Origin: Penicillus capitatus
Taxonomy: Eukaryota > Plantae > Chlorophyta
Length of the DNA: 64,000 nt
Direction: 5' to 3'
NCBI GenBank assembly: GCA_965649825.1
Contig: OZ287697.1
Span: 1,412,351-1,476,350 of the forward strand
The notes under the pieces were generated by a model. That model saw nothing but the letters and a program-made list of their open reading frames with translations, was not told the origin of the DNA and did no database searches. The first letter of the stretch is position 1. Every line of letters starts with the position of its first letter. Positions 1 through 64,000 of this stretch are shown in pieces. The position numbers and the translations under genes are program-made.

Positions 1-2596
1 ACCTCGCTGATGGATAACAGAGCAAGGTCGGCAGGTGGTGCTATCTTTATTGACACAGTTGCTGGTCTCCGGCTGAACTGCTCAGATAGATCGAAAGAGG
101 AGGAACTGCAATTCTTTTCGAAAGAACAGTGGATGTCTATGAGGCGCCTGGTATCTATCTACGACATCTGCCCATCCTGGAAAAACAACACAGCTGAGAG
201 ATATGGACGGGATGTGGCGACCTCCGCATTCGGTATGCGGAAGGAGATTGCTGATGAACAGACAGGATTGCCGCGTTCGGTGAACGGAAATAATTACACC
301 ATACACAACCACAGAAGCGGAAAACCAATTCCCGTGATCAGTCTAACACTAGTGGATGAGCTCGGACAAGGCCCGGTTGTTGGGGAGAACAACGAGACCA
401 TCAAGGCTGTGATGTCTTCGCCGGATGGATTCTTTACTGGAAGTGTTAGCAGGCCTCTGGGCATCGAAAGCGCGAATTTCAATGCCACTGGCTTCGTAAA
501 GCCTGGAGTGTACAAAGTTAAGATTGAGTTCGAAGGAACAGACCTGGAGAGCTTCGAGATCACTGTGGAGGTTAAGCCGTGTGAAATGGGTGAAGTTCCT
601 TCTGGAAACGGGACGTTCTGTGAATCTTGCAACGCTGTCTCTTTTAATTTTTCTCCGGAAGAGGATCTGGAATGCCATCCGTGTCCAGAGAATGGAGACT
701 GTAGCAGTCAAGTCATCCTGCCAAACAAAGGGTATTGGCATCGAACTCCTTGCTCGGAGCGCGTCCAAAGATGTCTGACAACAGAAGCGTGTGACAGTGA
801 CAATCGTGAGGACGAGTTAGCAGAACTCACACAAGATGTGGAATCCTGTGACTTTAATGAACAGTACCTGCAGAACTACACAGAGGCGCAGTGCAGAGAG
901 GTGCGCTTCAAGTTTGACTGAAAACTGCTATCAAGTGTCGTTGGGATTTCAGGGGCATGAAGGGGCACTATGTGGATCCTGCAAGGAATCTTACGGCAAG
1001 TCCCACTCTCATCTTTGCGAAGAATGTCGATCAGATGCTGCTGATGTCGTCTTAGTCGTTCTGTCATTTCTTGTCTTATTAGGCTTATCCAGCATCACCA
1101 TCAGAAGTAACCTCATCTCTGTGTCTTCATCGCAGCAGGGACAGCAAAGGCAAACTACTCCTCAGTTTTCGGCTGCCTCCACCAGCACCCACACAGTTCC
1201 AGCAGAGAGGAGAATAGAATTGGCAGTCATGAAAGATATCACAGAAGAAGGCTCGACTTCTGATCGCAGTCAAGAAGCTGGTACTGGTCAGCCTTCTAAA
1301 GATGCAGAGCTCTCCAAATGGAAGGCAATTGAGCTCTTAAAGGTAACTCTTTCCTCTGTCACATGTTGTGTCCATTCATTATGACTGTTCTGCAGATTAC
1401 AGTGAACTTTTTGCAGGTCACAGCCATAGCTGTGGCAATCGATGCTCAGTGGACATTCGCATTAATCGCACTTTTCCGTACTGCAGGTAAGTAAACAACG
1501 ACTCTGCACGAAAGTTTCTGAACATGTCGTCTGTGATGCAGAGTTCGTTAGTGCCATCACATCGGAAGCCGTCAATCGTTCTGTCGACTGCCTTATCCCA
1601 GCAGGAACGCATCTGCAGCGATCAGTCGCCAGTACACTGGTAGATGCATCGCAGCCGATTGCATGCATCCTTGTCTTTATCGTTTTCTGGCTGGCGATCA
1701 AGATCAGACGTCGCAAGTCATGGATGTATCTGGTGAGGGAGTGTGTCCTCAGCACCCTCGTCGTCTTTTACGTCAGTTACATCTCCATCACCAAGACACT
1801 CATCAACATCTTTAACTGTGTCGAAGTCCACGATTCAGCAACAGTTGGAATCGATGAGACAACAAACTACTGGGCAGTGGACACCGGCGTCGAGTGCTAC
1901 GAGGGATCCCATGCCGCACTGGCCTATCTGTTGGCGTGGCCATTCCTCGTCATCTTTACTTTTGGATTTCCACTCTCTGTCGCATTCCTCGTCGCAAAGA
2001 AGGTTAAAGAAGACTACAAGGAAGGCTGGATATACGAAGTCAGCGGCTTCGTCTATCGATCCTACAGCAAAAGATACATATTCTGGGAATCGGTGATCAT
2101 GATCAGGAAAGCCCTTCTCGCCATCGTGGTCGTCTTCTCCTACGAACTGGGATTCAACGTTCAAGCTGTTCTGGCCTCCTTCGTCCTGATCATGGCCCTC
2201 TACTTTCAAATGAATTGTCGTCCTTACCGTAAAGAGTTCGATCATCTCAATGACGTTGAGAGTCTCTCCATCTTGATTTCTTCTTTCACGTTCATTTGCA
2301 GCATCTTCTTTGGCATCGGTTACGTCTCTGATGAGGTTCGTGTGCTCATCAGCGTTCTCTTATGCTTTGCAAACGTCCTGTTCTTTTTCTACCTGCTCAC
2401 TCTTTTTACTGTCTTCGGAGCCAAGTACCTGAAAACAGTGCTGGTTAGAGAAGGAATTCATCACTCTCCAGCAGACGGCACCTTTCGCATTCTCGGTGCC
2501 TATTTTATCAACTATCTATTCACTGATGTGAAGGATGCCATGGTGAGATGGGTGAATCATGGAAAATCTCGTCGCTATCTCCGTTCTGAAGTTTGA
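1..2596 (+). CDS. R1: Pmp-like beta-helix / Cys-rich / multi-pass membrane receptor-like protein, 5' part outside the window
   Basis: Exons <1-900, 953-1342, 1396-1486, 1542-2596 (TGA). GT-AG introns 901-952, 1343-1395 and 1487-1541 join AQCRE|GHEGALCGSC, ELLK|ITVNFLQ and TA|EFVS in frame. Contains Ig-like, Cys-rich (CHPCPENGDC, GYWH) and membrane segments. C-terminus is RSEV. Confidence 0.92.
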
Positions 2597-4063
2597 AGTG
2601 GCTTCATCATGTTTCACATGTCGATTTGTGGGGGAATGAAGAAAAGAGATCGAAGTTCTCTACCCTTCATCGTATCGACGATGTCGGGTATCTAAAGGGG
2701 ACAGAAATTGTTATCGAACATGAATTTAAACAGAAGCGTCTCATTTTTTGCGGATTAGCCTTTCCATCGTCGTCTTCGATTCGCTGAGATCACTGACTAC
2801 TTGATGCGGAATGCATAGGAAGAATGCTTCATTTCCAACGGTGCATCTCGATCCAGATTCGGACACCTGCAGAACGCAGCAGGATACAAAGGCTGCATCG
2901 TCTATTCGGATTCTCTCTGGACAGAGAGAGATCACCTTCACCTGTCCACACCGACAACTTCTGTGTCGTCGCAAACATTTCTTGGTGCATGTCTAACGGC
3001 AGAGATTCGAATGTTGCCTCCAAAACGCAAAAGTGTGATAAAGTGTGAGAACGTTTACGACATCGGCACAGAGCTGTGTCGTCGAAGGACTCGCCCAAAG
3101 GCAGCAGCATCATCCGTCTGGCAAACTCCGAAGGAACGGACGCAATGTCAGCCGCAGATTCAGTAAGAGAGCTCCTATGTCACACAATCTGTGAAGGAAG
3201 ATTCGACTCGGCGGCTCGTACACGGGCGCGTTCTCTCTCATGGGACGTCGCGCAAAGCACATGAGAGCGTGTTGAGTTTCTGAGAAATTAAGTACCATAC
3301 AAGCCGCAAAACGTCTGCGCGAACATCTGCGATGGGATTACTCTGTGTGAAGACAAAGAACGGAGCGGACCTATAGAGAGAGGGCAGCTGAACAGTGACG
3401 ATATTCTTTGGTTGAGACTCTTTACTGAGCGTCTCGTTCTTCGAAGTCGGGGTAGTCGTCGTCTGCATGTCGCCTGCGACGTCATTTTGAAGGAAACGGT
3501 TCCGTGGCCAAGGAGGAGCACTTGCAGACGCAGCTCTGTGTCGACTGTTTCAGCGTTCGAAAAGCGAAGGCTTATGGCAAATGGCCTGCTACATACAACA
3601 CGACACTGAGAAGCTAACTCTTACCTGGACATCGAATCACTGGAGTCCTCTGTTCAGGCTTAGGCAGGAAATGCATGACATCGCCGACTTCATCGTTCAC
3701 GTCCGAGTTCTGGTGAGAGACGATTCGGCAGCTCTGGCCGCAAGCTGTAGGGGACACCTGTCTGTGATGTGCAGGACTTGGGATGTATCACCTTCTTGTG
3801 TGCTTACCATATGCGAATCTTCGTTGGCGGTTCTTACTGTGAAGTGAGATAGAGTCACACTTTCAGAATGTGTGACTCGGTGCATAAAGATTTCGAGCGC
3901 ACGAGCAGGAAAGGATGGCATTCAACTCCTAATGTAATGCAGTCTCTTACATCTCACACATTCATCTCGACAAGCAGTTGGCTAGTGATTGACAATCGTT
4001 GTCTTATGAACACTTTCGTTTAAATAAAAACATTAACGAACGCAAAGGTGTTCAGATATGCAC

Positions 4064-7000
4064 TTAGTGACTTGCACACCTAGTGGGATTCATGGTGACC
4101 GAGGTTCTGTGGCGGCCACTGTTGCGGCGACGACACAGAGAAAGAAAACTCTGTTTGAACAGGACAAAGATGTGATCGGTTACGTAGACTCTGATAATGT
4201 GATGTGGTCCTGAACGGGGATCGAATGCCACGCCCTCGTTGACCAATGTCATCCTCAAGTATGTGGCACCAAAGCTGAAGAAACAACAGAGAAAACAGAA
4301 CAGCAGCGCGCCGTTGGACAGGACAACAACCAGTGTCACCAGGACTCGAACGACTGAGGAGACTCTGTCTTCGCTGAAGAAGATGCTCGAGACAAAGGTC
4401 AGCGAGGAAACAAGAATAGAGGCTCCCTCCATTTCGTTCAGGACGTCAAGATCGTGGCGGTATGGACGGCAGACTATCTGCACGTACAGGGCGAGAATCA
4501 GGACGAACACTGCGAGAACCTGCTGCAGATCGGCGCCAAGCGGGTAAGAGAAAACAACAACGACGGCCAGAATGGCCTTGCGGAGCAGGATGATCGATTC
4601 CCAGAAAATGTACTTCTTCTCGTACGATCGGTAAAGGAAACCGGCAACGTCGTAGACCCATCCCTCTTTGTAGTCTTCCTTGACGTTGCAAACGGTGAGG
4701 TGACCAATGACGGCGGGAAAGCCGAAAGTGAAGACGACCAAGAACGGCCATCCCAGGACACCTGCCAGGACTGCGTGGGATCCCTCGTAGCACTTGATCG
4801 CGGTGTCGACCGACCAGTAATCCGTCGTGTGGTCGACGCCGACGGAGACTGAGTCGTGGACTCTGATGCAGCTGAGGATGTTGACGAGAGACTTGCTCAG
4901 CGAGATGTAGCTGATGTAGAAGATGACGAGGGCACTCAGGATAACCTTCTTCAGCAGATAGATCCACGTCTTCTGGCACCAGGTCTTGATCGTGAACCAA
5001 AAGATGGCGTAGACGAGGATGGCGGCGAGGGGCTGGAAGATGTCGACCAGAGTGCTTCCGATGGATCGTTCGATCGAGGCAGTCGAAGGAATGATGCAGT
5101 CCACGGAACGATTGACGGCTTCGGACGTGATGCCACTGACGAACTCTGCAGAGAACACAGCGCATTCATCGACTGTTTGATGCCACGGTGATCCCTTACC
5201 GGCGGCTTCGAACATGGCGATGATGGCGAGTGTCCACTCGACGTTGACAGCAATGGCAATTGCCGTCACCTGAAGAAAGTTCACCGTTATCTGTACGACA
5301 GCCCAGAATTTCACTCATTCAGAGTGAGATGGATGGGCAGATAGGACCTTGAACATCTCGACTGCTTTCCATTTGGCGAGTTCTGCATCTTCAAGGCTCC
5401 GGTTAGGATCGTTCTCTTGTTCCTGGTCGTTTCTTTGTTCGGGATCGATTCTGTGATCGTATCGAGAATTCAGAAACTTGCTTGGTACGTGCCCAGTGAC
5501 CATCATCTCTACCATCTGTTCATTGACCGGAACCGAACGCGTACTTGCAGATGCGAGAGCTGGCTGAGAAGCGGATTCTTCTGGCGGCCAAGGCGATGCA
5601 GCAGCAGCGGCAGGAGTTCGATTGCTTCTGACTGTGAAGCTTGACAGTCCCATCAGTACAAGAAAGGAGACGAAGATCAGAGCGTAGTTGCCGAATCCCG
5701 AGAAGCACTTCTCGCAGAGGAAGGAGTGCGTCTTTCCGTAAGACTCCTTGCACGAACCGCAGAGAGGTCCATCGTGTCCCTGTGGTACAACTTGTCTGAG
5801 AAGCTGAGATGACATCCAGACTCACCTCTCTGCACTGCGCCTCTGCGTAGTTCTCGAGCGATTCCTCGTCGAAGTCGCAGCTCTCCACGTCTTTTGTCGC
5901 TTCTATCATATCTTGCTGCCTGTCTTCAAAGTCGCAGCCGTCGGATGCGAGACACCTCTGGATGTGTTCTGAGCACGGTGTCTTATGCCAGTATCCTTTC
6001 TTCGGCAGAATCACTCGGGTCTCGCAATTCCCGTTCTCGGGACACGGATGGCAGGCCAGGTCGTCGTCAGGATGGAAGCTGAAAGTCGATGTCGTGCAGG
6101 GCTCGCAGAAGGTGCCGTTTCCCGATGGCACCTCGCCCATGTCGCAGCTCTTCACTTCGACGGTGATCTCCATACTGTTGATCTGCTCTTGGTCAAATTC
6201 GACGACGACCTTGTAGGTGCCAGGCGTCGCAAACCCGGTGGCGGTGAGATGCACAAGATCCAGGTTCAATGGCACCCCGACGCTCCCATCAAATAAGCCA
6301 TCTGGTGAAGACATCACGGCGAAAACCTCTCTGCTGCCCACTCCAACAGCAGGACCTTGGCCAAAATCATCAACAGCTCTCAGTGTAATCGTGGAAAGCG
6401 GCGTGCCACTCTTGTGGTTGCGTATGACAAAGGCGTCTTCGTTCACCTGTATCACGTCTTCCTCTTTCTCACTGAGTATGTTCGTCTGGACGCTGGACAG
6501 AAAAGATGCAACTTCTGGACCATATCTGCGGGCAGTGTTGCCCGATATAGCTGGACAGATATCCTCGGAGAATTCGAGGCCCATAAGCGACTCCATTTGC
6601 TTCCTTGAATAGAATTCCGGTCCTTCGCTAGACGCCTGGGCCGCACACTGAACTCGCATGACTGCCGCCCTGTCGACGATGATTCCTCCGCCAACTGCTT
6701 CTGCTTCGTTCGTTGAGAAAGAAGAGTTGATGACGGCAACAACGCCGCAGATGTCTCCTTGTCTCGGTGAGCAGTTCTCATGTACCGCTTGCTCCTCTTT
6801 GGCAATATGGAGCCCACCTACGCGATAGAATGATCGATTACTTCCCCTGTGTTGGCATGTTGAGGATACCTCCGTACACTGCCGAGTTGTTCACCACAGT
6901 GCTTCCCTGCAGCTGCAACGCAAGTGATCGGGGATCGGTGTACTCGAGAAAGATCGCTCCTCCGCGTGTTGCAATGTTGTCTCGCATTGTGCAGTTGACG

Positions 7001-10000
7001 CACAGAATGCGCGACGCGGATCTACCCGCGATGGCACCCCCGTCCTTCTCCGCTGTGCAGTGAGACGCAGTCAGATTCTTCGCCCTGACATCGGACTCTG
7101 ACAACGCAATGGCACCTCCATCGACATCGGCACTTCCGTTGAACATCGACGTCGACTCAACGAATATTACGCTCCTCTTCTCGGCACTGACAAAGCCGCC
7201 GCTTTCGGAGACCTTTCCGTCAGCGATTTCCAGGTCACTGATGTTCAGCATCGATTCGGAGAGGAAGAAACTGCCACCTCGCTCGGCTGTGCCATCTGTC
7301 AAGCTGCTGGATGTGATACTCAGGGATGAAGCCTTCATGTGGCAGTGTCCTCCGGATTCTGCAGCACGGTTGCCGGCAAATGTAACGTTCGCCAGACTAC
7401 CAGTGGAATTCCTTCGCAGATCGAGAGCTCCACCAAACTCGGCAGTGTTGTTGCTGATGTGCGCGTCCGTGATGTTGACGGCGCTTGGCTCTGTGGAGAA
7501 CAATCCACCTCCGTTGCTGGCAGCATTGTTCCCTGCGAGAAGCAGTCTGCTGGCAGTGAGAGTGCTCCGAGATATCTCGATGCCACCTCCCTTGTCATCT
7601 GCATGACCGGCTGTGATACTGACATTTGTCAACACAGCAGATGCATGCTCTGTCAGTCGCAGTCCGCCACCGTCCTTCGATGCCCAACAGTCTTGAATGC
7701 TTGTATTCAGCAGTGTGAGATTTCCATCGCTGCCATCGATGCATCCACCCAATCGGGCAGTCCCATTCTCTAGTGACGAATCACTGATCACCAGAAGACT
7801 GTTCTTTCTCGCGTATATGAAGCCACCAGTCTCACAACGGCTGTGCTTGAAAATACATCGACTCAGGATGAATGTGGCCTGCTCAGTATATAGTGCGCCA
7901 CCACTGTACGTGCCCCAATTGTCGATGAAAGTAACGTTTACTAGAGTATCGTTGTCGCTGAAACCTTGCATTATGGCACCACCACTTAAGGCGGCAGAAT
8001 TGTTCCTGAAAAGAGAATTGGTGATGGTCATGTTCTCCAAACCGACAGCATAGATGCCTCCGCCTGATTCAACGACGGCATTGTTCTCAAAAACCAATTC
8101 ATCTCCAGAAATCGTTGATGTAGTTGCTAAGAAGCCCCCTCCAAAATCTGCTTGATTTGCTAGAAAGCGTGTAGAAGTCATGACAGCTGTTCCCGAAAGG
8201 GTCACCCTGACGGCGCCTCCGACATGCCCAGCTTGGCACTCTTGCAAGGTTACGTTGTAAACAGTGACTGTTCCCATCTCGCAGTCCACGCAGCCGCCTA
8301 ACCTTGCAGTGCCATTTCTGAAGACAGACTGTCTGACGTCGACGTACGATCCTCCTTCTTTGATCTCCAGACATCCGCCACTCTCTTCTGCTCTTCCGTT
8401 GCTGAAGACGCACCGCCTGATGGTGGCATTCGATTCGGAGACGTGCACGGATCCTCCCTCAAAAGATGCGGAATTCTTAGTGAAGCTGACGTCGACGAAA
8501 ACGCCAACAGAATTCGTCGAAAGCCTGACGGCCCCTCCCCTCACAGCCGAGTTGTTGCGGAAGAGCGAATCTCTGATGGACAGTTCCGACTCCACGGCGT
8601 ACACGGCGCTTCCATTGTTGTCTGCCAGATTCAGTCCGTCGCCGACGATCTGCGACTCCGTGATGTAGAGTCCCGCTCCTTGTTCTGCCGATCCTTTGTC
8701 GATGCGGCATCTTCGGATGTCGAGTCTGGATTCCTTGGCGTGAACTGCGCCGCCAGACGTCGATGCGTTGTTCTGGTCGAACTCGCAGTCGGAGAGATTG
8801 GCCGTGAAGGCCAGATCCAGATAGAGAACGCCGCCGACGTCGGCTGTGTTCTTTCTGAAAGTGCTATCTGCGACGGCGACGTCAGATTCGGAGGCGACCA
8901 GCACTCCGCCCGAACTGTTGGCCCTGTTGGCGACGAATCGGCATGACTGGATGACGGCAGAGCTAGCCGCTCGAAGACTCAAGGCGCCGCCCTCTCTTGC
9001 TTCGTTCCGTCTGAATGTGTCGTTCGCCAAGGACACGTTCGAACTTGTTGCTGAGATGGTGGATCCAGTCGTGCAAGCATTCTCTTCGAAACGAGTGTCC
9101 CGGACGGATGCAGATGCACTCGACAGTCGAATGCATGGAGTGGCAGCGTCCGCCACGGACATGTTGACTGTATTCCGGACGAAGGAAGCGTTGGACAGAC
9201 CCAACGATCCACTCTCGACTTGAAGGATGGGACACGCGTTCTCTGCAGCGTCCATGCGCTCGATGGATGTCTCTGAACCGTCTGACCCGCGGAACACTAC
9301 CGTACTGGCCTTGGCGGAGTCCGACAGACGGTTCTGCCGAACTCGGATGTTTTCCAGTTGGTTCCGACGGGACAGCGTCACACCACAGTGACCGCCACAC
9401 TCGTTGTCGGAGAATTCGAAGTCCAACAGCTCCAGTCCGGAGCAGGAAGGACTCAACATGGCGAGAGCAGCAGCATCGATCACGGTGTTCCGCTCGAAGC
9501 TGACGTGCTGAAGCTGGATGACGCCTTGCGTTCTGTCAGACTGGCACTGCTCCACTTCGACGATACCTCTAGACCCGGAAGAACCTCTCAGAGAGCAGTT
9601 CTCGAATCTGAGGTTGGCAAGAAGAACACTTCTGGATCTGTACAGAAACGGAGTGTCAAGGTCGCCTTCGCGTGAAGGCTGTTAAGCTTACTTAACAAGG
9701 AAGACGCCTTCTCTGTCGCCTGGACATGTGATGGACGCTTTCCGCGGGGCTCTCGGATAGAGACCCTCCACACTCCGAGTCCTGCCCGTCGCTGCGCTGA
9801 TCGTCACATTCCACGGGATGATGACTGTAGCTGCTGGCTGGATGGCCACAGTGACGTCGAAGACGAGCGTATCTCCTTCTGTCGTACAGTTAACGATGAC
9901 TTGGAGGTCGTTGTCAATCGTCTCAAGAACTGCGTCGTCGATACGCCAAGTACGCGTCGATGTGTCGAGATACCGACGCACCTCGCTTCTGCTCAAAGCG

Positions 10001-10325
10001 CACGCATACTCTGAGCGGATTCACAGACCAAGTTCTCAGTCCCTTGGGACGCATCCGCAGTTTGTGGCTCACCCGGATTTGAACTGTCGGCGTCGTTTTG
10101 CAGCAATTGTTTCCCGAGACGCTGTTCTCCGATGACGAAATCTCCGTCCGCCGACCGAGACGCCGCCATGCGCGAAGAGTCACCGAACCCGTCAATGCCG
10201 TTTTCGGTCCTCTCCGACGCGGGTCGGTTACGGTCCGAAGGCACAGTCATTTCGGTAGTGGCGTATAGCGAAGGCTGAAATGGCACGAGACAGAAGACGG
10301 AAAGAAACCGCAGTAAAGTGGCCAT
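4064..10325 (-). CDS. R2: Pmp-like beta-helix multi-pass membrane receptor-like protein, 1978 aa (YPLG subtype)
   Basis: Exons 10325-10073, 10010-9692, 9637-6870, 6817-5826, 5779-5348, 5290-5200, 5145-4064 sum to 5937 nt. All six introns are GT-AG (46-62 nt) at positions shared with paralogs. Signal peptide MATLLRFLSVFCLVPF, many FxxN...GGA(V/L/I) repeats and NxS/T sequons, TAA stop. Confidence 0.93.
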
Positions 10326-10429
10326 GGCAATAAGCGCAATGTCCGTTTCCCCGACAGTGAGCTCTCGGGCATAAGAAGCTTTGACGGTTGTCTGCAGGTT
10401 CTACCCATCGCCAACACTCCGCCTTATCT

Positions 10430-11700
10430 TGGAAGCTGGCTGATATCAACGGACAGTGAGTATCATTGATTGGTTCTCATTTCCTTCTGTGCGTCGGATT
10501 CGATGGTTTCTTCTGCGACCGCAGGAAGAGTTTGCGTCCCTAGTATTCTAGTGGTCACTTCTCAGCGACGACAGCGCGATGAGAAGAGTCGGGACAGAAG
10601 AAGCGAATCCTGGGCTTGACACGCGGACAGAACAAACCGAGCGTGACGCGACGGACGTGATCGACTCCATCGCGCGGCAGCTGCCCATCGGCCGAGCTTC
10701 CGCATCCCTGCCTCCTTTGCTTCTAGGACGATGCCTTTCACGTAACGGAGATTCCATTCGCAAGCTCACTTTCCCATCGGATTTGACAGAGCAATTTCCC
10801 ATGACACGAATGGTCCAGTGTCTGCGCTCTGCAGGAGCAGGTTAGATGTGACTGAAAACGATTCTCTGTCTCTCCGTCGCGGCTGATACTCGGCAACGCA
10901 TACTGAATGAATCTATCGAGGTTCACTGCCACTATTATTATGCATCTTCATCAAGAAAGCAGAGCTTGAATGGAGATGAGAGAAGCTCCATGACACGGAC
11001 AGGTAAGAACAGACCCCTTCCTGCCAGTCACGTCATTTTATCAGAAGTAATCTAAGCGAAGTGGAGAAGATCAAAAACAAGTCTTTTTGCAGCTGAAGTA
11101 TTCTGTCGGAGAACGTGATCAAAAGAAAGGCATAGTGTTCGGAGAGGTGATCTGCATGACTGGCTGGGATGACACCACATCAATGACATTGCAAAGACGA
11201 TCTCCAAATAGATTTACAACCTTCTAGCTCGCGGCACCGTACACTTCATGTTACCAATCGAGTTGCAGAAAGGTGCACCGATGGCCTTTGACAAGCTCGA
11301 CCGTAGACAATATCGTATTTGACTGTAGATACGCTTCCGTCTCATGTGTTCGTTCTTGCGCGCCTCGTACGAGAACAGGTCGCAGAGAGAACAGACGGAA
11401 GGCCGAGCTCCGGGAAAAGGAAGAATATCTCGCTTCATCCGAAGGCAGAGACTCCCTCGCTGTCATCTTCTTAGGAGAGAGATCCTACCTATTGCGGTGA
11501 CGTCAGAAGATCCTGCTGTCACGAGTGAGAGACGAGAAGTGGCAGTACCAGTCGACTGCATACTTCCGAATCGAAAGCAGACCTCAAAAGACGGCATACA
11601 TAGCATGCTCAGCAGCACATAAGAAATCGAATGGGCTGCGGTCTATAAAAGCTGATGTGAGAGAATACGGTCTTTGGTGTCTTGACTGAATATCATGTCT
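10430..11700 (+). pseudogene. Decayed multi-exon gene of unknown family upstream of R2 (second copy ~34200-35330)
   Basis: Differences between the two copies look mostly synonymous in a + frame (TEQ.PMTR.VQCLRS...LKTI.CLSVAADTRQR.LN). Intron-like GTAAG..CAG is conserved at 11003-11044 and 34770-34810. Each copy has different premature stops. Confidence 0.5.
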
Positions 11701-13133
11701 GTCAGAACACGCATTCCGACGATGTCGTCGGTCAAGAGGACAGACACGTGGACGTTTTGGTTCATTGAGCAGACTGGCATCATTCTGGACACCTTCTGAG
11801 TAATCACTCTCATTACATGTAGGACATGACATGTGAGCATGCATCACGTCACATGCATTCTCTTTCATTCGCCTGATCGTGACGCGCTTACCAGCTAGGA
11901 TGATCGATCATTATGTAGAAAACTGAATGCGTCCAGAACGCGCTTGGACTCGGAGCACTGGCCGCTTGAGAGCAGCATCTCTGTGGGAGACTAGGATCAC
12001 ATCAAGGAAGATCACTCTGGACATCTACAGCTAGCCGTGCGATACATAGTCCCGACGAACACAGCTGGCGTTCGTCTCTACGACTGTCTTCGTTGGTGCT
12101 GTCCAGTCGTTGGTGTTCTACTTTGTTGGTCGAACGATCCCAGCATAAGCATCGACCAAGCGTTTCGTTGGCCTTTATGCTTTTCTGACGGTATCTCTTC
12201 TTCACAATGTTACGGCTGTCAAGAAATGTTACTGGACAGTTGGTTCTCTTTGTGTCCAACGCGAGTCTCATTCTTCTTGATTCGATTCAGTTTCTCTGTC
12301 TTCTTGTGCCATCTATCTCCTCTGATGGCGAATGCTCAAGACAACGACATCGTCGTTGACAACTGCTTCAGTACACAGGGAGCTGAGCTTCCCATCTCTG
12401 CTTTCTTGCATCTCATTGTTCAAACGAACAAGTGACTTGTGAATCCTTCTTCCAGCTTTCCGAATCGGCTAAGGTCTTCGCTGCAGGCTGCGCTCAAGAA
12501 CTCGGTGCGTAGCGCAAGTAGCAAACCCATCTGATTTCCTTTGAATGGAGATTGGTAACGACAAGTGTGAAACGAAAACACACAAAACAAGCGTTAGAGT
12601 AATTCTCAACCAGGACACTCCGGAACCATTACCTCCACAGAAGGGTCTGCGCGACTTCTGCTGTCATTGTTCACTCACCGAAGTCCGTCGTGCAGAACTT
12701 AGGCGGATTTGCTGCAGCGCAAGGCGGTTCTCAAATGACGAATGCATATATGAACGACGCCGTTCAGATTGCTCCAGAGTGTCACCAACGTCGATGTCTT
12801 TTAAAGGCGGTTGGAACAGTTTACTGGTCTTCGAGTTGCGTCGCCACACTCGGTTTTCGTCGTTCCATATCAACCTTTTTGGTTTAGCTATTCCTCTAAA
12901 ATACTGTAAATTGTTTTCAGCGCAGAGTGGATATGCGGCCTGTCGACAGAGAAGCTTATCCACGAGGCGAATGATATAAACGGTCCGTGTGATTCGACGG
13001 ACTGTTTGGCAGTTTCGATGCGGCAGATCAGAATATGTGAGTAGTGTAGCCGACGTGAAGTTTAAATAACCGTTTGAACGACTGTCCGGGCATAAATTCG
13101 ATGTTTCTTCGTATTCGACAAACTACTTTCAGA

Positions 13134-16100
13134 ATGTCGACTTTTTCCTGTTGGTTTGCGGTCCTGTGCTTTGCACGACTTCTGCTCTTTCAATGCGGCG
13201 CTGTCGGAATGGAAACACTCTCTGACACTAACCGACCCGCGTCGGAGAGCGATCGAAAATCGACTGCCGAACTCGAAGCTCTTCCAGAAATGGCTTCGCG
13301 ACGGACAGACACTGCTCGTCGCGCACAGAAGCAGCATCTCGAACGACGCCTGTTGCAGAATGATGTCGATCAAACGAATACAAGTGGCAACTCCGACGCA
13401 ACTGTCGCGACGCAGAGAACTGAGGGGAGTTCTTTTGCCTGTCTAGAGTATGCGTGCTCGCTGCGGAGAAGACAAGTGCGGGAATACCTCGATGCGAGCA
13501 CTCGTACTTGGCGCATTGGCGACGGCGTTCTCGATGCGATTGACAGTGACTTGCAAGTCATCGTCAACTGTACGGCAGAAGGAGACACTTTGGTTTTCGG
13601 CGTCAGTGGATTCGTCCGTCCCGTGGCCAGAGTCATCATCCCATGGAACCTGACGATCAGCGCGGCGACAGAAGAAACGCAGCGCGTCGACGGTCTTTAC
13701 CCGCAGTCTCGAACCAAGACACACTTCACGTGCCCGAGAAAAGGAGAAGGCGTCTTTCTCGTGAGGTAACAGCCACACCTTGTTGTCGTTCTTGCGTAAT
13801 GGACTCTGCTCTCTGTTCAGGTCTAAGAGTGTCTTATTGGCCAATCTCGTTTTCAAAGATTGCACCTTCGATAGCACCACCGAGAATGGCACCATCGTAG
13901 AGGTCGAAGGGTGTCCGCTGTCGACTTCCATCGAAGAGACCGTCCGTCTTCACCATGTCATCTTCGAAAGAAACGTTCTGGTCGGTGGAACAGGACTCAG
14001 AATGAGCACCCCATCTTGTTCCGTTCTGGAGCTGAACGACTTCATGTTCAAGAACAACACGTGCAGTGGTCGATGCGGTGTCATTCTGTCCAGTCGGGAC
14101 CGACTGCGCAATGTCCGTGTTCGGCATGTCCGAGTGGATTCTGCAAGAGCTGCCAACTCCACGGTGTTCTATGCAGGTCCTCAGTCAACGTGCTGGATCA
14201 AGCGTATGAGAGCCACTGAGAATGGGTGTTCCATCCTGCATGTCGACGGAGGCACGCTCAACGTGTCAGGCTCCACATTCGCCAGAAATGAAATCGATGG
14301 TCCAAGTGGGAGTGGTGACGCATCTTGCATTCATCTGATGAATGCCACTGTCCTCTTCGAAAACTCCCAGTTTCTCAAGAATAGAGCTGAAATAGGATGT
14401 GCCGTTGCTGCATGGAAGTCGAACTTGACCATCCGCAACTGCGCTTTCGAAGAGAACAAGGCGAAGCAGGCCGCAGTTGTTCATCTGACTGCCAGCACTG
14501 CGTCTATTCAGTCATCCGACTTATCTGCCAATGAAGCCCGCAGATCGGCTGGGGTATTGATGGCACTCGAATCTCAAATCAGCATTGCGGATTCCTCCTT
14601 CGAAGCAAATGCGGCAGGACATGATGGCGGCTGCTTCTATCTCCAATCAGCGAGCACGATTGAAATGGTTCGTTCGTCCCTGTCTGGCAACGAAGCTCGG
14701 AATGGCGGCGTCGCATTCCTTGACCAACGATCAGTCGGGAATGTCCTGGACTCCTCGTTGGTCAACAACTCCGCATCCTCGAGAGGAGGTTCATTCGTTA
14801 TCGAGGATTCCAGATTCTCCGTTCAGAGATGTCGTTTCCAAAGAAGCACCGCAAAATACGGTGCGTGCATTTGTGCAAATTTGTCAAACGTCTCTGTCAT
14901 GGAGAGCACTGCATCGAGGAACAATGCGACTGACCGGGGCGGCTATTTCTATGGCCGAGCTAGTGAAGTCCTCATGAGCGATTGCTCATACATCGACAAC
15001 GTGGCTGGTGCCACAGGAGGTGTTGTTGACTGCCGTTCCAATTGCACTTTTTCGGATGCGAGGTCGAAGTACACTCGTAACGCAGCAAACTTTGGAGGCG
15101 CCATTTGTCTGAATCAGAATTCTACTGGGATCATCACTAACTGCAGATTCGAAAAGAACAATGCGTCCACATCCGGTGGAGGTGTTTATCTCAACATCTC
15201 CGTGGTGCTGTCCGTTTTGAAGTGTCGCTTTACGAATGGATATGCAGATCGTGGAGGAGGAGGAATCTACGCTTTGTCCTCGCGACTTCGTGTGAAGCAC
15301 ACTTTTGCCACCCACCTGGAAGCCGACTTTACAGGCGGCTTCATTAACGCCGAAAGATCCAAAGTGCGCTTGTGGCGCAACAATGTTAACAATAACAATG
15401 CCTGGCAAGGCGGAGGAGTTGCTGGTTTGAATGGCAGCAGCATTGTGGATACGCACTCGGTCTATTCCCAAGGTGAAGCGACGTTTGGAGCTGCTCTTCA
15501 CCTAGAGACCAATTCCTCAGGGACATTCACTAACTGCCGGTTCACTGATAATGCGGCTTCTGGATCTGGAGGTGCAATTTATGCCAAGGAGGAGTCCAGT
15601 ATCAATCTCAGACACTGTCTCTTTTCAAATGGCAGTGCCAACTACGGAGGACTCGTTTACGCACGAGCATCCAGCAGAATGAACGTGACTAGTACGGAGT
15701 TCGGATATGGCTCGGCGTATGATGGTGGCTGTCTCTGCGCAGAGAACAGTTTTCTGTCTGTCCAGCACTCGATCTTTCAAGATTGTAATGCCTTGAAAGA
15801 TGGAGGGGCTGTGAATCTTGACTCGTCAGTCCTTCGCCTGAAAACTGTTGATATTTTCAGAAGCAAAGCCGCTTTTGGCGGCGGAGTCTTCGCGGAAAAC
15901 GCTGAAATCTCTGGACGCGGATGTGGCTTAAAAGACAATCATGCAGATCAGTCCGGAGACAGTTTTTATACGCAGTCTTCCACAATCAGAGTAAGGGAGT
16001 CGATTTTGGACAGCAACGCTGCTTTCTACGGAGGTGGAGGTTACTGGTCGAATTCAAGCGTCATCGTCCAAGATTCTTTTTTGCAGAACAATTTGGCCAC

Positions 16101-19100
16101 TTATGGCGGCGCGATGAACTTTCCAGAAAACACGACAGGTTTCTTTCTCAGCACCACCTTCACAAACAACTCCGCCGTTAGAACCGGAGGCTCGTTGTAT
16201 ATTGAGCAATCGAAGGCCAGTTTTCAAGAGTGCATCCTCCAGAGTGGCGTTGCACGTTATGGAGGACTGCTGCTGTTGTGGAATGCTTCGTATGTTAACA
16301 TCGGCCAATCGACACTCAAAGACAGCAATGCAACCTGGGGTGGGTGCGTGAGAAGCGCAGGAGGAAATCTTACCATTCACAACGCGACGATGCAAGGATG
16401 TCGAGCCTCTGCCTATGGAGGCGCTGTGAGTATGGTTGATTCATCCACGGCGATCATTGCGAACTCCAGCTTCGTATCAAATCGTGCATCCTATGGCGCG
16501 TTCCTCCACATGCATGTCGCGACAACAGTCATAGGAGATAGGCTAATCATGAGGAAGAATGAAGCAAGTGAATGGGGCGGCGCGATCTATGGCATAAACA
16601 ATACGCTACATTTATCCAACAGTCTGTTCGAAGGAAATTCAGCCAGAGCTGGTGGAGCTATGAGCCTGCTACTGAATGCTATGAGTGTCTTTTCCAATGT
16701 CACATTCGCCAACAATTGGGCCATCAAGATCGGAGGATCCCTTTATTCTGAAGAGTCTGTTCTTATCCTAAGTCATTGCTTGTTTCGAGACAGCAGTGCA
16801 CAGTATGGTGGACTCTTGTTCTCTTGGAGGGACGTCCTCGTCAACATCACGAAGTCTGATCTGGTGCGAGGCTCTGCACACGAGGGTGGATGTGTGAGTG
16901 CCACGATGGCGAATCTCGCGTTCTGGAGGACATCTATTCTCAACTGTAGCGCTTCAGGAAACGGTGGAGGATTGCTCATAGAAGAAGGATCAAGCTTGCA
17001 ACTCATTGACTCGAGCATTGAAGGAAATCGCGCTGTTGGCAATGGAGGAGGTCTTTCCTGCACGTCAGACAGTGTGGTGCACCTTGAAGATTCAAACGTG
17101 ATAAAGAACATAGCCCAGTCCAGTCAAGGTTTGGGTGCTGGATTCAAGCACATTGGATCGCTGATAAATGTCAACTTCGTCAATAATTCTGCCGCTGCAG
17201 GCGGACACTGTCACTTGCAACATTCAAGTCTGGGAATTGCAGGTAGCCGCTTTTCTCGAGGAGATGCTAAAAAGGGCGGAGGTTTCTTTGTCTCGAGCTC
17301 ATCACTGAACATCGCCGATTCAGAGCTTAGTGCCATGAAGGCATCTGTACAAGGAGGCGTTATCTTTTCCGAAGAGAGGAGTTCTGTTGTTATCGAGAAC
17401 TCTTTCATGATATCTGGATCATCTGCTGTAGCTGGTGCTGTTGCTCTGATGCGCTCTGACTTCAGAGCGAGACATGTTAGGATATCGCAGTGTGAAGCGA
17501 AAGGTGATGGTGGTGCCATCTGGGGTGTCAATTCCTCCAGATTTCTGTGTATCGACTGTGTGCTGAGAGATAACAGTGCACGGCGTGGTGGATCTATCTA
17601 CTTTGAGTATGCGGATGCACAGTCAATCGCTGTTCAGTTAGTAGGAAGCACTGTGCAGAACAATTCAGCCACCTTTGGAGGTATCTTCCATCGACGAACA
17701 TATGGACAGGCTATACGATGATGTGCGTGTCTAGGCGGTGTGCAAGTCATCAACGAAGATGGATATCCCCTGCCAGACTGTCCAGTGGGAAAAGATCGCT
17801 GCGGAGTCTTGGCTTTAGCGGACACCTCGTTCTCGGACAACTTTGCGACCGCCGCAGGAGGAGCCATTTTCGTTGACAGAGTAGCAATTATTCGGATTCT
17901 CTGCTCTACCAAGCGGACAAGCCAGGAGATGAAGTTCTATTCCAAGAAGCAGTGGAAATCCATGAGCACTGTCAGATCCACTAAAGACACCTGTCTCACA
18001 TGGGGAAATAACTCTGCTGACCGATACGGAGCAGACATCGCCTCCTATGCGACAGATGTTCAGAAGAAGATCATCAGCGAGCAGTCGGCAACGGCGGTGT
18101 CGGTGAAACGAAACAAGTATGAGATGCTTGATCGCAAGAGTGGTGCGCCGCTGCCGGTTTTCTCTCTGACGGCTGTGGACGACCTTGGTCAATGTCCGGC
18201 AGTTGGATTGGAAAACAAAGAGATCGTGGCCACGATGTCTTCTCCAGATGAGTTGTTTGATGGAAGAATGAGCACTTTCCTCGAGTCAGTTTCTGCAAAT
18301 CTCACTGTCACTCCGTTTGCATTGCCTGGCGAGTATACGGTTCTCATCGAGTTCGAGGGGGGAGATTTTGAGCCCTTCGAGACTACAGTGTATGTGCGTG
18401 GATGTTCCATGGGTGAAGTGCTTTCCGCGAATGGGGCGGTGTGCGAGCCCTGCAGTGCAGCGACCTTCAGTTTCCTTCCGCATGAGGACTCCGAATGCCA
18501 TCCGTGTCCAGACAATGGGAACTGTGAATCGAAAGCGGTATTACCAAAACAAGGATACTGGCATCAGATGCCATGCTCTGAGCACATCCAGCGATGCCTG
18601 ACACCCGAAGCGTGCGATTATGAAGATCGAGAACAGAAACTAAGGGAGAAAACGGAAGAGGTAGAGACCTGTGACTTCGATGAGCTATACATCAAAAGCT
18701 ACACAGAAGCACAATGCCGAGAAGTGAGAGAGCAGATTGCCGATCAGGATCTATTCCTCAGACAGGTGGTTTGCAGGGACACGAGGGGCCTCTGTGCGGA
18801 TCCTGTAAGGAATCTTATGGTAGGTCGCACTCCTTTCTCTGCGAGAAGTGTTTCTCGGATACCGGCAATGTCATCTTGGTCTGTCTGTCTTTTCTTGTCT
18901 TGCTGTGTCTGTCAGCCATCACCATCCGAAGCAATTTGATCTCAGCCGTCTTCTCATTACCACTACAGCCTCAGGCTCCAATGACATCAGCAGCGTCAAC
19001 GAGCAGCCGTTCAGTTCCGGTGGCCAAGTGTACGATGGAGTTGACAACGATGAGACATCCTGCACAAGAAATGCTCCGTCATGGACAAGGCCAGAGCGTC

Positions 19101-20402
19101 GATGCTGTTCGAAGTCCTCAGGATTCAGAGCTTGCAAAGTGGAAGGCGATTGAGCTGTTCAAGGTGCAGATGTTTCAGTTACCTGTCCTGTTCTAAGTGT
19201 TCTGCAGATCGCAGTAAATTTTGTACAGGTCACGGCAATAGCTGTCGCCGTCGATGCGAAATGGACATTCGCTTTAGTGGCGCTCTTCCAGACTGCAGGT
19301 GAGAAAAGTGATTCTGTCATTCTCACAACTGAGTCTCCTGTTTGTAGAGTTCATCAGTGCTGTCACATCCGAGACGGTGAATCGCTCCATCGACTGTCTC
19401 ATCCCGATAGAAGCTTCCATGCAGCGCTCCATCGCCAGTACACTGGTGGACGCATCGCAGCCGATTGCATGCATCTTCGTCTTTGCTGTTTTCTGGCTGC
19501 TGATCAAGATCAGACGGAGCAAGTCATGGATATATATGCTGAGGAAGTGCGTCCTCAGTGCCCTTGTCGTCTTCTACATCAGCTATATCTCCATCACCAA
19601 GACTCTGATCAACATCCTCAACTGCGTCGAGGTCCATGACTCCACGATGGCTGGAATCGATCAGACGACAGATTACTGGGTGCTGGATACCGCTGTCATC
19701 TGCTATGAGGGATCTCACGCCATTCTGGCCGGACTCCTGGCTTGGCCATTCCTCGCTATCTTCTCCTTGGGATTCCCTCTGGCGATCGCCTACCTCGTCA
19801 TTGTGAAGGTCGCAGAAGACTATAAGGATGGTTGGATCTACGACGTCGCTGGTTTCGTCTATCGGTCTTATAGTAAGAAGTACATCTTCTGGGAGTCCAT
19901 GATCATGTTTAGGAAAGCTGTTTTGGCTGTCGTGGTTGTCTTCTCTTACAAGCTGGGTGCCAACATCCAGGCTGTGTTGGCATCATTCGTCCTGATCGTT
20001 GCGCTTTACTTCCAGATGAAGTGTCGTCCCTACCGCAAAGAGTTTGATTGTCTCAACGACACAGAGAGTCTGTCCATTCTGCTGTCTTCCCTCACTTTTG
20101 TCTGCAGTACCTTCTTTGCCGATAATCGTGTATCGTACGGGGTCCAAGTCTTGATGAGTGTTTTCCTGTGTTTTGCAAACGTTCTGTTCTTCTTCTATCT
20201 GCTCACTCTTTTTGCTATCTTTGCAGCCGAGTACCTGAAAACAGTACTCGTCAGAGAAGGAATTCATCACTCTCCGGCAGACGGCACCTTTCGCATTCTC
20301 GGTGCCTATTTCATCAACTATCTGTTTACTGATGTGAAGGATGCCATGGTGAGATGGGTGAATCATGGCAAATCTCGTCGCTATCTCCGTTCTGAAGTAT
20401 GA
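13134..20402 (+). CDS. R3: Pmp-like beta-helix multi-pass membrane receptor-like protein, 2316 aa (longest ectodomain)
   Basis: Exons 13134-13383, 13447-13765, 13821-17680, 17735-18723, 18777-19163, 19208-19298, 19348-20402 sum to 6951 nt. Signal peptide MSTFSCWFAVLCFARLLLFQCGAVG, RRLLQ motif, C-terminus RSEV. Intron 13384-13446 is 63 nt and stop-free, so it could be retained. Confidence 0.92.
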
Positions 20403-20939
20403 AGCTGCATTATACTGTTCCTCATCCATTCCCATTTCTTACTATCGAGTCTTGGAATAGGTCCCTTTCCTGTTGAAACAGTACCTTATGGAGTATCTGT
20501 ACAGATCGGCTTCATGCTTGATTTGACGTCATTTGAACTGTCTTCTAGTAATGATTGGAGCATTGATTTACATTTCGACGCTTCGGAATCGCTCGTGCAT
20601 CAGAAAGGGAGAACTTTTCGAGTCAGAGCCGATGGTAATGCGTTCTGTGGCGAACCGCGACATTTCGTCGCAAGAGGGGATCGGTGTTTCTCGCATCTTC
20701 AGCGACACGATCGACGCAGAGGTGTACACAGCAGACGCTACCAAGAGAGCGTTTTGCAAAGCACTGGCCGCAGTAGCACTAATCGTCGTTTCGCCATAGG
20801 CCAGACGAAGGCAGCTAGCTGCACGACGCTTGATCTGATAACAAACGATGAGCTTTGTCGTCGGCGGGCCTCCGCCCTGCGGGTCTGAAAGTTCCTGTTC
20901 AAAACAACGTGAATACAAACCTTGGCCTACCGCGTTAAC

Positions 20940-22780
20940 TTTTAGGTCAGAGAGAAGTCTCTCTGTGGTAACTATAGGGTACGGCAGCAAATACGACCTT
21001 AATAGTGCGTCTTGCATAGACTCGTCGCTCATGTTCCAACGGCGGACCCTACTTGCATTTCCTCTATTTGCTGTTTTCGCGCTGAAGCTCGCTGAGCCAT
21101 ACGCTCTAGAAGTACCTTGCGTCATCCGCTGGGCTGATGACGGACCGGCGATACGACAAAGCCGAAGAAGAACGCCCTACGAAGAGTGGCGCTCCTGCGG
21201 CGCTCGAATAAATGCATATGCCGCATGGCTCTTTTCGGACCTGCGCACATAAATCATTGTGTCGAAAGGATTAAACCATATGCTTCGTTGCAAGTTTAAC
21301 AGCCGACAGCGTTTCTTTCGTCAAAACGTCGTTCCTCGAACAAGCAGCAAGCAATCTGTCCGGTAATCAATTATGACCAACCACTCCTTGTCTTCTTACG
21401 CTACTCATTTATCGTCGGAGCGAAGTCAAAAGACTGCTGTACTCTGGACACATGCGAGACGCCATGTTTCAGTCTCAAGAATCAGTCGCTTCTCCGTCTG
21501 TTCTTCGTTTTTACGAGAGGAGAGACCAACGCGATTCGTCGGCCCGGAAGAAGATGGTCGAGGTATTTAAGGCAAGCAGATGTTCCTTCATCGTTTTGCA
21601 TGATACCAGATTCTCCACCAGATTGCGGTGAACTACGCGTAAGTGACGCTCGTGGCCGTTTCGATCGACGTGTTTTGAGGCGTGAATTTGATTCGACTCT
21701 TCGAAGTTGCCGGTAACGACATGAAACATCGACTACCATCTGAAACACTTAGTTGCTTATTCATTCGTATAGAGCTCGTTAACGGAGTCATCGCGGGGGC
21801 CATCGAACGGGCTGTGCACTTTTTTTCCTTACGATGCCATCGTGGAGCGATCCGTTTTTGGCATCTTGAGTAGCATGGCTGCCGTCATCTTTGTCATCCT
21901 CATCTCTGTTACCTTCTGCCTCGCCGTCATACCGTCCAATCCTCGAGACTGGACATACCTCGCTAGGAGAACGTTCCTTAACGTTCCTCACTGTCATCGT
22001 CGTCGTTCTCCATCTCGGCTACATCTCGCTGTAAAACACCTTCATTCAGCGTCCTCGACTGCATCGAGGTCAACAAACGGACGGAGACCTATGGAAAGGG
22101 CCGCAATACAATACTGGACAGCAGATACCAGCATTCGATGCCACGACGGAACACACGCGATGCTGGAACACATCTTAGGCTGCCCGGTCTGCTCGTGCTC
22201 TTTCTCTCTCTGGGATTTCCTCTCATCACCTCGTGCGTCATCTTTCTGGGCAAACGAACGCACAGGAGCGGGGACGGATACATAGCCTATTGAATTCATG
22301 TATCGGGGTCTTACGAAGACAGTAATTGCTACTGGGAATGTGTCGTCATCGAAGAGGTGGCGTTGTCGTTCTTGCCTATCCACTTGGCGCCAGTCTCCAA
22401 GTCGTGTTTGCTTCTTTCGTCTCCACCGTCGCCCTCTACCTGCAAACAGCCTGTCGACCATTCAGAGACGATCTCGATCTGTCGAGCGACTTGGAAAGTT
22501 ACTCTCTTCTGGTATCGCTCGTGACTTTTATATCCAGTCTACTGTTCTTTTGCTCTCTTTTGGTAATTCTATTGAGATCCATGGCAGACCATCTCAGAGA
22601 TGTGCTTACGAATCGGCACGTTTCATTTGATTCCGACACAAGTCGACCGCGTCAATCGGCAATCTATCTTGTGGGACAGGTCATCTGCCTGGGTCGATAC
22701 GAAATGTGATTCGCACATGGATCAGTGATCTTGCTGCACTCTATCGCAAATTTGAGGCTGAAAACTGTAGTACACCTTAA
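20940..22780 (+). pseudogene. psi1: decayed, unprocessed family member (Cys-rich end plus membrane domain)
   Basis: Keeps family splice positions (EVFK|GC..AG 21572-21621; VAG|GT..AG 21713-21772). The exon IAVNYA*VTLVAVSIDVF*G has TAA at a conserved Gln and TGA at a conserved Trp. Frameshifted remnants of YW..DT..C..G.H, GFPL and YPLGASLQ...CRPF. The start boundary is approximate. Confidence 0.85.
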
Positions 22781-24035
22781 GATCTGGGTTTGCATTGGTG
22801 CCTAACAAATATTTGAATCTCTTTCATTAGATCACACTATTTCCTGGAATCACACATATAGTTCATGCCAACAATTGCAACATCGTTTCTTTCCATGATG
22901 TGACAGATGATGGAACGTATCGTGTACAAAGAATTGTAAGAGTTCATCATCGATTCTTAGAAAACTGTCAACGGCAAGACAACACGAGGTACAGTTCGTT
23001 GGGAAGAATTCTATGATAGAACGCGTCAGAGAAGAATATGCTCGCAAGGATAACGGTACACGCTCAAAGCAACTCAGCGTGGTTCAGTTGTCACGAAAGA
23101 GAATGTCAGATGGGTTCGTGGTGTTGTTGCCGCTCAAGTTGAACAGATGCGACGAAGGAAGTGTGAAGAACTCCATTCGGCAGCCTACCCTTAACGTCCC
23201 TTGTGATGTCCTCTCCGTGGACATGTATCCCTCCCTCACCAAGCGGCGAGGAAGACGAGGACGAAAAGAATTGGCGCCTAAATCGTCTCCGGGTTGGCTC
23301 ATCGCACAAGCGCAACGGAAGTCTTAAAGTAAGATGAGGATGGGCAAGGACATCGGAGGCCAAACCAAAGGTGAGCAAAGAGATAACTCGTTACAACGAT
23401 GACAGACAGCAAATGTTTTGAGAAACAGGTGGATGTGATTTACAAACACAAGCATAAACTCAGATGTCAGGCGAAAGATGTTTTATGTGTCCGGCCCTTG
23501 CTTAAATACCCAATTCCCGATGTGACGGCACAAAAACATACGGAGTTCAAGAGTGAGTTCCCAATGAGATTCCGTCGAGGTACACAGCCGCAAACACACG
23601 GATTACAGAGAGTAGAGTGTACGACAATGGATTGTTGATATAGGTAGATGATGACGTGACCTGGAAGGGGACAGCTGTCATCATGAAAGCGAACAGCTGT
23701 TACTACGACAGATGCATAAAGGTTCTAAAGAACCTCAGTGCGAACTTCACAAGAACTCACTCCTAGTCACCACGACTCGTCGCCACTCAGCGCCACTCAG
23801 CGGCGACGGTCACGTCGCGCAGCCAAAGGCGCGAAAGACACTAAGTGACATGAATGCCACTTTCTACATTGCCGTCCCATCAACTCTTTGTGAGAATGGC
23901 GCTTCATTTGACAGAAAGCTCATCTTCCTCTGTTGCACGGTCGTCTGACGTACTTCTTGAGTGAGAGTCTTTGGAATGGGAAAAGCGCGAAGCAGCGGTA
24001 ATGCACGCGCGATGCGACGGCGCTGTTTACGTTTA
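22207..24035. repeat. Duplicated segment Y (copy at 35531-36585, which lacks the 23162-23913 insertion)
   Basis: Shares the psi1 3' end, ccttaagatctgggtttgcattgg, tgttgccgctca...gcgacgaag and gcgctgtttacgttta with 35531-36585. Confidence 0.85.
23162..23913. mobile_element. 752-bp TG...CA insertion (solo-LTR-like) with imperfect 5-bp TSD
   Basis: Begins TGTGA and ends TGACA. Flanked by GGAAG (23157-23161) and GAAAG (23914-23918). The paralogous site near 36486 is empty (gcgacgaagaagcccatc). Confidence 0.7.
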
Positions 24036-24947
24036 CCGGTTGTCGTATCAAAGACAATTCGTTACAAGAAAAGTGACTGGTGATCACATGCATCATACAG
24101 GTTTACGTCTTGAGTATCAAAGGCGACGCTTCGGGTCGTCACGCGAGAGCGCCGAGCTTAAGAGACTATGCGGCGGAAGACTTCGGAACTTTACAGAGCA
24201 AGGTGTCTAAAGTTCCGATTTCGCTGATTTGTACGCCCGATGTGATAAGACTACACGAGACAGGCAAGTCATCCGACTTTCAGAGACAGACAAAAATACC
24301 TCTGAGAAGTCGCTAACCCTTAGCAGAGCCCCTAGGATGAAGGACCCCGAGAAAAAGAGGCACACGATGTGACACCCACGCGAGAGCGTAACGAGGTTCA
24401 CCTGATAATCACTCATTTATTTACGGCAATATCAATCTGTCGGCCATTAGATGCATGTCAAACCACGTCTGTATTATCTGTTTCTATTATCTGCAAGGTT
24501 TCATTTGCAGCGGCAATCTCTCTAACAGAACAATAATTGTCGGTGTCGGCACTCGAACACTTAGGTCGGCGGCGGAGAATCGGTCGAACGTGCGCCGATG
24601 CCGAACCTTAAATAATAATTGTCATCATCCGGTTCACAGATCTGTAATACCCTTCATTGAGATCATCTTGAGGCCAACATCGCTTCCCCGCGCACTGCCG
24701 AAAAGGGCAAAATGTGACAGGAAAGGTATGTACACAGAGACAGGATAGGATATAGATCTAATGACCTATACAGTATAGAAATCTGCTATTGCATTGTCTT
24801 GACTCGGCAGGAAACGCACACTGAATCGACCTTCAAAGTTGGCTAAGAGCCTCTCCACTAAACGCGTCACTCGAATATCTTCCAGCTCTCTTGATTACGG
24901 ATGCTGATTGATACGCTGAACAGTGTGACGGGTACGCGAGAACGGTT

Positions 24948-25009
24948 CTGGCCCCGCGGACCGGACAGGCTGTCCGCTTCCTGACGTGACAGGAGTCCGC
25001 GTGGGCCAG
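24948..25009. other. Compact T/Y-shaped three-way-junction hairpin
   Basis: Outer stem 24948-24961 pairs with 24995-25009 (14 bp, one bulged T). Arm 1 is cggaca-ggc-tgtccg (24962-24976). Arm 2 is tcctg-acgtga-cagga (24979-24994). Confidence 0.8.
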
Positions 25010-25401
25010 GGGTATTTATGTGACAGGCCGCACCATGCTGTAGTCTTTGCATCGACTCAGCACCGTCTCTTCCGACTTCTTATACGCGTCGGCGCGTTCG
25101 CGTCGCGCCAGTTGTCTGCGTATCCCCGACACAGTGGCTTGAGAATCCGTCCATATCGTCCATATCGTCCCATTTTGAGCTTCATGGTCTCGCTCAAACC
25201 CCCAACAAACGGCACGCATCTCCCCAAGCATACTAGAGACGGCATCGACAGTCTTCTTACTGCCAAGGCTCAGTGAACGGCCGCTGTGCGGCTCGTCTAA
25301 CCGGAGAGAAAACCCTTGACCGTAAGAAGCCCAATCCACCGTAAGGTGAAGCTCTTCGTCATCTCTGGCTGCCAATCGCACCGATACTGTAGTCTCGATA
25401 A

Positions 25402-26369
25402 CCAGTACACTGGTGGATGTGTTGCAGCCGCTTGCATGCATCTTCGTCTTCGCCGTTTTATGGCTGGCGATCAAGATCAGAAGGAGCAAGTCATGGATGT
25501 ACTTGCTAAGGAAATGTATCCTCAGCGCACTCGTCGTTTTCTACGTCAGCTACATCTCCATCACCAAGACGCTCGTTGACATCCTAAACTGCGTCGAAGT
25601 CCATGACTCGACGGTAGCTGGGATCGACGAGACAACAGACTACTGGGCAGTGGATACCAGTGTTGAGTGCTACGAAAGATCCCATGCCGCGCTGGCTTAT
25701 CTGTTGGCATGGCCATTCCTCGTTATCTTCAGTGTTGGGTTTCCACTCTCTGTCGCATTTCTGGTCGTCAAGAAGGTTAAAGAAGACTACAAGGATGGAT
25801 GGATCTACGAAGTCAGCGGCTTCGTGTACCGATCCTACAGCAAAAGATACATCTTCTGGGAATCCGTGATCATGATCAGGAAAGCCCTTCTCGCCGTCGT
25901 GGTCGTTTTCTCTTACGAATTGGGATTCAAGGTTCAAGCGGTTCTGGCCTCTTTCGTCCTTACAATGGCAGGTTACTTTCAAATGAAGTGCCGTCCCTAT
26001 CGTGAAGAGTTCGATTCTCTCAATGACGTTGAGAGTCTCTCCATCTTGATCTCTTCTCTCACGTTCGTCTGCAGCACCTTCTTTGGAGTCGAACACGTTT
26101 CGGATGAGGTTCGTGTGCTCATCAGCGTTCTCTTATGCTTTGCAAACGTCCTGTTCTTTTTCTACCTGCTCACTCTTTTTACTGTCTTCGGAGCCAAGTA
26201 CCTGAAAACAGTGCTGGTTAGAGAAGGAATTCATCACTCTCCAGCAGACGGCACCTTTCGCATTCTCGGTGCCTATTTTATCAACTATCTATTCACTGAT
26301 GTGAAGGATGCCATGGTGAGATGGGTGAATCATGGCAAATCTCGTCGCTATCTCCGTTCTGAAGTTTGA
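25402..26369 (+). CDS. R1': 5'-truncated duplicate of R1 encoding only the membrane domain (open frame; truncated gene or young pseudogene)
   Basis: Homology to R1 begins abruptly at ccagtacactgg (25402 = 1629) inside the last exon. The frame is open to TGA 26369. First in-frame ATG is in SWMYLL. Upstream sequence is unrelated and has an in-frame TGA near 25350. Confidence 0.7.
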
Positions 26370-27841
26370 AGTGGCTTCATCATGTTTCACATGTCGATTT
26401 GGGGGAAAATAAAGAGGAGCGGTCGAAGTTCTCTACCCTTCATCATATCGATGATGTCGGGCATCTTAAGAGGACAGAAGTTGTTGTCGAACATGAGTTT
26501 AAACAGAAGCGTCTCATTGTTTTGCAGATTAGCCTTTCCATCATCGTCTTCGATTCGCTGAGATCACCGATTACTTGATGCGGAATGCATAGCAACAATG
26601 CTTCATTCCCAAGGGGGCGTCTCGATCCAGATTCGGACACATGCAGAACGCAGCAGGATACAAAGGCTGCATCGTTTATTCGGATTCTCTCTGGACAGAG
26701 AGAGATCACCTTCACCTGTCCACACCGACAACTTCTGTGTCGTCGCAAACATTTCTTGGTGCATGTCTAACGGCAGAGATTCGAATGTTGCCTCCAAAAC
26801 GCAAAAGTGTGTTAAAGTGTGAGAACGTTTACGACATCGGCACAGAGCTGTGTCGTCGAAGGATTCGCCCAAAGGCAGCAGCATCATCCGTCTGGCAAAC
26901 TCCGAAGGAACGGACGCAATGTCAGCCACAGATTCAGTAAGAGAGCTCCTATGTCACACAATCTGTGAAGGAAGATTCGACTCGGCGGCTCGTACACGGG
27001 CGCGTTCTCTCTCATGGGACGTCGCGCAAAGCACATGAGAGCGTGTTGAGTTTCTGAGAAATTAAGTACCATACAAGCCGCAAAACGTCTGCGCGAACAT
27101 CTGCGATGGGATTACTCTGTGTGAAGACAAAGAACGGAGCGGACCTATAGAGAGAGGGCAGCTGAACAGTGACGATATTCTTTGGTTGAGACTCTTTACT
27201 GAGCGTCTCGTTCTTCGAAGTCGGGGTAGTCGTCGTCTGCATGTCGCCTGCGACGTCATTTTGAAGGAAACGGTTCCGTGGCCAAGGAGGAGCACTTGCA
27301 GACGCAGCTCTGTGTCGACTGTTTCAGCGTTCGAAAAGCGAAGGCTTATGGCAAATGGCCTGCTACATACAACACGACACCGAGAAGCTAACTCTCACCT
27401 GGACATCGAATCACTGGAGTCCTCTGTTCAGACTGCAGCAGGAAGTGCACGTTATCGGCAACTTCATCATTCATGTTCGCGTTCTGGTGAGAGACGATTC
27501 GGCAGCTCTGGCCGCAAGCTGTAGGGGACACCTGTCTGTGATGTGCAGGACTTGGGATGTATCACCTTCTTGTGTGCTTACCATATGCGAATCTTCGTTG
27601 GCGTTTTTTGCTGCTAAATTAGAGGGGGTCACACTTTCAGAATGTGTGACAGACTCAGTGCATAAAGATTTCGAGCGCACGAGCAGGAAAGGATGGCATT
27701 CAACTCCTAATGTAATGCAGTTTCTTACATCTCACACATTCATCTCAACATGAAGTTGCTTAGTGATTGACAATCGTTGTCTTATGGACACTGTCGTTTA
27801 AATGAAAGCCTTAATGAAAGCAAACGTGTCTGGATGTGCAC

Positions 27842-30800
27842 TTAGTGACTTGTACCCCTAGTGGGATTCGCGGTGACCGAGGTTCTGCGGCGGCCACTGC
27901 CACGGCGACGACACAGAGAAAGAAAACTCTGTTTGAACAGGACAAAGATGTGATCGGTTACGTAGACTCTGATAATGTGATGTGGTCCTGAATTGGGATC
28001 GACTGGCACACCCTCGTTGATCAATGTCATCTTCAAGTACGTGGCACCAAAGCTGACGAAACAACAGAGAAAGCAGAACAGCAGCATGGCGTTGCACAGG
28101 ACAACACCAATGGCCACGAGGACTCGAACAACTGAGGAGACTCTGTCTTCGCTGAAGAAGATGCTCGAGACAAAGGTCATCGATGACACGAGAATCGAGG
28201 CTCCCTCCATTTCGTTCAGGACGTCAAACTCGTGACGGTACGGACGGCAGACTGTCTGCACGTACAGGGCCAGAATCAGGACGAATACAGCAAGAACCTG
28301 CTGCAGATCGGCGCCCAACGGGTAAGAAAAAACAACAACGACGGCCAGAATGGCCTTCCGCAGCAGGATGATCGATTCCCAGAAGATGTACTTCTTCCTG
28401 TACGATCGGTAAAGGAAACCGGCAACGTCGTAGATCCATCCCTCTTTGTAGTCTTCTTTGACGTTGCAAACAGTGACGTAACCAATGACGGCGGGAAAGC
28501 CAAAAGTGAAGATGACCAAGAACGGCCATCCCAGGACACCCGCCAGCACTGCATGGGATCCCTCGTAGCACTTGATCGCGGTGTCGACAGACCAGTAATC
28601 CGTTGTGTGGTCGACGCCGACGGAGACCGAGTCGTGGACGCTGATGCAGCTGAGGATGTTGACGAGAGATTTGCTGAGGGAGATGTAACTGATGTAGAAG
28701 ATGACGAGGGAACTCAGGATAACCTTCTTCAGCAGATAGATCCATGTCTTCTGGTAGCAGGTCTTGATCGTGAACCAGAAGATGGCGTAGACGAGGATAG
28801 CGGCGAGGGGCTGGAAGATGTCGACCAGAGTGCTTCCGATGGAGCGTTCGATCGAGGCAGTCGTCGGAATGATGCAGTCCACGGAACGATTGACGGCTTC
28901 GGACGTGATGCCGCTGACGAACTCTGCAGAGAAGACAACGCAGTGATCGACAGTTTGGAGCCACGGTGATCCCTTACCGGCGGCTTCGAACATGGCGATG
29001 ATGGCGAGTGTCCACTCGACGTTGACAGCAATGGCGATTGCCGTCACCTGGAGAAAGTCCACTGTTATCTGCACATAACAGCCAAGATTGTCTGTCACTC
29101 ATTCAGTGTGAGCTAGATCGAAAGACAGGACCTTGAACATCTCGACTGCTTTCCATTTGGCGAGTTCTGCATCTTCAAGGCTCCGGTTAGGATCGTTCTC
29201 TTGTTCCTGGTCGTTTCTTTGTTCGGGATCGATTCTGTGATCGTATCGAGAGCTCAGAAACTTACTAGGTACGTTTCCAGTGACCATCATCTCTACCATC
29301 TGTTCATTGACCGGAACCGAACGCGTACTTGCAGATGCGAGAGCTGGCTGAGAAGCGGATTCTTCTGGCGGCCAAGGAGATGCAGCAGCAGTGACAGGAG
29401 TCCGATTGCTTCTGACTGTGAAGCTTGACAGTCCCATCAGGACGAGAAAGGAGACGAAGATCAGAGCGTAGTTGCCGAATCCCGAGAAGCACTTCTCGCA
29501 GAGGAACGAGTGCGTCTTTCCGTAAGACTCCTTGCACGAACCGCAGAGAGGTCCATCGTGTCCCTGTTGAACAACATGTCTGAGAAACTTAGATAACATC
29601 CAGACGCACCTCTCTGCACTGCGCCTCTGCGTAGTTCTCGAGAGATTCCTCGTCGAATTCGCAGCTCTCCACGTCTTTGGTCGCTTCTATCATATCTTGC
29701 TGCCTGTCTTCAAAGTCGCAGCCGTCGGATGCGAGACACCTCTGGATGTGTTCTGAGCACGGTGTCTTATGCCAGTATCCTTTCTTCGGCAGAATCACTC
29801 GGGTCTCGCAGTTCCCGTTCTCGGGACACGGATGGCAGGCCAGGTCGTCGTCAGGATGGAAGCTGAAAGTCGATGTCGTGCAGGGCTCGCAGAAGGTGCC
29901 GTTTCCCGATGGCACCTCGCCCATGTCGCAGCTCTTCACTTCGACGGTGATCTCCATACTGTTGATCTGCTCTTGATCGAATTCGACGACGACCTTGTAG
30001 GTGCCAGGCGTCGCAAAGCCGGTGGTGGTGAGATGGACGACATCCTGGTCCAAGAGCACCCCCACTCGCCCGTCAAATAAGCCATCTGGCGAAGACATCA
30101 CGGCGAAAACCTCTCTGCTGTTTGATCCAACTGCAGGATCTTGGCCGAAGTCGTCAACAGCTCTCAGGGCAATCGTGGGAAGCGGCGTACCACTCTTGTG
30201 GTTGCGTATGATGTAGGTGTCTTCGTTCAACGACACCACATCTCCCTCCCTCTCGCCGAGTATATTCATCTCGATGCTGGCGAGGTAGGATGCAACTTCT
30301 TGGCCGTATCTGCCGGCCGCGTTGCCCGACATAGCTGGACAGATATCCTCTGCGAATTCCAGGCCCATCAGCGACTCCAATTGCTTCCTCGAATAGAATT
30401 CCGGTTCTTCACTGGACGTCTCGGCCGGACACTGAATTCGCATGATTGCCGCCCTGTCGACGACGACTCCTCCGCCAGCCGCTTCTGCTCCATTCCCCGA
30501 GAGGGAAGAGTTGACCACGGCGACTACTCCGCAGATGTCTACTTGTCTCTGCGAGCAGTTCTGGTGCGCCGCCTGCACCTCTCTGGCAACATGCAGTCCA
30601 CCTGCGCGATAGGATGATCACTTCTCCTCTGTTGGCACACATGAGAGTACCTCCGTACACTGCTGAGTTGTTCGCCACAGTGCTCTCCACCAACTGGAGA
30701 GCGAGGGATCGTGGATCGGTGTACTCGAGAAAGATCGCTCCTCCGCGTGTTGCTCTGTTGTCTTGCAGTATGCAGTTGACGCACAGAATGCGCGAGGCGG

Positions 30801-33800
30801 ATCTGCCCGCGATGGCTCCCCCGTCCTCCTCCGCTGTGCAGCGAGACACAGTCATATTCTTCGCTCTGACATCGGATTCGGACAACGCAATGGCACCTCC
30901 ATCGACATCGGCACTGCCGTTGAACATCGACGTCGACTCAACGAATATTACGCTCCTCTTCTCGGCACTGACATAGCCGCCGCTTTCGGAGACCTTTCCG
31001 TCAGCGATTTCCAGGTCACAGATGTTCAGCATCGACTCGGAGAGGAAGAAGCTGCCACCCCGCTCGGCTGTGCCATTGGCCAAGCTGCTGGATGTGACAC
31101 TCAGAGATGATGCCTTCATGTGGCAATGTCCTCCGGATTCTGCAGCACGGTTGCCGGCAAATGTGATGTTCGCCAGATTCCCGGTGGTGTTCCTTCGCAG
31201 ATCGAGAGCTCCGCCCAATCGGGCAGTGTTGTTGCTGATGTGCGCGTCCGTGATGTTGACAGCGCTTGGCTCTGTGGAGAACAGTCCACCTCCGTTGCTG
31301 GCAGCATTGTTCCCTGCGAGAAGCAGTCTGCTGGCAGTGAGATTGCTCCGAGATATCTCGATGCCGCCTCCCTTGTCATCAGAATGACTGGCTGTGATAC
31401 TGACGTTTGTCAACACAGCAGATGCATGCTCTGTCAGTCGTAGTCCGCCACCGTCCTTCGATGCCCGACAGTCTTGGATAACCGTATTCTGCAGCGTGAG
31501 ATTTCCATCGCTACTGTCGATGCATCCACCCAACCGAGCAGTCCCATTCTCTAGTGATGAATCATTAATAAGTAGAAGACTGTTCTCCAAAGTGTATATG
31601 AATCCACCAATTTCACCTTGACTGTTCTTCAAAGTACATCGACTCAGGTTAAAGGCGGAGTGTTCGGTATGTAGCGCGCCGCCGGTGTACGTGGCCTGAT
31701 TGTCGATCAAAGTGGCGTTTACGAGATTATCGTTCTCGCCGTACGCTTCCAGTATGGCGCCGCCACTTGTGGCAGAGTTGTTCCTGAAGAGAGAGTTAGT
31801 GACGGTCATGTTGTCCGAACTGACGGCATAGAGGCCTCCTCCTGATGCATCGACAGCGTTGCTCTCGAAAACCAACTCGTCTCCAGAAATCATCGATGCG
31901 CCTCTTCCATAGAATCCCCCTCCATAAGCTGCTCGATTTAGTACAAAGCGTATACGAGTCATGACGGCTGTTCCGGATAAGGTCACTCGGATGGCGCCGC
32001 CAGCATGCCCAGCTTGGCACTCTTGCAAGGTTACGTTGTGCACAGTGACTGTTCCTGTCTCGCAGTTTATGCAGGCGCCTGACATCGCAGTGCCATTCCT
32101 GAAGAGAGAATGTCTGATGTCGACGTAGGACGCTTCGATAATCTCCAGACATCCGCCACTACTCTCTGCCCTTCCGTTGTTGAGGACGCATCGTCTGATG
32201 GTGGCATTCGATCCGGAGACGTGCACGGATCCTCCCTCTAAAGATGCCGAGTTCTCGGTGAAGTTGACGCCGACGAAAACGCCAACAGAATTCGTCGAAA
32301 GCCTGACGGCCCCTCCCCTCACAGCCGAGTTATTGCGGAAGAGCGAATCTCTGATGGACAGTTCCGACTCCACGGCGTACACGGCGCTTCCATTGTTGTC
32401 TGCCAGATTCAGTCCATCGCCGACGATCTGCGTCTCCGTGGTGTAGAGTCCCGCTCCGTGTTCTGCCGATCCTTTGTCGATGCGGCATCTTCGGATGTCG
32501 AGTCTGGATTCCTTGGCGTGAACTGCACCGCCAGACGTCGATGCGTTGTTCTGGTCGAACTCGCAGTCGGAGAGGTTGACCGAGAGGGCCAGATCCAGAT
32601 AGAGAACGCCGCCGACGTCGGCTGTGTTCTTTCTGAAAGTGCTATCTGCGATGGCGACGTCAGATTCGGAGGCGGCCAGCACTCCGCCAGAACTGTTGGC
32701 CCTGTTTGCGACGAATCGGCATGACTGGATGACGGCAGAGCTGGCTGCTCGAAGACTCAAGGCGCCGCCCTCTCTTGCTTCGTTCCGTTTGAATGTGTCG
32801 TTTGCCAAAGTCACATTCGAGCTTGTTGCTAAGATGGTGGATCCAGTCGTGCAAGCATTCTCTTCGAAACGAGTGTCCCGGACGGATGCAGATGCATTCG
32901 ACAGTCGAATGCAGGGAGTGTTAGCGTCCGCCTCGGAGATGTTGACTGCATTCTGGACAAAGGAAGCGTTGGACAGATCCAACGATCCACTCTCGACTTG
33001 AAGGATGGGACACGCGTTCTCTGCAGCGTCCATGCGCTCGATGGATGTCTCTGACCCGTCTGGCCCGCGGAACACTACTGTGCTGGCGTTGGCGGAGTCC
33101 GACAGACGGTTCTGCCGAACTCGGATGTTTTCCAGTTGGTTCCGACGGGACAGCGTCACACCACAGTGACCGCCGCACTCATTGTCAGAGAATTCGAAGT
33201 CCATCAGCTCCAGTCTGGAGCAGGAAGGACTCTCCATGGCGAGAGCAGCAGCATCGATCGCGGTGTTCCGTTCGAAGCTGACGTGCTGAAGCTGGATGAC
33301 GCCTTGCGTTCTGCTGGACTGGCACTCCTCCACCTCGACGATACCTCGAGACCCAGAAGAACCTCTCAGAGAGCAGTTTTCGAATCTGAGGTTTGCGAGC
33401 AGAACACTTCTAGATCTACACAGAAACGGAGTCTCAACGCTGCCTTCTCACCAATGCCGGTAGGCTCACCTGACAAGGAAGACCCCTTCACCTTCGACGG
33501 GGCATGTTATGGACGCCTTTAGAGGAGCCCTAGGATAGAGCCCGTCCACACTCCGAGTCCTGCCCGTCGCTGCGCTGATCGTCACATTCCACGGGATGAT
33601 GACTCTAGCTGCGGGCTGGATGGCTGCAGTGACGTCGAAGACGAGCGTGTCTCCTTCTGTCGTACAGTTAACGATGACCTGCAGGTCGTTGTCAATCGCC
33701 TCAAGAACTGCGTCGTCGATACGCCAAGTACGCGTCGATGTGTCGAGATACCGACGCACCTCGCTTCTGCTCAAAGCGCACGCATACTCTGAGCGGATTC

Positions 33801-34103
33801 ACAGACCAAGTTCTCAGTCCCTTGGGACGCATCCGCAGTTTGTGGCTCACCCGGATTTGAACTGTCGGCGTCGTTTTGCAGCAATTGTTTCCCGAGACGC
33901 TGTTCGCCGATAACGAAATCGCCGTCCGCCGACCGAGACGCCGCCATGCGCGAAGAGTCACCGAACCCGTCAATGTCGTTTTCGGTCCTCTCCGACGCGG
34001 GTCGGTTACGGTCCGAAGGCACAGTCATTTCGGCAATGGCGTGTAGCGAGAGCAGAAACGGTGCAAGGCAGAAGACGGAGAGAAATCGCAAGAGAGTGGC
34101 CAT
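27842..34103 (-). CDS. R2': duplicate of R2, 1977 aa
   Basis: Exons 34103-33851, 33788-33470, 33415-30651, 30601-29610, 29563-29132, 29068-28978, 28923-27842 sum to 5934 nt. Same intron positions as R2. Confidence 0.93.
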
Positions 34104-35530
34104 GGCGATAGTCGCAATGTCCGTTTGGTTAACAATCAGCTTTCGATATAAGAAGCTTCGACGGTTGTCTGCAGGTTCTACCCATCGCCAACGCTCCGCC
34201 TCAAGTTGGAAGCTGGCGGAAACTGGCCGATAGAGCGCATCATCGATCGGTCTTCATTTCTCCACGCGTCCTGTCGATGTCTTCTTCTGCAACCGCAAGA
34301 AGATTTTGCGCCCCTAGTATTCTGGCGGTCACTTCTCAGCAACGGCAGCGTGATGGACAGAGTCTGGACAGGAGAAGCGATTCCAGGACCTGACATACGG
34401 GACACGCAGGCCGACCGTGACGCGACGGACGTAATTGATTCCAGCCCGCGGCAGCTGCCCGTCGAGTGAGTTTCCGCGTCCCTGCGTCCTTTGCTTCTAG
34501 GAGAATGCCTTTTTCGTTACCGAGAAGGGACGCACGAGCTGTCTTTCCACCGGATTCGACAGAGCAGCTGCCCATGACACGAACGGTCCAATGCCTGCGC
34601 TCTACGGAAATAGATAGAATGTGGCTGAAAACGATCGTCTGCCTCTCTGTTGCGGCAGACACTCGGCAACGTAGACTGAACAGATTTTTCGACGTGCACT
34701 GGCACCGTATCATTCATCTCTGAAGTGGAGGTTAAAATGTAGATGGAGGAAGCTCAATGACACAGATAGGTAAGGATAGACTCCTGCTGCCTGTCACGCC
34801 AATCCACCAGAAGCATTCTGAGCGAGACGGGAGAGAGCAAAACCAGAACCAACTCTCTTTGCAGCTGCAGTAATCTGTCGGAGAACGTGATGAGAGGAAG
34901 GCATACTATGCGCAAAGGTGTTCGTCATGACTGGCATCGCACCACATCAATGACATCCCGGATGATGGTAATACAAATAGGATCCCCGAATAGATTTGCA
35001 ACCTCCTGGCTCACGACATTGTACACTTCATGTTACCCGTTGAGCTACAGAAAGGTGCACCGATGATCGTTGACAAGCTTGACCGTAGACAATACCGTAG
35101 TTGACTGTAGATACGTTTCCGTCTCGTTTGTTCGTTCTTGCGCGTCTCGTACGACAACAGGTCGCAGAGAGGATAGACGGGAGGGGAGGTCCGGGAAAGG
35201 AAGCCTGCCATGTTTCCGAATCGAAAGCAGACGTCAAAAGACGGCATACGTAGCATGCTCAGCAGCACATAAGAAATCGAATGGGCTGCGGTCTATAAAA
35301 GCTGACGTGAACATACGGTCTTCGGTGTCTTGACTGAATATCATGTCTGTCAGAACACACGCACTCCGATGATGGCGTCGGTCAAGAGGACAGACACGTG
35401 GACGTTTTGGTTCATTGAGCACACTGGCATCATTCTGGACACCTTCTGAGTAATTACTTTCGTTACATGTACGACAAAACGTGTGAGCGTCACGTCACAT
35501 GCATTCTCTTTCATTTGCCTGATCGTGCCC

Positions 35531-36106
35531 TTTCTAGGATTTCCTCTCATCACTACGTGCGTCATCTCTATGGACAAACGAACGCACAGGAGAGAGCGAT
35601 GGATTCAATGCCTCTTTGGATTCACGTATCAGTCTTACAAGGACAGTCACTGCTTCTGGGAGTGTGTCGTCGCCGGACGGAGGCTGTCATTGCTGGCGTT
35701 GTCGTTCTTGCCTATCCACTGGGAGCCAGTCTCCAAGTCGTGTTTGCTTCTTTCGTCTCCACCGTCGCCCTCTACCAGCAAACAGCCTGTCGGCCATTCA
35801 GAAACGATCTCGATCTGTCGAGCGACTTGGAAAGTTACTCTCTTCTGGTATCGCTCTTGACGTTTATATCCAATCAACTGTTTTTCCCTTTTGTTAATTC
35901 TGCTAAGACCCGTGGTAGACCATCTCAGAGATGTGCTTACGAATCAGCACGTTTCTTTTGATTCAAACACAAGTCGACCGCGTCTATCGGCAATCTTTCT
36001 TGGGCGTCATCTGCCTGGGTCGATACGAAATGTGATTCGCACATGGATCAGTGATCTTGCTGCACTCTATCGCAAATTTGAGGCTGAAAACTGTGGTACA
36101 CCTTAA
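35531..36106 (+). pseudogene. psi1': partial second copy of psi1 (membrane-domain end)
   Basis: Matches 22207-22780 (GFPLIT, YPLGASLQVVFASFV, CRPF, SDLAALYRKFEAENC.TP*) with frameshifts. Confidence 0.8.
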
Positions 36107-36830
36107 GATCTGGGTTTGCATTGGCGCCTAACACATATTTGAATCTCTTTTATTAGATCAGAGTTATTTCCTAGGTCACACAAATACAGTTCATGCCAAC
36201 AATTACCATCATCTTTGTTTCCACGACGTGACAGATGATGGAATGTATCGTCTACAAAGAGATGTAAGGATGCACCATCGATTCTTACCAAGCTGTCATC
36301 TGCAAGACAATAGGCCACACAGTTCGTTGAGAAGCATTCCACGCTGGAAGGCACCAATGGAAAATCCATTCGCAGCGATGACGTGACACACCCAAGGCGA
36401 TTCCGCGTCGTTTCGTTGTCATAGAAAAAGATTCTAGATGTGTTCGGGGGGCCTGTTGCCGCTCATGTCAACCGAGTGCGACGAAGAAGCCCATCTTTCT
36501 CCGTCGCATGGTCGTCTGATGTACTTCTAAAGAGTGAGAGTCGATGGAATGAGAAAAACGCGAAGCAGAGCGCTGTTTACGTTTATCCGTTACGGACACA
36601 GGAATTGCTACGCTTCTTGCGCTCAGAAGCCGAGAGGAAGAACATGGGACACGTGGCTGGATTGTGTTTCTGATTAAGAGTCGTGGTGGCAGCTGTACGA
36701 TAGCTACAGTCATATGACTTCGACCTCATATTCGCCAGATTTTCACAGTACAGCTGTCGTCTTTCTAACTATAAAAACCGCACGGTTTGCAAAAGTTTGT
36801 TGAAGTTGTCCTTAAGCCACCTGACGAAGA

Positions 36831-39800
36831 ATGCGACACACCTTCGTTGGTTTACTCTTGATATGCGTCGTGTTCAAAACGGCCGCAAATCAATTCGAAC
36901 TCCGGAGGTTTTATCTCCGTCCGCCTCTGACTACAGCGGCGACCAAATATGCCTTGACTGAGGTCTTTTTCGACAGAACCCCGAACTCGAGTCCGTCCAC
37001 GCACGCGGAAAGAACGCCATCTGTGCCGCTTCGTGCGACTAAGACTGTTTCGTTTCCGACGAGATACGAGGACGACGCGGCGGACGCGTCTTCCGCGTTC
37101 CAGACGCGGGGGACTACGGAGAAAGAACGGCTATCTGTGGCTAAGCGAAGTCGGAGCGAGGGCCGCTCTCTGCGACAAGACGATGGCTTGAACGACGAAG
37201 CTCTCACAAGTGAGGCCCCTGCTATTTACGTTACAGAACGCTTTCTTGACGCCAGTTCTCTCGGTCTTGGCAGGCCTTCCTTGTTCGCTGAGCAAACGAA
37301 TTCTTAGAGAACACCTGGACAGAGCTACCAGAACGTGGCGCATCAACCGTCCACTTCTTCGTGAAGTTGAGGATGACATCCAAGTCATTGTCAACTGTAC
37401 GAAGCCAGGCGACGTCCTCGTCTTCAGTCCGAAGCGCAGAATCCGGCCGTCCTCGCGCATCGTCATACCATGGCCACTAACGCTGACAGCACCAGTGAGC
37501 AGTTCCGCTGTCGAAGAAGGAGTGTTCCCCCGTTCCGAAGCAAAGACGGTCTTCACCTGTCCGAACAGAAGACATGGCGTCTTCTTGGTTAAGTGAGATT
37601 TGTACTCTCACATCTGCTGATGTCTTATATCGATCTTGCGTTCAGGCCGGCGGGTGTCCTTTTCGCCAATCTGATATTCGAGGACTGTGTGTTCGAATCT
37701 GGGAGTTCTGGGTCCATCGTGGAAGTTGAAAACTGTTCTTCTAGTCGCATCAGAGGCACAACTCAGTTTCACCACGTCTGCTTCAAGAGTAACATCTTGA
37801 TCAACGGCGCAGGACTCGCAATGCAGTCGCCATCTTGCTCTGAGCTGGAGCTGATCGATTTCGTCTTCGAGAACAACACATGCAGTGGAAGATGCGGCGT
37901 GATCATGTCTAGACGCAATCGACTGAGAGACATCGTCGTTCATCAGAACAAGCGATCTGACTCAGCAATCAGCAACACGACGGTGTTTTACGCGCCTCCT
38001 GGATCAGATACATCTGTCGATCATATGAACAGCTCAGAGAACAGATGCTCAAGCCTCGATGTTGTGGATGGATCTCTGAACATGACACGTTCTACGTTCA
38101 TCCAGAATTCGATTGCAGCTGGCCAAGACGGTACGAGCAGTACATCCCTGCACTTGACGTCAGCAACAGTGTCGATCAAGGAATGTCGATTTGAACAGAA
38201 CGAGGCACAGACTGGAGGTGCCATTGCTGTATCAGGATCGAATGTCACCTTTACTGACAGCATTTTTAATGCAAATGTCGCTACAAAGGGAGGAGTCATG
38301 GTCCTTCGAGATGACAGTATGGTCTCGATTCAATCCTGCAATTTCTCTTCGAATACAGCTCTCCGATCTGGTGGAATTCTATTTGCAAGATCGTCTCAGC
38401 TATTTGTCCAGTATTCATTTCTGAAAAAGAATTCTGCAAATGGCAACGGTGGTTGCTTTTGTCTGGATAATTCGAGCAATCTCGAAATGTCGTTCGCCAC
38501 CATGACGGACAACCAAGCTGTTTTTGGCGGAGTGTTGGTTATCAAAGGGGAGGCATCGGGAAATGTGACGCATTCGTCCTTCCACATGAACGATGCATCA
38601 ACATCTGGCGGTGCCGCTTTTGTCCAAGCGTCTACACTTTCCCTCGAAAAGTGCCGCCTTGCTGATGGATCTGCAGAATATGGAGGAGGTATTACTGCAG
38701 TCTCTTCAAACATCTCCGTTCTGGAGAGCACTGCGTCTAATCTCTCCGCGAGCAAGGAAGGTGGATTTGTTCTCGTGCGTGCCGATTCTGTGTTACGCAT
38801 GAGTGACTGCACATGCTCGGGAAACTTGGCAAGTTTTGGTGGGTGTATGCACGTAAAGGTGAATTCATTGGGCATCGTCACTGACTGCCAGTTTGACAAG
38901 AACGATGCATCAACGTCTGGCGGCGCCGCTTTTGTCCGAAGCTCTACCTTCTTAGTTCAGAAGTGCCGCCTTGCTGATGGATCTGCAGAATATGGAGGAG
39001 GTATTACTGCAGTCTCTTCAAACATCTCCGTTCTGGAGAGCACTGCGTCCAATCTGTCCGCGGGCAAGGAAGGTGGATTTGTCCTCGTGCGTGCTAACAC
39101 TGTGTTCCGCATGAGTGACTGCACATGCTCGGCCAACCTGGCCAACCTTGGTGGGTGCATGCACGTGAAGGAGAATTCCTTGGGCATCATCACTGACTGC
39201 CAGTTCGACAAGAACGACGCATCAACGTCTGGCGGTGCCGCTTTTGTTCGAAGCTCTGCCCTCTCAGTTCAGAAGTGCCGCCTTGCTGGGGGATCTGCCA
39301 CATACGGTGGAGGTATCCATTCAGTCTCTTCGAGAGTCACTATCTGGGAGACTGACGCTTTCGGTCAATCTGCCAATGAACACGGCGGTTTTATTTCAGC
39401 GCAGAGTGGAAGTAGAGTCAACGTGACAAGAAGCTCCATCGTAGCAACCAGATCACGACAAGGCGGTGCTATCTTCCTCTCAGGGTCTGTCTTCAAGGTC
39501 AACAACACCCGAATCTCGCAGTGTGAGGCAGAGAGTGATGGAGGCGCCATTATGAGCAGTGATTCATCGAGGCTTCTCTGCAGTGGCTGCATTCTGGTCG
39601 AAAACAATGCAAGCCGTGGTGGAGCCATATTCCTGGTGTACAATAATCCTCAACCCATTTCTCTGCAACTAGACGACAGCACTGTGCTCAACAATTCAGC
39701 TGAATATGGAGGTATTCATGATAAGAGCGACAGAAGGTGAGGTTCACTCTCTTCTTACGTAGGAGGAATTCACGTTGTCGCCGAAACGGAGTCCATATTG

Positions 39801-42441
39801 CACAACTGCCGATCAGAACCTGATGAATGTGGAGTCGTGGCTGTGGTGAACACTTTGCTGACGAATAACAAAGCAGAGGACGCAGGAGGGGCCATCTTTA
39901 TCGACACAGTGGTCGGTCTTCGAGCGAACTGCTCAGATGCATCGACAGAACAGGAAGTGGAATTCTATTCGAAGAGGCAGTGGAAGGCCATGACGCGTTT
40001 AACCTCCATTGACAATATCTGTCGATCCTGGAAGAACAATTCGGCTAACAGATATGGACCGGATGTTGCATCATACGCATTGGATGTTCAGAAGAAGATC
40101 GCCGACGAGGAAACAGGAGTCTCGGAGTTAGCGGATGGAAGTCTCCTCACGATACACAACCACAGAAGCGGAAAACCAATACCCGCGATTACCCTAACGC
40201 CAGTGGATGAACTCGGACAAGGCCCGGCTGTGGGGGAGAACAACGAAGACATCAAGGCCGTCATGTCCTCCCCGGATGGATTCTTCGTCGGAAATGTTAG
40301 AGAGTCTCTGTGCGTCAAAGGGGCAAATCTCAGTGCCATTGGCTTCGTGAAGCCTGGCACGTATGAAGTTCAGATTGAGTTTGAAGGCGCAGACCTGGAG
40401 AGCTTCGAGATCACTGTAGAGGTAAAACCGTGTGATATCGGCGAAGTTCTGTCTGGAAATGGGACATTCTGTGAAACTTGCAATGTCGCCTCTTACAATT
40501 TCTCCCCGGAAGAGGATACTGAATGTCAGCCGTGTCCAGAAAACGGAGACTGCAGCAGTCAAGTCATTCTGCCCAACAGAGGGTACTGGCACCAGACACC
40601 GTGCTCAGAGCGCGTCCAGAGATGCCTCACAGAAGAAGCGTGTGGCAGTGAAAACCGCAAGGAGGCGTTAGCAAAAATCACACGAGATGTGGAATCCTGT
40701 GACTTTAGTGAACAGTACTTGCAGAACTACACAGCGGCGCAGTGCAGAGAAGTAAACTTCGTGTAAGTATCCGGACTGCATTAAGGGGCTTGAGTTGCAG
40801 GGGCATGAAGGACCACTTTGTGGATCTTGCAAGGGGACCCATGGCAAGTCTCACTCTTACCTCTGTGAGAAATGCTTAGCTGGAATTAGCAACATCATGC
40901 TCGTCATTCTGTCATTGCTTGTCTTGCTGGGCTTATGTGGCATCACCATAAGAAGCAACCTTATTTCCGTCGTCTTATCTCCTCAGCGAAAACACACGCA
41001 AGCTGACGCTCAGTCCTGTGCTGGCTCTACAAGCAGTCATACAGTTCATACTGAGCGGACAGTGGAAATGACATCCATGAGAACGATCCGGGGGGAGGAC
41101 TCGAATTCTGATCCCGATCAGGAAGCTGATCCAGTCCAATCTTCTGACGATGTGGAACTCAAGAAATGGAAGGCAATCGAATTGCTTAAAGTTGTGATGC
41201 TCCTCTTTCTCTGTTGTATCCTCTTCGTGATTTTATTGTTTTGCAGATTGCAGTGAACTTTTTGCAGGTAACAGCCATAGCTGTGGCCGTTAGTGCAAAG
41301 TGGACCTTCGCCATGATTACACTCTTCAAAACTGCTGGTAAGTGAGACAAGTCTCTAACGTAATGTCAGAAGGCGTTGTTCTGTAGAGTTCATTAGTGCT
41401 GTCACATCAGACGCTGTGAATCGATCTGTGGATTGTCTCATCCCACTGGAAGCTTCCATCGAGCGCTCCATCGCCAGTACTCTCGTGGATATGTCGCAGC
41501 CGCTTGTGGCCGTCTTTATCTTTGTCGTTTTTTGGCTGGTAATGAAGATCAGACGTAACAAGGCTTGGATGTACCTATGGAAGCGGTGTGTCCTCAGCAC
41601 CCTCGTCGTCTGTTACATCAGCTATATCTCCATCAGCAAGACACTCATCAACATCCTCAACTGCGTCGAAGTCCAAGACTCGACTCTGGTCGAAATCGAT
41701 GACACGACAGACTACTGGGCAATGGACACCCATGTTCGATGTTATGAAGGATCCCACGCCATACTAGCTTTTTTACTGGCATGGCCATTCCTCTTCATCT
41801 TCACCCTTGGATTTCCCTTGGCGATCGCATACCTCACCGGCAAGAAAGTGACAGAGGATTACAAGGATGGTTGGATCTATGCCGTTGCTGGGTTTGTCTA
41901 CCGTTCCTACGGCCAGAAGTACATCTTCTGGGAGTCTGTGATCATGTCCAGGAAGGCTGTCCTCGCAGTCGTGGTCGTCTTTTCGTACGAACTGGGTGCC
42001 AGTATCCAAGCTGTTCTGGCCTCCTTCGTTCTGATCGTGGCACTTTACTTCCAGATGAAATGTCGCCCCTACCGCGAAGAATTTGACTGCCTCAATGAAG
42101 TGGAGAGCGTTTCCATTCTGCTTTCCTCTCTCACCTTTGTCGGCAGCATCTTCTTCAGTGACGATCGTGTATCACACGGGGTTCGTGTGTTGATGAGCGT
42201 TTTCCTGTTCTGTACAAACACCTTCTTCTTTCTCTACCTGTTAGCTCTTTTGGTAAGCTTTGCGGCCGAGTACTTGGAAAGTGTACTGGTCAAAGAAGGT
42301 ATTCATTCCTTGCCGGTAAAAGGCACATTTCGCATTCTCCGTGCCTATCTTTTCGATTACCTGCTCGCTCATGTGATAGCTGCCATGATGCGATGGGTCA
42401 ATCGAGGCAGATCTCGTCGATACGGCCATTGTGCAGTTTGA
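36831..42441 (+). CDS. R4: Pmp-like beta-helix multi-pass membrane receptor-like protein, 1762 aa (shortest ectodomain)
   Basis: Exons 36831-37209, 37274-37592, 37646-39711, 39763-40751, 40801-41190, 41247-41337, 41387-42441 sum to 5289 nt. Signal peptide MRHTFVGLLLICVVFKTAA, RSLRQ motif, TGA stop. Confidence 0.92.
38589..39330 (+). repeat. In-frame 312-bp (104-aa) tandem repeat, ~2.4 units, inside the R4 beta-helix
   Basis: NDASTSGGAAFV starts at 38589, 38901 and 39213. Units 1 and 2 share long identical runs such as GSAEYGGGITAVSSNISVLESTASNLSA. Confidence 0.95.
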
Positions 42442-44706
42442 AGTGCTTCATCATCATGTGTTAGATTTCTTTCTGTCTGATGGGAATAAGAAAGACAGCT
42501 GAAACCTACCCCCTTTCAGCGATTGAATGATTCTTGGTATCGTGAGAGAGGACAACGATTGCGAATGGAAAATCGTTTCGTCAGAAGTAGTCTGTGATTC
42601 AATTGGCGTCCGTCTCTCTATCAACAGCAATTGGCGTTTCGTGGATGTAGAAGGGCAACAGTGATTGCAAGACCCGTAAGAATGACGTCTCAAGATTCTG
42701 ATTCTAATCGAACCGAACAGCAGAATGTTCCTAATGCTTCATTGCCTTTGTGCTTCCCTCTGATCATAAGCGAGACGCGTGTTTGTCTGTCGATTCAGAA
42801 ATCTTCTGCGGCAATTGCACAAGTCTTGAGCTGCATTTCACACGAAGATCCTTCGACGGTCACATCTGACACGCAACATCAGGACAGAACACGAGGACGA
42901 TGACAGAAGCGTTGCATCGTTGGAGATCGCGTTCCAAAGACGACGCCTTGAGAATCACACGAAAGAACGCAATGATCACAAATGTTCGCATGGTACGAAT
43001 CATATCGCTGCACATTTATTGGCACAGAAGACCAACGAGACATTAGAAAGAAAGAAAAGACAAAGACTTAATGCGCTCATCGTCGCACAAGAATAAGTCC
43101 CTGACAAAATGCGGGATCGTTTCGCCTGAAGGGCTCGTCCTCCACAACGTTTCCCTCGCTTCTGTTAACCAACTCAGAGGAGTTGCTGGCGTGTGCCCTC
43201 GACCAGCCAGTGCACGTTACGCAGGACAGCTCGCTCCAGAAAGGCAGCAATGGAGTCTCTTACTATATCTATAGGAGCAGAAGGTGCGCAGGAGAATGGA
43301 TTTACGACGATGATGTTTCTGACGGGTGCACGCACCAGCCGACGATGACAGAGCATTCTGGACACACGGCCGTGGAACGAGGTATGAGGTCCAAAATTGC
43401 TGGCCTTCGAAGTCGCCTTCTGCGATTCCGAAATCGACGGGGACGACGTGCTTACAACGCGCACCCTCTGCAAAGACAGTCAACATCAAGACTTCCGTAG
43501 GGGAGAGCAAAGGCACGGAACTCGGGATGGACTCCAGAAGTCTCTATTCACACCGTGCATTCGGACTTGCAATCAAGCTGTCAGCCTGAGCTGAAAGAAG
43601 GCTTAACGACGAAACGTCCGGTCACCTCGCAGAGACAGAGCAGAAGGATTGCGGCGAACAGGGTGCATTTGGCCGGTGCTAGCTTCGATTTGCTGTCGGT
43701 GCATTTAGTAGGCCGAGACAATCAGCGAAGGAATGGCGATTGCGTATTGGACGGTGTCTCTGGCTTTATGCCCAATTTCATTCCCTAGCTGCGGACTGGA
43801 TGGCAATGAAGCTCATTGCGTTTGGAAATGTTTTGCATACATACGTACAGCACGCTTGACGGAGAGGACAGCTCGGACTTCCACTGAACCGCAGTGCCAG
43901 CGACAACGGGATACTAACAGACCGTTGTTGTTTACTAGCAAGTGGCAAGAGACGCTGCGGTGTCGTCAAAGCGAGAACGCGACCTAGGGATCCTGTAGAC
44001 CGCGTCCTGAAACGGAAGGATGAAAGGACGGCGATTGAGACAGAACTGCATAGGGATGCGACGCTCTTTGTCGGAGAGGAAGAAATCCTGGGCTGCAACG
44101 TGAAGGGCGACAGATGACGGTTTCTCTGTCCTGTGGTGTCGAAGGTTCAAAGCCTTGCCGCGAGCTCGAGAGAGAGTGTCGGTCGATTTTGTTAATCGTA
44201 TACTCGCTTGTGAATCCAGCCAGCCGATTTCACGATGCATAGTGAGTGCATACGGCCGCCGATTTGTCGTCGCACCGCGAATGATCTTGTTTGACTGTAA
44301 AGAGCGCTATTTCTCGCTGTTGTCTCTGAACATCGCCTAGATACCTGTTTCCATCGTGACTAGTTCAGCAGAAGAAGTAGATAGCGGCGATCTCGTTGTC
44401 AGCGACAATAATCGTACGATGAGGAAATGTCTGTCACATCGCTCACTCACTGTAGGACTGTGGCGGATGAGAGCAGCAGAAACAGAAGCCGTCAGTTGCG
44501 TCTGGATTGAATTCGAGAATGGCAGAAGTGATCGACTACTGTTTGGAGATGTCACATCTAGAAGATCCTTCGTTGTCTGCTAAAAAAGACACAATCCTTC
44601 CTACCTGACATATTCAGCGTCCACTAGGGAGACGATCTTATCTCTGTACATGGGTCACACTCATTAAGCATTTCTTCAAACAACTGTACGACGGTAGAAG
44701 AGTGAG

Positions 44707-44881
44707 TGTCATTACTTCAGACGTTGTAAACAAACGATTGCTTACAAAAGAACGAGAGTGTCTTCCGTTGTTCGCGCCCCTCCTTAAGTACCTCCCGATC
44801 AGGAGGGGCGACTAATACGTCGTTGATGCGATGACTACAAGTGCCATGATGAGTCATCGCTTAATACTGTAGGAGTCCACA
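44707..44881 (+). mobile_element. 175-bp solo-LTR-like element (TGTCA...CCACA) with 5-bp TSD GTGAG
   Basis: GTGAG at 44702-44706 and 44882-44886. TG...CA termini. Near-identical inverted copy at 55547-55725. Confidence 0.85.
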
Positions 44882-45939
44882 GTGAGAATGCGAGAATTGA
44901 TAACTATTTTGCTGTAGTGTACGCAGATAGAGTCTCATCGTGGCACATCAAGAAGAAAACAGCCCTCAGTCGTTGACAAGACTGGTATTGCCTTCAATTG
45001 CTGCACTAGCAGCAAACTAAGGTTTCCCATCTTAAGAACGCTATAACCTCCATGGCCTTTATATTTATTAACTCGTGCAGAAATCCAGTTAGGCAGGTGC
45101 TACTAGATCAAGAGATATAGGTTAAGAAGAAGGCTTTACACTAAAAAGGCAAAATCCTCCACTGCCTGAAGACGGCTCGCGAGTATCTTTATTGTTTGTC
45201 TGTTCTAGCTGGCAAACTTGTCTCGTTCTCACTGTTGATCACTCTCCGCGTCCTTCGGGTGAGAAATCTGTTCCTAGACGCGTTTCTGGAGGATGCTGTT
45301 GACCACCGAAAACCCACCTTTCGATTCACTGTCCCCAGCGATGCCGATGAGACCAAACCTGTGAAGCTACCTGAACCTGTCATCAAACTGCCCATTTCCC
45401 CTTTGCTTCTGGCCGTGTTCCAATCATCAAAACCCTTCACAGTGTCGCCATTCCGTGTAAGATGGCAAGAAACAGGAGCCATTTAGGGAGTCGAGCCAAA
45501 GGCTGGCTTCTGCTGTTGGCCATTCCTGATGCAACGGTGTATCTGTCGATCAGAAGATCGACGCGTGCGCACTCGTCATTTGATGAAGGGATGGCTGTCC
45601 CTCAGGATCTGGGCAGAAAGACAAGGCTCTGAAAGACATCCTTCCGAGAAAAGCCCGGAATTCTTGTTTTTGAATTAGTAGTTAACTCGGTGCTAATTCT
45701 TACTCTTTGATAACATCGGTGCATTATCTCTGCATTCTGGCAAAATAGTGAACGCGAAAAAACAACAGCAGACAATGGTGCTCGTTTGGCAGGTAACGAA
45801 ATCGGCCAAAAGAATCGCAGATGTCGCCTCACAGGACAGCAGCACGCACGTGCTTCCAGCAGCATCAAGATCTCGATAACTTCCTCCGAATCTCTCGGAG
45901 GGTGAATACACGACATCTCTCCCACCGACCGAGGTTCGT

Positions 45940-46330
45940 TCTTTGGGGATCGATGATCATGTTGTCTTCTCGCATCCAGTCGAAACCTATACCCAGTACA
46001 TTCTCCGTATTGATCTGTTATCTCCAGATGAGTAGCTGTCCAGATCGTCAATAGTTTGATAGACTGAACAGCGTAGAGAGCCTTTCTGTGATGGTCTCTT
46101 CGATCACATTTGTATCAAGCGTTCGGTTTCATGAAGATGCCCTCGATCACGGCATTCGGATCATGACAACGGCGTCCGCAGTAAGAGCAGTGTCATTCTT
46201 TTTGTCTTTCTTCTGTCGTTCACGGCGACAAGTGTAGCGAAGCTGTTGAAAAGTGGCTTGGCAGCAAGCGACGTGTGTTACCGTTTGGCAATAGGCACAT
46301 TGCTTGTCCTCATAATCTGTTGTATAGATT
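45940..46330 (-). mobile_element. Possible highly degenerate LTR-retrotransposon gag/protease remnant
   Basis: Two CX2CX4H motifs on the minus strand (CAYCQTVTH 46273-46299; CSYCGRRCH 46163-46189, in different frames) followed by VLGIGFDWMREDNMIIDP, resembling the ILGMDWL...ID end of retroelement proteases. Neither knuckle is complete. Confidence 0.3.
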
Positions 46331-47136
46331 GCCAGCTTGAAATCATAAGTAGGGCGGGTTTGGTTGTTTCAATAGAACGTGTGGAAATGCTTACCGAAGC
46401 CGTCGGTCCAGAGCTTCCTCATGCCAGTCTGTCTGTAGCCACATTAAAGAAGGTCTCTTGGAGTCTCGAATGAGCGACAACAAGACTTGTTTTCGGCCTT
46501 TTGTACTGTGTACTGGCTGTTGTGTATTTTCGGAAAACGAACAATGAACAGAGTAAATAGAAGAATGCGACGCTTAGTGCCTTCGATATGGATTTCTGTG
46601 ATCCAGAAAGCGATGCGCTATGAAAACATTCGATCCACAGCCTGGCTTCCTGACAATTTAGCCACGCGACCATTTGCAGTTCTGCAACGAAGCGTAGGGA
46701 AACACAGAAGGTCGAATGCCCATGGTGAGTCAGAGGGATGGAAGTAGTACGTAAGGGATGCCGACTGCAATGGGAAGGTCGCTCACAAAGTAAATCGTTC
46801 ACCGTCAAGTGCTTTTGTCAAACGATACAAGAAGAGTATGCCTAAGAGAATCAGAAAAGATGGATCTGCATGCGGGACCGAAAGATGACTCCGCTGTGCC
46901 GTCCATCCTTGCCAGATGGAGACGGTGATGATGTCATAAAAAACGTGCAAAGGGAAGGAAGCGGGTCACGGACGACAAGAGACGGAATCTCAATATGTCA
47001 CTGCACTCACAGAAATCAGCTCTTCTTAAATCCTGACAGATGGGAAGATGTTCGGTAGAGACATTCAATGTTCAAGTCACAGGGTAAGGAAAACAACAGG
47101 TGTACACCGAAACAACAGATCACAGTCTTCCGTTTA

Positions 47137-50100
47137 CTAGAGAGATGTCGGCAGCGCTCCAAAGAAAAGCTTATGAACAGCATTTTTCAGGCGTTCGAAC
47201 AGGTAATGGTGAAAATAGATCCACAGAATGTGATGAGCACCGCCATCCGGCTTGTAAGGCACTCCCTCTTGATCAAGAACAATTCTCAGGTAATCGGCAG
47301 CAAAGATCACAAAGACAAACAGAAAAAGAAGAAAGAGCGCAATGTTGCAGAATGCAAGACCGACAGTGATGAGGATACGGACGGTGGAGGACACGTGCTC
47401 GTCTCCGAAGAACATGCTTGAGCCGAAAGTCATCGCAGAGACAAGAATAGACAAACTCTCCATCTTGTTCAAGCTGTCGAATTCTGGACGATAAGGACAG
47501 CACATCATCTGAAGGTAAAGAACAAAAAGGAAAAGGAGCACGACAAGGACATGTTGCAGGTTGGCACCCAGAGGGTACGAGAAAACGACAATCACTGCCA
47601 GGATGGCCTTTCTGAACATAACGACAGACTCCCAGAACACGTAGTTCTTTTTGTAGGAACGGTACAGGAAGCCGCAGGTCTTGTAGATCCATCCGCGCGT
47701 GTAGTTCTCTTCGACGTTTCTGACGATGAGGCAGGCAGTGATCAACGGAAAACCAAAGGAGAAGACGATCAAGAAAGGCCATCCCAACATGAAGGCTAAC
47801 AAGGCATGTGGACCCTTGTAGCATTCGATCTTGGTGTCTGTGGACCAGTAGTCTGATGTGACGTCGATCTCGGAATCGACCGAATCGTGAACCTCCACGC
47901 AGTCCAGAATGCTGACGAGCGTCTTGGTGAGGGAGATGTAGCTGATGTACAGGACGGCGATGGTCGTCAGGATGATCTTCTTCAGCAGATAGGACCACGG
48001 CTCGCCTCGCTTGACCTTAATGGCTAACCAGATTATGCTGAACACGCAGATGACTCCCAGGGGAAGACAGCTGTCGATGATGACGCTGGCGATCGAGCGA
48101 TCCACCGAGGCATCGTCCGGGACGATGCAGTCCACTGACCGGTTCACCGCCTCCGACGTAATGCCGCTGATGAACTCTGCAGAGAACGAAATGTAACAAG
48201 ACGTTCTTCTGAAAACGCTCTTCTCTCACCTGCGCCTTCGAACAGAGCAATCATCATCGGAGTCCATTTGACGTTGATGGCGATGGCGACTGCTGTCACT
48301 TGCAGAAAGTTCACCATGATCTACAGCAGAGTGTCATGTTGTCCCACGAGGCCTGCCATCTCTAACCTTGAAAAGCTCCGCAGCTTTCCATTTCGCCAGT
48401 TCTGCATCTTCGGATCGCGTTTCGGACACTTGTGCTGACTGCAGTTCTGGATGCAGAAGCTCCTGCGGTACGCGACCGGTGACCATCATCTCCACCATTT
48501 CTTCATTGACAGGGACTGAGGATGATCTGTTTGGTAAAGACTTCAGCTGGCGTATGGATCTAGCAGACTTCCTCCTCGGATTTGAAGTTGAGATCGTGTT
48601 GCTTCTCACTGTGACATACGAGAGAGCCAGGAGCACCAGGAACGATACGAAGACCAAGGCATAGTTGCTGAAACCGGTGAAGCACTTCTCGCACAAAGAA
48701 GAGTGAGACTTCCCATGGGAGGCTTTGCAGGATCCACACAGAGGCCCCTCGTGTCCCTGTGATAACATACCTTGAGCACAACACACCATAGCACCCAGAG
48801 ATCACCTCTCTGCACTGAGCTTCCGTGTAGTTCTGTTCAAACTCCTCATCGAATTCACAGCTGCTGATGTTTCTTGTCGTTGCAGCCATTCTGACTTCCC
48901 TGTCTTCTGAACTGCACGCCTCGGAAGAGATGCACTCTTGGATGTGCTCGGAACACGGAGTCTTGTGCCAGTATCCCTTTGCTGGCAGGATGACTTGAGT
49001 CGTGCAGTCTCCATTCTCCGGGCAGGGATGACATCCGGTCCCGTTGCCTGGCATGAGGTTGTATGTGTCAGCGGTGCAAGGCTCACAGACGGTTCCGTTG
49101 GCAGCGGCCACTTCACCGAGTCTGCATCCCCTGATGTGCACTTCCACCACAAGCGACTCGATCAGTTCTTCACTAAAGTCGATGATGCATTCGTAGACGC
49201 CCTCCGGTCCGAACCCGACAACTCCTGAGAAGTTCCCGACGCCCTCGTTCATCTCAATATTAACGGATCCTGAGAAAAAGCCGTCCGGCGAGGTCATTGC
49301 AGCTTCGATTACTAGACTGTTTACACCGGCGGCTGGTCCCTGACCCAATCCGTCGACGACTTTCAGTTGGATAGTAGGAAGAGGTTCTCCACTTGAGTGT
49401 CCTTCGACGGCAAACCTGTTCCCTAACACTTCTTCTATAGCACCGTGTAAGTTGTCAGGGATGACAGTCATGCGAACTCCGGCACCAGATGACCCAACAT
49501 CGTCCCCATATGTACCAGCTTGGTTGCCCTTCCAGGATTGACAGATGTCGGCTGTAGATCTCAGTGCGTCCAAGGTCTCCAACTCTGCTCTGTCGGAGAA
49601 TTCTGATCTGTTTTGCCATCTCTTATGTCTGGAACAGCTTATTCGAATGCTGTCGATGTCTGATGCTAGAATGGCCCCTCCAGCATACTTTGCTTCGTTC
49701 TCAGAGAAGACAGTGTCTGTTAAGGCCAGGAAAGAACAGTTGTCATCTTGGATCGTGCAGTTTGCCTGATCGGATTCTCTGACGAAGGCTATGGCACCTA
49801 AGCACAAGACTCTGCATCCAGTGGATGATGCAGTCGTCGGTCTCACCTCCGTATGCGGCTGTGTTGTTCCGAAATGTGGATCCATCAATCTGGACAGAGA
49901 CGGAGTGCGACGAGACGTTGTTTAGGTACATTGCACCTCCCCAACGCCCAGCGGTGTTATTTTCAAAGATGCAGTTGTTGCACAGAAAAGAGGAGTTCTT
50001 TGATCCGAAGACGACGCCGCCAGACTCATTGGCATGACACCGCGAGAAGTGAGCGTTTTCCAGCTGGATCACGGAGTCATGAAACCACAGTGCACCTCCG

Positions 50101-53100
50101 TTCTCTGATGATGTTTCTACCATGGAGACACTGTGCCCTCGGATCTCGCTATTATCGACCGCCTCTATGAAGCCCCCTGAATCTGTCCCATTGTTACCAC
50201 TAAAGTGAGTGTTCAGAAGGTCAACTGTCGAATTGACAACACTCAAGCTGCCTCCAGCTGTTACAGCACTATTTCCCACCATGCTGCAATTCTCAAACCT
50301 TGCAGCGGACTGCATCACCAAACACACACCTCCAAATAACAGGGCAGTATTGCTTTCAAATGAGCAGTTGACAAATACACTAGCCATCGCACTTCTTCGG
50401 ATGACTATGCCGCCAACAAATTTTGCATTTCCGCGACTGAATCGAGAATTCAAGATGTGAAACTTGCTGGGTTCGAAGCTGACGATGCTCCCCCCGTGCC
50501 CGTCTTGTGCGGAATTCTCATCAAAAATCAGTCCATCTCCAGTAAGTTCTGATCCGTTGAGCATGAAAACAGCGCCGCCGAATGTCCTTGCCTTGTTTCG
50601 GAGGAATCTTGAGTTTTTAAGTCGCACTGTGCTCGAATCTGCTGCAGAGATAGCGCCTCCACGTTGCAGTGATGTGTTGTTTTCCATCAAGACATTGCGC
50701 ATGCGAAAAGCACTTTCTGTGTCGATATCGATTCCGCCGCCAGACGAGCCACTCATCCCATGGGAGATGGAGGAATCGCTGAGACTCACACGCGCACTAT
50801 TATAGATGGTGAGAGCGCCTCCCTGCGCAGCACTTCCATTGGTGAAAATGCAATGACTCAAACTGGCATTTGAGGCATCCACGTAGACCGATGCACCACT
50901 CTGTTGAGCGGTGTTTCCCAAAAAACGACATCCGGTCACCGTGGCAACGCTCTCGACCACAACAGACATTGCACCTCCAAACATACCAGAGTTCGCCTCG
51001 AAGGACGAATTTGCTGCGCTCATTCGGCACACCGCCGAACATCTAATGCCGCCAGCACCACTGGCACTTGTACTGTTCGCCACGATGATGTTCCTGACGG
51101 CCATTGTCGAGTTAGCAGCATAAACAGCGCCTCCATCATCTTGTGCTCTGCAAAAAGCAATGGTGCTGTTTTCTACGGTCATGCGGGTTCCAGGAGAAAG
51201 ACCGATGCATCCGCCGAGATGTGCAGTACCATTTGTAAAGTAAGAGCTGGAGATTCTGATATCACCGTCAGATGATAAGATAAATCCTCCACCGTCACCA
51301 GCAGTTCCGTTATTGAATCGACATAGATGGATGGAGATAGTGCAATCACTGTTGCTGTAAAAGCTTCCGCCTCCTCCAGCTGCGGCGTTCCCCGAAAAGA
51401 GACTTCTATGTACTTCCACTGAGCTCATGGTCTGCAGAACGACCACGCCTCCGAAATCGGCTGAGTTGTGAAGGAATGTGGTCTCCGCGATTTCAGCTCT
51501 GCTATGATTTGCGGCACCGAGGAAAGCTCCGAAGCCAAGTCCTGTGTTGTTGGCCACAAGGGACTGTTTCGTAAAGATGTGTGATGTTTCGGCAACAATG
51601 CAGTGACCAAACCCCCTTGCTGTATTTGATACGAAAGTCGCATTGATGAAGGACAGAGAGCTATTCTGATGCGCACTGGCAACTCCTCCATTGAGTCTGG
51701 CGGAACTGGATCTGAAGATGTCATTCTGAGACATCAACTGGCTGTTTTGCTCTGTAGCGATACATCCTCCCTGTGTTGCTGCTGTGCCTCTTTCGAACTC
51801 CGAGTCCCTGACATTCGCCAATGTCCTCCGGATGTGAATGAACCCTCCCTTGGATGCACTTCCATTCTGAAAATGGCATGCTTCGACCGCCAACTCCGAA
51901 TCTGTGACGCGAAGACTCCCACCGTCATCCATTGCGGAGTTGCCACTCATGACCGAATCAATCATCGATAGGGATGACGAGTCAACGAAGCCAACACCGC
52001 CGTGTTCGCTTGCCTCGTTATCTGCGAAGCTGCATCTCTTAATAGAGACCGCGCTGTCAGTCTCGGCGAACAGGACACCTCCCTTCTGGGCTCTGCCGTT
52101 TCGGAAGTCCGAGTCGATAAGAGAGACGTTGGAGGACTGCATGGAAACGGATCCTCCCCAGTATCCTTGATTTCCCTCGAATCGTGACTCTTGGATCGTA
52201 GCCGTCGATCTGACGAGATGGATGCAAGCACCGAAGGGCTCGTCTTTGTCAAACGCTTCCACTGAGTTACGAGAACAGGTCGAATTCGTCAGGGTGAGTG
52301 ATCCTTCCACGACATGCATCGCAGCGAGATGGTTGCGAACAGCCCTGATGCCGTTCGCCACTGTCTTCGATGCAGCCGGAGCATTCAGAACGGATGGCTG
52401 ACGGTCGTGCTCTTCGGTCAGACGATTCCTCCTGGTTGTGAAGTCTTCGATTCTGTTGTCCAACGACAGGATGGCGCCGCAGCCGCTGCTCGAGCACTGA
52501 TTGTCCGAGAACTCGACGTTTCGCATGTCGAGTGCCAGACACGATGTTGAGTGGACCCAGACGCCTGCAGCGTCGACGAGTCGGTTCTCTCTGAAGGACA
52601 CGTGGTGCAGAAGCAGAGTACGGTCCGCCGGCGACGAGGCACACCCCTCTACTTCGATCACCGCTTTCTTCTCCCCCGATTCGCCGAAAGAGCATCCCTC
52701 GAACGCGAAGTTGGCGAGAATCGAACCTCCGGTTCTGCAAGGCATATACCGTCGACGATGTCTCTGCGAAGGACAGGACCTACCGGACGAGGAAGACGCC
52801 TTCGTTGTCGCGGGGACACGTGAACGTCGCTTTCTTGACTGCCTTCGGGAACACGCCTTCCTCGAGCTCGGCGTGTTCCACGAACGCGCTCAGGGTCAGC
52901 GGCCACGGGAGGACTACGCGAGCGGAGGGTCGGATTATCTTCGTCGAGTCGAACAGCAAAGCGTCTCCTTCATTCGTACAGTCGACGAGCGACTGCACGT
53001 CGCTGTCGATTGCATCGAGCACGTCATCGTCTATTGTCCACGTTCTCGAGCTCTCGTCCAAGTAGCGGCGGATGTCGACGCGTCGCAGAGAACACTCGCG

Positions 53101-53524
53101 CTCTAGAACACGCGCTCGGTGAATCGTCTGAGAGGAGAATCGGGAGAGAAATCTCCGACCTGGTTCCCTGGCAGCGTCGAGTCCTTCGGATTGAAGCAGA
53201 ATGCGTTCTCCGTTGCGGACCTTCGCGTAAGAGTATAATGCCGACGATTCGCTATAGCTATGCAGGCTCACAAGTGATGATTCGACAGGAGTCTCCGAGA
53301 GGACATCCTCGCCAACGGTTGACAGTGTACGGCGTCGGACGGGTGTCCGCGTGTCCCCTGGCAACGAAGCAATTGCACATCTCCGTGTCGGAATGCCATT
53401 TACCTTCATGAGTGGAGTGGGGAAACTGCTGGTCGTGTGCTGTTGGCTCTACGTCAGCAGTGGACGAAACAGAGAAGCTGCATGAAGCGCAGCACAGCAA
53501 GAGAAGAATCAACGAGCGTCGCAT
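47137..53524 (-). CDS. R5: Pmp-like beta-helix multi-pass membrane receptor-like protein, 2012 aa (YPLG subtype)
   Basis: Exons 53524-53404, 53357-53160, 53102-52784, 52734-49847, 49797-48806, 48756-48367, 48320-48230, 48176-47137 sum to 6039 nt. Signal peptide MRRSLILLLLCCASCSFS, RILLQ motif, ends PTSL-TAG. One extra 5' intron relative to paralogs. Confidence 0.92.
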
Positions 53525-54229
53525 CCGTCCTCAGGTCCGACGGAGAAGGAAGTCTCGCAGGAGTGCTCTCGCGAAGACAGAGGCAATCTTCGTTGGCGTG
53601 TATGCGATGTTGCGTTAACGGACGAGCGATGCGGACACACTAGAGAGACAAGAAGCAGAACGAATCAGAATCGCAAGCGTCACGATGTTTCTTATACTGG
53701 TGACAGTTGATAGATTCCCTGGATCTGTGTTCAAACCTCTCCATATGGTTGGTTGTTCGCTGAAGACTTTCGTTCTGCATCGCTCGACGCGACGACGGTC
53801 ACAGCGAAAGTTGCTGCAGACCATAGACGTGACGGTCTGATGATTTGGCGGATCTTCTGAAACCTCCAACGACGCTTGCAAAAGCAACCGACTCTACAGT
53901 CCGACGCAGATGTCTTCGCGAGAACTTCGTTCCCGTGAACTTCCTAACGCTGGGCAACGGACGACACCGAACAGCAAGGTTAGCAGACAGTCCAGAAAGC
54001 TCCAGCTGTCTTTTCGGCTACAGAACTGAGCTGCAAGAGGTCATACACTGCGCTTTCGGGACGGCAGAGAGAACTCGACGCTTGCAGATATCTCCGTCCG
54101 ATGTAAGACAGTTTCGGCAACTGAAGGGACAGACGCATAACGTGGCGTACACTAACTAACCGTTACAAACTTGGAAGCGAGGTGAGCTCAAAGCCAATCA
54201 GCCCATTGTTGGACACACTTTCGAAAACC

Positions 54230-55530
54230 ATGCCTCTCATATCCCTCCTACTTCCCTCCTTGCTGCTGCCAACTGTCTCATGTCGTCCCTCATCTCAAGA
54301 TACGTCAGCATGTAAGACGCTGCCGCTGGGAGATGGGCGATCTGTGACGCACAGCGCTGGACTGTCGAGCGTCGACATCGATCCCATCGCACTTTCGCGA
54401 CGAGGAGATAGTCCACGTCCCGTTCCTCAAAGACACGGCGGGGGTCGACGTCGACGCGTGCTGCAGGAAAGACGTACGGCGACGCCGACAGCGTGGCCCT
54501 TCATACGAGTCAAACCACGAACAATACTCGAGGCGTGATGCCGAGCTACGGGCGTTTGTGTCTGCGCAGAGTACGAGTGCAAACTCAGAACCAAACAAAA
54601 ACGGAAGTACCTTCACGCGCAATCACACACATGGCTCATCGACAAGGCAGTCCTCGATGAAGTAAAGAACGACCTCCATGTCGTTATCAGCTGCAAAGAG
54701 AAAGGCGATACGCTGCTCTTCAACGTTCACGGTTCTATCAAGCTCGTTAGTCGAGTCACGATTCCGTGGAATCTCACCATCAGCTCGGTGACGGAGAATC
54801 GCACTCGGGTTGTCGACGGTGTCTACCCCCGAGCTCCGAAGAAGGCGACTCTCACCTGCCCTGATGCGTAAGAAGTTGTCTTTCTTGTCGAGTAAGTGCA
54901 ATTCTCGTGTGACAACAAAGGCGGCGAATGGCCGAGACAGTTGCTGCGATTTAGCGGACAGAGGTAGATGCCGGTCAAAGCCCACAGGCGAGACGGCGAA
55001 AACGCGATAGGTATGCGTTACCGTACAGTTCGGTGTGGAGTCTGTCACAGAGATGAGAAAACGAGGTTAAGCTTGCCACATCTGACCTTCAGAAATCCCA
55101 AACGAGTGGTTCTGTAGTTCGATGTGGCGGCGTTCGTGATCGGAGTTCTGCGGAAGAGTCGGCGTTTGCCAATCGATGGTGATATCCGCACGTCGATAGG
55201 TGCCTCAGACGAGAGGGCTTTACTGCAAGAGGATAGACATGGATGATCGATCGTCCATGACTATCGCCTTTTCCTCGTGCGATCACATCGTGATGATGTT
55301 TTTCGCCATAACGATTTCGATCGATGTCGTCGATCGGAACGATAGAACGCATCGTTCGATGGCGATCGATTGCGTCGACCCCGTCGCATCGGAATCTATA
55401 TCAAATAAAAACGCATTTGACACTTTTGGGTTAGGTAAATCGGACAACGCCGTTTGTCTTTCTCTCCAAAAGAGTCATGCAAATCTTTTGGAACTGCATA
55501 CGACCGAAACAATGAGTGGCATTTGATACC
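54230..55530 (+). pseudogene. psi2: decayed family member, 5' part (signal peptide, cap exon, start of beta-helix)
   Basis: MPLISLLLPSLLLP...RRRVLQ, then the cap exon EYECKLRTKQKRKYL...SHTWLID...GDTLLF...IPWNLTISS...ATLTCPDA*EVVFLV with TAA at 54869-54871 and a GTAAGT donor at 54892. Degenerate beta-helix entry (SSCDHIVMMFF, AVCLSLQKS) near 55250-55490. Confidence 0.8.
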
Positions 55531-55546
55531 TCGAACGCGTCCTAGG

Positions 55547-55725
55547 TGTGGACTCCTACAGACAGTATTAAGCGATGACTCATCATGGCACTTGTAGTCA
55601 TCGCATCAACGACGTATTAGTCGCCCCTCCTGATCGGGAGGTACTTAAGGAGGGGCGTGAACAACGGAAGACACTCTCGTTCTTTTGTAAGCAATCGTTT
55701 GTTTACAACGTCTGAAGTAATGACA
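55547..55725 (-). mobile_element. 179-bp solo-LTR-like element, second copy, with 5-bp TSD CTAGG
   Basis: CTAGG at 55542-55546 and 55726-55730. Differs from the 44707 copy by one substitution and a 4-bp indel by eye. Confidence 0.85.
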
Positions 55726-57299
55726 CTAGGTCTGCTTGGTCCCGTAGAAATAATCTGTTGACGGTTCGTAGCTCGGATGGGTGTAGAAGATTTCGCAGAC
55801 TCCCGTACCGTACTGCATCTGATACGTATAGCATTCTGTCGAAAAACAAGCATCAGCAAAGATCACACAAGAGTGCGGCATTACTCAGTTGATTAAAACA
55901 GATACTGGCGCATTCGAATGGCGTGGACATAGTGATCTTCTGATCCGGATCCCCTATCTACCTGGATGGCCGACCGTATGCAACACCTGTGCTTCCGTTC
56001 TGTCGCCCTGTGCGTTGTGTGAAGAGAGAGATGAAGTTGGGCCCAATAAACTGGTTGTTCTACCTTTATCCAAGTGATGTGCGAGTTTGAAACGACTATA
56101 CGAAACACGTGCATATAGTGCACGCAGAGATTTTTTGCGTAGTACATTTGCCATGCTCTACAACCTAGTCCAACACGCGCAGGGGCGAAAGGCGGCAAGA
56201 ATGGGCAGAGAGCATTACGTCGATGACGGTAGCATCGTGCTGCGCACTCGAACGGCGTTGCCTTAGCGATATTCATAGGGAATCCGAGGATCTTAAGTCC
56301 CGTCTGGCCGCGGAAGAACGTTACACAAACGCCTGAGCTGCCGTGCAGGTCTGCGGGCCAGACGTGCCTGTCCGTTTGTTGGCTACTGTCTCCGTGTTGC
56401 GGGCTGGTGTGTTAAGGACGGGCTCTGTCTCCGTCGTCGTGTATTTTTTGCCAGTGGCTTGTTCGCGGAGAACTGCGTTGTCCACTTCAGTGACCAGTCG
56501 CGCGGCATTCGCCTGGGAGACATGAAAACCCACGAGCACGATGTCGAACAGCAGACGGAGACTTGCCCACTCGGCGCAGCAGATGAGCACTGCAAGGCGG
56601 CAACTGTTTTCGTGAGCATGATGTCCACCGCTGACCGAAAGCAGCAATTCTCTGTGCGACGCAGATGGCGACGGCGGAGAGCGGCGGAGAGAAAGAATGT
56701 TCGCGGCCTCAAATGCCTGGCGAAATTTGTACCCCCTCGTCGAGGGGTCGCTTCCATTCCACCACATGACTGTCCAACGTGAGCGTTGAATTTGTAATGC
56801 CTGGACCTTTCGAGAGAATCGGACCAGAACAGGATCGCCCCTACGGTCGTTTCCTGTCCACTAGATGATCCATGAGCGTGTCAGCCGCATTACGTCACGT
56901 CACGTTAGATATCTGAGTATACTGCTATCATTCGAAGGTGCGACTAAAGTCGCAGCAGAGCTCGACGGGGCGCCATCCGCGCAGACGACACGATCGGAAA
57001 CGCCTGCTGTCTGGATAGAGCAAACCGAGTAACGCATCCAGACGTTGACTGGACTGTTCTGGTGGATGTTTCAATCTTGGAATGGCGATTCTAGACGGTC
57101 GATATATATTCCCTCGCGACACAGACGTAGATTCAGCCCACAGGTGATCGCAAGGTCTGCCTGCTATTCGGCGTTTGGTGCAAGCAGTGATGGTATGGGG
57201 TACTTGCGAAAAATAAACGCTCACGCTCCTGGGGCTGTGACATGAATGATCAGTCGGCAGATCTGCGAGGCACAGTTGAAAGAAAAACGCAGTCTGCTT

Positions 57300-58590
57300 C
57301 GAATGGCATCGGAAGCAGGGAGAATGCGCTTCTCTGCAAGGATATCGGCCAACAGTCCGTGTTTCTTACCGCCAGCTGCGCGGCAGACAAGCTAGACGGT
57401 GTGATCCTACTTAATCACACTTCCTTTCTTCGTGCTCAGGGCGTGAAGGCCCGACTGCTCGATTCGACATCTGACTCGTATGCCGTGACTTTCTGGCGAC
57501 TGGATGATGGGCAGGTAGTCCTGGAGAGGTTGGTGGCGCCCCAACTGCAGCATCGTAATTAAGCAGAGCAGGAATCCTGAATGCTTCTTCAGAAAGAGCG
57601 TAATCGATGCTGCAGTCAATGTGGATGTCGGCTGGCGGATGATCTGTCGCAGAGAGTTAGTTAGCTGCACATCGGAGCGGCGCCCTTCGCCGAAATGCGC
57701 CATCGGCAACCCGTCCTCGACATCGACAGCCGAGAGCGAACGTCTAGAGATGTGGATGGGAGCAGACCGGCAGCTGTTTTCGCCTGCAAATGCCAGGCCA
57801 TCGCCACTCCTGACAAATCTCACTGCGGGCCATTGCCAGTCCTGATGGGTTCGATGCAAAAGGGAATTGACATTCCCGAAACATGATGGACAAAGAGATT
57901 GCTGTAACCGACTGAAGCTAAACTTTGCCTCCATGACAAACGAACGAACCAACAGATCCAAGGCAGGATGATGTGACGTCGCTGCGCTGTTCGTCTGAAA
58001 GCGGAGAGTCTATCGCCGTCGCGACGGAACTGCGACCAGGCGACGAAGTCTCTTACACACAGTAACAGCGCGTTTGTCGACAGGATTCGAAGCTTCAGCC
58101 GTCTGCTTTAGAAGGAGCTCCGCACGAATCTACTCCTTCTGCTTCCTCGACAGCGAAATCCTTCAAGCGGCTATGCGAAGCCTAAGAAACGGCACAAGGA
58201 AAGAAGACACTGTGTTCTTCAGCCGCTCGAGTTGTTTGCGAGGCCACCCGCCGCAGTAGACGGATGATGCAACGAATTCCGCACTCTACAGGCAGCGGGA
58301 TCGCTCTCGGCGGCCAAGGAACGTATTCCTTCGCGACGTTGCCGCCGGCAACGCGCATCTTCACTTTCCCTGGACGCTGCAGATGGTCACTAGGAATGAA
58401 TCGACAGTGCATCTCGTGGAGAAGGGCACTGTACATAGGAAGAGTGATGCATTTGGCGAGCACGAAGATGCGAAGATCACTTAGTGTGTTGAATCGTTCT
58501 CCTGTCCACGATCCAGCACCTGCTTCCCACATCTCCATTCACCTATTCCTCGTCGTCCTGGGAATTCATAGAGGGAAGCTGTGGAGTGTC
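57300..58590 (+). pseudogene. Possible distal remnants of psi2 (post-helix exon and first membrane segment)
   Basis: Weak by-eye matches only: SCAADKLDGVILLNHTSF vs CPVGKDRCGVLALADTSF, IATPDKSHCG vs VSSPDTLFAG, and a hydrophobic IHLFLVVLGIHRG. Confidence 0.35.
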
Positions 58591-58829
58591 TGACGCCTTG
58601 GGTCGATCGCCAGGCTGTGTCTGACGCGCTAACGTATCGTTGGCGACGCTGCTGATGCAGCACACGGCATAATGAGCAGCCAGAGAGGGAAACTGGGTAA
58701 TCACGTCATTTAAAGACGATAAATTCGAACATGTGGCCTGTAACCGCGGATTGATTGTTTGTTAGGACGCATTGCGACGAACGAATTCAAGGCAGTTCAT
58801 CACCACTGCGCAAGGTCTTCAAGAAGACA

Positions 58830-61800
58830 ATGACTGTCCACCCCTTCGTCCTTCGGACGAAGCACAGAGCGGCGCTGCTGGTAATCTTCAGCATCGTCGC
58901 CATGTTCGCAGACGCTTCGCTGGATGTCCGGTCAACAGACCCACGACCCACAACAGCGGCTTCGGCGCACTCGAGCGACGAACGGTTGTCTTCGTCGTCC
59001 CCCTCCGTCCTGTCGGTCCATTCGCTCAACGCCCGAACAGAGACAGAGAAACCCTCGGACGACAAAGCACCGAGCCATGCACTGTGGACAACACGTCATC
59101 TAGACAGAGTACGTTTGAAGCCACGTCTTCTTACCTCGAGCATGTTCGAAGAGCGCGCTGCTGTGCAGGAACGCAACGAGGCACGAGCCCTGCGCCAAGC
59201 GGATCAAATTCCTGAAGACGCGACAGGTGATGTCGATGACGTGTCTGCCGCGTCGGACGACGAGCTGAGGGTCGCTGTTCTGGCAGGGCATGTCTGTCGA
59301 CTGACCCAGGCAAAACGCTATCGCTATCTCGACCTGGCGACGCGCACGTGGTCGCTCGACGCTGCCGACTTGGACGACATCGACAACGACATTCAAGCCA
59401 TCATCGACTGCACTCAAGCTGAAGACACCGTGCTCCTCACGACGACGAAAGCCATCCGGCCGGCATCGCGGGTCACTCTTCCGTGGCCCCTGACCGTATC
59501 CGCCAGCGTGCCAAGCGCCGAGCTCTCCTCCGACGGCGTGTTTCCTCGAGCGGAGAACAGGACGACGTTTCGGTGCCCCGGAGAAAACCAAGGCGTCTTC
59601 CTCGTCCGGTGCGTCTCGCAGGCAAAGAGTGAGCCAGGCGGCTGATACAGCGATGTGACTTCTCTCCAGGTCGAGGGATGTGACGCTGGCGAATCTCGTG
59701 TTCGAAGACTGCGTCTTCAACAAGACGGACGGCACCAGGGACGCCATCGTCAGCGTCGAGAAATGCATCTCGGCGGACTTGGACGGCTTGCTGCGTTTGC
59801 ACCACGTTGACTTCCGGGGGAACACCCTCCTTAGGCATTACGCCCTCAAGATGCAGTCCTCGTCGTGTACGGATTTGGAGCTGGTCGACTTCGGCTTCGC
59901 GAAAACGGACTGCGACGGTCCGTGTGGCGTCGCCCTCTCCACCCGTAACAACCGACTGCGTGATGTCCGAGTCCTCAAGGTCACGCCTCCAGACAGATCC
60001 CGCGAAGCACCGTCCGTTTTCCACGCCCCTCCCGGTTCACAGACCGCCGTCGGGCGACTCTCGGCAACGGACAACAAGGTGAAGATCTTTCGCATCGACA
60101 ACGGCTCTCTGACGCTAGAAGATTCGGAGCTGTGGAACAACGTCCTCGCCCAGTCAACGAAGAACATCTCGCGCAGCGTGTGCGTCCACCTCAGGGAAGC
60201 ATCCGCCAGCATCCGGAACTGCACATTCCGCGACAACGAAGCGGAGGACGGAGCCGCCGTGTTCGCAGAGCGGTCCTCCGTCGAGCTGCGCAGGTCGACT
60301 CTGACGGGAAACCGAGGCAAGAGAGGCGGAGCCTTGTATCTGGCCGAGAACACGACGGCTGTGGTCGACGAGTGCACGCTCGAGGCCAATAAAGCCACAG
60401 AAGGCCAGGGAGGAGCGGCGTACGTGGCCAAATGGTCGACATGTCGGTTCAGGAGGAGTGCGCTGCGGCTGAACTCGGCCCATTTGCACGGCGGCGCTGC
60501 CAGCTTCTCGGCAAACGCATCGGGCGTCTTCCGCGACGTGCGCTTTACCGGCAACCGGGCCGACAGGGACGGCGGATCGCTGTATCTGATGACGTCCAAC
60601 GTGACTCTCGAAGGGTGTGTCTTCTCCGAGGGGCTGGCCGATCGCGGAGGACTGCTGTACGCGAGCAGCAACTCCTCCATCGACATCCGCCGCTCGCAGC
60701 TGACAAACAGTTCCAGCAGAAAGGGTGGCGGGTGTCTCTGGTCGGAAAGCGTGAAGCTCGTCGTGAAGAACTCGACCATAGACAGCTGCTCGACGGCGAG
60801 AGAAGGCGGCGCGATGTCTCTGCAGTTCACCAACGCCACGTTCGCGGACCTCGAGATCTCATCGAGCGAAGCGCAGGACGACGGCGGCGGCATCTTCGCC
60901 GTCGATTCGAACATCGAAGAGGCGAGGATGACGCTGATCGGCAACAGAGCTGAGGGAGCCGGCGGCGGCATGTCCGTTCAAGACGGCGGGATCCTCACTG
61001 TAAAGGACGCCTTTTTCCAGAACAACACAGCTGGCGGTACAGGAGGGGCTGTTTGCGTTAAGACCATCGCACGTGGTCGCTTCACCAGAGCCGTCTTCGG
61101 CGACAACTCGGCGTCGGAGAGCGCCGGATCGCTGTACTCGCACGGATCGTCGATCGATTTCGAAGGCTGTGCCTTCGATCAGGGTGAAGCCGAAGAGCAC
61201 GGAGGATTCATCGCCGTCAGAGACGAAGCGACCGTTTCCATCAGACACACGACATTCGAAACGGCGTCGGCCAAGGACGGCGGATGTCTCCATGCACATC
61301 GCTCACACTTCATCCTCCACAACGTGACGCTGGAGGGGTGCAGCTCCGTGGTCGACGGCGGCATGCTGCGTCTCTCCAATGCATCCGCCGAGTTCTCGAC
61401 TGTGACAGGCGATGGCTGGATCGTGGACAGCAATTCGGCGGATGATCACGCAGGCGCCCTGCGCATCCGTCTCGAGACACAGTTCGCCCTCGCCAACTCC
61501 GTTTTCCACGACAGCAGAGCAGACAGAGGCGGGGCGGTGTCGCTGGAGCTGAAATCGAATGCGAGCTTTTCGAACGTGGCCTTCATCAACAGCTCTGCGG
61601 CGACAGAAGGAGGCGCCTTCTACGTTACGGCATCTGAAACGCATCTCGACAACTGCACCTTCCAGAACAGCGGCGCGGGAGACGGCGGATTTCTCTTCAT
61701 CAAGCGGAACGCCAACGTAAGCATCGACAATTCGACGCTGAAAAACGGCACAGGGAGGAATGGCGCGTGTCTGAGAGCTGTGGGCGGACGACTGTCGGTG

Positions 61801-64000
61801 CGTCACTCAGAGATGCATCACTGCACCTCGACAGAAGACGGTGGTGCTATGCGGCTGTCCGAAGTCGCGGCGGACATTTACCATTCCAGCTTCCACCAGA
61901 ACAGTGCCAAATTCGACGGCGGAGCGATCTTCGCAGACAAAGGGAAGCTGACAGGGATCGGCTTGACCATCCGTGACAACATCGCCGATGAGGGAGGAGG
62001 GATTCTCCTGTGGGGATCCACATTCGTGATCGAGAACGCCGTGTTCACCAGTAACACTGCCCTGGGTGGCGATGGCGGCGGGGCCATGTGCGTGAGATCC
62101 TCTTCCGAAGTGAAGCTCGACAACGCGATCTTCGCACGCAACAGCTGCCCAGAACAGGGAGGCGCCGTTTTGGTCGAAGCCTCGCGACTGAGCATCAAGC
62201 GTTCGGTCTTCAGAGATGGAGAGGCGAAGAAAGCGGGAGGCTTTCTCTCGGCGATCTCGAACAGTGCTGTCGTGGTGGAAGAGAGTCAGATGAGCAGAGG
62301 CAGCGCCGAGAAGGGAGGAGCCGTCGCGGTGCTCGATGCGAGCTTCGAGGGACGCCACCTCGAGATCACTAGGTGCACAGCGAAATCGAACGGAGGAGCC
62401 TTTGTCTTCGAGTCCGAGAAGGCACCGCAGAACAACACAGCCACATTCGCAGGCTGCACATTCGCCAAAAACAGAGCCGGATTTGGAGGTCGGATTCGCG
62501 GCCATTGGGTAACACGTGACCCTGGTGTGATGTAGGAGGACTCTACGCGACAACCGGCGGTCAATCGCCCGCCTGCTCGGATGAGAAGGGCGACTGTTCC
62601 GTCGTCACTCTGCGGAGGACGATCTTCGAGAGCAACAACGCCGAGAAAGCGGGCGGCGCCATCTTCGTCAGCCAGTCGAGGAATCTCAAAATCAAGTGTC
62701 CCGAAGCGAACGACAGATCGACCCGCTCGCCAGGAAAGGGAAAAAAGGGTTACCTGGACGGACTTGCTTCGCCAAAGGTCGGCTGTGCGCAGTGGACGGG
62801 CAACAAGGCTGGATTGTACGGCGAAGTCGTCGCCTCTTATGCATCGCGACCCGTGGTGAGCGTTGAAGAGAATGGAGTCAAGACCGTCGTAACGGACAGA
62901 TCCAGTCCCTACCGCATCGAGGGCTACAAGAGTGGTTCGTCGTTGCCCACGATCACGCTACAGGTACAAGACGACTTCCGCCAGAGTCCGGCAATCGGGA
63001 GGGACTTCCGCAACATGATCGCCACCGTGTCCTCTCCAGATACACTCTTCGCCGGAAGGCAAAGTCTTCTGCTGGACAAGCATCAAGTCGAACATCAGGC
63101 CGTCGGATTTGCCAAACCGGGAGTCTACACCATCGACCTTGAATTCGAGGATGACTACGTCGAGAAGGTCAAGATCAAGGTCGAGGTGCAGAAGTGCATG
63201 ATCGACGAAGTGCCTTCTATTAGCGGCACGCTCTGTGAGAAGTGCAGTGCAACGACCTACAGCTTCAACCCGACCGACGACGAGGATCTGGGATGTCAGC
63301 CGTGTCCGGCAAACGGCAACTGCGAATCCCATGTGATCGCACCGAAAGATGGATACTGGCACAGTTCGCCGTGCTCGGTGTACATAAGGAGATGCCTGAC
63401 GTCCTACGCCTGCAACTTCGACGACCGCAAGGCAAAACTACAGGAGAAGACGAAACACATGGAGAGCTGCGATCTGAGTCCGGAGGACATCGAGGAATAC
63501 AAGAAAGCGCAGTGCGCAAAGGCAAGTGTTTTCCCGCCGATCACCGAAAGCCGTCGAAACGGGTCTGTCGCTTCGATTCAGGGTCATTCCGGTCCCCTGT
63601 GCGGATCGTGCGAGTCGGGACACGGGAGCTCGCTGTCTTCGAAATGCCATGAGTGTCCGACTACAGCTGGCAATCTCATGGTGATCGCCAGCTCGACGCT
63701 CATCCTACTCGTCCTGTCAGCCATCACGATCCGCGGGACACTGAGCGCCGTGCGGTGAGACCATCGGGCTCTCCCGGACGGCCTTCTGACGGACTGTGTG
63801 CGTCTTGCAGAGCTTCGGTCAGTCCATTCGCTAAAGTCCCTGAGGAGCCTGACGCTTCCGTCGATGGAGGCCACAGCACAGCGCAGAGTGACAGAAACGA
63901 TGGCGTGCACGCGAGCCCTTCCGTCCTGGCCAAATGGAAAGCCATCGAAATGCTCAAAGTACTGCAAGGTCGACGTCACACTTTTCAAGACGATGGAATG
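58830..64000 (+). CDS. R6: divergent Pmp-like beta-helix receptor-like protein, 3' part outside the window
   Basis: Exons 58830-59226, 59287-59608, 59670-62488, 62536-63521, 63582-63754, 63811-63958 join in frame. Intron 63522-63581 is GC-AG. Extra intron 63755-63810 removes a TGA and restores LAKWKAIEMLK. Next donor at 63959. Confidence 0.9.

Follow-up and report, generated by a model that had tools for sequence, protein, structure and literature searches.

Two groups of described proteins serve as references for the genes reported here. Our comparison set for the membrane portion is the fungal part of PF06011, namely Flc1-3 of S. cerevisiae, Pkd2, Trp663 and Trp1322 of S. pombe and Flc1 of Cryptococcus. 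Channel activity of the Flc/Pkd2 type is established in only a few members, and how these proteins work is still debated. In S. pombe Pkd2, a signal peptide and an ectodomain precede nine transmembrane (TM) helices and a cytosolic tail (10.1101/2022.08.11.503631), and membrane stretch makes the protein Ca2+-permeable (PMC9727806). For the extracellular portion, the reference is Chlamydia Pmp with its repeat motifs and beta-helix (PMC10715098, PMC11166332).

The 64-kb stretch of DNA that we analysed (the window) carries one gene family in tandem. A tblastn map of the whole window, with the spliced 2337-aa G3 model as query, revealed seven intact or edge-cut paralogs (G1, G2, G3, G5, G6, G7 and G8), one membrane-only copy (G4) and four decayed fragments (Table 1). 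The first-pass annotation had counted at least seven intact or edge-truncated paralogs plus a membrane-only copy and pseudogenes, and the map agrees with it. Five copies (G2, G3, G5, G6 and G7) are complete open spliced CDSs of 1762-2337 aa, and all introns in these models are GT-AG introns of 44-64 nt. The splice models also return the range given earlier for the beta-helix exon, 2066-3860 nt. The intron scaffold had been described as common to all copies. This is true for most of the gene, where the five 3' introns are identical in position throughout, but not for the N-terminal intron, which is shifted in G7 and frame-neutral in G3, nor for G8, which has extra introns. In G8, a candidate in-frame intron (63522-63581) is bounded by GC-AG.

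Table 1. Family members, fragments and repeats in the window (nucleotide positions; beta-helix exons marked with their length)
Feature	Position	Strand	Exons	Remarks
G1	1..2596	+	1-900 (stalk), 953-1342, 1396-1486, 1542-2596 (membrane body)	5' end lost at window edge; frame open
Segmental duplication block A	1629..11423			G1 3' end, G2 and flank; 89.5% identity to block B
G2	4064..10325	-	10073-10325, 9692-10010, 6870-9637 (beta-helix, 2768 nt), 5826-6817, 5348-5779, 5200-5290, 4064-5145	Intact; 1978 aa; 7 exons
G3	13134..20402	+	13134-13765, 13821-17680 (beta-helix, 3860 nt), 17735-18723, 18777-19163, 19208-19298, 19348-20402	Intact; 2337 aa, or 2316 aa with the 63-nt frame-neutral intron 13384-13446 removed
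Decayed membrane-body pseudogene fragment	21842..22709	+		Frame broken; duplicate at 35348-35883
G4	~25350..26369	+		Membrane exon only; open frame
Segmental duplication block B	25402..35203			G4, G5 and flank
G5	27842..34103	-	33851-34103, 33470-33788, 30651-33415 (beta-helix, 2765 nt), 29610-30601, 29132-29563, 28978-29068, 27842-28923	Intact; 1977 aa; duplicate of G2
Decayed membrane-body fragment	35348..35883	+		Duplicate of the 22.3-kb fragment
G6	36831..42441	+	36831-37209, 37274-37592, 37646-39711 (beta-helix, 2066 nt), 39763-40751, 40801-41190, 41247-41337, 41387-42441	Intact; 1762 aa
Tandem array in G6 beta-helix exon	38580..39331	+		Period 312 nt (104 aa, ~4 coils); 2.4 copies; 87% matches
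Decayed membrane-body fragment, short	45920..46210	+		Found by tblastn
G7	47137..53524	-	53404-53524, 52784-53357, 49847-52734 (beta-helix, 2888 nt), 48806-49797, 48367-48756, 48230-48320, 47137-48176	Intact; 2031 aa
Isolated N-cap domain fragment	54563..54862	+		51% identity to G3 residues 103-201
G8	58830..64000	+	58830-59608, 59670-62488 (beta-helix, 2819 nt), 62536-63521, 63582-63754, 63811-63958	Most divergent copy; 3' end lost at window edge

Each gene is predicted to encode a giant, N-glycosylatable multi-pass membrane protein. Its layout, part of which is predicted, comprises a signal peptide, an N-cap (predicted, ~100 aa), a right-handed beta-helix of ~26-aa PMP-type coils (688-1286 aa), a stalk of ~330 aa and a nine-helix membrane body. 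The N-termini are hydrophobic, each protein carries 23-41 NxS/T sequons, and the stalk consists of the last coils, a beta-sandwich and a Cys-rich CxxC/DUF7630 module. Several lines of evidence uphold the initial description of the ectodomain as a Pmp-like beta-helix. There are 5-10 GGA[ILV] and 11-20 FxxN motifs per protein; Pfam Chlam_PMP (PF02415) scores 32 bits in G8 (cut-off 20.6), 18.9 bits in G3 and 71-95 bits in Bryopsis and Ostreobium relatives, and there are Beta_helix matches too. AF2 models residues ~110-850 of the G6 ectodomain as regular coils of three strands each (pLDDT >90), a confidence to be read knowing that AF2 over-predicts confident beta-solenoids from repeats (PMC11795689). 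The family is an uncharacterised, green-alga-type group of giant surface proteins, in which a PMP beta-helix is joined to a nine-helix body and whose tandem copies number in the dozens in a lineage of coenocytic algae.

A Foldseek query with the ectodomain model returned generic beta-helix matches alone: adhesins, autotransporter passengers, lyases and tailspikes. The adhesins and passengers among them (Ag43, pertactin, PfbA) would suit structural adhesins or wall-to-membrane tethers, whose beta-helix binds wall or substratum while the body is a mere anchor that neither signals nor transports. In Chlamydia, PMP-type beta-helices act as adhesins, as do other autotransporter passengers, and the window proteins are rich in sequons. 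However, the nearly invariant polar and charged motifs of the body (GF.YR.Y, WES, RK, PYR, LN.E) far exceed what an anchor needs, the body is the most constrained part of the protein (dN/dS 0.04-0.25), and even the membrane-only G4 is constrained (dN/dS 0.17 against G1). We consider a pure tether decidedly unlikely. The lyase matches raise the question of membrane-tethered enzymes (lyase, epimerase or hydrolase) that remodel wall polysaccharides in the manner of PL6/AlgG-type beta-helix proteins. PL6 alginate lyases, AlgG/AlgE epimerases and phage depolymerases do appear, weakly, at E 3e-3 to 0.1, and relatives show a faint NosD match; yet none of these matches reaches E <=0.001, identities are ~10% with TM-scores <=0.4, and the Pfam scans contained no glycoside hydrolase or lyase match. 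Moreover, coil number differs 1.9-fold among the paralogs, more than one expects of a fixed active-site cleft, and in relatives the same body bears lectin-type domains instead. An enzymatic role therefore seems very unlikely.

Judged from AF2 and hydropathy, the membrane body (~510 aa) crosses the membrane in nine TM helices, its N-terminus lying on the outer and its C-terminus on the inner side. The AF2 model (pLDDT 80.8, pTM 0.80) shows nine long helices (residues 28-53, 114-143, 180-216, 220-250, 281-317, 341-362, 364-385, 390-417 and 423-462), then a C-terminal helix; loops with Cys residues and a sequon fall outside in the predicted topology. The motifs GF(L/V)YRSY, WES, RK and CRPY..LN.E, picked out in the first-pass annotation, recur as nearly invariant alignment columns. 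That annotation had also suggested a resemblance to Flc/Pkd2 and to GPCR-related proteins. The window copies themselves match nothing: no Pfam model was matched by their membrane bodies, PF06011 being absent even at E<=1, a sequence-profile search of the PDB was empty, and no PDB fold was matched by Foldseek (best E 0.2, TM-score <=0.2). To our knowledge, no PF06011 protein has a solved structure that could serve for a fold comparison. An exhaustive search places the body in a family of 13,508 representative clusters at E<=1e-3, with neither a Pfam model of its own nor a solved structure. Its relatives do reach PF06011, in 4 of 22 (best 5e-7) and 20 of 86 proteins (best E 7.3e-13), 24 in total, while any other Pfam family matches at most one of the same 86. 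For three full-length proteins of Bryopsis/Ostreobium, the match covers profile positions 156-406 and stays at 23-26 bits (gathering score 28.5 bits). The body thus appears to be a divergent branch of the PF06011 superfamily, including fungal Flc1-3 and S. pombe Pkd2, through a remote homology that is transitive via these relatives. The TRP_N (ML-like/Ig-like) ectodomain of PF06011 proteins gave no Pfam match in the window proteins or the relatives scanned. The GPCR relation did not stand: there was no 7tm Pfam match, and GPCR rows in the Foldseek search of the PDB had TM-scores of ~0.16. A relation to polycystin channels was likewise not supported, with no PKD_channel match in Pfam and no polycystin row in Foldseek against the PDB.

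As yeast PF06011 members are named flavin carriers (PMC9600462), the remote homology could also point to Flc-like transporters of small molecules (flavin, haem or lipid) whose ectodomain captures or concentrates the substrate. We regard this as highly improbable: the homology is remote, nothing in the dataset supports transport, and a beta-helix of 700-1300 aa is not known as a capture device for small-molecule substrates.

Segments are duplicated, copies are truncated or decay, and blocks of coils expand; in these ways the family grows and shrinks. Blocks A and B constitute a 9.8-kb segmental duplication, and G4 is the 3' end of a G1-like gene that was cut at its edge. Further paralogous blocks lie on the same 577-kb contig, and the lineage-specific clade comprises about 45-56 copies; the window is best read as one section of a far longer tandem array of this family. 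Together with the 312-nt array, these data support birth-and-death evolution, and the rapid duplication and loss proposed at the outset is borne out by the duplication, the truncated and decayed copies and the large clade. Patchy divergence suggests exchange between copies as well.

This pattern had been taken to indicate an immune-type or self/non-self repertoire, in which diversifying selection makes the ectodomains track variable ligands. The low copy number named in advance as speaking against such a role was not found, as the clade size shows. A variable ectodomain on a more conserved body was indeed confirmed (median paralog identity 35% in the beta-helix and 55% in the membrane body). 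The large lineage-specific tandem family, the segmental duplications with their truncated and decayed copies, the variation in coil number with its recent 312-nt array and the patchy dS, which suggests cassette-like exchange in mid-helix, would all fit. However, the identity gradient is modest, and members are also present in a unicellular chlamydomonad. The intact copies are on average under purifying selection. We calculated dN/dS by the pairwise Nei-Gojobori method (NG86) on recent duplicates, with 2-3 sequences and 100-codon bins and hence no site-level resolution. For the beta-helix exon, dN/dS was 0.33 for G2/G5 (0.28 overall), 0.45 and 0.40 for G2 and G5, respectively, against the copy L001, and 0.23-0.25 for G8 against L001/L002. 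The bins ranged from 0.1 to 0.7, the one exception being 1.11 at a tiny dS (0.04), so that there is no robust window above 1. At pairwise and 100-codon resolution, we therefore see largely the uniformly low ectodomain dN/dS that had been named beforehand as an argument against the immune reading. With values of ~0.2-0.45 in recent duplicates, diversifying "immune" selection lacks support, and we judge such a repertoire unlikely. If the repertoire were ligand-diversified, it would be a new recognition system outside animals and plants; our results do not show this.

Our preferred explanation, to which we give a roughly even chance, is that these proteins form a set of surface sensors for ligands or for the cell wall, each coupled to a Pkd2/Flc-like membrane body. 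The beta-helix would bind a polymer or surface outside the cell, be it the wall polysaccharide of the alga itself or one of foreign origin, and pass binding information or mechanical load to the body, which may then gate a flux of cations (Ca2+) or transport, much like a receptor-channel. Some Edaphochlamys members carry the same body with a P-domain and an F5/8C lectin ectodomain, and this fits a binding module on a common transducer. On the other side, the beta-helix fold also occurs in enzymes, as PL6 lyases and AlgG epimerase, weakly matched in Foldseek, illustrate, and the window copies are linked only transitively to PF06011, in which only a few proteins are established channels.

A siphonous green alga is one giant cell, which has to close wounds within seconds and to distinguish foreign material from its own wall and extruded cytoplasm. 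A bolder version of the sensor explanation, which we put forward as speculative and rather unlikely, is that these algae possess dozens of receptor-channels, each with a lectin-like PMP beta-helix of adjustable length on a Pkd2/Flc-type Ca2+-permeable body, so that a ligand or wall strain would cause Ca2+ entry. If true, eukaryotes would have a class of surface sensors that has so far gone unnoticed and that unites a bacterial-type adhesin fold with a fungal-type channel body. Across the tandem family, different ectodomains naturally sit on one and the same transducer, and its members are candidates for wall, wound or Ca2+ sensors of giant-celled algae. As an evolutionary bridge, it could help to define the role of PF06011-type bodies.

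Among named proteins, hypothetical proteins of Bryopsidales are the nearest relatives, those of Caulerpa first; the family tree points to a siphonous green alga as the source of the window, closer to Caulerpa than to Bryopsis or Ostreobium. The named relatives include g397, g3773-g3796 and g6360/1 of Caulerpa lentillifera, GMH45542.1, GMH44751.1 and GMH45944.1 of Bryopsis sp. KO-2023, scf_2235.1 of Ostreobium quekettii and, from Chlamydomonadales, KAG2491397.1 of Edaphochlamys debaryana. Caulerpa gene numbers adjoin; therefore, the family is clustered there too. We know of no study of any of these proteins. They are alike in architecture and, with membrane-body E-values of 1e-50 to 1e-174, true family members, but they are only 21-34% identical, and the organism of the window has its own expansion clade.

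Like plant NLR, RLP and WAK genes and animal immune clusters, the family lies in tandem arrays, has duplicated by segments and expanded within one lineage, includes truncated and decayed copies and varies in the repeat number of the ligand-facing domain; their hallmark, an omega >1 in the recognition domain, was not found here in pairwise tests, and there is no homology. Metazoan polycystin-1/PKD-REJ proteins may serve as a functional analogy only, as giant modular adhesive ectodomains on a multi-pass channel-related body: REJ, GPS, PLAT and PKD_channel domains are absent from the window proteins in Pfam, and Foldseek found no polycystin or TRP match in the PDB. With Chlamydia Pmp, which are type V autotransporters, they have in common GGA(I/L/V) and FxxN motifs at comparable density, a long right-handed beta-helix and a paralogous multigene family. 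However, the window genes are eukaryotic and have introns, their products have signal peptides and N-glycosylation sequons, and their helix continues into a Cys-rich stalk and an alpha-helical body of nine helices, which anchor it. Neither the Pmp middle domain nor the autotransporter beta-barrel was matched by Pfam in the window proteins, and the C-terminus is alpha-helical; they are therefore not members of the Pmp family, and only the repeat type is common. With fungal Flc/Pkd2 proteins they share, as far as predicted, a signal peptide, an extracellular N-terminal domain, a nine-helix membrane domain and a cytosolic tail. They differ in their ectodomain, a PMP beta-helix plus stalk of 1250-1800 aa instead of a ~150-aa ML/Ig-like TRP_N, in one additional TM helix at the start of the body and a disordered loop of ~60 aa, both ahead of the conserved core, and in their tandem expansion to ~45-56 copies, compared with 1-4 genes in fungi.

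Eight copies of one gene and four fragments of it are spread over the full 64 kb, as revealed by a tblastn search with the protein of copy G3 as query (G1-G8 denote the paralogs). This agrees with the gene cluster noticed in the first-pass annotation. The GC content is about 50%, long gene strings of the prokaryotic style are absent, and long ORFs are repeated in one set order on either strand: first a Gly/Asn/Ser-rich repeat ORF, then one of ~330 aa that contains Cys and a hydrophobic one of ~350 aa. In G3, splicing these ORFs over short GT-AG introns yields a complete open CDS. Anchor-based models of the remaining copies gave complete open CDSs for G2, G5, G6 and G7, while the open frames of G1 and G8 are each cut at a window edge. 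The beta-helix exons measure 2066, 2765, 2768, 2819, 2888 and 3860 nt (the last in G3), in exact agreement with the range given before. No second gene family was detectable anywhere in the 64-kb window; two intergenic regions (4.7 and 5.3 kb) contain only short ORFs of random appearance and, in each case, a single small fragment of the family.

Introns are 44-64 nt long throughout and of the GT-AG type, with one candidate GC-AG intron in G8 as the sole exception. The single intron scaffold suggested earlier is real for the 3' part of the genes, where five intron positions are common to all copies, but it does not extend to the N-terminal intron, which occupies the same site in G2, G5 and G6 (62-64 nt) and a different one in G7 (46 nt). 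Extra introns are present in G8. One candidate intron in G3 (63 nt, GT-AG) and one in G8 (60 nt, GC-AG) are stop-free multiples of three and hence frame-neutral whether kept or spliced; the counterpart at the G3 site is obligatory in G2, G5 and G6. Intron retention or alternative splicing is possible at both.

Coordinates of the gene copies and other features (window positions unless a locus is named)
Feature	Position	Strand	Remark
G2	4064-10325	-	CDS 1978 aa
G3	13134-20402	+	CDS 2337 aa
G4	25350-26369		membrane-only copy
G5	27842-34103	-	CDS 1977 aa
G6			CDS 1762 aa
G7			CDS 2031 aa
G8	58830-64000	+	cut at window edge
Beta-helix exon, G2	6870-9637
Beta-helix exon, G5	30651-33415
Beta-helix exon, L001 copy	L001 2796-5717
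Candidate intron, G3	13384-13446
Candidate intron, G8	63522-63581
Segmental duplication	1629-11423 and 25402-35203
Copied pseudogene fragment	22206-23157 and 35530-36486
Segments shared with L001 and L002	3856-13606 and 55959-63879
Intergenic regions	42450-47130 and 53530-58800
pol ORF	L002 2914-5646

Birth-and-death evolution, which the first-pass annotation had put forward, is well supported by a segmental duplication, pseudogene copies, a tandem array and paralogous blocks. A self-comparison of the window uncovered a duplication of 9.8 kb (89.5% identity) that produced G5 from G2 and also gave rise to G4, whose source was the 3' end of a G1-like gene; the duplication edge lies 87 nt into the last exon. 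A pseudogene fragment has also been copied, and G6 contains a tandem array of 2.4 copies with a period of 312 nt, equal to four coils. By means of a window ORF, we placed the window on the ENA metagenome contig ERZ25074695:ctg340394_13x_l (576,620 bp), where it occupies ~338.5-402.5 kb in reverse orientation. Two window segments recur as blocks of 83-97% identity in two related metagenome loci, L001 (on a 313-kb contig) and L002, and in each locus a G8-like gene comes immediately after a G3-like one. L002 might be taken for an allele, or a sister species, without G4-G7, but this is excluded by the shared 576,620-bp contig: L002 lies ~74 kb past the window end and is therefore a paralogous block. 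For L001, either a haplotype or a further paralog would fit. Adjoining the paralogous block, L002 carries an inserted Ty3/gypsy-type pol ORF (RVT_1, Integrase_H2C2, rve); no such element was detectable in the equivalent region of the window.

Copy number is high. A profile search found ~35 additional distinct last-exon ORFs with 45-86% identity on at least 15 contigs, and further family members occurred in every contig neighbourhood examined. In a second metagenome, the locus L004 (ERZ26696514:ctg296184_87.61x_c, 46,591 bp, 87x, labelled circular) encodes three family members and a retroelement pol. Its circularity is probably an assembly closure over a tandem repeat and not a true circle. Additional family members lie on a 4.08-Mb contig (180x) of the same sample, in which a closely related alga is therefore the dominant organism.

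A FastTree phylogeny of 181 membrane bodies groups the window copies with the ENA ORFs in a clade of their own (45 rows, SH-like support 97). This clade reaches 56 rows before it takes in a named species; the next to branch is Caulerpa, with Bryopsis and Ostreobium at a greater distance. This gene-family tree would place the source among the siphonous green algae (Bryopsidales), on the Caulerpa side. The nearest named relatives of the membrane body are, in order, Caulerpa lentillifera, Bryopsis sp. KO-2023 together with Ostreobium quekettii, and the chlamydomonad Edaphochlamys. Family members in public genomes are annotated as 'hypothetical proteins', and we did not find PMP-repeat multi-pass proteins of this architecture described in algae in the literature. 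A profile of 10 last-exon sequences, scored against 1.84 billion representative proteins, matched 13,508 clusters at E<=1e-3 (506 at E<=1e-30); the membrane-body family is therefore very large.

Turning to the protein, the ectodomain model clearly has the fold of a right-handed beta-helix. Each protein has the GGA[ILV] motif 5-10 times and FxxN 11-20 times, and carries 23-41 sequons for N-glycosylation. In Pfam searches, Chlam_PMP scored 32 bits on G8 (cut-off 20.6) and slightly under the cut-off on G3, while relatives reached 71-95 bits and also matched Beta_helix. AF2 modelled the G6 ectodomain from a 4-sequence alignment as a regular beta-helix with three strands per coil (residues ~110-850, pLDDT >90); the N-cap and stalk were less well modelled (pLDDT 40-70). 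As a caveat, repeats can lead AF2 to over-predict solenoids (PMC11795689). Foldseek against the PDB returned only generic right-handed beta-helices at ~10% identity, none at E<=0.001 (a phage tail protein, PL6 lyases, Ag43, pertactin, PfbA, AlgG and Rhombotarget A), and with such matches no enzyme family can be assigned. The fold by itself indicates neither binding nor catalysis; a passive adhesin or tether and a tethered wall enzyme are alternatives to a sensor at this point. The stalk contains CxxC-type Cys pairs, and its motif C..G..G.LCG.C stands directly ahead of the first TM helix, with a DUF7630 match in 10 of 22 family members.

The selective regime bears on a further alternative, that of an immune-type diversifying repertoire. 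Nei-Gojobori estimates for G2 versus G5 gave a dN/dS of 0.28 over the whole gene (overall dS 0.21): 0.14-0.20 in the N-terminal exons, 0.33 in the beta-helix exon, 0.27 in the stalk exon, 0.12 in the first membrane exon, which covers the Cys motif, TM1 and the loop, and 0.25 in the remaining ones (nine-TM core), with no 100-codon window above 0.64. For the beta-helix exon, G8 versus L001 and L002 yielded 0.23-0.25, and comparison with the L001 copy yielded 0.45 for G2 and 0.40 for G5, where bins were mostly 0.1-0.7 and a single bin reached 1.11, at a dS of 0.04. Median paralog identity (G2/G5 excluded) is 35% in the beta-helix, 46% in the stalk, 49% in the N-cap and 55% in the membrane body. 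Constraint is thus weaker on the ectodomain than on the body, but positive selection is unsupported; selection is predominantly purifying. On present data, the earlier label of a diversifying recognition system is unearned. The dS itself is strongly uneven along the beta-helix exon (0.04-0.61), and a central block is mutually divergent across G2, G5 and the L001 copy. This patchiness suggests coil-block exchange or gene conversion among paralogs, not steady divergence. G4 has an open frame and, compared with G1, a dN/dS of 0.17 at a dS of 0.35, too constrained for a copy dead since duplication. Upstream, the open frame runs on for 52 nt past the homology edge, across a possible acceptor TGTAG|TC, and G4 may therefore give rise to a truncated or chimeric product.

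The membrane body is intact in the six full copies. AF2 (22-sequence alignment) predicted nine long helices and a C-terminal helix (pLDDT 80.8, pTM 0.80). The predicted topology would place the NRS sequon and the conserved Cys-pair loops outside, which fits the sequence features, and the GF(L/V)YRSY...WES...RK segment and the C-terminus inside. Against the PDB, the model had no Foldseek match (best E 0.2) and the sequence profile gave noise only; no GPCR, TRP/polycystin, MFS or ABC fold was recognisable, which leaves the suggested GPCR relation unsupported. The stalk and membrane exons of the window had no Pfam match, and at a threshold of E<=1 the window copies still gave no hit to PF06011 (the fungal Flc/Pkd2 'TRP-like' family). 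This family was matched by relatives, however: by 4 of the 22 aligned ones (best 5e-7), by three full-length Bryopsis/Ostreobium proteins (23-26 bits, profile positions 156-406 of 426), and by 20 of 86 further family members (best 7.3e-13), in which any other Pfam family appeared at most once. The proposed Flc/Pkd2 resemblance is thus right in kind, though remote and transitive.

The Edaphochlamys debaryana protein KAG2491397.1 has the same body and the DUF7630 motif without PMP repeats; its ectodomain consists of a proprotein-convertase P-domain and an F5/8 type C (discoidin, lectin) domain. This swap implies that the body acts as a common transducer module, on which the ectodomain has been shuffled. 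Beyond the anatomy, family relationships and duplication history established here, we infer that these proteins would be surface sensors: a beta-helix of adjustable length would bind carbohydrate or a surface and, coupled to the Pkd2/Flc-like nine-helix body, would elicit cation flux or transport. An Flc-like transporter is the rival reading of the body. Schizosaccharomyces pombe Pkd2 combines a signal peptide, an Ig-like ectodomain, nine TM helices and a cytosolic tail (10.1101/2022.08.11.503631), and is Ca2+-permeable upon membrane stretch (PMC9727806; cf. PMC6727746, PMC9600462). The algal genes represent a new combination of known kinds, a PMP beta-helix on a PF06011-type body, notable for its size and tandem amplification.
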